This document shows, piece after piece, positions 1 to 64,000 of a stretch of DNA of 64,000 nt. The notes under the pieces were generated by a model. It did not search any database. It had not been told where the DNA came from and saw only the letters and a list, made by a program, of their open reading frames with translations. Made by a program: the position numbers and the translations under genes. The DNA is taken from the NCBI GenBank assembly GCA_949358305.1, contig OX442314.1:6882001-6946000 (forward strand). Reading direction: 5' to 3'. The stretch's first letter is position 1; each line of letters begins with the position of its first letter. Source of the stretch: Strigamia acuminata (taxonomy: Eukaryota).

Positions 1-1
1 T

Positions 2-3000
2 TTGGTCGACATCTGGCAGAAGTCGTGGATTCAATAAATGTAAGCGCGTCCGCATCTCACGCTGAAGGAAGGCGACAGCTGGTGAAACTTTCGTCGTAGC
101 GTGTGGCGTTGAGCGATACGATGCGATGAAACGAGATACGGCGTCCGACAAGGAAAAATTCAATGTTAAAAATTTGTCAATTTGAGTTTTAAAAGTCTTC
201 ACAAAACCCTCAACCGCGCCATTTGTAGCTGGGTGGTATGGCGGAGAGAGAGTGTGACGAATTCCATTTATCGCCAAGAACTGGCGAAATTCCTGCGAGG
301 TAAACTGTGGCCCGTTGTCGGTATGGAAATGCAATGGCAAACCGTGATTTTCGAACCAAGACTTGATAACCTCGATAGTGGCGGCGGCCGTCGTCGTTGA
401 CATCTTGCGCACTTCGCACCATTTGGTTTTGGCGTCAACCGCCAGCAGGAACATCGCGTTGTGGAATGGGCCGGCGAAATCGAGATGTACCCGTCCCCAC
501 ACCTGGTCTGGAACTGGCCAACTGACGGTGTTTGATTTTGGCGGATCGGGCAAGCTTCGCTGGCATACATCGCAATTCTTAACTGTGCGCTCGATGTCAG
601 CGTCGATTCCAGGCCACCAAACCGTGGCTCGCGCCAACGATTTGGTACGGACAATGCCGTAATGACCCGCATGGAGCTCGACCAACACCGAACGACGAAC
701 AGCTTTCGGAATCACCAACCTGTCGGAGAGAAATAAATATTCATCAAAGGTTGAGAATGAGTCTCGCTGTTTATAAAATTCAGCAACATCCAACGTCCGT
801 GATTCCCATCCGGTGCGAACATGTCGCAAAACCGCTTGCAATACTTCATCAGCTGCATATGCAGCTTTGAGAGAAGTAGCAGTCATGGGAAAATCTGAAA
901 TGAGAGTTGAATAAATTTTGTTAATGCCGACTTCTAAATCTTCTTTGCTGTCCACACTCGGTTGTGGATTACGAGACAAGCCATCGGCAATGGAGTTGTC
1001 CACGGCAGGCACGTGTTCAATAATAAAATCGTAGGCGGACAGAAATACTGCCCAACGATGCAGTCGTGCAGCCACGATCTGGTTACATCCCTTTTTCTCT
1101 CCAAATATAGAAACAAGGGGTTTGTGGTCCGTACGCAGGAAGAAACGACGCCCAAACAGGTAGTGATGGAATTTCCTGATGCCATAAATAATGGCGAATC
1201 CCTCACGCTCTATCTGTGCGTAATTCTTCTGCGCGGCCGACAAGAGAGAACTCGCAAAAGCAATGGGCTTGTGATTACCATCGGAATCAAGATGAGAAAG
1301 GAATGCTCCCACACCTACCGGGGAAGCATCAACCGTCAAAAATAATTTTTTGGACTGGTCAAAGTGGGCTAGCGCCGACTCAGTGGACACAGCAACCTTA
1401 ACCTTTTTCCATGTGGACTCGTGCTCCTCTGTCCACTTCCACTCGACATCGTCACGTGTTAAACGATATAACGGTTCGAGCAGAGTAGACAAATTTGCGA
1501 CAAAGCGACCGTAGTAATTGATGAGACCAAGGAACGATTTCAAAGAGGTTACATCACTGGGGCGCCTTGCATCTCTGAGTGGAGCGAGCTTTGAATCTAT
1601 CGGGGAAATACCTAGTTTGGAAATGTTTAAACCTAAAAACTGGATCGATTGCTGTAAAAAGTGACACTTCCGGCGATTCAACGTGAGACCGGCTCCACCG
1701 AACGTCGTCAAAAGCACGTCCAAATTTTGCAGGTGAACCGCGTTGGTCGCACCTGTCACGGCGGAGTCATCTATGAATGGTTGCGTACTATTCACCTTGG
1801 CTGTCAACTGGTCCATCGTTTGCTGGAATAGAGCGGGAGCGGACGAAATACCATAAAAGAGCCTATTTACCCTGAAAAGGCCCAAATGAGTGTTAATCGT
1901 GCAGGACATTTTGCTCTCCTCATCTAATTCCAATTGATTGAAAGCTGAATTCATATCCAATACTGAATAAGTTTCCCCTCCCGACAATTTGGCGGTCACA
2001 TCTGCAAATAAAGGCAAAGGATATGAGTTGGGAAAAATAGCTTTGTTAATTGTCCGGTTATAGCAACCAGCCAATTTGATGGTGCCATCAGACTTTTTAA
2101 CATGCATCACGGGCGTTGCCCAACGTGATGATGCAACCGGGGAAATAATACCGAGCGCTTGCAAACGCGCTAACTCAGCCTCGACCAATGGCTTAACTGC
2201 TATGGGGACTGGATAAGCTTTTAGAAAAATCGGCTGGACCGTTGGATCAACGTCAATGTGAACTGTGGACTTGTTAAAGCAACCGATTTCATCTCGGAAA
2301 GTGTGCTCGTGCTTCAGCAACAACGTTTCCAAAGCTTTGGCGGAAGTGGAATCGAGAACCTCGGACTGGTGAGCAACGGAATCGGCCTTGTAAATTTTCG
2401 CGCCGACCGCTTCAGCAGTTTTCGAAAGGAGCCCGAACATGCATAACCAACCTCTGCCCAACAACGGAACTGGACCATCCCGTGCGACACAGAGTGGCAA
2501 TTGAAAATTACGATTTCTGAACCTGACTGGAACTTCAGTAACTCCCTCCATCTGTATTTGGTCGCCTGTGTACGTGTACATGTTGCACGGGATGGTCTGC
2601 AATGGAAAATGAGAGAAATGTTTTAGATATAAATCAAGAGCAATAATTGAAGCACCTGCCCCCGTGTCCATCTCCATATCGAGATTGACACCATCGATAC
2701 AAATGGTAATCATGACAGGTTTCACACGTGGCAAATGCACGGAATTGACTGCAGTTGCGGGACCAGTGTGAACTCGATAGAAATCCATGTCCTCGTTAAA
2801 ACGAACAACGTGAGTGGAATCCGATGCTGGGACACGAGAACGACACACCGGACGAATATGTCCAGTTTTACCACAGCCGTGGCACTTGGCGTCCCGAAAA
2901 CGACACGAATCGCGCGAGTGGTTCGATTTCCCACAAGCCGAGCACCCCGACGCATTTCCCTTACTGGATGGTTGGTGTGGAGTTGGAAAAGCAACAGTTT

Positions 3001-3616
3001 TCTTCGTGAAACGCTTCCCGCCTCGTTTGTTCGGCTCGTATCGCGGCTTCGACTCGTGGAGTTTATGCACAGGAGTGGCGGCAGTATTCTGGGCAGCAAT
3101 AGTCGAAAATTCCTTCGAAGACACCTCAGCGGAAGCCGCAAAAGCAACGGCGTCGTCAAAAGTTAAGTCAGTTTTCAGGGTTAAGGCGTGTTGGACTTGC
3201 TCATTTTGCAGGCCACATAAAAAACGATTTCGCAGCTCGTCCGATTTATTATCAGCAAAGTCACAATTTTGAGCGAGATCTTGGAGAGCCAACGAGTATT
3301 CGGTGACGGTCTCCCCTGCTTGGCGATCACGCCGGTGAAATCGGCGTATTTCGGCCAAAACGAGCGGCTTCGGGCGGGCGTTCTTCTGCATGAGCGCTAC
3401 CAATTCGTCGTACTTGAATTCGGCCGGCTTCTTGGGTGCTGTAAGCGACACCAATAGCTTCAACGTCGGCATGCCCACGTACGCGAGCAGCGTGTGAACC
3501 TGCTCTTGGTCGTCAACTATTTTGTTGCAGGCGAAAATACTCGCCATACGCAAACAATAAAGTTCCCAATCGTCACTGGAATCGTATTCGCGAAGCGTGC
3601 CTTTCAACGTCGACAT
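2..3616 (-). CDS. Gag-Pol polyprotein, apparently one frame running off the window inside integrase
   Basis: Hand translation from ATG 3616 (MSTLKGTLREYDSSDDWELY): two CCHC knuckles (CSACGKSNHSRDSC, CHGCGKTGHIRPVC), protease MDTGA near 2670, RT FIDD near 1770, integrase ELHAGHYG near 670 and PYHPATNGAVE near 230. RT and integrase checkpoints are in the ATG frame. Its absence from the ORF track fits an ORF with no stop inside the window. Confidence 0.9.
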   Translation of the reverse strand, partial: MSTLKGTLREYDSSDDWELYCLRMASIFACNKIVDDQEQVHTLLAYVGMPTLKLLVSLTAPKKPAEFKYDELVALMQKNARPKPLVLAEIRRFHRRDRQAGETVTEYSLALQDLAQNCDFADNKSDELRNRFLCGLQNEQVQHALTLKTDLTFDDAVAFAASAEVSSKEFSTIAAQNTAATPVHKLHESKPRYEPNKRGGKRFTKKTVAFPTPHQPSSKGNASGCSACGKSNHSRDSCRFRDAKCHGCGKTGHIRPVCRSRVPASDSTHVVRFNEDMDFYRVHTGPATAVNSVHLPRVKPVMITICIDGVNLDMEMDTGAGASIIALDLYLKHFSHFPLQTIPCNMYTYTGDQIQMEGVTEVPVRFRNRNFQLPLCVARDGPVPLLGRGWLCMFGLLSKTAEAVGAKIYKADSVAHQSEVLDSTSAKALETLLLKHEHTFRDEIGCFNKSTVHIDVDPTVQPIFLKAYPVPIAVKPLVEAELARLQALGIISPVASSRWATPVMHVKKSDGTIKLAGCYNRTINKAIFPNSYPLPLFADVTAKLSGGETYSVLDMNSAFNQLELDEESKMSCTINTHLGLFRVNRLFYGISSAPALFQQTMDQLTAKVNSTQPFIDDSAVTGATNAVHLQNLDVLLTTFGGAGLTLNRRKCHFLQQSIQFLGLNISKLGISPIDSKLAPLRDARRPSDVTSLKSFLGLINYYGRFVANLSTLLEPLYRLTRDDVEWKWTEEHESTWKKVKVAVSTESALAHFDQSKKLFLTVDASPVGVGAFLSHLDSDGNHKPIAFASSLLSAAQKNYAQIEREGFAIIYGIRKFHHYLFGRRFFLRTDHKPLVSIFGEKKGCNQIVAARLHRWAVFLSAYDFIIEHVPAVDNSIADGLSRNPQPSVDSKEDLEVGINKIYSTLISDFPMTATSLKAAYAADEVLQAVLRHVRTGWESRTLDVAEFYKQRDSFSTFDEYLFLSDRLVIPKAVRRSVLVELHAGHYGIVRTKSLARATVWWPGIDADIERTVKNCDVCQRSLPDPPKSNTVSWPVPDQVWGRVHLDFAGPFHNAMFLLAVDAKTKWCEVRKMSTTTAAATIEVIKSWFENHGLPLHFHTDNGPQFTSQEFRQFLAINGIRHTLSPPYHPATNGAVEGFVKTFKTQIDKFLTLNFSLSDAVSRFIASYRSTPHATTKVSPAVAFLQREMRTRLHLLNPRLLPDVDQ

Positions 3617-3805
3617 CTTGATGGCAAGGAGGCGGAATATGGCACAAAAAACGCGAAAATTCGAAGCACAAAACGACTAGGCCTACTTCGGGGACGGCGT
3701 GGTCAGCGACGGTCAAAAACGGCCAAAAAGTTCATCAAACGATCAAAAAACTCACAAAAAGTAGATACGAAGCTGCATCTGGTTGTGGGTCGTCGATTGC
3801 GATCC

Positions 3806-3817
3806 TCCTCGTCGCCA
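3806..3817 (-). promoter_or_regulatory. Primer binding site, tRNA-Ser(GCU)-like
   Basis: Plus strand TCCTCGTCGCCA matches the 3' end of metazoan tRNA-Ser(GCU) and lies between the putative LTR and gag. Confidence 0.7.
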
Positions 3818-4212
3818 ATTATTGTGTATTTATCGTTGATGTAGTTAGTGGTCAAGAAAGCAACATGTCAGGTAAGTTAAACTAAAATGACTGATTTATT
3901 TTCGAAATACAATATAGGTGGCGCTGCTCTTAAAAGCGCCAAAACATAACGATTGGTCAAGATTGACCGATGGAGTAAGACACTCCAACTTCTACTCAGC
4001 GGCCAAGGTTGTCTAGGGGAAATGATTTTAACACACAAAATATAATAAAAGAAAATCGATTTAATTGTTCTAATATACGATGAAATTATATTGAAATGAA
4101 ACGGGCAAAATGTCTTCTCAAATGCAAACTCACAGTTACTCGGCTCCCAATATGGCGTCGACGGCGTCGCGTGAGAGCAGATTTTGGCAGAGCACACTTA
4201 GCAAGTTTTGGC

Positions 4213-4735
4213 GGGGTGCGTTCCAACGGCGAATCGCCTAAGGGCGAATCTGGCCATTCGGACGAATGGCGAATTTTGATCTTATTCTGTCCAAAAGCAG
4301 TCCCAATGGCAAATTTCTCCGAATTCGTCATTGGGAACGTTTTTTGGACCTTTCTAATGGCGAATTGATAGAAATTAGCCTCAGGGGCGCACATCTAGCG
4401 CGACATGAATCTGCCGCGACAAGCAGTCCCAAAAAATGGTTTTGCAGTAAAAAACCAGTAAGGTTAGGTTCGCGAGGGGTCAAGGGGGGGGGGCGCAGCC
4501 CTTCTTAGGAATTGGAAGTCGCGGTAGATGACGCTCACATTCGTCATTGGAAACGCAAATAACGTTTCCAATGGCGAATTTCAATATACACGTTTCCAAT
4601 GGCGAATTTCAATATACACGTTTCCAATGGCGAATTTTCCCAGATTTGCCATTGGAAACGTCAAAATAGCTTTCCAATGGCGAATTTTGGAAATTCGCTC
4701 TTATCTTAGGTGATTCGCCGTTGGAACGGGTACCC
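4213..4735. mobile_element. MITE with 8-bp TSD and GG termini, copy 1
   Basis: TIR core gttccaacggcgaatcgcctaa / ttaggtgattcgccgttggaac; TSD gttttggc at 4205-4212 and 4736-4743; second copy at 14372-14836. Superfamily (Merlin- or MULE-like) uncertain. Confidence 0.85.
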
Positions 4736-5190
4736 GTTTTGGCATAAGTTTGACACAGTTGTGAAGTTGTTGGAGGCAGAATCAAGAGTGATCCAAATGT
4801 GCCAAAATATCTGGGCGCTCAACAAATTCTGCGCAGAAAAGGGGATTACATACCTACAGCTAAATTGAGTAAAAGCAAAATGAATTTGTTGCGCAATGTA
4901 ACAATTGATCACACGCGCATTGAATAAGTGCAAAACAAATGAATTTACAAAGTAGTTGAATAACCGCAAAATTTGTAGAGTAAATGGAATTGAACAACAG
5001 CAAAATGAACAGATATTTGGATTTAACAACAGCAAAAAGAAGTTGGAGCATGTGTCCTACCATGATTACACTCTGCTGCAATAGGGTCAACCACCACGGC
5101 ACGCACGGGCCCTAAAGTACGGTATGCCTGGAATGACATCCGCACAACAATGGTGCACCACTTGTTGTTGCTGCAGCCCCAGTTGCTGCA

Positions 5191-5449
5191 GTGCCCCATG
5201 TTGCTGCAGTGCCCCTTGTTGCTGCAGCACCTATTGTAATGCAGGAAGACCACACTTGCATCACCTGCCTGACAGAGCCCAGGAATACACTTCTGATGCC
5301 GTGCAAACATCAGAAATGCTGTAGTAGTTGCAGCGAGCACCTGATGCATGATGAAGGCAATGAGTCATTGCCTTCATGACGCTGCATTTGTCCCCAGGTG
5401 CCCCACATGCCGGGCCGAGGTCGACTATATAATAGTTGCTTTCATTTAA
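5191..5449 (+). pseudogene. Disrupted C3HC4 RING-finger coding fragment
   Basis: CITCLTEPRNTLLMPCKHQKCCSSC then CPTCRAEVDYIIVAFI* (5399-5449) in another frame; frame broken at a palindrome at 5351-5377; in-frame stop upstream. Confidence 0.7.
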
Positions 5450-6549
5450 ATTTAAATTAAATTAAATTAAAAACACCAAAACACCAAGTGATAACATTGA
5501 ATAACAGCAAAACACCAAAACATTATAGTTGAATAACAGCAAAACACCTAAAATTAAAGTTGAATAACAGCAAAATACTGAAACTTAAAAGTGAACAACA
5601 GCAAAATATCATTAAAAATCAATTGAATTACAGCAAAACACCGATTGAATAACTGCAAAATAGCCAAATTAAATATTGAACAACAGCATAATACCATTGA
5701 AAACACATAGGTCTTAAATTGATTAACCGCAAAATAATAATTTTCTTTGCGCACCGACATTGATTAAGTGCGTAAAACACTAATATTGTTGATTAACTGT
5801 GTTTGATTAACAGCAAAATTCCTTTTTGCTGTTATTCAGTTTGCTGCAGTTACCACGTCCCCAGAAAAGCTGTGCAGAACACCGAAACACAAAGATCACA
5901 CGCAGCCGCCTTCGGGTCGCGTGCAAACCGTCCGTCAGGCGCGTGCGGCAAGGAGGGAAGCTCCTCTCCCAGCTCGTGCCAGCTGCAACATCAAGAAGAT
6001 GCGCCTTGCAGCGTGATTGGTCGATCTTGTTGCCAAGCCAAAATTTGGCAGACAATATTATTGAAACTAAATAATATTGAGTTTATTCTGTCTCTAGTTG
6101 GAATATATTTTATTCCAACTTATATAAGATAAAGCAAGAAGTAACATTGGGTTTTATTTATTAAATTGATTAGAAATATGGTGCCCACTCAAATAGGGAT
6201 ATTTGAGATCACCACAAATTGTTACAAATCTTTTGAAAAAAATTAATTTTAGGTCAAAAAAAATTTATTTTAGGCAAAAAAAAAATTGTACATTTACATT
6301 ATATTTGTTTCGCAAATAACACAACTAAAATTTCTTTCTTAACCATAATATTGAAATAACAATTTTAATAAATGTTATATTTACATTTTATTTTTAATGC
6401 TACAATATTTATATAATATTGCTTCAACGTGTATATTGTATTTCAGTTTAAACCATAACATTATTAGTACTACACATTAGGTACATTTCACCGCACTATA
6501 ATTGCCTTGTGTGTATTGTTTCAAACTGTTTATTGCAACTCCCTTTATT

Positions 6550-6653
6550 AATTTTAATTTAATGGTCTAATAAATTCTCAGCCCATTGTTCAATCAACCG
6601 TTATTGGCTATAACACAACCGGAAAGTTTTCAAACTTCCAGTTTCCAAGAAAA
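6550..6653 (+). promoter_or_regulatory. Core promoter of cluster gene 1
   Basis: Diverged copy of the block ttgttcaRtcaaccgttattggctataa found before all six signal-peptide exons; TATA-like at 6609. Confidence 0.6.
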
Positions 6654-8945
6654 ATGATGTACGCATCGATAATCGTCCTATTGAGTCTTGTCTCACTTGG
6701 TAAGTTAAAAATCAATTCTAACTTCATTTTTACGAGTTAAGGCCAGAAATATTCGTTTTTAGGCCCAAGACGTTCGTTTTTAGGCCAAAATACAAAATAC
6801 ATTAATTTTATTTTGTTATTTTATAAGAAAACATTTTGCTTTTGGTTTAATCCTCATTTTAATCTATTTTTTCTAAGCCCTAACGGACAAATATTGTGAC
6901 AAAGGAGGTTTAGGAGAACCAGCATGTGACAGCTACTGCAAACATAGAGTTGGTGCAGAGAGAATTGGAGATTGTAAAAAACACGGATTCTGTGCTTGCA
7001 TGCGTAAGAACTAGAAACTAACTACTTTTATAAAATCCGCATAATTGGTGACAAACATTTCCTTTTCACATTCTGGGGCCTTGTTAAAATGACCAACCTC
7101 CAACAAATATAGGCTTCTTTTATTCTTGCTGGATCAAAGCCCCAAATTCCAAAAAAATAAAAAATATACTAAAATCTTAGCAAACACTAGGGGGTTTCAT
7201 TAATTAAGCAATTTTGTAATTTTGCAACTTTAGCAATTTTACACTTTTGGATTTGTCACATGGTATCAGTTCCACCAATCATGTGTATAATTGCAAAAAC
7301 ACAAAACAGAAAAAATACACAATCACAAAATCAAAGGTAGTTTTGCTGTTTTGGCAAAATGATAGCAGCCAAACTCAATCCAAGTGGCCATCACCCATCA
7401 TAAATTGTGATTAACAATTACCGTACTGCCTTGAACAATGGCCCGGCGTGAATAAGCGCCGGGACTCGAATAAACGCCGGGGGCTCGGCGGCGCTTAGTG
7501 CACCAAACGCCGCCCCGAACTGACCCGACCGGGGTGGGGTCGGGTCATGAAAATAAATAAACGCCCGGGCCATTGTTCAAGGCAGTACGGTAGTTGCAAA
7601 AACAATCTCATGAATTTGCAATTTTTCAATTTTTTAAATAGTCACATGACTTCCTATCCACCATATTGGGTTTTAGTTATCTCCAACCAATTTTAAAATG
7701 TGATGCAGAATAACTAGTTCTATTTGTGTGATGGAACAAATTTTTTTTAATAAGGTGCATTTTAATAAATATAAGTTTCACAGATTGCACCAGAGTCATT
7801 AATTGAGTTTCCTAGCTGTTATACAGTCATGGATGTATCAGCATATTGATGATATACAAGGATACAAGTTGGCCACTTAGATAGAGCTTGGATGCCTCCA
7901 TTTTGTTTTGAGTTTCACAGGCCTCAAAATCACTTCTTATCAAAATCACAAAAACTACCTTTTAGATGTTTTTGGGATTTTGTGTTTGCACTCTCTTGTG
8001 CTTTAGTGAATGGGAATGTGATTGGTAGAACAGATATCACATGGCAATATTCAAAAATCACAAAGTTGTCCAGATCACACAATTGCAAAATTGACTGGGT
8101 TAATTCAATGTAATCCCATTTTTGGAGGCATCAATAAATAATGATTTTGTGATTAATGCAAAATCACAAAATTGCAAAATCATTCATATAATAAAACCCC
8201 CTATTGTTTGAACATTTTTCAAATTATGGCTCCAAAAAAGAGTTAGACGTGAGGCCCAGTCCATATATCGCTCACGGTACTGCAACGGCCCACTCCCTAA
8301 GCATTACCATGGTGAACAAGAGTAGAAAAGGAGCAGAACCCTTGTCTTGCGGTGGTCCTAGCGCGATTAAGTTGTACACTTTAATGCTGGGGGTGGGGAC
8401 ACACTAGGTGCGATGCGGCGCGAATCGCATTGCTTAGCGATTTTGACGTCATCAAAAAATGACGTCCGGTCACACCTGATTGGCTGCTATCAAAATCGCA
8501 GATCAAAAAGTACTTGGTGCATGTAGTACTTTTTTTTAGTTCACTCTTGCACCATTCCGCTTGCATCTTAGCCATTGGTTCCTGATGGTAACTTCTGAAA
8601 CAAGCACTCAGGTATTAAAAAAATTTAAACACTCCAGGAACTATCAGCAAACCTGTCAAACAAAATCTGGGACTGTTCTCACACTTTTTTGTTACGGAAT
8701 TAAGACAAAGCCATTATTATGCGACATATTCAACGCTGTTTAAAATGTCTATTATATATATTTATGTTAAAACAACAATAGATCCACCAAAAGGAGCAGC
8801 AGCACCAGCAGCAGCAGGAAAGGCAGGAGGCAAAGCGCCTGCAAAGGGAAAAGCTCCGACAGCGGCACCTGCTACAGAGGCAGCTGCTGCTGCAACCGAC
8901 GCAGCTGCAACCGACGCAGCAGCTACAGATGCGCCTGATGCGTAG
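6654..8945 (+). CDS. Gene 1: secreted single defensin-like domain with Ala/Pro/Thr/Asp-rich tail, 111 aa
   Basis: join(6654..6699,6878..7003,8782..8945), GT-AG phase-1 introns: MMYASIIVLLSLVSLALTDKYCDKGGLGEPACDSYCKHRVGAERIGDCKKHGFCACMHPPKGAAAPAAAG...TDAPDA*; AATAAA near 8983. Confidence 0.8.
6878..7003 (+). CDS. Defensin-like CS-alpha-beta exon of gene 1
   Basis: C-x9-C-x3-C-x11-C-x5-C-x-C with GDC; 126 nt between aag and gtaag. Confidence 0.85.
7190..8201. mobile_element. Degenerate non-autonomous TIR element in gene 1 intron 2
   Basis: Imperfect TIR gggggtttcatt / aataaaaccccc flanked by TA; internal inverted caattttg/caaaattg motifs. Confidence 0.45.
7421..7590. mobile_element. Tc1/mariner-type (CCGTA-ended) MITE
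   Basis: TIR ccgtactgccttgaacaatggcccgg and its reverse complement; TA on both sides. Confidence 0.85.
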
Positions 8946-10159
8946 TATTAGGTTAGCAGTCATTCTAAAAGAAACAAAAAATAATAAATATGATGTAGAA
9001 GAAATCTAATTTAAATAAAAGTAGAATTCAAAAATATACAGTATATATCTATTTTGTTCAAACTCACACCAATGCACACAATTACCAGCTATGAATTACC
9101 GTATATGAATATTTTGAAATTTGTCCGTAATCCTAATCCCTAGTTCACGTCAAATTTGAAATATAGATGGCGCCACTGTTTTCTCATAGACTTGCATGTC
9201 AATTAGTTTTATCAGGCGATCTTGCCTTAAAATAGGTCTTTTGCATTATTTTTTTTTAATATCTGTATTTCAAAGTTGGCATGAACTAGTGGTTACAAAC
9301 AAGCAAAACGCAACAAAATAGACCCTATTTTCCGTTTCGTGGCTGCAATCATGAACCAAGAATAACATTGACACGTATCCATGTGTTTTTTCCTATTGAT
9401 TCGTTGTTCTGTGCGCTGATTGGATGACAGCAATCACGTATCCTGTATTGCCTGCAAAACTAAACACTTTTGTTATCTGTTGTCATCCCAGAATACAGTG
9501 CGACTGTATATTGTGTGGAGCCATCAATGGCAATATGTTATCCTCGGTTCATGCGGCAATTGAGACGTTATTTCCTAAAATCGAGTTTTCCTAATATTAA
9601 ACACATAATTATTAGTCTACTTAATTCACTTAATTCAATTAAATCACTTCTATTAATTTCAGATTAATCTGTTAAAATGTTTGTTTTATTTGCTTTTAGG
9701 AAAGATACATCTGACTTGTCAGTAAGAATTTACAACATTTTCCAAAAAGCAAGACATCTAATTTAAGCCTCAATAGTTTTAGGTTACAAAATTGAGTAGA
9801 CTAACGTTTTAAATCTTTTTTCTCAAAACTTTTCAGAAAAAGATAATTTTTAAAATCAGTTATAGACTAATTGGATCGTGCTCTACAACTTTCTAATTCA
9901 CTTTTTCTCTCTATCTGTCACAGTTCTCGAGTTACAATATGGATGACCTTCAAGATGACCTTTGAGGTCAAGTTGGATGTCATTTGGATTTCCCCCAAAA
10001 TACTACTTTGACAATCATTTTACTAAATCAAAATCTAAAACAGTTTGGAATTACTCAGTATTTACTGTAAACCCGACTTTTAGACCACACTGTATGTGAC
10101 CAGTTGCAACTTATCTCAGTATACATACTTGCCATTGTGCAAGTACACATAACCTTATT

Positions 10160-10266
10160 AAATTTAAAATTAATGGCTTTATAGATTCTAAAAGCCTTTT
10201 GTTCAGTCAATCGTTATTGGCTATAAAACAACCGGAAAATTAACAAGCATCCAGTATCCTACAAAA
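10160..10266 (+). promoter_or_regulatory. Core promoter of cluster gene 2
   Basis: TATAAAA at 10222; CCAGT initiator-like at 10251-10255. Confidence 0.65.
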
Positions 10267-10771
10267 ATGAAGTGCATAATCATCCTCTTCTGTCTTGTCT
10301 CTGTTGGTAAGTTTAAACAAGAAAATATGTGAAGGCTTTTAGGAAATATTGGTGCTTCAAATTGCTGCCAGAGTGCACCACTACTGCACAATTTATTTTG
10401 TAACTGCCGTGACCGTACTTTTTTTACCCAAATCCAAAAACAAAATATACAGGCTTGTGTAGAATTTAATTTTACACAAAATGAGCCTGGTTTCAGAATT
10501 TTTAAAACCTTTCTAAGTGTCAAAAACAACGAAAAAAAATCTTCACATGCTGTCACACTGAGTCTGCTCTAAATGAGCAGTTCATGTTTCTGCCACTGGC
10601 AGCTGGAGCAGTCTACTTTTCCTGGGGGAAATTTTTAGTAAACTTAAAGCAAATTTAGTTTTATAATCTACACTGCCTATTAAATACTTGGCATAATAAT
10701 TAGATTAAGTTCACTAAAAATCTACTAAGAGTCGCCCTTGAATGGTAGCCACAGCTGAAACACCAAGAATA

Positions 10772-10977
10772 CCGTACTTTTGCAAAAGTATGGCATTGTT
10801 TCTGTATAAAACCTAATGAACGATGAACGTACGCTTCATTCGTGACGTTCAGACATTGTTTGTTTCACAAATGTAAACAAATGTAACAAATGTAACAAAC
10901 AAAAAACCGAAATTGTCATTGCTGTTAAAAATAGCAGTTTTGAATAAGAGCCGCGGCTCTTAATCGATAAAATACGG
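10772..10977. mobile_element. CCGTA-ended Tc1/mariner-type MITE remnant
   Basis: TA-ccgta ... tacgg-TA termini; internal TIR match poor. Confidence 0.45.
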
Positions 10978-11037
10978 TATTTCATAGAACTACAAAATAG
11001 TCAAAGCACAACCTACACCGGTGCCTACTGGACCGAC

Positions 11038-11214
11038 CAGTGGCGAAGCTAAAAGGCGGGGAGCCGAGCCGCCCTGGGCGTCATTCGGAAAGGGGTTACA
11101 CCCGTATAGGGATGACACCCAGCCAGGATTGAAAAGAATGTTGATTTTTACTGTTTTCGAGGGTGACACCATCGATATCCGCCCCAAGTGTCACCCGTGC
11201 TAGCTTCGCCACTG
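11038..11214. mobile_element. hAT-like MITE inside gene 2 exon 2
   Basis: Perfect 14-bp TIR cagtggcgaagcta / tagcttcgccactg; 8-bp TSD ggaccgac / ggacagac (one mismatch). Confidence 0.85.
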
Positions 11215-11384
11215 GGACAGACGTCAGGGCCAAGTGATGTGTAATTTTAAAAACAAAAGGATGGATTTAGTTCACACAGCAAAGTAAATGCGAACAGAGT
11301 TAACTGCAAGACACGTTTCATTAACATGTTATACCTTAATAGATATAATCTTTTAACCTCAAAAATATCACTTTGCAAGGTCAA

Positions 11385-11995
11385 AAACATATGCATTTTT
11401 GACCAATACGATGCATTTTTGACCAAAAACATGCATTTTTGACCAAAAACATGCATTTTTGACACGTTTCATTAACATGTTATACCTTAATAGATATAAT
11501 CTTTTAACCTCAAAAATATCACTTTGCAAGGTCAAAAACATATGCATTTTTGACCAATACGATGCATTTTTGACCAAAAACATGCATTTTTGACCAAAAA
11601 CATGCATTTTTGACCAAAAACATGCATTTTTGACCAAAAACATGCATTTTTGACCAAAAACATGCATTTTTGACCAAAAACATGCATTTTTGACCAAAAA
11701 CATGCATTTTTGACCAAAAACATGCATTTTTGACCAAAAACATGCATTTTGACCAAAAACATGCATTTTTTGACCAATAACATGCATTTCTGACCAAAAA
11801 CATGCATTTCTGACCAAAAACATGCATTTCTGACCAAAAACATGCATTTTTGACGAAAAACATGCATTTTTGACGAAAAACATGCATTTTTGACCAAAAA
11901 CATGCATTTTTGACCAAAAGCATGCATTTTTTACTAAAAACATGCATTTTTAACTAAAAACATGCATTTGAACCAAAAAAATATATTTTAACCAA
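11385..11995. repeat. 20-bp intronic minisatellite (tgaccaaaaacatgcatttt)n with a local ~150-bp duplication
   Basis: Direct tandem copies; no spacers. Confidence 0.95.
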
Positions 11996-12301
11996 AAACA
12001 TTGTTATTTTATAAAATAGAATTTTGCTTTTGATTTAATCATAAATATGGATAACATGGACAAATGGACACATATTGTACTGCCTCGTATAAACGCTACA
12101 CCCCTATGAAACCTGACGTTTATTCGGGACTGGCGATAGTGTGAAAAATCACCAATTTCTTTCAAAAATCACTGATTTTTTCAGAAAAAATCAGTGATGT
12201 TTTAAAATCCCGGCGCTTATTTTGGGTCGGCACTTATTGATATAATTATTAAGTAATTAAGACAAAATCAGTTTTAATGTATACTAATATTAAAACAAAA
12301 G

Positions 12302-12662
12302 GGCCAGAACTAGGAGGAAAAGGAGCAGCAGCAGAAGCAGGGGCAGGAGCAGAAGCAGAAGGAACAGAACCAGGAGGAGCAGAAGCAAGAGGAGCAGAAG
12401 CAGGAGGAGCAGAAGCAGGAGGAGCAGAAGCAGGAGCAGGAGCAGAAGCAGGAGGAGGGGGAGGAGGAGCAGCAGGAGGAGGGGGAGGAACAGCAGCAGC
12501 AGCAGCAGCAGGAGCAGGAGCAGGAGCAGCAGCAGCAGGAGCAGCAGCAGCAGGAGCAGGAGCAGGAGCAGGAGCAGCAGGAGGAGGAGCAGGAGCAGCA
12601 GGAGGAGGAGCAGGGGCAGGAGCAGCAGCAGCAGCAGCAGCAGGAGCAGGAGCAGGAGCAGC

Positions 12663-12697
<35 letters not shown>

Positions 12698-13026
12698 CAG
12701 GAGGAGGAGCAGCAGCAGCAGGAGGAGGAGCAGGGGCAGGAGCAGGAGCAGCAGGAGCAGGAGCAGGAAAAGGAGCAGGAGCAGGAGGAGAAGCAGGAAA
12801 AGGAGCAGGAGCAGGAGCAGGAGGAGCTGCAGCAGCAGCAGGAGGAGGAGCTGGAGCAGGAGCAGGAGGAGCAGGAGCAGGAGCTGGAAAAGGAGCAGGA
12901 GGAGAAGCAGGAAAAGGGGCAGGAACTGGAGCAGGAAAAGGAGCAGGAGCAGGAGCTGGAGCAGGAGCAGGAGCAGGAAAGAGAGTAGGAGCAGGAAAAA
13001 GAGCAGGAGTAGGAGCGGGTGCAGGT

Positions 13027-13059
<33 letters not shown>

Positions 13060-13149
13060 AGAGCAAGAGCAGCAGCAGGAGCAGGAGCAAGAGCAGCAGC
13101 AAGAGCAGCAGCAAGAAGAGGAGCAGGAGAAGCAAGAGCAGCAGGATAA
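12302..13149 (+). CDS. Gly/Ala-rich exon of gene 2 (GGA/GCA codon repeats)
   Basis: Phase-1 acceptor aaaacaaaag at 12301, homologous to those at 16455, 32675 and 50745; open until TAA 13147. Confidence 0.6.
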
Positions 13150-14371
13150 AGAGCAGGAGCAGAAGGAGCAGGAGAAAGAGCAGGAGGAAGAGCAGTAGAA
13201 AGAGCAGGAAGAAGAGCAGGCGAAAGAGCAGGAGGAGGAGCAGGAGGAGGAGGAGGAGCAGGAGCAGGAGGAGGAGGAGTCAAACCATCTGTAAGGCCAG
13301 CACAAAAAAACAACTACGATTACCACTACAACTACAGGACCACCACCTACAGAGCCGCCTCCTGAACAAACTGCAGAACCCATTTCTACACAGACTTCAG
13401 TGCTAGGTGAAGTGTAATATTAAGACAACAACTTAATAAAAGTATGAATTTAGTTTTCACAGCAAAGTGAAGGTCAACAAAGTAATGCACGTTTCATTAA
13501 CATGTCATGCAGTACAGATAGTTGTAGTAACAGCTGTACAACACGTTAATGAAATGTTTTATCTAACCAGTCATAGTTTGAAAATCTCTGTATAATAGCT
13601 TTAGTTTCAAATAAAATTTTAATTAGTTACACAGTAATTACATTTTCAAAATAGCCAGGTTTCTCTGTCTCACCCTGTATTATCCCTTCTCAATTTCCCC
13701 ATGTTGCATATCGGTAAGTTGTTTAGAACGAACACAGCAATTGTATCATCTCCTCCTTTAGAGAGGCTTGTCAGTGGAGCAAGTTAATTGGCAATACACT
13801 GGTGTCCTTCTAGTTGTGTTTACCTGTAATGAAACACTTTTTGCTATCCCTTTTAAATTGACATTGTACACCTATGGACAAAAAAATCTTCACATGCTGC
13901 CACGCTGCTTCAGCTCCAAATGAGCAGTTCATTTTTCTACCACCGGCGGCTGGAGCAATCTACTTTTCTGGGGGCAACAGAAAGTTTAAATGCGACTAAC
14001 AGTGAGATATTTAGTGAACTTAAAGCAAATTTAGTTTTATAATCCAATTATTACGTATTAAATAAACAGTTTTTTCTTTTATCCATATTTGATTGGTTTA
14101 TTTCTACAAAAATAAATTTAGAGAATAAAACTGGAAATGTAAACAAATTTGAGAAAAAATATAATTTAATATTTTTTGGGCAAAAAACACCATTTTTAGG
14201 CCATAAAAACAATTTAAAACACACACAACCACCATCACCACCAACACCATAGGATCTTAAAATTGACTGAAAAACAGGTTGAAACACAAAATAAAGACAG
14301 CACTAAATGTAAAATAATAGTATTTGCAATTCGATGTACAGTGGAGACAAAAACTAAGTTAACAAACGCAT

Positions 14372-14836
14372 GGGGTGCCGTTCCAACGGCGAATCGTCTA
14401 AGGGCGAATCTGGCCATTCGGACGAATGGCGAATTTCTATCTTATTCCGTCCAAAAGCAGTCCCAATGGCAAATTTCTCCCAATTCGCCATTGGGAACGT
14501 ATTTGGACCTTTCTAATGGCGAATTGGTAGAAATTAGCCACAGGAGCGCGACATGAATCTGCCGCGACAAGCCGACGCAAAAAAAATGGTTTTGGACCAA
14601 AAAACCAGTAAGGTTAGGTTCGCAGGGGGTCAAGGGGGGGCGCAGCCCCCCCTTGTTAGCCCTTCTTAGGAATTGGGAGTCGCAGTAGATGACGCCCACA
14701 GATTCGCCATTGGAAACGCAAATAACGTTTCCAATGGCGAATTTGCCCAGATTCGCCATTGGAACGTCAAAATACCTTTCCAATGGCGAATTTTCAAAAT
14801 TCGCCATTAGGTGATTCGCCGTTGGAACGGGTACCC
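14372..14836. mobile_element. MITE with 8-bp TSD, copy 2
   Basis: Same family as 4213-4735; TSD aaacgcat at 14364-14371 and 14837-14844. Confidence 0.88.
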
Positions 14837-15619
14837 AAACGCATCATGTTGATTCTTATGGCTGAATCTCAAGAAAAAAGAGAGGAATATTTATGAAATT
14901 TTAACTGGAGACTCGTACAACATCCTACTTTATTCATCTACAATCAGAGGTCATCTTCAAGGTCATCCATATTGTAACTCGAGAACCGTACGACAGATAG
15001 AGAGAAAAAGTGAATTAGAAAGTTGTAGAGGACCATCTAATTAGTCTAGAACTGTTCTTAAAAAAATTATCTCTTACCGAAAAGTTTTGAGAAAAAAAGG
15101 TTTGAAATGTTAATCTACTCAGCTTTGTAACCTAAAACAATCATGTTGGAATGTATTTCGAAAATAAATTATTTCTTTTCTTTTGTGTTTCCTCTCTTCC
15201 ACTTACAAGTATGACCAAACAAAGTGTCCTAATTGAGGATTAGCTTGGTTGCCTCAATTGTTTTAGGTTACAAAGCTGAGTTACAATGCTGAGTGGACTA
15301 ATGTTTCAGACTTTTTTTCTCAAAACTTTTCAGTAAGAAATAATTTTTTTAAGAATGGTTCTAGACTAATTGGATGATGCTCTACAACTTTCTTATTCAT
15401 CTTTTTGCTTTATCTGTCACGGTTCTCGAGTTACAATATAGATAACCTTGAAGATGACTTCAGAGGTCAAATTGGATGTCATAATTGGATTTCCCCCGAC
15501 ATATTACCCTTACAATAATTTTGCTGAATCAACATCTAGAACAGTTTGGGAATTATTTACATAGAACCAGACTTTCTGACCACCCTGTACATACTTGTGC
15601 AAGTAGACATAACCTTACT

Positions 15620-15725
15620 TAATTTAAAATTAATGGCTTTATAGATTCTTAAGCCTTTTGTTCAGTCAGCCGTTATTGGCTATAAAACAACCAGAAAATT
15701 AACAAGCATCCAGTATCCTTGAAAA
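15620..15725 (+). promoter_or_regulatory. Core promoter of cluster gene 3
   Basis: Conserved block; TATAAAA at 15681. Confidence 0.65.
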
Positions 15726-16913
15726 ATGAAGTGTATAATCATCCTGTTCGGTCTTGTCTCTGTTGGTAAGTTAAAAGGAATAGTTTTTTGGCTCAAAAAA
15801 TCATGTTTAGGCCAAAAGAAATTATTTTAGTCCAAAAAGAATTATTTTAGGATAAAAAAATTCATTTTAATTTGTTGTTTTATGAGAAAAAATTCTGCTT
15901 TTGGTTTAATTTTTTTTATCAAACCTATTTTTCCAAACAGTAAAACCAGACTTATTTTGTGCATTTGGAAAATCACCAATTTCTTACAAAAATCACCAAT
16001 TTCTTTCAAAAATCACAAATTTCTTTAAAAAATCACCAATTTCTTTCAAAAATCACCAATTTCTTTCAAAAATCACCAATTTCTTTCAAAAATCACCAAT
16101 TTCTTTCAAAAATTACCAATTTCTTTCAAAAATCACCAATTTCTTTCAAATATCACCAATTTCTTTCAATAATCACCAATTTCTTTCAAAAATCACCAAT
16201 TTCTTTCAAAAATCACCAATTTCTTTCAAAAATCACCAATTTCTTTCAAAAATCACCAATTTCTTTCAAAAATCACCAATTTCTTTCAAAAATCACCAAT
16301 TTCTTTTAAAAATCACCAATTTCTTTCAAAAATCAGTGATTTTTTAAAATCCCGGCACTTAATTGGGGCCGGCACTTATAATTATTATAATAATTATAAT
16401 TATTAAGTAATTAAGACAAAATCACTTTTAATGTATACTAATATAAAAACAAAAGGGCCAGAACTAGGAGGAAGAGGAGCAGCAGCAGAAGCAGGGGCAG
16501 GAACAGAAACAGGAGGAGCAGAAGCAGGAGGAGCAGAAGCAGGAGGAGGAGCAGCAGCAGCAGGAGGAGGAACAGGAGCAGGAGGAGCAGGAGCAGGAGC
16601 AGGAGCAGGAGGAGAAGCAGGAAAAGGAGCAGGAGGAGGAGCAGGAACAGGAGCAGGAACAGGAGCAGGAACAGGAGCAGGAACAGGAGCAGGAAAAGGA
16701 GCAGGAAAAAGAGCAGGAAAAGGAGCAGGAGCAAGAGCAGGAGCTGGAGCAGGAGCAGGAGCAGGAAAAAGAGCAGGAGTAGGAGCAGGAGCAGGAGCAG
16801 GTGCAGGAGCAGGAGCAGGAGCAGGAACAGGAGCAGGAGCACACCACCACCATAACCACCATAACCACCAACAACACAACCACCATCACCACCAACACCA
16901 CAGGATCTTATAA
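15726..16913 (+). pseudogene. Gene 3: internally deleted paralog
   Basis: Signal exon 15726..15765; defensin exon starts at 15941 (VKPDLFCAFG) and breaks into a minisatellite; Gly-Ala exon from 16456 fused out of frame to terminal-exon sequence, giving a His-rich end and TAA at 16913. Confidence 0.7.
15969..16334. repeat. 20-bp minisatellite (aaaatcaccaatttctttca)n
   Basis: About 18 tandem copies; an unexpanded version is near 12145. Confidence 0.95.
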
Positions 16914-17284
16914 TTGACTGAAAAACAAGTTGAAACACAAAATACAGACAGCAGTCATTCTGAATAAAGCTACAATGTACATTACTAAATGTAAAATAAT
17001 AGTATTTGAAATTCGAAGTATCATTATAATTCATTTAGTGTGCTTAACTTATAACTTTAGTCTAACTAAAAGTGTAGTTTAATTTTAATAAAGTTTAATG
17101 CTATTTTTCAATGAATTACTCCTTGACCGCCAATTGGAAGCACCTTACTTACTGTTAGGCTACATAGCCAGCGGAATGGGTTTTTTTTATAAGTTAATTT
17201 CGACATAAGAAGAAACTGCTTTCCTTTTGTATTTTAGTCAACCAAGATTCCATTCAACTAGAATTTTTTGCAATAGGAGTATTT

Positions 17285-17640
17285 TCAACTGCACCAGGAC
17301 AGAAAAATTTGGTCAGTGAGGGATGAGGAGGTGTCCGAGTTGCGGTTGGAGATGGTGATGGTAAGCACGAAATCAAGGCATGACATGAAGGAAGAGATAG
17401 TGTTGTTGGGGTTAGTGGGGAGGAAGTTAAAGTTAAAATCACCAGCGACAACAGTTCTTATGTTAGGAGTCATGTGATCGGTGATGAGGTCAAAGATGCG
17501 GGATATGGGTATATTTTCACGGCGGTATAAAATTTTAACCTGTAGGGAAGAAGTGGGAGTGGTGAGTTGGCCAAAGAGAAGTTCAATGCCGTCAGATTCG
17601 ATAGTGGTCAACGAGGTTAGGGAGAAGAAATTATTGAAAT
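17285..17640 (-). mobile_element. Non-LTR retrotransposon APE-endonuclease fragment
   Basis: LYRR...VVAGDFN...LTDQIF motifs in ORF 17285..17611. Confidence 0.7.
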
Positions 17641-17774
17641 ACAGGGTGTATCAGAATTCATGTTCCACAGAAATAAGGGGTATAGAGGGGGACCAGGAGA
17701 TCACATTTCCACTAATCAAAAATTCCAAAAAAAAATTTCCATTTTGTTACAACCCCAAAAACAATGGAAGGTTG

Positions 17775-19228
17775 GGATGGGATACTTGGATCGAAATGAA
17801 TAAGGTCGAAACAGGATTTCGACCTTATTCATTTCGACCCTAGTCATTTCGGTATATGTAATTTCGACCTTATTCATGAATAAGATCGAAACAGGATTTT
17901 GACCTTATTCATGAATAAGATCGAAACAGGATTTCGACCTTAGTCATTTCGACCTTATTCATGAATAAGATCGAAATAGGATTTCGACCTTAGTCATTTC
18001 GACCCTAGTCATTTCGGTATACCGGTATGTAATTTCGACCTTATTCATGAATAAGGTCGAAACTCAAAATTTTTATATGAATAAAGTCGAAACTCAAAAA
18101 GTCAAAAACATGAGAATTTCACATGAGAATCTCGTGTCTTCTCGCGTTCTCTAATAACAATCTAAAAAATGTTTTTTATCACATGTTTTGGTATTTTCAG
18201 GCAACCAGAGCTTCTAGAACTAAGTTTTTCTCATTTTGATCATTTATTTTGTAAATTAGTAATAAAATAACTTAATTTTAGCCTAAATAAATTTGTTTTG
18301 ATTTTGATTTTGATTTCATTTTGTTTTCATTTTAATTTTGATTTGGTTTTTGGTTTTTGGAACGTTAATTGGCACTATAAAGTGGGTTACTACTGGTAAC
18401 ACACTGGCCTGATCAAACAATGGAAAAAAAACTGACCAAAACACCATATCTATTACAAAATGCGCGCCGGCAGGCTGCTTAGCGGATTTACCCGGTGCTT
18501 CACTGCAGCACATTGACGCCATTTTTTTGGTTTTTCATGGTTTTCTACTGGTTTTAACTCGTTCTAATCATTTTTTTATGATTTCTTAAGGTGTTTTTCA
18601 TTTTTAAACCGTTTTTGACAGTTTTTAATTTTTTCCCCCATTTTTTTTGGTTTTTTGATGATTTTTCAGGTTTTTTAAAGTTTTAATTGGTTCTTCATGG
18701 TTTTTAATATTTTTTTCGGTTTTAATCGGTGTTTTATGATCTTTTACATGTTTTTTCAGTTTTAATAAAGTTTCTTACTATTTTTTACGCTTGTTTTCAG
18801 TTTTAATCGTGTTATCTCGCGTTTTCTCGCAATCGCCAATTTGACCCTTTGCCAAAACGTTCAGATGGATGGAACGTTTAAAATTGCCCCACTGCTTTTC
18901 TATCAGTTGTTTATCATATTTTTGAGATTCTCGTGTGAAATTATCGTGTTTTTGAGTTTTTGAGTTTCAACCTTATTCTTATAAAAATTTTGAGTTTCGA
19001 CCTTATTCATGAATAAGATAGAAACAGGATTTCGACCTTAGTCATTTCGACCTTATTCATGAATAAGGTAGAAACAGGATTTCGACCTTATCCATTTCGA
19101 CCTTAGTCATTTCGGTATATGTAATTTCGACTTTAATCATTTCGCCCTTAGTTACATACGACTAAGAAAATATTTTATGAAAAGGGATAATTTCGACCTT
19201 AGTTATTTCGACCTTAGTATGAAATCCC
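17775..19228. mobile_element. Foldback-like non-autonomous element
   Basis: ttcgacctta arrays at both ends; about 18050-18135 is an inverted repeat of about 18925-19010; AT-rich centre; termini and TSD unresolved. Confidence 0.55.
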
Positions 19229-20434
19229 GAAAGATTTCAAATATCGCGTCACGCATATCGCCAACATTTTCCAGGTTAAAGCGCAATTCTCAAATAAAAA
19301 GATACAAGCCTATCATTTTAATGTTAAAGAATCACAACAAAAAAACCACAAATCCGAAAAAACTAAAATAAATCATTTATGTAAAAGATTAATTTCCTTA
19401 GATTATTTACTAAGCTGTGCATTTGAACGTGTAGAGCATTTCTTGTAATACAACTACATTTCAAAAGTTTAGAAAGTGAGTGAAAAATTCACTCACTTTG
19501 TGAATAACACCAAAAATATGACTTAAACGTTAAGCAAAACCAATTTATACCATCAGATTTGAATAAAACAATTATTTTTCATCTAAAATAACTTATAGTT
19601 ACATATATTTAGTTATATAGTTTAGTTACAAATCGAGATTTTCAAAACTTCACTTGTGTCAAAGGTTTAGAAAGTTGAAAAAATCATTTCATAAGTTTAG
19701 AAAGTGCAACATAATTCCTTTATTTCGACTTGAAAATAGGACATTTTCATTTTTTTGTCTAGTATTTTGTTGGATGATCTCTGCATCGTATGACCGCCTT
19801 CAATCTGCGAGGCATTGTAGACACTACAGAAGGGGGCAAAACAATTGCGACATGTTGAATCTCATGGCTGTATCTCAAGAAAAAAAGGAGGAAAACCAAT
19901 GAAATTTTAACTGAATATTTGTCCAACATTCTGCTTTGTTCACCTAAAATTTTATGACAATCTATCCATTAGTTCTAGAGAAAAAATTATTTTATGAAGT
20001 GACATCAAAATTTAAGAGGCAAAAGTAACTTAACAAACTTTGTTAACCATCGAGAAACCTTACAACAATCTCTGTTAATGCCTTGTTGGCCCTCCTTTAG
20101 CTTGTACTATTGCTTTCAATCATTCAGCAGTACTTTCAAGCAATTTTAGTAGCACTGTTTTAGACATACTTTACACCCAAACATCAAGCAAAGCTAATTT
20201 CAACTATGGAACATTTTTTTCTCAACTCTAGAGAAACTTTTTGGTTCAAATCACGAAATCATTTCATAACTGTTCAATTGGATTAAGTTTCAAATAACTG
20301 AGAAGGCCATTGAAGATGTCTGATATTTTTTTGGTGTGAAATATTCTCACGCAAATTTTGATGTACAAGTACTTGTACAGTTGCAACTTATCTCAGTATA
20401 CATACTTGCCATTGTGCAAGTACACATAACCTTA

Positions 20435-20536
20435 TTTAAAATTAATGGCTTTATAGATTCTTACGCCTTTTGTTCAATCAACCGTTATTGGCTATAAAAC
20501 AACCAGAAATTAACAAGAGTCCAGTATCCTTGAAAA
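20435..20536 (+). promoter_or_regulatory. Core promoter of cluster gene 4
   Basis: Conserved block; TATAAAA at 20493. Confidence 0.65.
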
Positions 20537-23500
20537 ATGAGATGTATAATCATCCTGTTCGGTCTTGTCTCTGTTGGTAAGTTAAAAAAAATACTTTTTT
20601 GGCTAAAAAAATCATGTTTAGGCCAAAACAAATTATTTTAGTCCAAAAACAATTATTTTAAGACAAAAAAATTCATTTTAATTTGTTGTTTTGTGAGAAA
20701 AAATTCTGCTTTTGGTTCAATTTTTTTTATCAAACCTATTTTTCCAAACAGTAAAGCCGGACATATTATGTGCATTTGGACGATGTGACTCTCACTGCAG
20801 AAAACAAGGAAATAAAGTTGGAAATTGTGCTAGTAAACGCGCATCTTGTGTTTGCACAGGTAAGGAGTAAAAACTAAAAATTTCTATAAAATTAGGATTA
20901 TGACATATCCTACATTAACCATGTTTACATGTACTGTACGTACAAGTAGTTATCTGGATGAATGAAAATTAGAATTTTACTTTTCTGGAAAACTGATTGT
21001 GTAAACGAAACAGTTTCCGGAACACAGTAGGTGCATTCAAAGTCAAATGAATTATTTTACTTATCATAATCTGAATTATCAACAATTCATGCAAGTCATT
21101 GGCTGATGTGGCTGAAATGTTTTATCAGCCACAGGAAATGATGTAATTTACATCAGTGAAATGATAATTTAATTCCAATAAGTGGCTTATTAATAAGTCA
21201 CTCCACGGTTATCCGGATAAATAAAATCTGGATTTTTAACTTGCTTTTCTGGAAAACTGTGTACATGTAAAAATGGTAACTGTCACCTCAATCAGCTGTT
21301 TGTACATATGTATATCAATTTTTATTATTTCTTATAACTATGAAATAGACAAATCACAACCACCACCGCCACCGCCTCCAGGATCAGGTAAAGTGTAATT
21401 TTTAGATAGAAACTTGAACAAAAGGATGAATTTAGTTTGGACAGCAAAGTGAATGTGAACAAAGTTTCCCGCAAGATGCTTCATTAATGTGTTATATCTA
21501 AAGATATAATATTTTTGCCCAAAAAAATCATTTTTGTATTAAAAAAACCACTTTTTAAGACCAAAAATATTCATTATAAGGTCTAAAACATGCAATTTTA
21601 ACCAAAAACATGCATTTTTAACCAAAAACATGCATTTTTAACCAAAAACATGCATTTTTAACCAAAAACATGCATTTTTAACCAAAAACATGCATTTTTA
21701 ACCAAAAACATGCATTTTTAACCAAAAACATGCATTTTTAACCAAAAACATGCATTTTTAACCAAAAACATGCATTTTTAACCAAAAACATGCATTTTTA
21801 ACCAAAAACATGCATTTTTAACCAAAAACATGCATTTTTAACCAAAAACATGCATTTTTAACCAAAAACATGCATTTTTAACCAAAAACATGCATTTTTA
21901 ACCAAAAACATGCATTTTTAACCAAAAACATTCACTTTGTTTTGTTGTTTTATAAAATAAAATTTTGATTTTTATTTAATCATGAACGAAGGATAACTGT
22001 GGACACGTACTGGTATCCACATGCTCATGTTATCCTTGGTTCATGGTTTAATCCATATCCTAATCTATTTTTTTTCCAAGCAGTGAAGCTTAACCAGAAG
22101 TGTAAAGTGGGTCAACAACCATGTGACCAATACTGCAAAATAAGAGTTGGTGCAGACAGAACTGGAAATTGCACGACACAGGGATGTATTTGCTTGCGTA
22201 AGGAGTAGAAACTAAGAATTTCTATAAAATTAGGATTATGACGTATCCTACATTAACCATGTTTACATGTACTGTACCTAGTTATCTGGATGAATGAAAA
22301 TTAGAATTTTACTTTTCTGGAAAACTAATTGTGTAAACGAAAGAGTTTCCAGAACACAATGACACTTTGTAAATTTCCAGCAAGGAAAGAACACTCACGT
22401 GATGTACGAGTTCGAATTTCGGAGTCGGGGTCGGATTTTGTCAAGTTTAGTTCATGTTGTCGCGGAGCAAAAAGCAAACGTGTGTTAACAGGTTAAACTT
22501 TATTTGCACAGTAAAGAAACTGGGTTTTTACAAAAGGTAATTGGTTTCTAAGAAAAAAGGGGTTGGGGTATTCGAGTTCAGGGGTCAACGTTCGGGGATG
22601 CAAAAAGAAGAGTCACTCAGTGGTGACCAAAAGAACTAAGTAAAGAAAACAATACATCAAACAAATCAAATATCGCAAATAAATCAAACTAACAACAAAT
22701 ATAAATTGCACTTGCAGTTGAAATTTCACACTGCGCCCCGAAAGGGGGAAAAACAGTTCAAATTTATCTTCTGCTCACTCGTCTAACTCGAGGAGGCACA
22801 ATCGCTGAATTGGTCTTCGAATTATCTTTTGGTTGGTCGTCACTACTTCGGCAGAACGGATTTTTCCATCACGACCAACAAACACTTTTCTTACTCGTGC
22901 CATCTTCCACTGCATGCGAGGAGTGCAGAGTTCCTCGACGAGTACCATGTCGCCCTCCATCAATTCTCTCGAAGGCTTTTTTGTCTTGCGAAATTCACGA
23001 AGTTCTACGAGATATTCATGTTTCCACCGACGCCAAAAGAGTTGGACCAAATGTTGACGGTGTTTCCATCGTCCCACAAGCTCTTTTCTAGAAGTGTTTT
23101 CGAGTTCGAGTCGCTGTTGACGATGGTCCGGCAGAGCAATCATTCTTCTCGTCAATAAAAAATGCGCAGGCGTCAGCGGTGGTTTTTCTGATGGGTCGTC
23201 CGAAACGTAAGTGAGGGGACGCGAGTTTATGTTGGCTTCAATTCTTACTAGAGTTGAAAGTAATTGTTCGAAATTAAGGCTGGACTTTCCCAAAATTTTC
23301 TTTAAACTCAGCTTCACGGTTTTTACTAACCGCTCCCAAAACCCCCCCCACCAAGGGGCGAGCTCGACAATGTATCGCCAATCGATATTGTTGGTGGTGA
23401 GATGATTTTGAAACGGAGTTTGTATTATTGAGTCGTAGAGTAGTTTCAAATCTTTTTCGGCGCGCTTGAAAGTTTTCGCGTTGTCGGACATAATTATTCG

Positions 23501-26500
23501 GGGAAGTCCTCGACGTCCGGTGAACCTCGTAAAGGCGTCAATGAATGTCTCGCTGGTCAAATTTGATACCAGTTCGAGATGTACTCCTCTTGTAACGGCA
23601 CATGTAAAAAGTGCGACGTAACTCTTGCTGCCGTCCTTTAAAATCAATGGTCCCGCGAAATCCACTCCTGTTACCTCGAAGGGGTCACTTGGTTCGACAC
23701 GATCGTTTGGAAGTGGAGCTTCCATTTGAGTCATGGTTGGCTGCAGGACTTTACGACATGTGACGCAATGACGCAAAATCGATTTTATTTCTCTTCGGGC
23801 TTTGGGCATCCAAAATCGCGATCGAAATTCGGAAAGTGTGTCGCCCAGACCACCGTGGAGCGTCCGCAAATGGCAACCGTGGATGATCAGCTTCGAAAAG
23901 TTTGAGTTGGGATCAATAACGATTGGGAAATTGAAATCTTCTTCGTTTTTGACTGTTCGGATACGGCTGTTAATGCGTAGAACTCCATCAGTGTCGCAGA
24001 TGACGTTGACTTTCTTCAACATCGAGTCGGGGGGTACACGTCGATTTTCTTTGAGACAAATCTTTTCAGCGACAAAGCGGCAACTCTGCATGTTCAAAAT
24101 CAATCGTTTTTCGGCGTTTCTCATTTCTTGCGCGTTTAAATTTCCTTTGTATTTTTCTTGGTCTTCTGTCTTCGAGCGACAGTTGTGGAGGAAGCGCATC
24201 AAATAGGCGGTAACCCGTATCGCCTTAGTCCACGAGCTAAATCGATCTGGTTCGAGGAGCGTCTCGATTAGAAATATCGGGATTAAATTTATCGAGGTTG
24301 AGCTCGTAATTTCTTCGAGGTCGTTGAATTCGGATATTTCTTCAGCAGAAATATTATTTGGCCATTCTTCCGGTTCTTTGGTGAGCCAAGATGGTCCATT
24401 TATCCACTCTTCATCTTCTATTAATGTTTTGGCAGGAACCCCTCTGGTAAGTCTGTCCGCGGGATTGTCCTTGCCTGGCACATGGCGCCAGTCGTCCGTA
24501 TTCGTGTTTTCGATTATTTCGCGTACTCGATTGGTTACGAAGGGGTGTGACTTGCGTTGATGGTTGCGAATCCAGAAGTAAGTTATACTGGAATCGGTCC
24601 AATAAGTGGCAGAGTCAGTCGTCAAAAAGTTCAGTTTCTTCGCAATTCTCGACAACAGTAACGCCCCCATGAGTTCTAGTTTGGGTAGAGTTAATGTCTT
24701 TATGGGGGCTACTCTGGTTTTCACTAGGCACAGACGGGTCACCACTCGATCTTGGTAAACAGTTCGCAAATATACCACGACGCCGTATGCCTTTTTTGAG
24801 GCGTCGCAGAAAAAATGAAAATCGCGTCGAATTGGAGTCTCATCGGTGTCGCCTAAGTGACGAGGGATCGAAAAATGTCTCAAACTCGAAATTTGTGTCT
24901 GCCATTTCCTCCAGTCGTTTATCAAGTTGTCGGGGAGTATGACATCCCAATCGATTCCTAACTTCCAGAGTTCTTGCAGAAAAAACTTCCCAGTGATGGT
25001 GAACGGGGCAAGAAATCCTAACGGATCAAAAATCCTAGCAATTGTCTGTGTTACTTCTCGTTTCGTAGTTTTCGAAGTGGGAGGAATGTCGGCCCAATCA
25101 CCAATCTCAACTCTCAAAATGTCTTCAACAAAGTTCCAATGCAAACCCAAAACTGACGTTTCTTCCTTTTCGGGTTCTGTTGTCGCATCAGCGGGGTATT
25201 CTTTACGGAAAAGTTCACGAAGCTCGGGCGAATTGCTTTGCCATTTATGCAACATCAGGTGCGCGCGAGACATGATGACGCGTGATTCGGTGAATATTTT
25301 CAGCGCTTCGGCTAACGTTTTCAGGCTGTCGATCAAATCGTCGACGTAAAAACGTTCTTTCAATCTCAGTGCAGTAATTGGAAATTCATCGCTGGATCGG
25401 TCGAGGTGAATGATGATCGTCCCGTTGAGTAGATAAGGGCTGGAGGTGGCTCCAAACACTACACGTAATTGTCTCATTTTTCGAATTATTACCGGGTCCG
25501 TGCCATTCCAATCTGGTTGAACCCACAGAAATCGCACGTAATCGCAATCGGGTTGCGCAAGCAATATTTGAAGAAAAGCCTTCTCGATGTCCGAAAGTAG
25601 AGCGAAAAAGTTCCAACGGAAGAAAATCAACATTCTTACAATCTCAGGCAACAAATTCGGTCCCTTGTCGAGGCAATCATTGAGGGAGAGTTCTTTTTTC
25701 GCATTGGAAGAGGCGTCAAACACAATTCGGACTTTAGTGGTGGTTCGATTTTCCTTCACGACAGGTCGGTGTGGCATGTAATAACAATTCGGATTGTCGG
25801 GGTTTGAACACTCTTCAATGACGCCTTCTCGTAGCTGGTCATCGAATATTTTTTGGTACGCAATTCGTAGGCCGGGGTTTCGCTGTAGTCGACGGATCAG
25901 GTTCCAGAAACGGCGTTCGGCGATTCGATAATTGTTCGCCAATTGTTGTTTGTCGATTACCCACGGAAGGGCCACTTCATATCGTCCCTCACGTGTTGTG
26001 GTGGTGTCACGAAAGGCTTGGAGTCGGGTGTCGTTTTCGTCGCCGTCGTCGTTTAATGTCTCGTGTCTGATGCCGATTGATTCCAATTTCCAAAAATTTC
26101 GTAAGTAGTCATCGGTAGAAATGTTCTGGTGCTCACTAGTGGATACTTGAAGAGCTGGAGCAAATGCTGTGGCTACGGAGGTTATGTTGGGCGAAGAACC
26201 GAGCGGGATCCATCCAAAAATCGTTTCGAGTGCGCAAAGTCTTTTCTCTAATTTCATCGATTGTCCGGTCAGAATTTCGCCATAAAAGTCAGCACCTAAA
26301 AGGAGAAGAATTTCCACATTAATACTCGGTTCATTGAATTCAATTCCCCTTTGTTTCAGGCTGGCTCGTAAGCTCGCCGTCAACTCTAGAGATACAGGAT
26401 GGGTAATCTTTTCAGTCTCCAAAGCGTGGAGTTCGCATTTTTTAGATGCATCGTCACAATTCAAAATGGTCACGTTGTATTTGTGACGGACTGATATTTT

Positions 26501-29500
26501 GGGCTCGTCGTCGAATTTAGTAATTTGCACGACGGATTGTCCTCTCGATTCAAGTTCAAGCTCGAGCGCCAGTGAAGTCACAATGTATGATGAGGGACTT
26601 CCAGTGTCTAACAAACAGTTTATAATGCGTTCACGTCCACGATGAGCGACTTTCACGGTGAACACAGGCATTACCGCATTCTGCAGATGTACGGTTTCAA
26701 CCATATTTGCTGGAGTCAGTGTCGTAATCGGAGTCGGGTTTAAAGTCGGAGGCGGAGTATTTTTTGATAGCTCGATGGTCGCCAAATCGGTGTCACAAAC
26801 CAAAGTGTGGTGTCTTCTGTGGCACTTATCGCAAGTGGATCGAGCAGGACATTCACGAGCAACATGTCTCGTCTCAAGACATCTAAAGCAACGGCCATGA
26901 CTTTTGCACGCTGATTTTCGGTCGGCAATTGAGAGCGGGCATGCTTCCTTCTTGTGATCATTTTTGCTGCAGAAAAGGCAGCTGTCGATTCGTGCGGTGA
27001 GTGCGGAGGTTGTTGATTTCGGTGTAAACTGTCGCTTCTCGTTCGTCGTCTTTTTCGAGTCGAAATTAAATTTATTTGTCTTTTCCTCAGGCGCTCTACG
27101 TGCTGGTTGCGTCGATACGAGGTAAGAAGCGAACAGGTCGGGCTTTTCCTGTGTGAAAATCTCTTCACGAATTGAGTCTAACAGTTCGGTAATTGGAAAG
27201 ACGTGCACTCCTTTGCGCTCGCCCGTGTAACGGGTTACCCACTGGCGAGGCATCGTCGCAAGAATCATCGGGCTTACGGACTCGTTGAGTGACACCTCGG
27301 ACATCTCGGCTCCTCTCAGCCCTCGTACGTGGCTCTCGCTGTCGTCGTATATGCGTTTCAGGCCGGCGACGTCGTTGAGGTATTTTATCGGGGTGGCGCA
27401 ACGCAGGGCGGCCAAGTGCGCTTCACGGATGGCGTACACGTTCCCAAATCGTTCGGTAAGCAATGTTTTTGCACTCACATAATTTAAGTCCGTTACGGCA
27501 AGTCGTTTCACCACATTTCCCGCTTCTCCGGTCAGCATTCCTTTCAAATAGACGTGCTTGGTGGAGTCGTCCAAATTTGTGTTTTTGTCCACACTGGCCG
27601 AAAAATGTCCCCAAAACTCGTTCCAGTCCGTCGCTTTCCCATCAAATTTCATCGGGTCGATTTTCGGTAACTTCATGGTGAGATTGTTGGAACTCACGCT
27701 GCTTAAGGAGGTCGAACGGGATATTGTTGTGGGATTCAATTTGTCATCAATGGCGGTCAAACAATCAGTCACGCTCTCAAAATATTCCTCAGCCTGCACC
27801 ATGTCAGCATCCAATTCATCACCATCTGTCAACAACTCAAGAATTTTATTATCCAATTCTTTTAAGTCAGTTCTTTTTATTTCCAATTGGCTTTTGAGTT
27901 TTTTCAAAGCCAACATATTTATAGTAGCTTCTTTCAATTCTTTGTCTGCTTTGTCCACCGCTTTAGTGATGAACGTGCGCGTCGATCCACGTTGGCGTTT
28001 CAGCAAGGTCAAATCCGCCATTTTGGTTTATATTGTTCGTAAATTTTCGGTGATTAAAGGGTTTATGCGTAATTACGGTTTGATGAAGCGTTAATCGGTT
28101 TTCGGTCGTTTTTATCGTCGGTCGTGTATCGTCGGGTCGTGTAGTCGTCGTTGTATCGTCGGGGTTGCGTATCGTCGGGTCGAGTCGTCGTTTTCTCGTG
28201 GGCACCACGTGTCGAAGGTCGCGCCGGGACGGATTTCCCGGGTTTCGGCACCAAATGTAAATTTCCAGCAAGGAAAGAACACTCACGTGATGTACGAGTT
28301 CGAATTTCGGAGTCGGGGTCGGATTTTGTCAAGTTTAGTTCATGTTGTCGCGGAGCAAAAAGCAAACGTGTGTTAACAGGTTAAACTTTATTTGCACAGT
28401 AAAGAAACTGGGTTTTTACAAAAGGTAATTGGTTTCTAAGAAAAAAGGGGTTGGGGTATTCGAGTTCAGGGGTCAACGTTCGGGGATGCAAAAAGAAGAG
28501 TCACTCAGTGGTGACCAAAAGAACTAAGTAAAGAAAACAATACATCAAACAAATCAAATATCGCAAATAAATCAAACTAACAACAAATATAAATTGCACT
28601 TGCAGTTGAAATTTCACACACTTGTTACCAAAAATGATGTGAAATGAGCTAAAAACACGATTTCCAGGGTCAGAATTTGATCTGTTTAGGGGCTGAAATA
28701 CATCAATAACCATTTTGTTGTTCCAAATAATCAAAATGCATTATGGGTAATTCACATGTGGCGTCATGTTTACCAGAAAACTAGGGCGATGTAAACCGCA
28801 CACGGTTATCCGGATAAATAAAATCTGGATTTTTAACTTACTTCTCTGGAAAACTGTGTACATGTAAACATGGTAATTGTCACGTCAGTGCACTGTTTAT
28901 ACATTTTTACTATTTCTTATAACTACGGAATAGTCCAATCACAACTACCACCACCGCCGCCTCCAGAACCAGGTGAAGTGTAATTTTAAGATAGAAACTT
29001 GAACAAATGGATGAATTTAGTTTGCACAAAACACGTTTCATTAATGTGTTATATCTTAAGATTTTTCTCCTAAAAAATTATTTTTGTATTAAATACATCA
29101 CTTTTTAAGACCAAAAACATACATTTTCAGGTCAATAACATGCATTTTAACCAAAAACATGCATTTTAACCAAAAACATGCATTTTAATCAAAAACATGC
29201 ATTTTAACCAATAACATGCATTTTAACCAAAAACATGCATTTTAACCAAAAACGTGCATTTTAACCAAAAACATGCATTTTAACCTTCTCATAGCCATGG
29301 TGGGTCAAAAAATAACAAAAGTAGTAAAATAACTGTAACTCTTTTTTTCCTGAAAATTAATTTAGGGAACCAGCTTTAATTCCTCCAAAAATATTTTTTC
29401 TAAATTTATAATAACTAAGTTCTAATATTATTTCGATTAGGAATAAGATAAACTAATAATAAGAATAATATTTACAACATAAAACACCATTACGTGAGCG

Positions 29501-32500
29501 CCGTACACTGTTTTGCCACTTTTTAGCACTAGGCGGTGTATTGAAACGATTCTGCGCATGTGCACAATCTTACTTTTCCAGGTGCAATCGCATTTTTTCT
29601 GGTTTGAGCACATTAAAACATGTGCTGAGGCCAGGAAAAATGCAATTGCACCTGGAGAAATAAGATTCTGCACATGCGCAGAAGCATTTTAAAAGAAGGC
29701 CGATTTGACCGACCACAGCTAGCAATGGTGGAAATTAGGCTTGGCTATGGGAAGGTTAACCAAAAACGTGCATTTTAGCCAAAAACGTGCATTTTAACCA
29801 AAAACATGCATTTTAATCAAAAACATGCATTTTAACCAAAAACATGCATTTTAACCAAAAACATGCATTTTAACCAAAAACATGCATTTTAACCAAAAAC
29901 ATTCACTTTATTTTGTTGTTTTCTAAAATAAAATTTTGCTTTTTATTTAATCATGGACGAAGGATAACTATGGCCACGTACCGTACTGCCTCATATAAAC
30001 GCCGGGGCGTTTAATACTATTATCAGCTCGTCACTGGTGCTTATTTGTGCTCGGCAACTGTGCAAAACATCACCCATGTTTTTTAAAAAATCAGAGTATT
30101 TTAGGTGATTAGATAAGTTTTAGTGCACCCAGGCGCTTATTGATGGGCGCCGCTGACCCCTGGTGCTTAAACGGGTCCCGGCGCCTACTTTAACCCGGCG
30201 TTTATACGAGGAAATACGGTATCCACATGTTCCGAGCATTTTGCTGCAATGAATTAGAGGATGACCTCAAGTAACAAACATGCTTAGTTGGCATGCGAGG
30301 CATGTCACGTGACTGCTGTCATCCAATCAGCCACAGAACATCGAATCAATACGAAATAACTCGTGTCCATGTTAGCCTTGGTTCGTGGTTTAATCCATAT
30401 CCTAATCTATTTTTTTCCAAGCAGCGAAGCTTATCCAGAATTGTAAAGTGGGTAAACAACCATGTGACCAATACTGCAAAATAAGAGTTGGCGCAGACAG
30501 AACTGGAAATTGCACGACACAGGGATGTGTTTGCTTGCGTAAGGAGTAGAAACTAAGAATTTCTATAAAATTAGGATTATGACGTATCCTACATTAACCA
30601 TGTTTACATGTACTACCTAGTTATCTGGATAAATGAAAATGAGAATTTTACTTTTCTGGAAACCTGATTGTGTAAACGAAACAGTTTACAGAACACAATG
30701 ACACTTGGTACAAAAAATGATGTGAAATGAGCTAAAAATCGATTTCCAGAGTCAGAATTTGATTTGTTTAGGGGCTGAAATAGATCGACAACCATTTTGT
30801 TGTTCCAGATAATCAAAATGCATTATCGGTAATTCACATGTGGCGTCATATTTACCAGAAAACTATAGATATGTAAACCGCACACGGTTATCCGGATAAA
30901 TAAAATCTGAATCTTTAACTTACCTCTCTGGAAGACTGTGTACATTTAAACATGGTAATTGCCACGTCAGTGAGCTGTTTATACATATGTATATAAATTT
31001 TTACTATTTCTTATAACTACAAAATAGTCCAATCACAACTACCACCAACGCAGCCTCCAGAACCAGGTGAAGTGTAATTTTAAGATAGAAACTTGAACAT
31101 GTGAGAGTGGACGGGCACAGTTCGGGCACGGGAATGCCCAAACAGCGCCGGACGCACGACGCGTGAGGATGGAAGATACACAAGAGACTGAGCTTAATGG
31201 TTTATGGCCTTTATTCAGTGTCTAGGGGGTCAGTTCCTATGTCTCTCCCATTGCTACGCTGCATTGCTGCAGCATACCTGCGACCACACGCGGCACACAC
31301 GTGGTTAGCGTTCACCTGAGTGTGCGGCGTGGTCACGCCGATGTTCACTAAGCCCATGGTGATCGCTCACGGTACTGGGATTGACATGCCGGCCAAGTCC
31401 CTAAGTGTCACCATGGTGAACAAGAGTGGGGAGCGGTCTGATGTTGGTCAGAGCCACTCCTGGAGAACTCTGGCTACAAACAGGATGTTGGGCCTTTTAT
31501 AGCCCACTCCTGCACCATGGGTACGAGAGTACTTCTTCCCATTGGTTGTGGGGTTGGTGACCGGATATGACGTCATCCTGGTCACCATCCCTCAACCGTT
31601 AACGCCACCTGGCAGGTGTGGTTGGGCTGGGCCATGTGGAGTGTTGCAGTGGCCGATTATCGATCACAAACAAATGGATGAATTTAGTTTGCACAGCTAA
31701 GTGAATGCAAACAAAAGTTTACCGCAAGACACGTTTCATGAATGTGTTATATCTTAAGATTTTTGCCCTAAAAAATCATTTTTGTATTAAATACATCACT
31801 TTTTAAGACAAAAACATCCATTTTCAGGTCCATAACATGCATTTTAACCAAAAACATGTATTTTAACCAAAAACATGCATTTTAACCAAAAACATGCATT
31901 TTAACCAAAAACATTCACTTTATTTTGTTGTTTTCTAAAATAAAATTTTGCTTTTCATTTAATCATGAACGAAGGATAACTGTGGACACGTACTGGTATC
32001 CACATGCCCATGTTATCCTTGGTTCATGGTTTAATCCATATCCTAATCAATTTTTTTCTTAGCAGAAAAGCCAAACCTTAATTGTAAAGTGGGTAAACAA
32101 CCATGTGAAGAATACTGCAAAATAAGAGTTGGTGCAGACAGAATTCCAAATTGCACGACACAGGGATGTGTTTGCTTGAGTAAGGAGTAGAAACTAAGAA
32201 TTTTTATAAAATCTGGATAATTGGCAGCAATCAATTCCTTTTCATACAATCGGGGGCGTTGCTAAAAGTTCTAAACTCAAAAATATATGGGACCCTTTTA
32301 CCAGAAGAGGACTTACTGCTTTTCGTAGGGAAAGGACCCCATAGCGCGATTGAGTTGTACACTTTTATACCACTCTTGCATCATTTCACTTGCACCATTC
32401 CCATTAAATCTTGAAGATGCCGTCCGGGACGACAACTCTTCCTAGCATGATTAAGTAGTACTAAGCGCGCCATTTGAGAATCCTTGATCGGAAACCGGTG

Positions 32501-32716
32501 ACAGCAGTCTTGGTAATTGGGAATTTACATTATTGAAGCATAGGGATCAGGAGTCAAAAACTTTCAGCAAACCTGTCAAAAATGCTGGGGCTGTCACTGC
32601 TCCCACACCTTTTCTGTTAAGTAATTCAGACAAAATCAGTATTAATGTATACATATGTTAATGTCAAAACAAAAGAGGCGGATCCAGGAGGAAGAGCACC
32701 AGGAGCAAGAGCAGGG

Positions 32717-32754
<38 letters not shown>

Positions 32755-34822
32755 GGGAGCAGGAAAAGGAGCAGGAACAGGAGCAGGAAAAGGAGCAGGA
32801 GCAGGGGCAGGGGTAGGAGCAGGAGTCAAACCACCTATAAAGCCAGCACGAAAACCAACTACGACTAAGGCTACAGAGCCACCACCTACAGAACCACCTC
32901 CCGCAGAGACTTCACAGCCAGTTCCCGAACAGACTTCAGAGCCAAGTAAAGTGTAATATTAAGATAGCAACTGTTTGTGGTGTGTAGTCTTGTGCAATGC
33001 GGTTGGTATTGCAGAAGTAAACATTCTCCAGCATAAAAAAACGATTGTTATACTGGAAAAAATATGGCTTTAGGAATTGTAAATGTTCCAAAAATTCATG
33101 TGTAAATGTAAGCTTTACAGTTTTTGTAAAGTTGTTGTAAAATTGAATTGAAATTAGAAAATTAACATTGTTTTACACACTTCTTAAATTTCAGATGTAA
33201 ATTATTAGACATTTACATTAAATTTAAGATGCTTGTAAATGACTTGGAAAGTTAATGTATGGGTTTATCACCAGCTGGCGACATATTTCAAAAATAGAAA
33301 ACTAGAAAATTTATATTTGTTAAATATGGGGTTGGTTTCATCAAACTGCGTGCAGGCCCAGTTTAAAGCCATATTTTGTTTCCAGTGTTGTGTTTGCATT
33401 TATCATAAGAAATAGACATTAAGTATTTCTAAATTTGGCTTAGACCACTTGTCATGGGGATTCTTTTCGACCAGGAATAGTTACAACTTAAAGAAAAACA
33501 TCACTCCTTTCAACCAGAGTTGCAGGATATATCCTGGATTATTTCTGACTAGATCAAAAAATATTCTGGGGGGAAGGATTAATTGCCGGAACGATTTACG
33601 ATTTAAAGGATTACCGATCGAAAAGATTACAGGTCGAAAGGATTACCAGTCAATAGAATTATCAGTCGAAAGGATTACCGATCGAAAGGATTACCGGTCG
33701 AAAGGATTACCGGTTGAAAGAATTACCGGTCGAAAGGATTACCGGTTGAAAGGATTACCGGTCAAAAGGATTACCAGTCGAAAGGATTACCAGACGAAAG
33801 GATTACCGGACGAAAGGATTACCGGACGAAAGGATTACCGGTCAAAAGGATTACCGGCAGGGCTCTCTTAACATATTTTAGTGCTCTGGGCTAAAACATC
33901 AGGTGCTCCTTGTCCCTTGTAATTCTCTGTCAGAGGACAGTGATCTTCGGCACCTGACGCCCTTGGGCAGCAGCCCTTTTGCTTAACGGTTAAAGTGGCC
34001 CTCATTACTGGTCAAAAGGATGACTAATCGAAAGGGTTACCGATCAAAAAAATTACTAATCCGATCGAAATAAATCCAGGAATTTAACATTGTTTCCTCA
34101 ATGAGCAGTTTAAATTTTTTTTAATTTGATATATTTCTTGAAACAACAAAATAGCCCAAGCACAACCATCGCCTTCGCCTGCTGCAGAGGCAGTTTCCGG
34201 ACAGACTCCAGCTCCAGATGCTGGACAGACTCCAGCTCCAGATGCTGGACAAACTCCAGCTCCAGATGCTGGACAGACTCCAGCTCCAGATGCTGGACAG
34301 ACTCCAGCTCCAGATGCTGGACAGACTCCAGCTCCAGATGCTGGACAGACTCCAGCTCCAGATGCTGGACAGACTCCAGCTCCAGATGCTGGACAGACTC
34401 CAGCTCCAGATGCTGGACAGACTCCAGCTCCAGATGCTGGACAGACTCCAGCTCCAGACTCTGGACAGACTCCAGCTCCAGATCCCGGACAGACTCCAGG
34501 GCCAGGTGAAGTGTAATATTAAGACAGCAACTCAAAAGTGGGTTATTTTGTCGACGCCGTTTTGTTGACCTAAAAATTTGCAAAATAAAAAAATTCAATA
34601 CGTCTTGTTGACAAACCATACCCGTACGTCTTGTATACAATGGGCAAAATTAATATTCGAGCACAAAGAAGGGAATGATTCGGTCAACAAAAATCGGTTT
34701 AACCTCCTGATTTAATGTCACATTAATAGTAAGGTGTCTAGAATTATTTTTTTTGATATATTTCTTAAAACAACAAAATAGCCGACGCAGCAACACCAGA
34801 ACCAACATCAGCACCACCATAA
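20537..34822 (+). CDS. Gene 4: secreted protein with four defensin-like domains, Pro linkers, Gly-Ala and mucin-like tail, 422 aa
   Basis: join(20537..20576,20752..20859,21349..21387,22084..22197,28934..28972,30425..30538,31028..31066,32066..32179,32676..32945,34155..34505,34782..34822) = 1269 nt; all introns GT-AG phase 1; no internal stop; AATAAA at 34860. Confidence 0.78.
20752..20859 (+). CDS. Defensin-like exon, type A (gene 4)
   Basis: [36 protein letters not shown]; ccaaacag acceptor, gtaagg donor. Confidence 0.85.
21585..21930. repeat. 20-bp intronic minisatellite (accaaaaacatgcattttta)n
   Basis: About 17 near-identical tandem copies. Confidence 0.95.
22084..22197 (+). CDS. Defensin-like exon, type B1 (gene 4)
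   Basis: [38 protein letters not shown]; tandem acceptor aagcag. Confidence 0.85.
22775..28021 (-). CDS. BEL/Pao Gag-Pol polyprotein, 1748 aa, intact
   Basis: Triple Cys-His Gag knuckles, protease LLDTGS, RT FYVDD, RNase H FCDAS, integrase VDFAGP/SDNA/WGGFWER. Confidence 0.97.
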   Translation of the reverse strand: MADLTLLKRQRGSTRTFITKAVDKADKELKEATINMLALKKLKSQLEIKRTDLKELDNKILELLTDGDELDADMVQAEEYFESVTDCLTAIDDKLNPTTISRSTSLSSVSSNNLTMKLPKIDPMKFDGKATDWNEFWGHFSASVDKNTNLDDSTKHVYLKGMLTGEAGNVVKRLAVTDLNYVSAKTLLTERFGNVYAIREAHLAALRCATPIKYLNDVAGLKRIYDDSESHVRGLRGAEMSEVSLNESVSPMILATMPRQWVTRYTGERKGVHVFPITELLDSIREEIFTQEKPDLFASYLVSTQPARRAPEEKTNKFNFDSKKTTNEKRQFTPKSTTSALTARIDSCLFCSKNDHKKEACPLSIADRKSACKSHGRCFRCLETRHVARECPARSTCDKCHRRHHTLVCDTDLATIELSKNTPPPTLNPTPITTLTPANMVETVHLQNAVMPVFTVKVAHRGRERIINCLLDTGSPSSYIVTSLALELELESRGQSVVQITKFDDEPKISVRHKYNVTILNCDDASKKCELHALETEKITHPVSLELTASLRASLKQRGIEFNEPSINVEILLLLGADFYGEILTGQSMKLEKRLCALETIFGWIPLGSSPNITSVATAFAPALQVSTSEHQNISTDDYLRNFWKLESIGIRHETLNDDGDENDTRLQAFRDTTTTREGRYEVALPWVIDKQQLANNYRIAERRFWNLIRRLQRNPGLRIAYQKIFDDQLREGVIEECSNPDNPNCYYMPHRPVVKENRTTTKVRIVFDASSNAKKELSLNDCLDKGPNLLPEIVRMLIFFRWNFFALLSDIEKAFLQILLAQPDCDYVRFLWVQPDWNGTDPVIIRKMRQLRVVFGATSSPYLLNGTIIIHLDRSSDEFPITALRLKERFYVDDLIDSLKTLAEALKIFTESRVIMSRAHLMLHKWQSNSPELRELFRKEYPADATTEPEKEETSVLGLHWNFVEDILRVEIGDWADIPPTSKTTKREVTQTIARIFDPLGFLAPFTITGKFFLQELWKLGIDWDVILPDNLINDWRKWQTQISSLRHFSIPRHLGDTDETPIRRDFHFFCDASKKAYGVVVYLRTVYQDRVVTRLCLVKTRVAPIKTLTLPKLELMGALLLSRIAKKLNFLTTDSATYWTDSSITYFWIRNHQRKSHPFVTNRVREIIENTNTDDWRHVPGKDNPADRLTRGVPAKTLIEDEEWINGPSWLTKEPEEWPNNISAEEISEFNDLEEITSSTSINLIPIFLIETLLEPDRFSSWTKAIRVTAYLMRFLHNCRSKTEDQEKYKGNLNAQEMRNAEKRLILNMQSCRFVAEKICLKENRRVPPDSMLKKVNVICDTDGVLRINSRIRTVKNEEDFNFPIVIDPNSNFSKLIIHGCHLRTLHGGLGDTLSEFRSRFWMPKARREIKSILRHCVTCRKVLQPTMTQMEAPLPNDRVEPSDPFEVTGVDFAGPLILKDGSKSYVALFTCAVTRGVHLELVSNLTSETFIDAFTRFTGRRGLPRIIMSDNAKTFKRAEKDLKLLYDSIIQTPFQNHLTTNNIDWRYIVELAPWWGGFWERLVKTVKLSLKKILGKSSLNFEQLLSTLVRIEANINSRPLTYVSDDPSEKPPLTPAHFLLTRRMIALPDHRQQRLELENTSRKELVGRWKHRQHLVQLFWRRWKHEYLVELREFRKTKKPSRELMEGDMVLVEELCTPRMQWKMARVRKVFVGRDGKIRSAEVVTTNQKIIRRPIQRLCLLELDE
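28236..28253 (-). promoter_or_regulatory. Primer binding site, tRNA-Phe
   Basis: Plus strand TCCCGGGTTTCGGCACCA equals the 3' 18 nt of metazoan tRNA-Phe, 2 nt from the 5' LTR. Confidence 0.88.
29135..29900. repeat. 19-bp intronic minisatellite (aaccaaaaacatgcatttt)n, split by a MITE
   Basis: Tandem copies on both sides of 29284-29755. Confidence 0.9.
29284..29755. mobile_element. piggyBac-like MITE
   Basis: TTAA at 29280-29283 and 29756-29759; TIR ccttctcatagcc / ggctatgggaagg. Confidence 0.8.
29981..30219. mobile_element. Tc1/mariner-type (CCGTA-ended) MITE
   Basis: TIR ccgtactgcctcatataaacgccggg / cccggcgtttatacgaggaaatacgg; TA TSD. Confidence 0.82.
30425..30538 (+). CDS. Defensin-like exon, type B2 (gene 4)
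   Basis: [38 protein letters not shown]. Confidence 0.85.
31100..31668 (-). mobile_element. Solo LTR, 569 bp
   Basis: TGTGA..TCACA termini; 4-bp TSD AACA; absent from the paralogous intron near 29000; minus-strand TATAAAA near 31498 and AATAAA near 31212. Confidence 0.85.
32066..32179 (+). CDS. Defensin-like exon, type B3 (gene 4)
   Basis: [38 protein letters not shown]; the Gly of the conserved TG/IG-N-C motif is Pro here. Confidence 0.85.
33600..33858. repeat. 16-bp minisatellite (gattaccggtcgaaag)n, diverged copy
   Basis: Same unit and same intron position as 51237-51657. Confidence 0.9.
34155..34505 (+). CDS. Octapeptide-repeat exon (GQTPAPDA x12) of gene 4
   Basis: 24-bp repeat from 34199; 351 nt, phase 1-1; frame fixed by homology to the gene 5 exon 52593..53000. 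Confidence 0.75.
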
Positions 34823-35918
34823 GATCCGAAAACCGACTGAAAAGCAAGTTGAAACGTAAAATAAAGACAGCAGCAGTCATTCTAAAAAAGCTACAATGTA
34901 CAGTACTAAATGTAAAATAATTGTATTTGCAATTCAATGTATCATTATACTTCATTTAATGTGCTTAACTTGTAATTTTAGTCTAACTAAAAGTTTAGTT
35001 TAATGTTAATAAAGTTTAGTGCTATTTTTCAACGTATTACTCCTTCACCATGTCGCGTCCTACTTGGTATAGGTTTAAATAGCGCTAACGTGTAATACTT
35101 TACCTGTGATCAATTATGCAAATACCCAAATGAATACCAAATGTATGTAAATAAACAGGTAATTTATTCACCAGGCTTTATGCCTTTAAAATACACTCAG
35201 TAATAATTCTAGAGTCGACGTGGTCAGCGTCGAACAAAGGATTTCTCAAGATGGCGTCGTCGATTCCGCGTGGTCGGCGGAACAAAGGCGGCGTCTCGAG
35301 TTGTCGTTAATTCGTCACGGATTCGTCTTCACGGACGCGGTGGAATGCTCTCTCGAGTCTTCTATCCGTGCCTGTTGTCTAGGGTTTGGTTTAGTGTCGC
35401 AGAGGCCTCGTCTAGGAACTTTGGGGTTCCCTACAAAGCACTCGGACACTTACTTCGGCGAATAATCGTCTGGGCGATTATTCTGGGTGATTTCACAAGG
35501 GCTATTCTCGTGCTTTCGCAGGAATAGCTCGCAAGTGACTTCGTGAGAGTTACAGTTTGCACTTTACTCAGCGATCCTCGATCAATCCTAACTTGTAGTT
35601 GAAGTTGGCCTGACGGTGAGGTAGTTGCTGTGTTCTTGGTGTCGTTTGTGTAAGTTCTGATTTTAGGCGGGAAACACAGCCTTTTATGCAGTGGGGTGAA
35701 GGGCCGGCAATCAACCAATGGGGGCTGACCACCAGCCGCTTCCTCCCCCTCGGGGCACACACCTGCCATGGGGAGGTGGAGCCAACTCGGGGGGGAACGA
35801 CTCTTTAATCATAGTGACTCATAGGACAAGTATCCGCCCTGGGGGGACACTTATCCAACTGGGTCACCACACGTCCCTCCTCCAGCTTCGATCTCGGATC
35901 GGAGCGATCTCAATTTTC

Positions 35919-38900
35919 TCATCGCTCTCCTCTGCGAAGAGCCGGCAGCACTCCTCTGCATGGGCGGAGGATCACGGGTGGCACTGCCGGTGGCGGCGGT
36001 GGTAAATCCGGGGGCAGAGAGGTTGTTAGATCCGCAGGATTTTGTCGCTCGTTGATGAAATACTGCGGGTGACCACCGACGGGTTCGCCGATCAGTCCCG
36101 TACGCTCATGGATCCAGATCCGGGTAGAGGCCGGGAATCGGTCTGGAACGAGCCGGATCCTTCGTGACTCGGCGCTCGACCCGGGTTTCCTGTGGGCCCG
36201 TAGGATACGGCGATGGAAGACGGCGTCCATGGTGGATCGGGCTTCTCTGTTTAGCCATTTGAGGATCGATTCGCCGTGATCATCGGAGTCAATGATGCGT
36301 TGTCGCGTGAACTCCGACATCTGAAGGAAGGGGTATTCCACTCCCAGCCTCAAATAAAGCTGCGCTGCTGGGGGCGGCGGAGGCGATGGTGGAAGCGGAA
36401 TCTCCATTGGGCTCTCCAACGGTGGCGTAACCGGCTCTGCGGAGAGAGCGGCCAGCCCTGCCGCTGGTGGTGAAGGAGAGGGCAGCGGAGGAGTTCGGGG
36501 TCCTCGCTTGGAACGCCTCGGAATCAATATGGGTCGATTCGCGTGCCGCTTCTCCTTCGGGAATACCGGCTTTGGGGTCGGTATGTATGGTTGGACCGCC
36601 GCCTCTGGGGGGGCGGTCTCGATGGCCTGTGGGAGGCTCGCCGCTGTTCCTGGTATCTCCGGAGCCTCCCGAATTGTTCGCAACAAGGAAGGGTGGACTC
36701 CGGGGTTCCGGTAGCGGAATGCTAACGAACGCATCTTTGAAAACTGTAGGCCTGGGTTTTCCGTATTTCTGGCTAGGTCGAAGCGCAGCGAGGCGGGCTC
36801 AGGAGTCCATCCGGCCCATACCTGGTACAACGCCCGAGGAAAGTGAACTCCCTCACGGTCGACGATTGTCCAGGCCGCCATAGCCTGCCGGCTGTCCAAG
36901 AAGACGCCCAGGGACAGCAGCTGGGCCAGTACGTTCGTCACAGCCAAATTCAAACTGCTCCGATGGCAGGGGTGAGCGCGGTCCGGATTGTCACTGAATT
37001 GTTGTGACAGCGTCCGCATCTGTTCGATCGCCCAATTGATGTGGTGAGTTTGGGCGGCGTCGGCCTGTCGTATGGCCAACTCGGCAATCGCGGGGTTCTC
37101 GTATTCGGCCAGATATTCCTGTAGCTCGCTGAGTGGGGGATAGGCCGCTTCACGCCGGCATCGGGCGTCCATCTCTCGCTGTGCGTACCACTCGGCGTTA
37201 CGATAGGGCCGGTACGCTCGTGGCGTTGGGGGTGACGGTGGACGGCCCAACCCCGGTAGGTCGTCGTATCTGACCCGTTTGGGAGTTGGATCTCCCACCG
37301 GAATCATCCGGGGAGGGGTCCACGTGGTCACGGCTGGGTTTGTACCCTCGAGGAGTGGCGGCCATCGCGATTGCACCTGTGGGGGCACAAGCGCGGTGGG
37401 CACAGCCGGTGTTGAGCCCGACGGCCGGTTGGCCGCGTATCCTCGGAAGGCGTTCTTCAATGCCACGGCCAGATCTTGCTTCGTGACCGGTCCATCCTTG
37501 TCCGACTCTTCTTGGGACATTTGTTCTTCCGTCAATTCTCCCAAATCAATCTCTGCCTGGAGCCTGGACGGCCCAGCCGCGGGCCCGAGACTCTGGGGTT
37601 CGGACCTTTTCGCGGCGGCCATCTCTCGCTCCTTCTCTAATCCCTTAGCTATCAGGGATTGTGCACGCATCTTCTGACGTACTTTTCGCTTCCGATTCCT
37701 CCTGGTGCTGGCTGCGACGGATCTTCGTTGGATCGTCCTCTGGGGGACGTCCGTCGGAGAATTCGGTCTCTGGTGTGATGAGACGGTTCGTCGCGACGAG
37801 GATTGATCTGACGACTGTGTGGTAATCGCCATAAACAACGAGGATCTTTTCTTTCCTCGATCTTGATGTGTCTCGGCCCTCGCAGCCCAGTGGGCGGAAG
37901 TTTCGACTGTTCGCTCAGCCCGCGCGTCGTCTGGCGAGGCAGGCTCGAGCGTTACTACTCGGCGACACTCCGAGCGCACGACAACTCGAGTTCGAGAACT
38001 GGAGCTGCTCGAGCGGCTGCGGTAGTCGCGACTCGTTGACGGGCCGGCCTCTATTGGGGAGACGGCCTGTCTTCTTCGTGCGGGTCCGCGTGGGGCGGAC
38101 TCCGCCGGACGCTTCGATCTTCTGTGATGGCGGCGACTTCCCAGGATACCAGCGTGGTATAACTGCCACATCTCAGACTGCGTGGCCGTAAAATTCGCCG
38201 GTGGTATCCATCTGGGTGTCAAATGGTCTTCTTCGATGTCGCGAAGCCATCTACGGATTTCTTCGGGGGAGAAACCGTTTCTCTCGAGAACTCGGGTTAC
38301 TCCGTGAGTCTCGGTGCGCTTTAAGCGTTCGATCTCGTCGTCCACTATTCTCTGGCGGGCTGCCAAGGTCGGGGCCTCGCGCCACCTGTGGGAGGTGTGC
38401 AGCTCGGCCACCGTGCCTGGGTAAGCCTCTTCCAGGTACCCGGAGTAAACGGGGCTCGGCGGATCCGCATCGGGTGGGATCCGCGGCCCCACTCGCTCCC
38501 TCATCTCCTTCGTCATGCACTCGACCAGCGTTTTCGATCGCTCGAATTTTTCCTCGAGGGTCCTGGAATACATCAATCGGATTTTCCAGGCGCTGGTCTC
38601 TGCAGGATAGGCCTGCCGCAGGTAAATCGGCAGGGCTCCGCGAAAGATGTTGTTGGCGGTTGACACCGTCGAAGGCAGGGCGTCCCACGATTCTAGCGGG
38701 TCGACCTGAATAATTTTAGATCACAAGATTAATATAATAAATCCCAGTTTAACGATGGGGATCAGAAATATGCTCAAGATCGACGGTGGCAGCAACTCCT
38801 TTCTTTTGTTGCGGCCGTCGGTCTTATTTTCTTGTTTCGCAGTTCTGCTATGATCTCCGCCGTCGTAGCGCTGATCCAACACTACCTTTGAACTCAGGTG

Positions 38901-39382
38901 ATCCGCTTTTTGGAAGGGGTCGCAGGCAAAACCGATCGTTAAATTCTTAATTTTACGTTAAACTTTTTTATTTTAACTCTAATCGTATTTTAATTTATTA
39001 CGATGTTTAAATTTAAAAGAAAGAAAACCTTTAGTTTTGGTTTTGGTTTGCCACGACGCCATTCCGCGAACACTTCCTTTGTTCTGGTTTTTTGGCGGCC
39101 TTGACTCCGAGGTGAATCTGGGTCCACTCTCGGGTTTTTAGCCAGCCTTAAATCAATAATAAAACAGAAAGAAATATATCAGTCACAAGTCACGCTCCAA
39201 TCTGGGTTGGATGCAACAGATTCAAAGAATTATGTGATTTCTCTGGGGAAATCACACTAATTTACCTGCAACGGCGGTTGTTCGTCCCAATTCTCATCGT
39301 CTTCGGCGTTTACGATTAGGCCGTCGCTCTCGTCTCTCGACGATGCGCTCGGCTCTAATCGTGGGTTGCGTCGATCGGCCAT
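35919..39382 (-). CDS. Orphan accessory protein of the Gypsy element, probably spliced, about 967 aa
   Basis: 915-codon open frame starting at GTG; in-frame acceptor ttcag/GTC at 38705; candidate exon 39382..39266 (MADRRNP...QPPLQ/gtaaat), phase 0. No recognisable domain. Confidence 0.65.
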
Positions 39383-39761
39383 TTCAATTTAGGAAAATGA
39401 AGTTTTGTTTGAGAGGTCTTTGTCTTTCTCTTTGGGGAGAAGCAAAAACACGTCTCGTCGTGTTAAAAACAGTCGGAAACTGGGCCTATCGACGCTGAGA
39501 ATTGTGGGTCTCGAACGCGTCTCGTATTTTGCGAGATCCGCCGTGCTGGCAATGACGCTACGGGGTCGACCGCGTGGTTTCATTGTCACGTGGTCGCCCG
39601 ATACGTCATAACTTCTCGTCTGTTAGTGGTGACTGCGACAATTCGTTGCGAAGTTTGGACTTAGCCAAATTTTCGCGTCTCAACATGTGCAGCAGCTCTC
39701 GTAAGTAAATCTTTTTATTTTACAAGGCCTCCGCTCCATGTTGTCACATTTTCTTTTATTT

Positions 39762-42700
39762 TTAGTTCTTCCCCACGACTTTGCCGTCCCGAATGAACGG
39801 ATTATTGTTTCGTCGTGGTCGAAGGTTGATTTTCGACGTGCTCGTAGATCGTGACTCTACTTGCTCGTTCATCTCCGATGTATTGGCATTTTTCTCATTA
39901 CTAATTTTTTTATTTTCCATTTCAGAAGTACTTTCTTCTGCTTCCTCCCTCTCCGAAATTGCTTGTTCCGGCTGAGCTGGAGCCTCGTCGGCCGGAGATT
40001 CGGCGTCGAAGAATTCATCCTCGTCCTCCGCTATATTTTCAGCTTCATTTGTTTTTTGGAACGTGTCGACCACGGTGCCCCCTTGGCCGCTGTGTGTCTG
40101 ACCTTCCAGCCAGATTTCTTGGGGAAACTCTGGCAGATATGGCCTTAAATCTCGGCCATGTATCGACTGAAAATTTTTGTTATCCTCTAAGCGGCGTAGT
40201 TGGTATGCGTTGCCGCCGTGTTCGGCCACAATTACATAGGGACCGTCCCTTTTGTCGGCTAAACCGGCGGCGATGCCCCTCGCTGCATTGGACAACGTGT
40301 GTGCCTCCTTCCACACTAGATCATTCACTTTAAAGTTCGCGAAAGCGAGATCGCCTTCTTTATCTGCGATTCTCTCTCTCATGTTGAAAATATGCGCCAT
40401 CATATGCTGGTATGTGTCGGATATAGTCTGTTCCAACCGGCATACGTACTCATGTGGGCTCGATGGGTCTAATACGTTAACAGCTTCGGCAACGCGTGGG
40501 TCCCATGGCATCCTTAATTCGCGGGCGAAGTTGAGGTACGCCGGTGAGAATTCGCGTGTTCTTGACACGGTTGAGCGAATGCTGAAAGCGATTTCTCGCA
40601 GGTATTCGTCCCATCGATTGTGAATATCGGTGAATACTGTCAGCGCATATTTTATGTCTTTATTTAATCTCTCGACTGGATTTGTCTGAGGATTATATGT
40701 GGAGGTGTTCGATGCATCCATTTTAAATTTTCTACAGAAGTCCTTATATATTCTTGATCGGAATTGGGGGCCGTTATCCGAAATGAGTTTTCTGGGAAAC
40801 CCAAATCGCATTGCCACGTCGTAAAGGCACTCGACTATGTTTTCAGCCGAGGGCTTCACGAGGGCGTACAGCTCCGGCCATCGGGTGGCCACATCCATAA
40901 TTACGAGAATATACATGTTCTTGTTTCCCGTTGTGGGCTTGGGGCCCATCAAGTCTATGCTTAGGCAGTCAAACGGTGCGTAGGGTCCGAGAGACATGGC
41001 GTTTCTGGCTACTTTATCTCGTGGTCTACACGCTTGGCACCGGGGGCAGTGTCGGATAAATTTCGTTATCTTTTGCCGCGCGCCCGGCCAGAAGAAAAGT
41101 TGTTTTACTCGATAAAGGGTTCTCGCTATGCCGGAATGGCTGGCGAGCGGGTGTCCGTGCATCAGCCACAGCAGTCGGGTGTGCAGCGATGCCGGTACGA
41201 CCACCTTAACCGAGTTTCCCGCTCCGCTGAGGTCGTCTTAAAACGTCGGGTGGTATTTTACCAGGAGTTCATCGTCTATGAGGTAGCTTGTTGCTTCTTT
41301 GACGAACTGTTTTCGGCGGTGTGGGTTTGTCATCCCTTCCGGAAATTCGCCGTTTAGCAAATATTGCGTTATAATTTGACATTTTGTGTCAGCTGCCTGG
41401 TGTTCGACGAACTCACGTCTCGTGAGTGGAGCATATTGCGTTTTTTCTTCAATTTTTGCTGTGAAGGCGCGTAGTAGTGTTTTGTGGGTTTCTCCGGGGG
41501 GTGGAGATTGAATTTCGGACGTTGAGTCGTTCGTTCCAGCTGGCTGGTACGTTCTAGTCCAAAAACCACAAAATGTCTTATCTTCGGGCTCCATCACCGG
41601 CAGTTCGTTTGCTTTTCGTAAGCGCCATATTCTGCGTGGAGTTGGGCAGTACAAGAGGTGGGTGTCGTCCTCGCCGTCGTCGTCTGGTCCTTGGGGGTCA
41701 GAGGCTGAGGCTCTTGAGAGGGCGTCGGCCACATGATTGTACTTCCCGGGGCGGTACGTAATTGTTATATCGCACGCCATTAACTCCAGTTGCCATCTTG
41801 CGAGTCGGCCGGAAGGTTCCTTGAGCTTCATCAACCAGCTTAGTGCCTGGTGATCTGTCTGAACCTCGAAGTTCGTGTACTCCAGATAGTCGCGAAATTT
41901 TCGAACTGCCCAAATTACGGCTAGGCATTCTAGTTCCGTTGCCGTGTAATTTTTCTCCGCGCCCTGTATTTTCCTGCTTATAAACATACAGGGTACTTCT
42001 TGCGAGATTCCGTTGTACACGTGGGTCTGCAGAAGGGCTGCACCCAGTCCGATTTTACTCGCGTCGGTGTGCAACACGAACGGTCGGTTTAGGTCCGGCA
42101 ATGGCATCTTTTCGACGTCAGCCAGCATTTGCTTGATAGTGCTAAATGCGGCCTCGCACTGGACCGTCCACTCAAACTCTTTATCCGTTCGTAAGAGATC
42201 CGTTATAGGCGCGGCCACCTCAGCCAGACCAGAGAGTAGTCGGCCGAAGAAATTGACCATGCCCATAAATCTCTGGACACCTTTTATATCTTCGGGGGCG
42301 GGGAATCCGTTTATTGCTTTAACCTTTTCGGGGTCAATCGCGATTCCCTCGACTCCTATTCGATATCCTAGGAAGGCAAGCTCTTTTCTGCAAAACTTGC
42401 TCTTCCCTGGATGGATGTGGAGTCCCGCCTTGGCTAGGCGAGAGACCACTCTGTCGATGTGGTCTATATGCTCTTCAAATGTGTCCGACGTTATTATGAT
42501 GTCGTCGAGATACGCCCACACGAAGTCGTGAAGCATATCTCCCAACACGCTTTCGATCAATTTCTGGAACGTGCTCGGGGCGTTTACAAGCCCGAACGGC
42601 ATCACGTTGAACATTAATCTTCCTATCGGGGAGTAGAAAGCCGTTTTCAGTTTGTCTTCGGGTTTGAGTTCCACCTGCCAATACCCCTTTGACAGGTCCA

Positions 42701-43897
42701 TGGTGGTTACCCACTTAAATGGGCTCAGCTCCCGGAGGATCGAACTATAGACGGCATCTGAATCGGGTCTATCACCGTTATCGCGTTCAGGGGGCGATAA
42801 TCAATGCATAGTCGAGGTTCCGAGCCTGGACGCATTACCAGGACGATCCGCATGGCGTATTCGCCCAGGGCTTGCGTTACTATGCCCTTGTCGAGCATGT
42901 CTTGGCACATTTGCGTCACAATGTCTCTTTTCTGGGGGTTCATCCCCTTGTAAGGCACTCGAATCGGCTTGTCTGTGGTCAAGACTATTTCGTGGGTTGC
43001 TTCTGTCGTTCGACCAGGTGTCTTGGTCAGAATTCTTTCATGTTTTCGAAGCACTCGCCTTAGTAGCGATGCCTCGTTAACACGTAGTGCTGCCTCCTCG
43101 ACCAGTGTGTCCACGACGTTACTCCTCTGTAACTCCAGAGTGAAGGCTGCGAAATCGTAATCTTGGACAAATTTTCGCAATCCTCTTCCGTATTCCTCTT
43201 TGTCCTTGGCTTCGTCCAGTAATTTTTGGGGAACTACGGGGATTGGCCGTTCTCCCTCGGGACTTATCCAGTTCCATGAACGGGTTATCGGGTTTGGCTG
43301 AATTTTCAGTTTTGCCATGATATCCATCCCTAGGAGGAACACTTTGTCGTGGGATGGCAAGACTATGAAGGGGTGGGACAGGTTCCCCTCTTTCCAGTCG
43401 ATCATGATGCGAACTACGCCCTTCGGCTTGACGTAGCCGTTGGCGGTGAGCAATTCTACGTTCGCGTTCACTTGTGCTACTTTTTTTTCAATATCCAAGT
43501 CCTTTACTATATCTTCGGATATGAATGAACGATCCGCTCCTGAATCCAGCAGACCGAACAATTTTTGGTTTTCTATCTCCACTGGCAGCATACACAGAGT
43601 CTCACAATGTGTTTTCGTGACGTTGCAGTGAAATACCCGTAGCTTTTGAGGTTCGACCTCCAGATTGAACGGAAGGTCCGTCCAATCCATGTCGAGGTCC
43701 GGCTTCGTTCTCACTTGCATACTCGTCAGCGTCACTTTTTCTTCCTTCTTCGGAATGGTCTGCATGCGATCTTTGATCTGTGCTTCTGCCAAGGCATGAC
43801 CTGCGGGTCCCATGTGATATTTCTTCTTTTTAATTTCCGCGGCTGGCGCAGACGAAGCTGAATTTATTTCGGCGACGCCTGCGCTTGGGAGTTTTTT
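39762..43897 (-). pseudogene. pol (PR-RT-RNase H-IN) with one frameshift and one nonsense codon
   Basis: LLDSGA, YLDD, TDAS, HHCC and DLMGP/SDNG motifs; 1-nt frameshift near 42740; in-frame TAA 41238-41240; A-AAA-AAC heptamer at 43891-43897 leads from gag into the open -1 pol frame. Confidence 0.9.
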
Positions 43898-46800
43898 GCC
43901 AGATTAGTATTTAACTCCATCATCATTTTCATCAGGGTTTGCATGATGTCTTTTTCTTTGACGGTTTTTTCGCATTTGTCTGAATAGTGACCGTATTCTC
44001 CGCAGCTGTAACATTTGATGTTACTTTTATCCTCTGTGGGGGTGAATCCCGGTTTTTTCGGGACGAAGGGCATCGGGAATCGCCTTTTTCCTCCCAATAC
44101 CCCTCTCGCTTTTGTTGCCTGCACGTGTGCTCTGAATTGTGCGATTGCTAAGGCCCGGTGTGCATGGTGCAAATAGGGACCTTGATCGTCGCATCCCGTC
44201 GATAAGTTTTCGAGGTGCTCATTTAGGGCTTCCTCGTCACTTGATGCCGGCTCCTCTTCTTTAGCCGTGGCGAGAGGTGTTGTCTCTTCGACTTTCTCCA
44301 TCTGGGTGGAGTCCGTCGAGGTCACCTGCATCGCCGTTGCTGCCGGTGCTTTCTTTGGGGCAGCTATCGGGTTGGCTGGAAGAATACTGCCTGCTTTAGG
44401 CGTCAGCATTCGTCCGAAGGATGCTTCGGTGAGACTCATTATGCCGCTCAAATATTCACTTGGCCTCATTAATTTCTCTGAGGTCTTGTGACGTTTGGCG
44501 CTCGTCTGCAACCGTTTCTCGTGTGCGTCAGCTTCCTCCGGGGGCAGAGTGGCGTAATACCGCTGTTCTATTTCTAACGTGTTTGTTAGAAGATAGTTAC
44601 TGACATCTTGGTAATCGCCAGTGCGGGGTGCACGCATGTCTAGCAGAATTCTTTGCGAGTGGGCCGATAATCCTCCGTAAAAGATCATCGTAAAACCAGC
44701 GGGGTTTATTTCGTACGGCGCTCTTGCAAACAGGAGTTTCGCTCGGGCGTCGTAGTCGGCTAATGTTTCTCCTGGGGCTTGTCGTAGACCACGTAATTTG
44801 TTACTGATCTCGTCTGGAGTCTCGCCGTATCGGAGATCGAAACGGACGAGAAAATCGTCCCAGGTTGGGTTTTTCAGTCCCTGATACCATTCTCGAGCTG
44901 ACCCCGTGGTTAGTTCCACTAGACCGTGGGTTAGCATGTCGGCGACGGTGGCTTTTGTCGCTTTCTTGATACGCATTACTTCGTCTAGGAAGCGGTCTCC
45001 GGCCTTCCACGAACCGTCGAATCGTGTTTGTATGTAGTGTTGCCAACGGATGTTACCCGTGGCTTCGCCGCTTGGTTCGTTTCGTACGCCATATTTGCGT
45101 TTAACCCTCTCTCCAGCGCGATTATGTTTGTCGCCTGGATGGCCTAGATCGATTCCTTCTCTTCTGAAAGAGTTCAGCAGGGCTCGGCCTAGCTCAGACA
45201 TCGTGTAATGTCGGCCAGATGAGTCCTGAAAGTTCCCTTCCTCCGAACGAGGGTTGGAGCTCCGGGAGGAGCGGTCTGAAGCATTCGGCCGGTTCGACCG
45301 GTGCCCATCGCTGCCTTCTTGACTTCTCCCTGTCGATGGTTGACTCGGATGGCCGTCGTCCGACGAATCGGAGGGCTCGGAGGGATCTCCTCGGGGGTGA
45401 AACCTCGGCCCTCTCGGTGGGGTCTCTCCGCCAGCCTTCTTCTGTTTCGAGCCTCCGGATGGCGGCGGCTCCTCTCCGTCGTTGTTCTCGTAAAAAGAAT
45501 GCCATCTGTTTTCCTCGCTTTCGGGGCGTTCCCGATTTTTATTTGCGTTTTTCTTTTCGAGTAACGCGTCGATGGCTGCTCCCGTCTCGGATCTTTTTGA
45601 GGGGTGACGGTCCTTTGTTTTTGGGACCGACTCGTCTCTCTTTTGAGATTTCCCCCTTTTCGCCGTCTTTGCCGGCTTCGTTGCACCTTCTCCCGTGTCG
45701 GTATCAGAGCCGCTGGGGTGGTTCTGATTTCCGTTTCAGGTTTTCTTCATTTTTCTTCCTGTCCGAGACGTCTTGTTCGTACTCTTTCTGGAACTTTTCT
45801 GTCTCCTTCTCCCAGTTTTCGGCTTCCCATCTTTTTTGCTCATCTATTATAGCTTGTTTCTTCGCTTTGTACTCTTCTGTCCATCTGACTCGTTCCCATT
45901 CTTCTTTCTCCTTTAGAAACTGCTCTTTTTCTTTTCTGGCTTCGTCTTCTCTCAACCTCTCGCGATGTTGTTCTTCCCATTTCTGATGTTGTAGAATGGC
46001 TTCTTTTCGCAACATTTGTAGCTTTTCTGCTTTTCTTTGAGCTACGAGCGCTTGGAACTGGTCTTCGTACTCTTGAGCTTCTCGGTGCCGCCCTTCTACT
46101 GTGGCGTTCCATTCTTTTCGAATTTTAGCTTCTCGTTCTTCCCTCATTTTTTGGACCAGTTTCTCTGTTCTCTCGGTGGTTCTTCTCTCGCGTTGCTCCC
46201 TTTCTTCCTCTTCCTTCCAGAGTTCTCGCCGCTCTGCGCTCAGTCTTCGTTGGCGATTAATCGCTTCTTGTCTGGCTTCTTCACGGGCCTTCTCTCTGGA
46301 TTCGTGAAGTGCTCGGTTGGGGTCTGGCGCGAAACCTCCGGTGTCACTGGGCGTTACCTGGGGCATGGGCGTCTCCGCTGCTGGTCTTGCGACCGGCGTC
46401 GGGGCTTGTGCCGCGCAGATAGCGTCAGTGAGTAGGGTAATCGACTCCCAGACTGACGTTCCTACTGGAATGTCTATCATCGCTTTCAGTTGGGCAGCTT
46501 GCTGCGTCAACCGAATTAGGTGAGATACTTCGAAGGAAACAACCGCAGGACTCGCCGTAACTCGGGGGGTTATGGGGTCCCGCCGTCGTTTTTTCGTGGG
46601 GTTTGCTCTACGGGCGTCTGAGCCGTTGGTGGCGATGGGTTCGTGCTGATCGTGACCGTTCCTTTCGGAGCTTCATTCGTCTCCTCGGTCATCAATATCG
46701 ATACTTGTCCTGGTGATACGTCGCGAATTTCTTCTCGATTTTCTATGGCTTCCGGATCGGTATCTTCGAAGGGTTGCATATTCAAGGGAACCCGCTCTCG

Positions 46801-47004
46801 CTCTGGCCCGTCTAGGGCCGCGAGCGATGCAGCTTGCTCCTCTTTCTGCGCCTTCGCTCTCCTTTTATTCGCTCGGGCTTTAGCCTTTGCGGACATTTCA
46901 GGGACGGGACCATCCGACCTTAGGTGGTAGTCGGAAGTCCTTTTTCCCTTCTCGGGCATTCTCTGCTCGGTGTCAGACGTGGATTGCTCATCTTTGTCTG
47001 ACAT
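43864..47004 (-). pseudogene. Long gag (about 1050 codons) with two compensating frameshifts
   Basis: ATG 47004; Glu/Arg/Lys coiled-coil-like segment; CYSCGEYGHYSDKC knuckle; frame changes near 46590 (-1) and 45740 (+1); frame open from about 45735 to 43864. Confidence 0.8.
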
Positions 47005-48136
47005 TTTCTTTCGGTAATTCTACGATTTGGGTTATCTTATTGAGAGATCACAAGTTCAGATTCGAGATTTATTTCTAAATCCCGGACAGGCCCCCACGTG
47101 TCGCGTCCTACTTGGTATAGGTTTAAATAGCGCTAACGTGTAATACTTTACCTGTGATCAATTATGCAAATACCCAAATGAATACCAAATGTATGTAAAT
47201 AAACAGGTAATTTATTCACCAGGCTTTATGCCTTTAAAATACACTCAGTAATAATTCTAGAGTCGACGTGGTCAGCGTCGAACAAAGGATTTCTCAAGAT
47301 GGCGTCGTCGATTCCGCGTGGTCGGCGGAACAAAGGCGGCGTCTCGAGTTGTCGTTAATTCGTCACGGATTCGTCTTCACGGACGCGGTGGAATGCTCTC
47401 TCGAGTCTTCTATCCGTGCCTGTTGTCTAGGGTTTGGTTTAGCGTCGCAGAGGCCTCGTCTAGGAACTTTGGGGTTCCCTACAAAGCACTCGGACACTTA
47501 CTTCGGCGAATAATCGTCTGGGCGATTATTCTGGGTGATTTCACAAGGGCTATTCTCGTGCTTTCGCAGGAATAGCTCGCAAGTGACTTCGTGAGAGTTA
47601 CAGTTTGCACTTTACTCAGCGATCCTCGATCAATCCTAACTTGTAGTTGAAGTTGGCCTGACGGTGAGGTAGTTGCTGTGTTCTTGGTGTCGTTTGTGTA
47701 AGTTCTGATTTTAGGCGGGAAACACAGCCTTTTATGCAGTGGGGTGAAGGGCCGGCGATCAACCAATGGGGGCTGACCACCAGCCGCTTCCTCCCCCTCG
47801 GGGCACACACCTGCCATGGGGAGGTGGAGCCAACTCGGGGGGGAACGACTCTTTAATCATAGTGACTCATAGGACAAGTATCCGCCCTGGGGGGACACTT
47901 ATCCAACTGGGTCACCACAACCACCATTTGGAAGGACCTGACAGTTGATTACTCACGTCGACTGCCATTAAACCTACTTTAATACAAGTTAATGTGGGAT
48001 GGTAAACCTTGTTGGGATGAGAGGGAAAAATTGCAGTGGAAGATGCTTAAAAATGATGTCTTGTTGTTCATTTGATGTCAAAAAGTGAGAAAATGGACAC
48101 TGGAGATGTTTACTCTCTAAAATGCCTCATTCATAA

Positions 48137-48358
48137 GGGGCCGTCCATAAATTACGTAACGCTGATTTTTCGTTTTTTAGATTTTTTAGATTTTTAAATT
48201 CACAGTAATAATAAATTGAAACAATAAAAATAAAATTTTCACTTTTTGTTACGTAACATTATTAAGAACCCCCTCCTCGTCGTAACAAACCTTAACAAAA
48301 TTTGAAACCCCTTCCCCGTCCCCCACCTCCAGGCGTTACGTAATTTATGGACGGCCCC
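48137..48358. mobile_element. PIF/Harbinger-like MITE
   Basis: Perfect TIR ggggccgtccataaattacgtaacgc; TAA TSD. Confidence 0.88.
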
Positions 48359-49207
48359 TAACCTTGAAATAACATCTAGTTGAAATTGTATTATTTTGCG
48401 CTCTAAATTGCGCAAATTTGAAATATCCAAGTGAGTAAGGTTGATAAATAACAGTCAAACTTATCTAGAAAATAAATAAACTCTAATTAGAACTAAAAAC
48501 AAACCATACATTACATGAAATCCTTCTTAGCAAGGAGGCAGCCATCTTGCTGCTTGGCAAAACAAAGAAAAGTGCATAATAACCACTCTAGTGGCAGAAC
48601 AAGAAAACAATAATACACGTATTGCCACCTGTTGGCTAAACACAGCAAAATACCTTTACAAAGGATATAAAATTAACTAACATGGTAAATTGAAATAAAT
48701 ACAAATACAACACACAATGAGACATGCTCAAGCAAAGTATGGGCACTTATGGCTTAATTTCCTCCCCTCAATGGTTGAGTGATTCAAATCTTCGTAAGGT
48801 GTATTAATCCGTATTATCCACTTAACACACATACTCTGTATTCTTAGCTTATCTCAGTTAGGTTGTTGTTAGGTTTAGCAATGTCTTGTATCTTTATCTC
48901 AAGTGGGTAATATTGTATAAATATTATCCGCAAAGATAGAATCGTAACAAATATTAAACACATGACACACACACATAATTATTATCCACTATACGGTACT
49001 GGAATCTTATTTGCATCGACAAATCTCGAGTCCTGAAGTGAATTGAAACAAATACTCTTTATTTCTGCGAATGTTGCAAAATCCACAAACTAAAATGGAA
49101 TAAAGACTTAAATCTAAGTCCTGGTCATGTATATTTAAATATATATGACCAGTTACAACTTATCTTAGTGTACGTACATGCCTTTCTGCAAGTACAAATG
49201 ACCTTAC

Positions 49208-49314
49208 TTAATTTAAAATTAATGGCTTTATAGATTCTTAAGCCTTTTGTTCAGTCAACCGTTATTGGCTATAAAACAACCGGAAAATTAACAAGCATCC
49301 AGTATCCTAACAAA
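49208..49314 (+). promoter_or_regulatory. Core promoter of cluster gene 5
   Basis: Conserved block; TATAAAA at 49270. Confidence 0.65.
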
Positions 49315-52300
49315 ATGAAGTGTATAATCATCCTGTTCAGTCTTGTCTCTGTTGGTAAATTAAAAAAAATACTTTTTTGGCTCAAAAAAATCATTTTTAG
49401 GCCAAAAAAATTCATTTTAATTTGTTGTTTTATAAGAAAACATTCTTCTTTTGCTGCAATTTTTTTTTATCAAATCTATTTTTCCAAACAGTAAAGCCGG
49501 ACTTATTTTGTGTGTTTAGAACATGTGAACTTCAATGCAGAATATTTGTAAATAAAATTGGAGTTTGTAATTACGGAATCTGTTCTTGCATAGGTAAGGA
49601 GTAAAAACTAAGAATTTCTATAAAATCTGGATTATGACATATCCTACATTAACCATGTTTTCATGTACCCAGTTATCTGGATAAATAAAAATGAGAATTT
49701 TACTTTTCTGGAAACAACTTGGTACCGAAAATGACTTTAAATAAAATAGATCGACAACTATTTTGTTGTTACAAATAATCAAAATGCATTATGAGTAATT
49801 CACATGTGGCGTCATGTTTACCAGAAAACTAGGGAGATGTAAACCGCAGACGGTTATCCGGATAAATAAAATCCGGATTTTTAACTTAGGAAACTGAGTA
49901 CATGTAAACATGGTAATAGCCACCTCAGTTAGCTGTTTATACATATGTATATAAATTTTTATTATTTCTTATAACTACAAAATAGACATGGCCCGACAAT
50001 TACTACCGCAATTACCACCACGACCGCCTCCAGCACCAGGTGGAGTGTAATTTTAAGATAGTTATTAGAAACTTGAACACGGATGCATGTCCATATTATC
50101 CTTGGTACATGGTCTAATCCATATGCTAATTTTTTTTCCAAGCAGTGAAGCCAGACAGGAATTGTAAAGTGGGTCCACAACCATGTGACCAATACTGCAA
50201 AATAAGATTTGGTGCAGACACAATTGGAAATTGCATGATTCAGGGATGTGTTTGCATGAGTAAGGAGTAGAAATTAAGAATTTTTATAAAATCTGGATAA
50301 TTTGCGACAATCAATTCCTTTTCATACTATCGGGGGTGTTGCTAAAAGTTCCAAACTCAAAAATATGTGGGACCCCTTTACCAGAAGAGGACTTATTGCT
50401 TTTCGCAGAAGAGGGACCCCATAGCGCGATTGAGTTGTACACTTTTATACCACTCTTGCATCATCCCACTTGCATCTTTCCCATTCTTGAAGATGACGTC
50501 TGCAACTCCTCCTGTCATGGTTAATTTGTACTAAGAGTGCCATTTGAGAAACCTTGATCGGAAACCGGCGACAGCGGTCTTGGTAATTGGGATTAATTTA
50601 CATTACTGAAGCATAGGAATCAGGAGTCAAAAACTTTTGGCAAACTTGTCAAAAATTCTGGGGTTGTCACTGCTCTGCCTTTTCTTTTAAGTAATTCAGA
50701 TAAAATCTGTATTAATGTATACATATGTTAATGTGAAAATAAAAGAGGCAGCACCAAGAGCACGAGCAGCAGGAGCGGGAGCGGGAGCGGGAGCAGGAGC
50801 AGGAGCAGGAAGAGGAGCAGGAGCAGGAAAAGGAGCAGGAAAAGAAGCAGGAGCAGGAAAAGGAGCAGGAGCCAAACTGCCTGTAAAGCCAGCACCAAAA
50901 ACAACTACAACTACCACTACCACTACCACTACAGAGAAACCTACAGAACCGCCTACAGAACCGCCTACAGAACCGCCTCCCGCACCAACTTCACAGCCAG
51001 TTCCTGAACAGACTTCAGAGCCAAGTAAAGTGTAATATTAAGATAGCAACCGTTTGTGGTAGTAGTCTTGTGCAATGCGATTGATATTGCAGAAGGCAAC
51101 ATTCTCCAGCATGAATTGTTATACTGGAAAAAATATGGCTTTAGGAATTGTAAATATTCCAAAAATTCATATTTAAATGTAAGCTTTACAGTTTTTGTAA
51201 AGTTGTTGTAAAATTGAATTGAAATTTGAAAATTAAACCGGTCAAAAGGATTACCGGTCGAAAGGATTACCGGTCGAAAGGATTACCGGTCGAAAGGATT
51301 ACCGGTCGAAAGGATTACCGGTCGAAAGGATTACCGGTCGAAAGGATTACCGGTCGAAAGGATTACCGGTCGAAAGGATTACCGGTCGAAAGGATTACCG
51401 GTCGAAAGGATTACCGGTCGAAAGGATTACCGGTCGAAAGGATTACCGGTCGAAAGGATTACCGGTCGAAAGGATTACCGGTCGAAAGGATTACCGGTCG
51501 AAAGGATTACCGGTCGAAAGGATTACCGGTCGAAAGGATTACCGGTCGAAAGGATTACCGGTCGAAAGGATTACCGGTCGAAAGGATTACCGGTCGAAAG
51601 GATTACCGGTCGAAAGGATTACCGGTCGAAAGGATTACCGGTCGAAAGGATTACCGGCAGGGCCCTCTTAACATATTTTAGTGTCCTGGGCTAAAAATAT
51701 CAGGTGCTCCTCGTCTCTTGTGATTCTCTGTCAGAGGACAGTGATCTCCAGGCACCTGGTGCCATTGGGCAGCAGCCCTTTTGCCCGACACGGTGGAATT
51801 TTTTCGACTGGATTCCTTTCGACCAGTACTATTTTCGACTGGATAAAGTTTGGCTGGATTATTTTCAACCTGACATTTTTTTACTGATAATGTTTTTGAT
51901 CAGGAATTCTGTCGACTAGGTATCCCTTTGACCAGGATTCCTCTCAATGAGGATTTCTTTCCACCAGGATTCCTCTCAACCAGGATTTCTTTTGACCAGG
52001 ATTCCTCTCAACCAGGATTTCTTTCAACCAGGATTATTTTCGACTTGGATGATTATGAATCCTGGTCGAAAATAAGAAAATAAACATAAAAAATAAAACA
52101 AAATGATGATAAAACACTAAATAATCATAAAATCAACTACAACTAAAAAGAAAAATAAACAAAAATGATGAAAAAACCCAAATTAAACATGCAGGTTTCC
52201 TTTCAACAAAGTCGAAAATTTTTCCGGACGAAAGGGATCCCAGTCAAGAGGAATCCTGGTAAAAAAAAATCCTGGTCGAAAATATTCCTGGTAAAAAAAA

Positions 52301-55300
52301 ATCAGGTCGAATGGAATCCTGGTCGGCTACAATCCTGGTCGAAAAGAGTTCGGTTTTGCCAAAAGTAAAAATTATTCCTAGTCGAAAGGAATCCAAGTCG
52401 AAAATAATCTTCCCTCCCTTTTGCCCAACGGTTAAAGTGGCCCTGATTACTGGTCAAAAGGATCACCAATCGAAAGGATTACCAATCAAAAAAATTACTA
52501 ATCCGGTCGAAATGAATCCAGGAATCCAACATTGTCTCATCAATGAGCAGTTTATATAGTTTTTAATTTGATTTTTTGAAACAACAAAATAGCCCAAGCA
52601 CAACCATTGCCGTCGCCTCCTGGACAGACTGTAGAGCCAGTTTCCGGACAGACTCCTGAGCCAGTTCCCGGACAGACTCCTGAGCCAGTTCCCGGACAGA
52701 CTCTACAACCAGTTCCTGGACAAACCCTGCAGCCAGTTCTCGGACAGACTCCACAACCAGTTCCCAGACAGACTTCAAAGCCAGTTTCCGGACAGACTCC
52801 ACAACCAGTTCCCGGACAGACTCCAAAGCCAGTTTCCGGACAGACTCCACAACCAGTTCCCGGACAGACTCCAAAGCCAGTTTCCGGACAGACTCCACAA
52901 CCAGTTCCCGGACAGATTCCACAACCAGTTCCCGGACAGACTCCACAACCAGTTCCTGGACAGACTCCACAACCACTTCCCGGACACACTTCTGGACCAG
53001 GTGAAGTGTAATATTAACATAGCAACAGAAAAGGAGGGAGGGAGGATTATTTGGGACAGGATAAAAGGTTGAACGGTTGAACGGGTTGAACGGGATGAAC
53101 GGCAGGATAGTTCTAAAACTCGGTTCAACCTGGTTCAACCCAGTTCAACCCAGTTCAATCCATCAACGGTTGCACGAGTTGAACGGGTCTAAAACCCGGT
53201 TCAACTGGGTTGAACCACTTCAGCTGAAGTGGCTAATCAGGAAAATTCTACGTAGATAAAAAAAATCCAACAAATTCCAACAAAAATCAAAAATATTAAA
53301 AAAAAATCCAAAAAATTCAAAAAAAAAAAAAATTGAAAAGAAATCAAAAAAATCAAAAAATCAAAAAATGGTTTAAAAAATCCAAAAAAAATTAAAAAAT
53401 ATCTCAAAAATTCTCAAATATTTTTTTTTTGTTTTTTTGATTTTTATTAATTAATTGATTTTTATTGATTTATTTTTAATAAATTTGATTTCATTTCTAT
53501 TTGATTCTATTGTTGAAGTTGAATGATATAAACTTTTTAATAATTGATGTTCCACTGTATTATAATTAATATATTGATTGATTGATTTATTTATTATTTA
53601 TTTATTAATTGGCAGTCTTATTCTGGAAAGTTTTTACAATTTTCACATTTAAAGTAATCCCTTGATTTCAAAAAGGCCTCGGTTACATTGGCGCAGCATT
53701 TGTGATACCATTTCCGACATAGTACACATAACACTTGTTTTTTGTTGTGTTTCGAATCTTGGGCACACGAATTTGCTTCGCAAATTGTCCAATTTTTATC
53801 CACGTCAAAATCGGAATGCAATGTGGTGATTACATGTCTGTATTCACTTTTACCTATAGGCATTGGGTTATTGCCTAAATAGGTTATCAAATCCTCTAAT
53901 TGCAACGACCAACTTCTAACGCTCATATTCAAACTTCTGTTTAACCCACCAGAGTGCAGGTTTAATAATGCAGTTTGATGGGTTGACCACTGCTGCTCCC
54001 CAGCTTTAATTATGGTATTAAGGATCCAATTTCTGGCCCTATTACTCATAAATTCAAATTCGCAACTTATATTTCGCAACAGCACGGATGCATAAATGCT
54101 GGTAAATACACCACAATCAAAACTATTATTCTGTTGTGGAGCATTGATACAAATTTCTGATCGCCAAGACTCACGTGTAAATGGCTCATTTGCTACTAAG
54201 TAAGAGGCTTTAGCTAATGTCATAAGATACGTGATATATTGTTTATGTGAGTCGTCATTGCCATTGCCACGTTATATTGAATTTATAACATAAACACATT
54301 TTTCCTTAAATGCAACCAAACCCAGACACCAATGAACACCCGGTACTGTAGTAGAAGTATTAAATGGAACAATAAGAACTTCTTTTTCAAATGGTCTGCA
54401 TTTGTAAAATGCCTTTAGAATTGGAGAAAGTCTCACTCCCAATCTTTTCGTATCGTGAAAACATTGCCTAAAATAAGTAGGGCACAAAACAGCAACCTCA
54501 TCCAACTTTGTGGCAGAAATTTCCGCTGCGATCAAATCATCAATTACCGATCCAAATAATTCCTCACCAGGTGCCAATGATTTCAATTCAACGGAGAAAG
54601 CAGAAAATTCAACATTTTCGGTAACAGGTTGACACCAAGGAATATCTCTCTCTCCAACGTCTCGAAAGGTTTTGTGTTTATGCATACTGATGGGTGTAGA
54701 CTGCGATGTAACCTTGGCAAACAATATACTACTACTTGGTAATGCGCTAATATTACTAATACCGGTTTCATCAACTGCATTTTCATCAGTTTCTCCAATT
54801 TCATCAACTAATGCGTTATCACTTTCATCAGTTTTCCCAATATCATCAACTGATGCGTTATAACTTTCATCCATTTCTCCAATTTCATCAACTGATGCGT
54901 TATCACTTTCATCCAGTTTCTCGATTTCATTAATTTTGTTCATGTCGGTATTATAATCGTAATCTTTGCGGCGAGGGCGTTTTCTTCCTGATCTACCTTC
55001 AGAACCTATAGCTCGTTTTCGCATAAGTGTTAAATTGTAATTACTGGCATCTGGTTTCTGGATTTTCGTACTTAACTCAACAGCAATAATGTGATAGCAT
55101 TTACCCCTGCTCGGACAAGTGCATTGCCACTTTTCTTTCGACGTAAGAGAAACAGTGTAAACTGTGGCATCTTTTGTGACACTTTTCACCAGAAAGCAGT
55201 TGAAAATGGAATCCAGCCTGATGTTTTCTTTTTCAACACAGAGGTTAGCCAATGCGTTTTGAGTCAATCGGAACGTGTCAGATTTTTCAATCTTAGGCGG

Positions 55301-58300
55301 GTGTCTAATTTCTCGAATAGTTTTGATAATAGTGTCTGGTGCTTGAAACGGGGGAACGCAAAGGAAAGGTGGAAGGGTTTGTTTAAATGACTCTTTTACG
55401 TGATAGTTTCCAAGATTTTTATCTGCTCGATAGAACTCGTGAAGATAAAAGCAAGTTACATAATAAAATATAAGCACAAATGTGTCGGCTGGTAGTTCGG
55501 TCCAATTAACTTGTCTCTTCAAGACACAATTAAAACATTCAGAAATATTATTGGTTGCCCATAAATCTCTTCAAATGCTGCAAACCTATTTCGTATGAAC
55601 TTTGCACTATGATTCAATATATCGGGAAATATTTTCTTTTGTACGTAGAGTTTAAATTTTTCGGACCATAATGATTCACTGTTCATAAAATTCTCGAAAG
55701 TCTCGACAAGCAATTCATGTGAATCACACTCAAATAGTGTCTTAATATCATTTTTCAATGCTACAACATCGCCTTCATTATATTTCCGAATCCATCGTTC
55801 TACGGCCTTCAACAAATGATTGAGACAAACCAATACAGGAATTTGTGGAAAATGGTCACGAAGTACCACGGTTATTCCTTCCTCTCGATCGCAAACGAAT
55901 GGGATTGTATCAATCTTATCCATACCGATTTTAGGCAAAATCGTTTTCAAAAATTGTTCGTGTGCTGTTTTAAATTTTCTTTCGTGGATCATAAACGCAA
56001 CAGGAAAAATTGGGTCGCCATTTAAACGAATATCCCTTGCAATGAGTGCAGAAACGTAAAAATCACCTAGCTTAAAAGTGGTGTCATAGGACAGACATTG
56101 AGGATATAGATTTTTGCTGCTGCTGGCCAAAATGGACTTGGTATATTCCAATGCACATGGCAAAGCACATATGACTACCAAATCGGGATATGTAACAATG
56201 GACTGAACACATTCTATCTGATAAGCCAATTCGTGTAAACCAAAAATTGAATCATTTGATAAACGTGTTTCTCTTCTCTCCTTAGCAATAATATTCTTGA
56301 CTTGGGTCAAGTCTCGTGGACGATCGACCGGCATGTGCTCATTATCACCTACAGCACTCTGATTTGCAAGTTGCGATTTGTACACAGTGGATGGCACATC
56401 ATGCGTGTTTCGGAACTCGTCTACCACTTTCTTCGTAACTTTCTTCTGCGAAGGAATAAACGGCCTGTCTCCTAATTTTCGATTTCCATGCTTTTCCGGA
56501 CTGTAGATGGACTCATCACCTAAGTAACAAACTAAGAAATAATCGTCGGAACTAGGTTTGGTATAAACGCCTGGTCTGTTGAAAACCCATCTCTTGAATC
56601 CAGGTAAAGAACATTTCCTTGTAGAACCATGTTTGTCTTTTATGTTGAAATAACGTTTCTCGATGAAACCTGGTTCCCCTGGACGCTGTCTCCCCATCCC
56701 TCTCGCGATCCATCTATATTGATCAAACCGAAAATCAAGTGCGTCATCCCCAAGTTGTGCTTTGTATAAATATACATCTCCTCCTTTCGGTAAAACAGGG
56801 GGAATTCGAGCAACTAAATCATTTTTGACTTTATTGTTGTACGCTGCCTCTAATATGCGAGATGCCTCAGCATCATTTAAGCCATTATTTCTACTTATTT
56901 TTCTAAAAATTGGTACTGAGATTTCCATATTTTCAAATAAAAAATGAAAAAAGCAGCCAGACAGCTACTTCAGCACAAACTTAGTGCAGAAAATCAAATG
57001 AAAAATGGAAAAAAGCAGCCAGACAGCTACTTCAGCACAAACTTAGTGCAGAAAATCAAATGAAAAATGGATAAAAGCAGCCAGACAGCTACTTCAGCAC
57101 AAACTTAGTGCAGAAAATCAAATGAAAAATGAATAAAAGCAGCCAGACAGCTACTTCAGCACAAACTTAGTGCAGAAAATCAAATGAAAAATGGATAAAA
57201 GCAGCCAGACAGCTACTTCAGCACAAACTTAGTGCAGAAAATCAAATGAAAAATGAATAAAAGCAGCCAGACAGCTACTTCAGCACAAACTTAGTGCAGA
57301 AAATCAAATGAAAAATGGATAAAAGCAGCCAGACAGCTACTTCAGCACAAACTTAGTGCAGAAAATCAAATGAAAAATGAATAAAAGCAGCCAGACAGCT
57401 ACTTCAGCACAAACTTAGTGCAGAAAATCAAATGAAAAATGGAAAAAAGCAGCCAGACAGCTACTTCAGCACAAACTTAGTGCAGAAAATCAAATGAAAA
57501 ATGAATAAAAGCAGCCAGACAGCTACTTCAGCACAAACTTAGTGCAGAAAATCAAATGAAAAATGGAAAAAAGCAGCCAGACAGCTACTTCAGCACAAAC
57601 TTAGTGCAGAAAATCAAATATAAAATTTAAATGAAAAGGAAAAGCTGCCAGACAGCAAGCTATTTATTTCTTGTACAGTAAGTACAAGGCAGCTATACTA
57701 TATTTGTCTGACAATGCAAATCCAAACAACACCAAAGCCAAAGGAAAAGGAAAAGCAGCCAGACAGCAAGCTATTTATTTCTTGTACAGTAAGTACAAGG
57801 CAGCTATACTATATTTGTCTGACAATGCAAATCCAAACAACACCAAAGTCAAAATAAAAATTGAATATACCAAAGCCAAAGGAAAGCCAGACATGCAAGC
57901 AGTGAAATGTGATTGCAGACTGCCAACAGGAAGGCATGCATTGCACCCTATATATAGTAAGACATAGGATTTTGAATCTCCAATGAAATTCAAGAATATA
58001 TGAATTTCCAATGGAATCCAAGCATCCAGGAATCCTTCCAATCCTGAGCAACAGGAAATGGATACCCAGGACACATTAAGGACCCAACCTAATAGAAAGC
58101 TTATTTTTTGCTGCAAAAAACCGTTAAATTGCCCCTATCCTAGGAGCCCCTATTCTGGGAACCCCTATCTCTGGATAAAGTTTTACAGAAATTTTATTTG
58201 CACCAATTAGACATTCCATTAAGGCAAATTAGGATAAAATGGAAGAACATGTTTTTTTTTTGTAATTTTGTCTTAAAAAGCCAAATTTTTGGATTTTTTT

Positions 58301-59867
58301 TGGATTTTTGAGATTTTTAAAAAAAAAATTGAGAATTTTTTAGATTTTTTTGAATTTTTGTTGGATTTTTTGAACTATTTTTTGATTTTTTGATTTCTTT
58401 TAAATTTTTTGAATTATTTTTGAATTTTTTTGAATTATTTGAATTATTTTTGAACTTTTTTTGAATTTTTTTGAATTTTTTGAATTATTTTTTAATCTTT
58501 TGATTATTTTTGTAATTTTTGAAATTTTTTGGAATTTTTTGGAATTTTTTGGATTTTTTTGGATTTTTTTTGATATTTTTTACTGTTTATTTTTATTAGA
58601 TTTTGTAATGTACGACATGAGGCGGTAGGCGTTGCAATTGGAATTTTTTGATTTTTTTTGGAATTTTTTGGATTTTTTTGGTATTTTTCACGATTTATTT
58701 TTATTTGGTTTTGTAATGTTCTACATGAGGCGGTAGTCGTTGCAATTTGAATTTTTTTGATTTTTTTTTGGAATTTTTTGGATTTTTTGGAACTTTTTAG
58801 ATTTATTTTTGGATTTTTTTTTGAATTTTTTTTTTTTTTTATTAGAATTATACTGATTAGCCACTTCCACTGAAGTGGTTCAACCCAGTTGAACGGGTTT
58901 TTATACTCGTTCAACTCGTTCAAACGTTGATAGATTGAACCGGGTTGAACTGGGTTGAACTGGGTTGAACCGGGTTTTCGATCTACCCTGCCGTTCATCC
59001 CGTTCAACCCGTTCAACCCGTTCAACCTTTTATCCTGTCCCGATTATTTTCGACCTGGATTCCGTTCGACTAGAAATATTTTTGAGTTTTGGCGAAATCA
59101 GACTCTTTTCGACCAGGATTGTAGTCTACCAGGATTCCATTTGATCGGATTTTTTTCAACCAGAAAAATTTTTGACCAGAATTTTTTTCGACTAGGATTC
59201 CTCTCGACCAGGATTCCTTTCGTCTGGAAAATTTTTGATTTTGGTTGAAAGGAATCCTGCATTTTTATTGTGTGCTTTTTCATCATTTTTGATTATTTTT
59301 CTCTTTATTTGTAGTTGATTTTATCATTTTTTGGTGTTTTATCATCATTTTTTTGTTTATTTTTTTATTTTCGACCAGGATTCATTTCATCCAAGTCGAA
59401 AATAATCCTGGTCGACAGAAATCCTGGTTGAGAGGAATCCTGATCGAAAAGATTCCTAGTCGACAGACTTCCTAATCGAGAGAATTCCTGTTCGAAAACA
59501 TTAGTGGTCGAAAAATATCAGGTTGAAAATAAATCAGTCGAAATTTATCCAGTAAAAAAAAATGCTGTTTGAAAGGAATCCAAACGAAAAAATTCCACCG
59601 TGCCGTTATTTTGTCGACCTAAAAATTAGCAACACCAAAAAATTCAGTACGTCTTGTCGACAAACCACAACAGTACATCTTGTATACAATGGGTAAAATT
59701 AATATTCGGGCACAAACAAGGGAATGATTCGGTCAACGAAAATGGGTTTAACCTTTTGATATAATGTCATGTAAGGTGTTTAGAAATATTTTTTTTTATA
59801 TATTTCTTAAAACAACAAAATAGCCAAAGCACCACCATCAACACCAGCACCACCAGCACCACCATAG
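49315..59867 (+). CDS. Gene 5: secreted protein with two defensin-like domains, Gly-Ala and mucin-like tail, 346 aa
   Basis: join(49315..49354,49492..49593,49986..50039,50146..50259,50746..51024,52593..53000,59824..59867) = 1041 nt; all introns GT-AG phase 1; open frame. Confidence 0.78.
49492..49593 (+). CDS. Defensin-like exon, type A (gene 5)
   Basis: VKPDLFCVFRTCELQCRIFVNKIGVCNYGICSCI. Confidence 0.85.
50146..50259 (+). CDS. Defensin-like exon, type B (gene 5)
   Basis: [38 protein letters not shown]. Confidence 0.85.
51237..51657. repeat. 16-bp minisatellite (gattaccggtcgaaag)n, about 26 homogeneous copies
   Basis: Direct tandem repeat. Confidence 0.95.
51787..52418. mobile_element. 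Non-autonomous DNA element with 8-bp TSD
   Basis: TSD ttttgccc at 51779-51786 and 52419-52426; absent at the paralogous site near 33980; a second, inverted copy spans 53036-59604 and hosts the MULE. Confidence 0.8.
52593..53000 (+). CDS. Octapeptide-repeat exon (GQTPQPVP-like x15) of gene 5
   Basis: 408 nt, phase 1-1; matches ORF 52607..53011. Confidence 0.78.
53618..56928 (-). pseudogene. MULE transposase-SWIM-Ulp1-like protease-PHD fusion with one frameshift and one stop
   Basis: YDTTFK, CDRE, CLNH; TNNISECFN after a frameshift near 55560; SWIM CTC..CYH; HWCL and QQNNSFDCGVF; PHD-like CVLCRKWYH..CENC; in-frame TAA 54272-54274. Confidence 0.88.
56945..57620. repeat. 62-bp tandem repeat x11 inside the MULE, upstream of the transposase
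   Basis: gcagccagacagctacttcagcacaaacttagtgcagaaaatcaaatg.. recurring every 62 bp from 56953. Confidence 0.95.
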
Positions 59868-60802
59868 GATTCTAAAACCGACTGAAAAACAAGTTGAAAC
59901 GTAAAACGAAAACAACAGTCATTATGAAAAAGCTACAATGTACTACAATACTAAATGTAAAATAATTGTATTTGCAATTCAATGTATCATTATAATTCAT
60001 TTTGTGTGCCTAACATGTAATTTTAGTCTAATTAGAAGTTTAGTTTAATTTTAATAAAGTTTAGTGCTATTTTTCAACGTATTACTCCTTGATCGTCAAT
60101 TGGAAGCACCTTACTTACTGTTAGGCTACATGGCTAGCGGAATGGGTTCTTTTTACCTGGGTTAAATTCGACATAAGAAGAAACTGCTTTGCTTTTGTAT
60201 TCTAGTCAACCAAGATTCCATTAAACTGGAATTTTTGCAACAGGAATGGTATTGACGTTTGCAACACCCACGGTGAACTGCATCACTCCACACACCACCT
60301 GATGGCTCTTAGGCCGTCTCCCTTCGCAAGGTGGACTGGCCCAGCTGGGAAAGGAGAGAGCGGAGGGTGTCTTGAGATAGAGATGGAGACGAGAGAGCAG
60401 AGAGTAAGGACGTGCAGTAGGAAGAGAGAAGTGTGTGCAGTTACGGTCTGGGTCTGGACATTGGCAAAGGCAATCGTGCCTGTTGCTACTCTGCTCCTCT
60501 CACCATTCACCACTGTGATGCTCAGTGACATGGCGATGTGCCTGTTGCAGCCTCCATGGGTGATCGCATGGATCGTACGAGTAAGTACGATAAAATGTCC
60601 GTCAGTAACCGACCACGTCACCCATGGGGTTCGTGCCCTATGTGTGACGGGACGGTTGCCGGTGTTGCGTGCGTTACAGCACTGCCACACGTGGGTAGAT
60701 GGGAGATTCCAATCACTAGACAACGATTAGAAGCCAAAACCCAACAATCTGGAGTAATTGTTTCGAAACAGTTGAAATTTGTCCATAAAACTATTTAAGA
60801 GG

Positions 60803-61518
60803 GTTTGTAACCCCAAGTTCACGCAATCTTTGAAATACAGATGCCGCCACTCTTTTCTCATACTGTAGAGTTCCATGTTAATTAGTTTTACCAGGTTATC
60901 TTGCCTTAAAAAAAATAATGTAAAAGAACAATTAATTGGTATTTTACATTATTTTTAGACTTCTAAACCTGATGTTTAGAGAGTCTCATGAAACGGTTCT
61001 GTCCGTCCGTCCGTCCGCATCCATATCTCAAAAGCTATAGCCGCCAGAGCCAAACGGACAACGGCATTAAATTCAGCGTACCTGTATTAGGATCCTAGGA
61101 TCTTTTCGCAAATTTCCGACCTCCGGTTGAATTAATAAACCGGTTTTAGTGCACTTTTAGCCGTCATCAAATAATACTACTTCCGTCCGCGCACCGGAAG
61201 TTGTAACATTGTACTAGCGCCACCTGGCGGATCCCGTGAGCCATACGTTGCGATACGTTTTCCGCGCGATTTATTTCCCGATTGTAGCAAACTTCGGATG
61301 CAACAATTCCGCAGCATATCATATCAAATTTTGGTGGGATTTTGTTTGTTGTTGCTTTATATTGGCAAAAAAAATTATTTTTTTTTAAATTACTTTATTT
61401 TCTTTCAAAAGGACAGGGTTTAGAAGTCTAATATGTAATGCTTCCCTGCATTACAAATCCCAGCTTGTTTTAAAAAAAAACCGTATTGCAAATTTGGCGT
61501 GAACTAGGGGTTACAAAC
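60803..61518. mobile_element. TIR MITE hosting a nested element
   Basis: gtttgtaaccccaagttcacg / cgtgaactaggggttacaaac; related uninterrupted copy near 9135-9300. Confidence 0.6.
60952..61469 (+). mobile_element. Helentron-associated, DINE-1-like non-autonomous element
   Basis: Subterminal IR tagacttctaaacc (60956) / ggtttagaagtcta (61417); (GTCC)n microsatellite; 3' hairpin tgtaatgc..gcattaca; T-rich ends. Confidence 0.75.
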
Positions 61519-62044
61519 AGCAAACTAAGTCAACCAAAAAAGAGCCAAACAAAACGTAACACTTTCTTTCTCTTCGTGTATTATTTCCTATTGATTCGTT
61601 CTTCTGTGCGCTGATTGGATGACAGCAATCAGATGTCATGCATTGCTTGCCAACTAAGCATGTTTTTTACCTGTTGTTATCCCAGAATACAGTGCAACTA
61701 AATATTATGTGGCGCCATCGATGGGCACAATGCACTGAACTTGCAAATACATGTCCATGTTATCGTTGGTGCATGCTGCAAATGAGACATTAGTTGCTGA
61801 AAACGATCGTTTTTCTAGCAAAAAACGACAAAAATGGAGTTTTCCTAATATTAAATACATGACACACATATAATTATTATCCACTACTGAACTCGTGTTC
61901 TTTATTTTTGCTGACGTTGAAAAATCCACTAACTGAAATGGAATCAGAACTTAAATTTAAGTCCTGGTCATAAATATTTGAAAATTATACTGTATGAGCA
62001 CTTGCAATTTATCTTGCCTTTGTGCAAGCACACATAACCTTACT

Positions 62045-62149
62045 TAATTTAAAATTAATGGCTTTTTAGATTCTTAAGCCTTTTGTTCAGTCAACCGTTA
62101 TTGGTTATAAACAACCGGAAAATTAACAAGCATCCAGGATCTCAGAAAA
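62045..62149 (+). promoter_or_regulatory. Core promoter of cluster gene 6
   Basis: Conserved block; TATAAA at 62106. Confidence 0.6.
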
Positions 62150-63834
62150 ATGAAGTGTATAATCATCCTGCTCAGTCTGGTTTCTGTTGGTAAGTTAAAA
62201 AAAATACTTTTTTGGCTCAAAAATCATTTTCAGGCCAAAAAAACATTTTTAGGCCAAAAAAAACATTTTTAGGCCAAAAAAACATTTTTAGGCCAAAAAA
62301 ACATTTTTAGGCCAAAAAAACATTTTTAGGCCAAAAAAACATTTTTAGGCTAAAAAAAACAATTTTAGGCCAAAATAATTCATTTTAAAGGTCAAGTGCA
62401 CTGAGTGGGTTTTTTGTATTTTCTAAAAGAGCATAATAAAAGATAATTTTTCATGTTAAAAAAATTTTTTTTTGTAAAATTATTATTAAATTACGACAAT
62501 TTGAAAATTAGAATTCTTTCGTGAAATGCATGATGGTTGTAGGCTGGATGATCTACGTCATCAGTTCTGTATAACCTGCGTCATCAGTTCTGTATGGGTA
62601 TTGTTGCGCAAAAGTGTCGTCTGCACATGCGCATCAAGCCTGATGCGCACGTGCAGACGACTGTTTCCCCGACTGTTTCACGAAATTTGAATTACAATTT
62701 GCCGTAACAAATTACACCCGCGGTTTGTGATGGTTAAGAAGTGGATGTTGTGTCACAGCAACAGCAATACTAATACTATATTCAGATTTGTCTAAATCAA
62801 AACTAGTATAATCAGAAATATCTGAATGTGAATTGGAATCCGTATCCTCGGTCGAAATAATATCAAGGTCAGCCATTATGGATCCAACCTAACCTCAGAA
62901 CTAGTTCCGGATCAACTCAACTAGAGAACTGACAACGTCATACTCCCATGATGCTTTGTCTTTTCAACACCCGATATTGGGATTGTTATTAAACAATGAT
63001 AAATGCCCAAAAAAAATTTTTTTTTCACATGAAAAATAGTTTTATGTTACTTTCTTTCATAAAATACAAAAAACCCACTCAGTGCACTTGACCTTTAATT
63101 TGTTGTTTTATAAGAAAACATTCTGCTTTTGGGTTTAATTTTTTTTATCAAATTTATTTCTCCAAACAGTAAAGCCGGACTTATATTGTATACTTGGACC
63201 AGCAGGATGTGAATTTCACTGCAAATTATTAGTAAATAAAGTTGGAGTTTGTGGTAATTGGGGAGTCTGTTCTTGCGTAGGTAAGGAGTAAAAACTAAGA
63301 ATTTCTTTACAATCTGGATTATGACATACCTGACATTAACCATGTTTACATGTACCCTGATATCTGGAAAAATGAAAATGAGAATTTTACTTTTCTGGGA
63401 AACTGATTGCTTAGACGAAACAATTTCCAGAACACAATGACACTTGGTCCCGAAAATGACGTGAAATGAGCAAAAAACCCGATTTCCTGGGCTAGAATTT
63501 GATTTGTTTAGGGGCTGAGATAGATCGACAACCATTTTGCTGTGCCAGATAATCAAAATGCATTATGGGTAATTCACATGTGGCGACATAATTACCAGAA
63601 AACTAGGAACATGTAAACCGCATGGATCCGGATGGATAAGAAAAAATCCGGATTGTTAATTCACTTCTCTGAAAAACTGAGTACATGTAAACATGGTTAT
63701 TGCCACCTCAGTAAGCTGTTTATACATACATATATATATTTTAATTATTTCTTATTACTACAAAATAGACACAGTACAACCACTACCAGCGGTGGTAGTG
63801 GTTGCAGCACCACCACCACCGCCTGAAACACCAG
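62150..63834 (+). CDS. Gene 6 (3' partial): signal peptide, defensin-like domain, Pro linker
   Basis: join(62150..62189,63170..63280,63769..63834): MKCIIILLSLVSVVKPDLYCILGPAGCEFHCKLLVNKVGVCGNWGVCSCVDTVQPLPAVVVVAAPPPPPETP; continues past the window. Confidence 0.8.
62389..63094. mobile_element. Kolobok-like MITE in gene 6 intron 1
   Basis: TTAA TSD at 62385-62388 and 63095-63098; AG..CT termini; TIR aggtcaagtgcactgagtgggttttttgtatttt; absent from paralogous introns. Confidence 0.8.
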
Positions 63835-64000
63835 GTGAAGTGTAATTTTAAGATAGAAACTTGAACAAAACGATGAATTTAGTTTGCAAGACACGTTTTA
63901 TTAATATTTTATATCTTAAGATATAACTTGTTTGCCCAAAAAAATCACATTTATATTTAAAAAAATCACCTTGTTGGACCAAAAACATTCATTTTCTAGT

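Follow-up and report, generated by a model that had tools for sequence, protein, structure and literature searches.

A tandem array of six paralogues predicted to encode secreted defensin-like domains joined to proline-rich linkers and repeat tails

The 64-kb stretch of DNA analysed here (the window) contains a tandem array of six paralogous units. Our preferred reading, to which we give about an even chance, is that the intact copies encode secreted proteins in which defensin-like domains are strung like beads, and that these proteins act multivalently in defence or microbe binding. Such a protein would carry one to four cationic CS-alpha-beta domains, spaced by what are predicted to be stiff polyproline spacers and standing before a Gly/Ala-rich and Pro/Thr-repeat tail. 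The proteins would probably be extracellular and may be kept in mucus or matrix, where they could bind microbes or defend multivalently. Single peptides would probably not be released, since no dibasic pairs are present between the domains.

Array layout and exon structure

A blastn search with one promoter and exon 1 as query recovers six gene copies in the window, all on the + strand, starting at 6542, 10135, 15595, 20412, 49184 and 62020 and 77-94% identical to the query copy. When five of the six are aligned, 188 of 465 columns are invariant. In every unit, TATAA[A/C] is found at -45/-44 and ATTGG at -51/-50 from the ATG, so that an earlier sequence-only reading, which had proposed six co-oriented units with a common promoter and signal-peptide exon, is borne out. 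The latter exon is 40-46 nt long in all six units and its product is a hydrophobic stretch of 13-15 residues, from which secretion is predicted. In five units a Val lies just before the likely cleavage site, an unusual residue at this position. Polyadenylation signals are found downstream of the stop codons, and the 3' UTRs are 86% alike.

From U1 to U6 the units contain one, no, a truncated, four, two and at least one domain, the counts that had been proposed, as exon joins and tblastn confirm. U1, U4, U5 and U6 are intact, while U2 and U3 are decayed. The promoter of U1 (6542..6653; TATA at -45, ATTGG at -51) is the most diverged copy. It is followed by a 46-nt exon for the predicted signal peptide, ending in phase 1 (6654..6699), a 126-nt exon for the single six-Cys defensin-like domain (6878..7003) and a likely last exon encoding an Ala/Pro-rich tail to the stop codon (8782..8945), with a putative join and an acceptor like those of other tail exons.

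In U4 the predicted signal-peptide exon (20537..20576) precedes a type-A domain exon with a net charge of +5 (20752..20859), a 39-nt polyproline linker exon (21349..21387) and a type-B domain exon (22081..22197). There follow another polyproline linker (28934..28972), a type-B domain (30422..30538), a Pro linker (31028..31066) and a type-B domain without GxC (32063..32179). Exon 9 encodes a Gly/Ala block and then a Lys/Pro/Thr stretch (32676..32945), and exon 10 a Pro/Thr/Asp repeat of 24 nt (8 residues) in 12.5 copies with a net charge of -13 (34155..34505). The last coding exon ends at the stop codon (34782..34822), beyond which lies the conserved 3' UTR with AATAAA. Intron 4 holds a BEL/Pao retrotransposon on the - strand (22368..28619) that does not belong to the gene; its 364-nt LTRs are identical, its ORF of 1748 aa is open, and the presence of such an element points to an animal genome.

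U5 is collinear with U4. Its predicted signal-peptide exon (49315..49354) is followed by a type-A domain (49492..49593), a 54-nt Pro linker (49986..50039), a type-B domain (50143..50259), an exon encoding a Gly/Ala block, a run of 11 Thr and Pro/Thr/Glu repeats (50746..51024) and a 24-nt Pro-rich repeat in 15.5 copies (52593..53000). An intron containing a MULE-type transposon separates these from the last coding exon and its stop codon (59824..59867). U6 comprises a predicted signal-peptide exon (62150..62189), a type-A domain (63170..63280) and a Pro linker (63769..63834), and the gene continues beyond the window.

In the four intact units, every one of the 17 internal exons has a length divisible by three, is bordered by AG and GT and is joined to its neighbours in phase 1, as had been claimed; each module sits in a phase-1, multiple-of-3 exon of its own, and the exon joins support the proposed build from phase-1 cassettes. 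Joining the exons by their coordinates yields open frames of 111 aa in U1, 425 aa with four domains in U4 and 347 aa with two domains in U5, the two long frames closing at homologous stop codons. Lengths of paralogous exons differ by multiples of three throughout (102/108/111, 39/54/66, 270/279 and 351/408 nt). The tandem arrays within exons have periods of 6, 12 or 24 in five of five cases; in introns of the family the periods are 16, 19, 20 or 32. Each of the eight domain exons, if read on into its intron, meets an in-frame stop three codons later.

Growth through exon duplication, likewise suggested earlier, is supported by three copies of a cassette of about 2 kb in U4, each consisting of a linker exon and a domain exon. 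The stretches at 28618-29005 and 30701-31099 match at 90%, and those at 22026-22371 and 30368-30710 at 95%. As U5 has a single cassette, domain number shifts by cassette duplication with the frame kept.

The decayed units show the other side of family turnover, which is by birth and death; their damage consists of a MITE-like insert, a minisatellite, a frame shift and stop codons. U2 retains its predicted signal-peptide exon (10267..10306), and its Pro-linker exon (11001..11233; 54 nt minus the insert) is interrupted by a 179-nt MITE-like element at 11037-11215 with 15-nt terminal inverted repeats. The Gly/Ala exon of U2 (12302..13406) is expanded to 1105 nt, not a multiple of three, and is decayed, with an in-frame stop at 13147-13149. 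In U3 the predicted signal-peptide exon (15726..15765) is followed by a relic of a type-A domain exon (15941..15972), ended by a 20-nt minisatellite (15969-16335), and by a Gly/Ala exon that runs through a His-rich end to a stop codon (16456..16913).

The six-cysteine domains and their predicted fold

A regular expression for the array C..CxxxC..C..CxC matches eight + strand exons in the window, at 6895, 20769, 22101, 30442, 32083, 49509, 50163 and 63187. Including both strands there are 14 matches, whereas 100 block shuffles gave 0.03 on average and never more than 1. The six further matches, on the - strand, are artefacts of an antisense 'CSCS' reading of Gly/Ala repeats. A tblastn search of the window adds no copy beyond the truncated one, at 15943-15972. 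When the eight domains are aligned, no column apart from those of the six Cys is invariant; identity to the second domain of U4, taken as reference, is 31-87% (n=8). GxC occurs at the fourth Cys in seven of the eight, the fourth domain of U4 having PNC instead, so that regular expression and alignment agree with the eight intact exons, seven with GxC, reported previously. The cysteine-stabilised helix motif CxxxC ... CxC, which marks the CS-alpha-beta superfamily (PMC5116183), is present in all eight domain exons. Net charges of the domains are +1 to +5, and the linkers contain 38-58% Pro.

Between type-B domains dN/dS is 0.67-1.34. Identities of type-A exons and their flanking introns in the three pairs are 72% versus 84% (p 0.0125), 73% versus 76% (p 0.69) and 84% versus 74% (p 0.031). 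As exons are not consistently more conserved than introns in these pairs, constraint is detected only in the Cys and the reading frame.

The domains are predicted to adopt the CS-alpha-beta (defensin) fold, as the sequence-only reading had proposed. In this superfamily a single helix packs against two or three antiparallel strands, and disulfides link C1-C4, C2-C5 and C3-C6; the models show a helix and two strands. AlphaFold models have a pLDDT of 83.0 for type A (helix 10-20, strands 25-27 and 33-35) and 80.4 for type B (helix 14-21, strands 28-31 and 34-37), and their structural neighbours are almost all CS-alpha-beta proteins, with weak scores. For type A, VIA-align returns 31 chains with Z>=2, the best being plectasin (Z 3.6, rmsd 1.9 A, 34/36 residues), followed by drosomycin, eurocin and plant defensins, and 48 of the best 50 Foldseek rows are defensins, scorpion toxins or cystine-dense peptides. 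Of the 48,161 chains compared with type B, seven have Z>=2; six of these are defensins or defensin-derived toxins and one is a cystine-dense peptide, and the best Z is 2.4. All VIA Z values are thus below 4, weak in absolute terms and expected for 36-38 residues; Foldseek gives no matches at E<=0.001 for either model.

Sequence searches place the domains near defensins at sub-threshold scores. A profile of the domains compared with PDB sequences finds insect defensin A (E 0.022), sapecin (0.064) and lucifensin (0.091). All Pfam scores stay below the curated cut-offs of their families, and three of the eight domains have no Pfam match even at E<=10. The best scores for Defensin_2 (PF01097) are 17.3 bits for the U6 domain and 14.1 for the first domain of U4, against a gathering cut-off of 20.4, with six of the eight domains unmatched. 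Macin (PF14865) aligns with three of the four type-B domains over model positions 22-46 of 60 (18.5-18.7 bits, cut-off 27). Among 1.84 billion representative proteins, the eight-domain profile finds two at E<=0.001, both spurious repeats, and no credible relative; no X-tox-like protein scored in this search.

Repeat tails and competing explanations

Upstream of the tail exons lies the Gly/Ala-rich block, and block and tail together form the majority of the protein. The tail had been described as mucin-like. Tandem repeats of an 8-residue unit, rich in Pro (26-30%), are indeed present, and U5 has the 11-Thr run in addition, but Ser+Thr make up just 15-16% of the tail exons, which is low for a mucin. 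The tail may be O-glycosylated. A tail exon matches the Cornifin/SPRR family of cross-linked envelope proteins with a sub-threshold score of 32.1 bits (cut-off 34.8).

It is possible, if doubtful, that this part of the protein does the work, in structural or matrix proteins (silk-, cement-, cuticle- or egg-coat-like) or in X-tox-like immune-related proteins that do not kill, the disulfide-knotted heads being cross-linking or docking modules. Such a role would fit the bulk of block and tail and the Cornifin/SPRR match. It would also fit the fact that U2 and U3 have lost the defensin exon and retain promoter, signal exon and Gly/Ala exon, the last expanded in U2 only, and that both give open frames, of 295 and 165 aa, if the broken exon is skipped; antimicrobial function, moreover, is lost in X-tox (PMC2728511). 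However, the domains are cationic, and the sequence of their loops changes freely while the Cys stay fixed, as in effector peptides such as the mussel MgCRP-I family (PMC4558851), unlike structural modules. The Gly/Ala exon of U2 is itself frame-shifted and carries stop codons, so the domain-less units seem decayed rather than specialised.

That the array is not expressed as predicted is unlikely, whether because it consists of decaying or silent copies or because the exons are joined wrongly and single-domain peptides are the only products, even though two of the six units are plainly broken, dN/dS is near 1 and all eight domain exons run on into an early stop. Against this stand indels that keep the frame across 17 exons, invariant Cys, intact promoters and polyA signals, and two long joined frames with homologous stops, which would be unexpected in dead copies. 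A collection of 5.8 billion clusters contains no predicted protein of 84-2000 aa sharing three 5-residue words with a domain, which might seem to favour silence; however, the BEL/Pao ORF, from a young element, has no database match above 31% identity, so the proteome of the species is apparently absent from the databases and this blank says little. A role in venom, with the CS-alpha-beta heads acting on ion channels of prey or predators, is very improbable. Scorpion channel toxins are frequent among the structural neighbours, and a protein-atlas feature search places the U1 domain nearest to scorpion short-toxin clusters (score 0.84; a lead only), but known CS-alpha-beta toxins are small free peptides, whereas the heads in the array are attached to long tails that lack cleavage sites, and the sequence profile is nearer to insect defensins than to toxins.

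Relation to known multi-defensin proteins

The sequence-only reading did not recognise the architecture, a view that does not hold, as multi-defensin proteins with one-domain exons, the nasonins and X-tox, are already in print. The array is likely a variant of the insect 'defensin rosary' proteins. This name refers to X-tox (Spod-11-tox, Gall-6-tox), secreted proteins with several tandem CS-alpha-beta motifs that lack conserved cleavage sites between them (PMC2728511); the motifs lie in separate exons (PMC4558851, citing d'Alencon 2013). The four domains of U4 and two of U5, one per exon and with secretion predicted, resemble this arrangement. X-tox differs in that these sources report it from Lepidoptera only and in that their descriptions contain no polyproline linker exons, Gly/Ala or Pro/Thr tail. 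Spod-11-tox, the best-studied multi-defensin protein, is secreted and unprocessed and lacks antimicrobial activity (PMC2728511); the presence of defensin folds in a rosary need not therefore mean killing.

In Nasonia vitripennis, nasonin-2 and nasonin-6 have 4-5 defensin-like domains and no processing signals; nasonin-6 has one exon per domain with phase-1 introns between, explained by exon duplication, and nasonin genes have a phase-1 intron after the signal peptide (PMC2853521). One-domain exons, phase-1 introns and the lack of processing sites are all found in the present array. In structure the domains resemble nasonin-1 weakly (Foldseek rank 38, E 4.7; VIA Z 2.3 for nasonin-1M), and linker exons and a repeat tail do not feature in the nasonin description (PMC2853521). 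What is new in the array is the combination of Pro-linker exons with Gly/Ala and Pro/Thr repeat tails. The Cys array, GxC and the predicted fold are shared with invertebrate and fungal defensins that have six Cys (insect defensin A, sapecin, plectasin, MGD-1), which are the best sequence-profile and structure matches to the domains; they differ in being free peptides of about 40 residues released from a precursor.

Plant defensin heads have eight Cys. In Art v 1, Amb a 4 and Par h 1 the head is joined to an extended O-glycosylated Pro-rich tail, the presumed wall anchor of the protein, and Amb a 4 is Gly- and Pro-rich (PMC10281898). A head followed by a Pro-rich tail is a shared design feature only, with no claim of homology, and these proteins differ in having a single head and hydroxyproline-arabinogalactan glycans. 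A more elaborate idea, which we hold to be rather unlikely, is that of a 'defensin brush', in which up to four different cationic heads would stand on rigid polyproline stalks with a glycosylated tail anchoring them in mucus or matrix. If true, the brush would cross an insect-style rosary with an animal version of the plant defensin-polyproline proteins, and the array would be a compact generator of surface-tethered antimicrobial diversity, no such system being described in the lineage. As the modules are symmetric in phase 1, exon skipping could give combinatorial product sets from each gene and, given the stop shortly past each domain exon, intron retention could give a single-head peptide. 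Hyastatin and the type II crustins, which are chimeric antimicrobial peptides of crustaceans, unite Gly-rich, Pro-rich and six-Cys modules in a single secreted defence protein (PMC11767717); they differ in module order, in their Cys domain and in having one head.

The array and its gene models

Between the transposons of the window lie six copies of one type of gene, all on the + strand and numbered here U1 to U6 in order of position. In a blastn search of the window, the promoter and first exon give exactly six matches, 77-94% identical to the copy used as query, in agreement with a sequence-only reading that had described six co-oriented units with a common promoter and signal-peptide exon. 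Upstream of its ATG, each unit has TATAA[A/C] at 45 or 44 nt and ATTGG at 51 or 50 nt.

Exon ends were read from the sequence and then joined by coordinate. In U1, U4, U5 and U6, each of the 17 internal exons is a multiple of 3 nt in length, has AG/GT borders and makes phase-1 joins, as had been claimed for intact internal exons. U4 (20537-34822, +) has 11 exons and an open frame of 425 aa. These specify, in order, a signal exon, a type-A domain, a Pro linker, three type-B domains separated by Pro linkers, a Gly/Ala block, a repeat exon (a 24-nt repeat in 12.5 copies) and a short end; types A and B are six-cysteine, defensin-like mini-domains, each encoded by one exon. U5 (49315-59867, +) has 7 exons and encodes 347 aa, comprising one type-A domain, one type-B domain and a U4-like tail. 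U1 is shorter, with 111 aa and a single domain, and its exon 3 is the least certain join. The U6 gene continues beyond the window end, its first linker being the last part within the window. Paralogous exons differ in length only by multiples of 3. The five tandem arrays found in exons show a period of 6, 12 or 24, against 16, 19, 20 or 32 for those in family introns.

Fold and relatives of the six-cysteine domains

A search of the window for the pattern C..CxxxC..C..CxC identified eight + strand exons, and tblastn added only a truncated copy at 15943-15972. Six matches on the - strand are artefacts, arising from antisense reading of Gly/Ala repeats. With these artefacts counted, the window holds 14 matches on both strands, against a mean of 0.03 and a maximum of 1 in 100 block shuffles. 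When the eight domains are aligned, the six cysteines are the sole invariant columns, and a GxC motif is present at the fourth cysteine in seven, so that the earlier count of eight intact exons, seven with GxC, is upheld. As exon lengths and array periods are in frame and the cysteines are invariant, both reading frame and disulfide scaffold are kept. Wherever type A occurs (U4, U5, U6 and a relic in U3), it is the first domain behind the signal exon; type B occupies later positions in U4 and U5, and the U1 domain is closer to type B (46% versus 31-33% identity). Net charges of the domains range from +1 to +5.

AlphaFold2, given an alignment of the eight paralogous domains, returned a type-B model with a pLDDT of 80.4, a helix at 14-21 and strands at 28-31 and 34-37, and a type-A model with a pLDDT of 83.0, a helix at 10-20 and strands at 25-27 and 33-35. 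Foldseek found no match to the models at E<=0.001, which is usual for peptides this short. Among the matches listed, all but 2 of 50 for type A are defensins, scorpion toxins or cystine-dense peptides, with plectasin and mussel MGD-1 at the top (TM 0.58-0.63); for type B, 39 of 46 belong to these groups, judged from their titles. VIA-align, run against 48,161 representative chains, placed 7 chains at Z>=2 for type B, with no unrelated folds among them, and 31 for type A, two of which are plainly unrelated. The best type-A match is again plectasin (Z 3.6, rmsd 1.9 A, 34/36 residues). For a profile of the eight domains, the closest of the PDB sequences is insect defensin A (E 0.022), followed by sapecin and lucifensin. 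The predicted models and their structural neighbours thus support well the earlier proposal that the domains adopt the CS-alpha-beta fold.

The domains are less readily placed in a named family. In Pfam all of their matches (SLR1-BP, Toxin_3, Defensin, Gamma-thionin, Defensin_2, Macin, Scorpion_toxin_alpha-beta) are below threshold, and three of the eight have no match. A word-based search of proteins 84-2000 aa long, with one type-B domain as query, gave zero candidates. The domain profile, run against 1.84 billion representative proteins, gave two matches, both of them false, since they are unrelated repeat proteins whose score is the sum of partial matches. A distant but true defensin could not reach E 0.001 with a 38-position profile in so large a library, and this blank therefore excludes close relatives only. 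Lacking a close relative among the 1.84 billion representatives, the domains also widen the range of sequences for the CS-alpha-beta scaffold.

In all eight domain exons, reading on into the intron gives three codons and then a stop (for example at 7004-7015, 22198-22209 and 50260-50271), with ends of RKE, GKE, SKE or RKN. Intron retention past a domain exon would yield a single-head peptide; the stop may be no more than a feature inherited along with the duplicated donor site.

Linkers, tails and possible function

The linkers are 38-58% Pro, and there is no dibasic pair between domains, which makes the release of free peptides by convertases unlikely. Pro makes up 26-30% of the tail exons and Ser+Thr 15-16%; eleven Thr follow one another in U5, and the repeat exon of U4 is highly acidic, with a net charge of -13. 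The term 'mucin tail' used in the sequence-only reading is a reasonable guess for some of the tail, the sequence itself being a Pro-rich repeat with regularly spaced Thr. Against Pfam the tails gave sub-threshold low-complexity matches alone (Cornifin, keratin heads, TrAA12), and a tail search in the protein atlas gave no usable match.

The architecture had been described as not recognised, yet close designs are in print. Nasonin-2 and -6 of Nasonia are described as having 4-5 defensin-like domains without processing signals, nasonin-6 having one exon per domain with phase-1 introns between, explained by exon duplication (PMC2853521). The X-tox proteins of Lepidoptera, or 'defensin rosaries', are reported to be secreted, unprocessed and without antimicrobial activity (PMC2728511), their motifs lying on separate exons (PMC4558851). 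The family described here is a variant of this multi-defensin, one-exon-per-head design. In plants, pollen allergens such as Art v 1 combine one defensin head with an O-glycosylated polyproline tail that is thought to be an anchor (PMC10281898); the likeness of such defensin-polyproline proteins to the present family is an echo of design. MtDef5 is listed as a plant defensin with two domains. In hyastatin and type II crustins of crustaceans, parts rich in Gly, Pro and Cys are combined (PMC11767717). In the freely available full-text literature, no paper was found with both a defensin domain and a mucin domain, nor any animal protein in which several heads are combined with dedicated exons for Pro linkers and with a tail of Gly/Ala and Pro/Thr parts.

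The product is predicted, with about an even chance of being right, to be an extracellular, tethered and multivalent protein for defence or microbe binding. A structural role, or a non-killing role like that of X-tox, is a reasonable alternative to which we give distinctly less weight. It is rather improbable that the array is unexpressed or its exons mis-joined. That the family encodes toxins is the reading we would be most surprised to see confirmed. A search for sequencing runs containing U5 (49300-53010) listed two runs from one study and no RNA run. Their contigs over 49100-51240 bridge exon-intron borders at even depth (~90 and ~240), and of the two joints listed neither coincides with a predicted intron; these are DNA runs and uninformative on expression. 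Should the predicted genes prove to be expressed, they would be a third, independent example of a defensin rosary in animals, and the first in which spacers and an anchoring tail are part of the design. This bears on the question raised by X-tox of what purpose defensin rosaries serve if they are not peptide reservoirs, to which a tethered, multivalent binder would be a testable answer.

Turnover of cassettes and transposons

Diversification by exon duplication, as had been suggested, is evident in U4, which has three copies of a cassette of linker exon, intron and type-B exon; there is one in U5, whose sequence is collinear with that of U4. Within U4, for example, 28618-29005 and 30701-31099 match at 90%, and 22026-22371 and 30368-30710 at 95%. 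Because both cassette exons are phase-1 symmetric, every duplication lengthens the product by a head and a spacer and leaves the frame intact. Provided that expression is as predicted, cassette duplication alters head number among neighbouring paralogues (0, 1, 2, 4), and the birth and death of units is visible, with decay marked by young transposon insertions.

In U2, the linker exon, which is 54 nt without the insert, is split by a 179-nt MITE-like element (11037-11215) with 15-nt perfect terminal inverted repeats, and the Gly/Ala exon is expanded to 1105 nt, out of frame and with stop codons inside. In U3, the domain exon ends after ~30 nt at a 20-nt minisatellite of 18.4 copies. Its Gly/Ala exon continues into a His/Asn/Gln-rich end (16840-16913; 14 His in the joined product), which stands in place of the Pro/Thr tail of intact units. 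When the broken exon is skipped, U2 and U3 have open frames behind the signal exon of 295 and 165 aa, so that a domain-less product is conceivable. Inserts resembling the U2 element, G+C-rich and palindromic, were noted by eye in introns near 7420-7600 and 29990-30230.

The four type-B exons have pairwise dN/dS values of 0.67-1.34. Compared with their flanking introns, one of three type-A pairs is less alike, one equal and one more alike; as these pairs disagree in direction, they are taken neither as a sign of diversifying selection, in which exons would change faster than introns, nor as evidence against it. Together these data indicate that the loops evolve at roughly the rate of non-coding DNA, with cysteines and frame held. 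Such turnover fits fast-evolving effector peptides and also weak constraint.

Related minisatellites of 16, 19 or 20 nt, in 4.7 to 30 copies, occur at matching places in paralogous introns (11391-12001, 15969-16335, 21585-21931, 29110-29285, 29756-29910, 31834-31922, 33605-33857, 51237-51657 and 62198-62375), and seem to travel along with duplicated cassettes.

The window is eukaryotic DNA in which sequence of ~35-38% G+C with many minisatellites is broken up by G+C-richer blocks, which are transposons; no Rfam families or tRNAs were found in it. Intron 4 of U4 contains a BEL/Pao retrotransposon (22368-28619, -) that looks like a very young insertion, with 364-nt LTRs 100% identical and a single open ORF of 1748 aa (Peptidase_A17, DUF1759, integrase zinc domain, DUF5641). 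The U4 frame survives this insertion if the 6.7-kb intron is removed by splicing. Relatives of the ORF, at <=31% identity, come from arthropods, a nematode and a bryozoan; the BEL/Pao group is not known outside Metazoa, and the element therefore suggests that the window comes from an animal. A gypsy-type pol ORF of 1205 aa (RT, RNase H, integrase; 2-3616, -) continues past the window start. Further gypsy-type ORFs lie between U4 and U5 (35919-46510, -), with protease, RT, RNase H and integrase at 39762-43813 (-) and unassigned ORFs on both flanks. Short identical peptide matches ~12 kb apart (35105/47153 and 35789/47837) hint that LTRs bound an element of ~12.8 kb here, at about 35100-47900 (-). 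In the last intron of U5, three ORFs with domains of C48 Ulp1 protease, SWIM zinc finger and MULE transposase (53618-56928, -) suggest a Mutator-like DNA transposon. Two repeat arrays adjoin it, a minisatellite of 62 nt (56933-57626) and a T-rich one of 10/20 nt (58333-58810). Upstream of U1, a RING-finger-like Cys/His ORF (5137-5379, +) with one weak database match carrying Pfam PF13920 may be where a neighbouring host gene ends.

Follow-up and report, generated by a model that had tools for sequence, protein, structure and literature searches.

An intact 11-exon gene model predicted to encode four defensin-type heads on polyproline spacers, with an acidic low-complexity tail

Secreted proteins that carry several defensin-like domains in a row have been described in insects. 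X-tox proteins of Lepidoptera, such as Spod-11-tox and Gall-6-tox, combine several cationic CS-alpha-beta motifs, encoded by separate exons, in one secreted protein (PMC2728511, PMC4558851); the motifs number 3 to 11 and follow the consensus C-x4-C-x3-C-x7-G-x-C-x3-K/R-C-x-C, and the function of such a multi-defensin 'rosary' is, in the available part of that source, given as unknown by the X-tox authors (PMC2728511). In Nasonia vitripennis, nasonin-2 and nasonin-6 comprise four to five defensin-like domains and, in the portion of the description available, no protease processing signals; nasonin-6 has one exon per domain with phase-1 introns between them, an arrangement explained by exon duplication (PMC2853521). 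As far as the accessible text of these sources goes, multi-defensin proteins that give each domain its own exon and lack processing signals are already described. According to the part of the source available, single defensins of arthropods and molluscs share the pattern CX4-15CX2HCX6-9GX1CX4-9CX1C, and their genes have an unsplit mature exon preceded by a phase-1 intron (PMC6435467).

Here, we describe gene 4, one of six genes of a cluster located in the window (the whole stretch of DNA analyzed, 64,000 nucleotides), for which four such heads are predicted. What looks new in this gene is the use of proline mini-exons as spacers and the presence of an acidic tail of 220 residues. Within a scope that left subscription journals aside, the literature on multi-domain or tandem defensins yielded X-tox, the nasonins, MtDef5, AvBD11 and the Art v 1 group, none with the gene 4 architecture, and full texts of the same scope contained none of the peptide strings taken from head and repeat sequences.

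The gene 4 model shares with X-tox, as far as the latter is described in the text available, tandem cationic motifs on separate exons, here of predicted CS-alpha-beta type, and spacers devoid of conserved cleavage sites. The X-tox consensus, in the form given there, is not matched, with x6 in the first loop of the B heads and x6 instead of x4 before CxC in head A, and the A head of the paralogous gene 5 matches it in spacing but has Ile at the K/R place. Unlike those of X-tox, the gene 4 spacers are conserved polyproline mini-exons, and the accessible X-tox descriptions mention no Gly-Ala or Pro/Thr tail of the kind found in gene 4. A search with a profile of the 8 heads of the window returned no X-tox, although at 38 positions this profile has little power. 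Compared by description only, and within the available part of that description, nasonin-2 and nasonin-6 lack the spacer exons and the long low-complexity tail of gene 4. BmKDfsin of Mesobuthus martensii resembles head A in its six-Cys CX2HC/GXC arrangement and in having an unsplit mature exon separated by a phase-1 intron from the signal-peptide exon, but genes of this type, as the accessible text presents them, consist of two exons, encode one domain and end after the defensin, whereas gene 4 has four head exons followed by more exons (PMC6435467). Among plant proteins, so far as the sources at hand describe them, Art v 1, Amb a 4 and Par h 1 join a defensin head to a proline-rich region, as gene 4 does, but have one head (PMC5771466), and MtDef5 likewise places two defensin domains on a short linker but has no tail (PMC5700942). 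The resemblance to these plant defensins is an analogy of design, not kinship.

The locus is confirmed as an intact 11-exon gene model. A preliminary description of this DNA had joined 11 exons into a frame of 422 residues, and rebuilding the model from the window reproduced it exactly (11 exons, 1269 nt, 422 codons plus stop), including the proposed domain order of signal peptide, A, linker, B1, linker, B2, linker, B3, Gly-Ala/Pro-Thr, GQTPAPDA repeats and a 13-residue tail. Every intron is GT..AG and in phase 1, and 20 of the 20 splice sites are intact. All features of the gene lie on the forward strand. A putative promoter box, GTTATTGGCTATAAA (20484..20498), made up of an inverted CCAAT plus TATA, stands 39 nt upstream of the ATG. 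Exon 1 (20537..20576) encodes the ATG and 13 hydrophobic residues, a predicted signal peptide, and ends in phase 1. Head A occupies exon 2 (20752..20859; 36 residues, 6 Cys, net charge +5) and is followed by linker 1 in exon 3 (21349..21387), head B1 in exon 4 (22084..22197; 38 residues, 6 Cys, net charge +4, with an N-C-T motif), linker 2 in exon 5 (28934..28972), head B2 in exon 6 (30425..30538), linker 3 in exon 7 (31028..31066) and head B3 in exon 8 (32066..32179); each linker is a 13-residue polyproline stretch and an exon of its own. Exon 9 (32676..32945; 90 residues) carries a Gly-Ala block (net +4) and then a Pro/Thr-rich stretch, exon 10 (34155..34505; 117 residues, net charge -13) the GQTPAPDA repeats, a 24-nt unit in 12.5 copies, and exon 11 (34782..34822) the last 13 residues and the stop, after which comes a conserved 3' region with AATAAA.

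With at most one mismatch, the promoter-like box was found only at 6600, 10213, 15672, 20484, 49261 and 62097, and at each of these places a signal-peptide exon lies downstream. That gene 4 is one gene is supported by the stretch from 20.4 to 49.2 kb, which contains a single box, a single signal-peptide exon and a single stop/3'UTR exon; the B heads have neither a box nor a signal-peptide exon of their own. The acceptor assigned to exon 9, AAAAG|AG, is a probable one, with a poor pyrimidine tract and a second, competing AG 2 bases downstream; the latter was rejected because the shifted frame is closed by a stop in each of genes 4 and 5, and in both genes the Gly-Ala/Pro-Thr exon has one open frame only, the modeled one. 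The stop codon occupies the identical aligned place in genes 2, 4 and 5. Exon lengths across the family are shown to be under coding constraint: all 8 of the exon length differences among paralogues, versus 5 of 16 intron differences, are multiples of three (Fisher p=0.002). In the predicted product, the sole hydrophobic 19-residue window is at the N-terminus (top window, residues 4-22), in line with the earlier claim that the protein has no transmembrane segment.

The heads are predicted to be invertebrate-type CS-alpha-beta defensin knobs with three disulfides. Six cysteines are invariant in all 8 heads of the window, the identity of which falls to 31%. Head A and the gene-6 A head fit the arthropod/mollusc pattern; the B heads fit its spacing, but Tyr replaces His, and the gene-5 A head has Gln at the same place. 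The four head exons of gene 4 are all unsplit and lie between phase-1 introns, as in the arthropod and mollusc defensin genes. AlphaFold models of heads B1 and A (pLDDT 80.9 and 81.5) each consist of a helix and two strands. Searched with Foldseek, head A found CS-alpha-beta proteins in all of the best 50 matches listed, none of them significant, and neither head A nor head B1 produced a significant match (E >=0.16; best 0.16 and 0.59); with VIA, CS-alpha-beta proteins accounted for 17 of the 17 matches of head B1, with Z no higher than 2.6. Taken over both programs, nearly all of the leading matches listed are CS-alpha-beta proteins.

The PDB profile search with the heads gave no significant match (E-value >=0.038), and the Pfam matches of the heads, at 13.9-21.6 bits, were all under the cut-offs. 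Specifically, Defensin_2 (PF01097; cut-off 20.4) scored 13.9 bits with head A and 15.4 bits with the gene-6 A head and left the B heads unmatched; the heads were below threshold for the CS-alpha-beta models SLR1-BP, Toxin_3, Defensin and Gamma-thionin; and macins (PF14865) reached 18.3-18.7 bits against a cut-off of 27, over profile positions 22-46 of 60 only. The nearest clusters in the ESM Atlas were scorpion short toxins at 0.84-0.88, which is under the 0.9 line and a lead only. Among 1.84 billion representatives, the 8-head profile, of little power at 38 positions, detected no true relative, and its sole match (P0001) was a false positive, a repeat protein of 1116 residues that has two Cys in each repeat and lacks the head Cys pattern. 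The word-indexed protein search with head B1 gave no candidate among longer or similar-length proteins, and the sole metagenome-contig match to the B-head alignment (L001) was rejected as an antisense frame of a long bacterial ORF. No protein or transcript relatives were found in the collections searched.

Our preferred reading, to which we assign a probability of about 0.5, is that this one intact gene would encode a secreted 'rosary' of defensin-type heads that are predicted to stay joined. The signal peptide would be followed by four cationic three-disulfide knobs, one exon per knob, held apart by the 13-residue polyproline spacers, and by a 220-residue tail composed of the Gly-Ala block, a mucin-like Pro/Thr stretch and 12 acidic GQTPAPDA repeats. 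The joined product would be an extracellular, multivalent binder of microbial or other surfaces, its tail serving as a spacer, charge mask or matrix anchor. We infer that the heads remain covalently joined because the linkers lack convertase sites: KK, KR, RK, RR and RxxR are absent from every linker, which bears out the earlier statement that dibasic sites are lacking. Tethering would fit this absence, the lack of a separate promoter-like box or signal-peptide exon for the B heads and the two insect precedents without processing signals.

The distribution of charge, with +13 on the heads plus linkers and -11 on the C-terminal 220 residues, would fit an acidic, cleaved pro-region equally well as a stalk. 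Gene 4 might encode a polyprotein precursor, with post-translational cleavage at non-canonical sites separating the heads and the acidic C-terminal part neutralizing them until release. Gene 1, where a single head is likewise followed by a cationic-then-acidic tail, is consistent with such a precursor, and the precursors of some invertebrate antimicrobial peptides usually end in an acidic extension. However, the linkers have no dibasic or furin-type sites, and most endoproteases cleave polyproline poorly. Together with the available descriptions of X-tox (PMC2728511) and of nasonin-2 and nasonin-6 (PMC2853521), which report no processing signals or conserved cleavage sites, this makes the precursor reading decidedly improbable. 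As regards the tail itself, the 220 residues are predicted to be disordered and the Pro/Thr part to be mucin-like; O-glycosylation of that part is suggested by composition only, and the glycosylation of the stalk proposed earlier is a weak idea. The N-C-T sequon noted previously in B1-B3 is indeed present, at residues 91, 142 and 193, and is replaced by N-C-M in the gene-5 B head.

Because every internal exon is phase 1-1, any subset of heads stays in frame, so exon skipping could also yield isoforms with fewer heads. Taken further, the locus might be a generator of variants, a repertoire of cassette exons from which splicing picks subsets of heads and linkers, the main products having one or two heads. 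In an alignment of 164 bases, the intron after head A is 94.5% identical to the one after head B1, and the donors of the two are nearly alike, so that the splice signals look interchangeable; furthermore, alternative splicing reportedly generates the X-tox repertoire, to go by the title of a 2013 study by d'Alencon. Dedicated spacer exons, however, make most sense when neighboring heads are joined, and the A-linker-B order is retained in gene 5. We regard the cassette repertoire as an unlikely alternative.

Gene 5 (49315-59867) is a two-headed version, as previously proposed, and runs from a signal peptide through A, an 18-residue linker, B, Gly-Ala/Pro-Thr and a GQTPxPVP repeat to the tail; among the genes that follow the gene 4 plan, head number is one in gene 1, two in gene 5 and at least one in gene 6. 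Recent unequal crossing-over of head-plus-linker units would account for the number of heads. Introns included, identity among the duplicated units is 87-95%, and pN/pS among the B heads is ~1, which together indicate that the B copies are young and that their open frames alone are no sign of selection. Across the cluster, head exons diverge much faster than their own introns. Decay has affected two of the six, genes 2 and 3, with lesions that comprise a small inverted-ended insert with a stop in a linker exon, a broken Gly-Ala frame and satellite over head A, and turnover is therefore high; because these genes are decayed, head-less paralogues were rejected as a sign that the tail is the functional core.

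Gene 4 has itself received insertions. A BEL/Pao LTR retrotransposon (22368..28619, reverse strand) lies in intron 4, antisense to the gene, with an uninterrupted frame of 1750 codons, matches to Peptidase_A17, DUF1759, DUF5641 and an integrase zinc-binding domain, a pair of 364-nt LTRs with 100% identity, a target duplication of 4-5 bp and best relatives in arachnids at 37-43% identity; it is young and might disturb the expression of gene 4. A solo LTR (31100..31668, no strand assigned) with TG..CA ends in intron 7 is flanked by an AACA target duplication when compared with three empty paralogous sites, and its region has high word depth in DNA runs. That the frame stays open across the 6.2-kb BEL insertion and the solo LTR, as the preliminary description noted, is true, yet trivially so, because both sit in introns.

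A search for sequencing runs with this region listed no RNA run; two runs (X1 and X2, one study), which we treat as DNA because they cover introns, provided contigs from it. At the four diagnostic sites of B1, the sole contig placed there from the two runs has the letters of B2, and the presence of four heads may be peculiar to a single haplotype. Contigs of X1 and X2 on 29950-32650 have 0 differing letters in the pieces listed, and none spans exon 6; a backward joint in them, from 31961 to 29950, is explained by a paralogous satellite flank. One contig per run connects 22361 with 28618 and lacks the BEL element, but these contigs were rejected as proof of an empty allele, since their shorter side is only 30 letters long and the B2 unit is similar.

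Gene 4 might also be a silent or dying copy, unexpressed or disabled by the BEL element, with a frame that survives only through recent duplication. The pN/pS of ~1, the decay of the adjoining genes 2 and 3, the identical BEL LTRs and the absence of B1-specific letters from the run contigs placed there would fit such a copy. Conversely, the promoter-like box, the 20 splice sites, the stop and the 3' region are all intact, the exon lengths of the family are held to multiples of three, and the BEL element is intronic and antisense; a silent copy is, in our judgment, improbable.

If the heads of gene 4 do stay joined, it would be a third and apparently independent case, lending weight to joined defensin folds as a recurrent solution, with parts that can be tested separately, namely, the rigid polyproline spacers and the separable acidic tail. 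Natural paralogues with one, two and four heads stand side by side and offer a direct test of valency. Exon-unit duplication, fast divergence of heads and gene decay within 64 kb make the cluster a compact example of turnover in an immune-effector or toxin family. More speculatively, and rather unlikely as a whole, an invertebrate that is neither a moth nor a wasp may have built a defensin rosary independently on a fused silk- or mucin-like stalk, so that arrays of antimicrobial or toxin-fold knobs would be immobilized in secreted material, for example mucus, silk, cement or egg coat, with the number of heads (1, 2 or 4 in the cluster) tuned, and perhaps kept polymorphic, by unequal crossing-over of head-plus-spacer exon units.

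The 11-exon model that the preliminary description had proposed for gene 4, the gene under study, was rebuilt exactly from the window: it runs from 20537 to 34822 on the plus strand, with 1269 nt of coding sequence (422 codons and a stop), and all 10 introns are bounded by GT and AG and lie in phase 1. The claimed domain order was likewise recovered, and the observation as a whole is confirmed. A signal-peptide exon and head A are followed by linker 1, B1, linker 2, B2, linker 3 and B3 (13 residues per linker), an exon of 90 residues that is first Gly-Ala and then Pro/Thr, an exon of 117 residues with GQTPAPDA repeats (a 24-nt unit in 12.5 copies), and a C-terminal tail of 13 residues. In a six-frame scan of the window, the cysteine pattern CxxxC...CxC of the heads marked eight short exon-like frames, every one on the plus strand (6895, 20769, 22101, 30442, 32083, 49509, 50163 and 63187).

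The window holds six paralogous signal-peptide exons, with ATGs at 6654, 10267, 15726, 20537, 49315 and 62150, and 39 nt upstream of each lies a conserved 15-nt box, GTTATTGG(C/T)TATAAA, that combines an inverted CCAAT with a TATA motif (6600, 10213, 15672, 20484, 49261 and 62097). Across the 64 kb, only those six sites match the box with at most one mismatch; two mismatches give 25 matches, the other 19 being satellite or scattered sites. Tail exons with conserved 3' flanks are found at four places (approximately 14.2, 16.9, 34.8 and 59.8 kb). Given these positions, the stretch from 20.4 to 49.2 kb contains one start and one end, and neither a signal-peptide exon nor a box that would give B1, B2 or B3 a start of its own was found in the 64-kb window. 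A splicing repertoire, in which the gene yields products with fewer heads, is favored by the symmetry of every gene 4 exon, and we regard it as possible but rather unlikely. When the donor of a head is read through, a stop follows at the third or fourth codon past the last full codon of the exon in all eight heads (...GKE-stop, ...RKE-stop or ...RKN-stop; for example, at 20860-20870 and 22198-22208), so that intron retention would end the protein directly after that head.

The other members of the cluster repeat this plan to varying extents. Gene 5 (49315-59867) is the two-headed version that had been described, in which an 18-residue linker joins heads A and B, and a Gly-Ala/Pro-Thr exon and a GQTPxPVP repeat exon lead to a tail whose end, ...APP-stop, it shares with gene 4. 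The three exons of gene 1, which is intact, encode a signal peptide, a single B-like head with 47% identity to B1, and an Ala/Pro/Lys tail of 54 residues that becomes acidic at its end; gene 6 leaves the window after its signal peptide, head A and linker. Two copies are decayed: in gene 2 (10267-14260), a small insert with inverted ends has brought a stop into the linker exon and the frame of the approximately 1.1-kb Gly-Ala exon is broken, and in gene 3 (15726-16913), a satellite (tandem repeat) overwrites head A after ten residues and the Gly-Ala exon is fused to a His-rich reading of the tail.

The units of B1, B2 and B3 have arisen by recent duplication, with flanks that are 87-95% identical, and the very few changes among the B heads give a pN/pS of about 1, so that the open frames of these units alone prove little. 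The gene family as a whole does show coding constraint. Where paralogous exons differ in length (8 cases, in heads A, linkers, the Gly-Ala/Pro-Thr exon, the beginning of the repeat exon and the tail), they do so by a multiple of three every time, as against 5 of 16 indels in the paralogous introns that separate a head from its linker (Fisher p=0.002); in gene 4 as in gene 5, the Gly-Ala/Pro-Thr exon has a single open frame, the one described previously; genes 2, 4 and 5 stop at the same aligned place; and the six cysteines are invariant in all eight heads, at identities to B1 as low as 31%. That gene 4 is a silent young copy is, in our estimate, quite unlikely. The introns downstream of heads A and B1 (20860-21030 and 22198-22370) are identical at 155 of 164 positions (94.5%) and the head exons at only 63 of 102 (~62%); either the head exons have changed far more rapidly than the sequence around them, or the flanks have been homogenized between units.

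Two sequencing runs of one study, X1 and X2, behave as DNA, and the number of heads may differ between haplotypes or individuals. Over 29950-32650 (B2, linker 3 and B3), the listed pieces show no differing letters, and none spans the B2 exon. At the four diagnostic sites of B1 (22084-22113), the only contig covering them carries the B2 letters; the X1 word depth in the B2 exon bin is about 206, roughly twice the single-copy level of 91-97; and in each run one contig connects 22361 directly with 28618, leaving out the intervening BEL element. The B2 letters at B1 and the BEL-less contigs could represent a haplotype that lacks the B1 unit or BEL, or could reflect cross-mapping of the B2 unit.

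The surrounding sequence is AT-rich, transposon-packed animal DNA, with Gypsy elements at 1-3676 and ~35.9-46.7 kb. The BEL/Pao retrotransposon within gene 4 (22368-28619, minus strand) is very young: its frame runs through 1750 codons without interruption, its two 364-nt LTRs show 100% identity, the target duplication measures 4-5 bp, and its empty site is seen in the paralogous B2 unit. Its polyprotein has its best relatives in arachnids (pseudoscorpion, spiders and ticks), but these share only 37-43% identity with it and fish and insects follow closely, which makes this a weak hint as to the host. A MULE/Ulp1 element (53621-56964, minus strand) occupies part of the long last intron of gene 5, with a MULE transposase, a SWIM finger and an Ulp1-type protease in adjoining frames. 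A satellite of 19-20 nt, AAAACATGCATTTTTAACCA, forms arrays in the intron that precedes each B head, as part of the duplicated unit, and also in gene 2 (21585-21931, 29110-29285, 29756-29910, 31834-31922 and 11368-11950). Each unit also carries, in its head-to-linker intron, a short, high-copy MITE-like repeat (30769-30859 and 28632-28870) with a word depth in the DNA runs of ~100-200 times single copy. In genes 4 and 5, a conserved 16-nt tandem array, AAAGGATTACCGGTCG, occupies the corresponding intron (33605-33857 and 51237-51660).

The classification of the heads as defensin-type is based on their pattern and gene structure rather than on statistics. Head A matches the published invertebrate defensin pattern CX4-15CX2HCX6-9GX1CX4-9CX1C and is organized as the defensin genes of arthropods and molluscs are described to be, with a signal-peptide exon, a phase-1 intron and an unsplit mature exon (PMC6435467); the B heads conform to the defensin spacing and carry Tyr where the pattern has His. 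In AlphaFold models computed from an alignment of the eight head sequences, a helix precedes two strands (pLDDT 80.9 for B1 and 81.5 for A). Among the Foldseek matches listed for head A, 50 of 50 are CS-alpha-beta proteins (defensins of plants, insects, fungi and nematodes, and scorpion toxins), and this fold accounts for most top Foldseek rows and 17 of 17 VIA rows for B1. None of these matches is significant in Foldseek (best E-values 0.16 and 0.59) or, for B1, in VIA (Z at most 2.6); all Pfam matches of the heads fall below their cut-offs, and a PDB profile search yielded only E-values of at least 0.038, with CS-alpha-beta proteins in five of six rows. Such weak statistics are expected for domains of only 36-38 residues. 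No relative was found by word-indexed protein searches with head B1, by an exhaustive head profile search of 1.84 billion representatives (its single match was rejected as a false positive) or by a metagenome scan with the heads (a single locus was rejected as spurious), and peptide strings of gene 4 had no match in literature full text.

Proteins that join several defensin-type domains are already known. The X-tox proteins of Lepidoptera are described as secreted, with 3 to 11 CS-alpha-beta motifs, spacers without conserved cleavage sites and no conversion to active defensins (PMC2728511), and their motifs are reported to occupy separate exons (PMC4558851, citing d'Alencon 2013). Nasonins 2 and 6 of Nasonia are described with 4-5 defensin-like domains and no processing signals, nasonin-6 having one exon per domain with phase-1 introns between, explained by exon duplication (PMC2853521); in plants, the Art v 1 group carries a defensin head on a proline-rich region, and MtDef5 is a two-domain defensin. 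Compared with these systems as described, gene 4 is set apart by conserved polyproline spacers that form exons of their own, by the 220-residue Gly-Ala/Pro-Thr/acidic-repeat tail and by two head types in fixed order, A then B. It has no detectable kinship with the insect families (X-tox and nasonins), and because its heads fail the X-tox motif consensus, it is not filed as X-tox.

The linkers lack dibasic sites (KK, KR, RK or RR), as had been claimed, and also RxxR; the product has three dibasic pairs, located within head A and the Pro/Thr stretch. Heads and linkers of the gene model together have a net charge of +13 (+2 to +5 for single heads), and the C-terminal 220 residues one of -11 (Gly-Ala part +4, repeats -13, tail -2). 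The product might be a precursor with an acidic pro-region, which we consider quite unlikely. The N-terminus is the only hydrophobic segment, and thus the absence of a membrane anchor or GPI-like end holds. An N-C-T sequon is indeed present in B1, B2 and B3, but the B head of gene 5 has N-C-M, and the sequon is therefore not a family feature.

The reading offered in the preliminary description, of tethered heads acting as a multivalent binder on a glycosylated stalk, is plausible from the sequence, and, as far as can be inferred, the gene 4 product would work like X-tox. With a probability of about one half, we propose that it is a secreted rosary acting as a multivalent binder, in which stiff polyproline spacers would keep four cationic knobs, each locked by disulfides, a few nanometres from one another, with a disordered, acidic and probably O-glycosylated tail behind them that may serve as a spacer, charge mask or matrix anchor.
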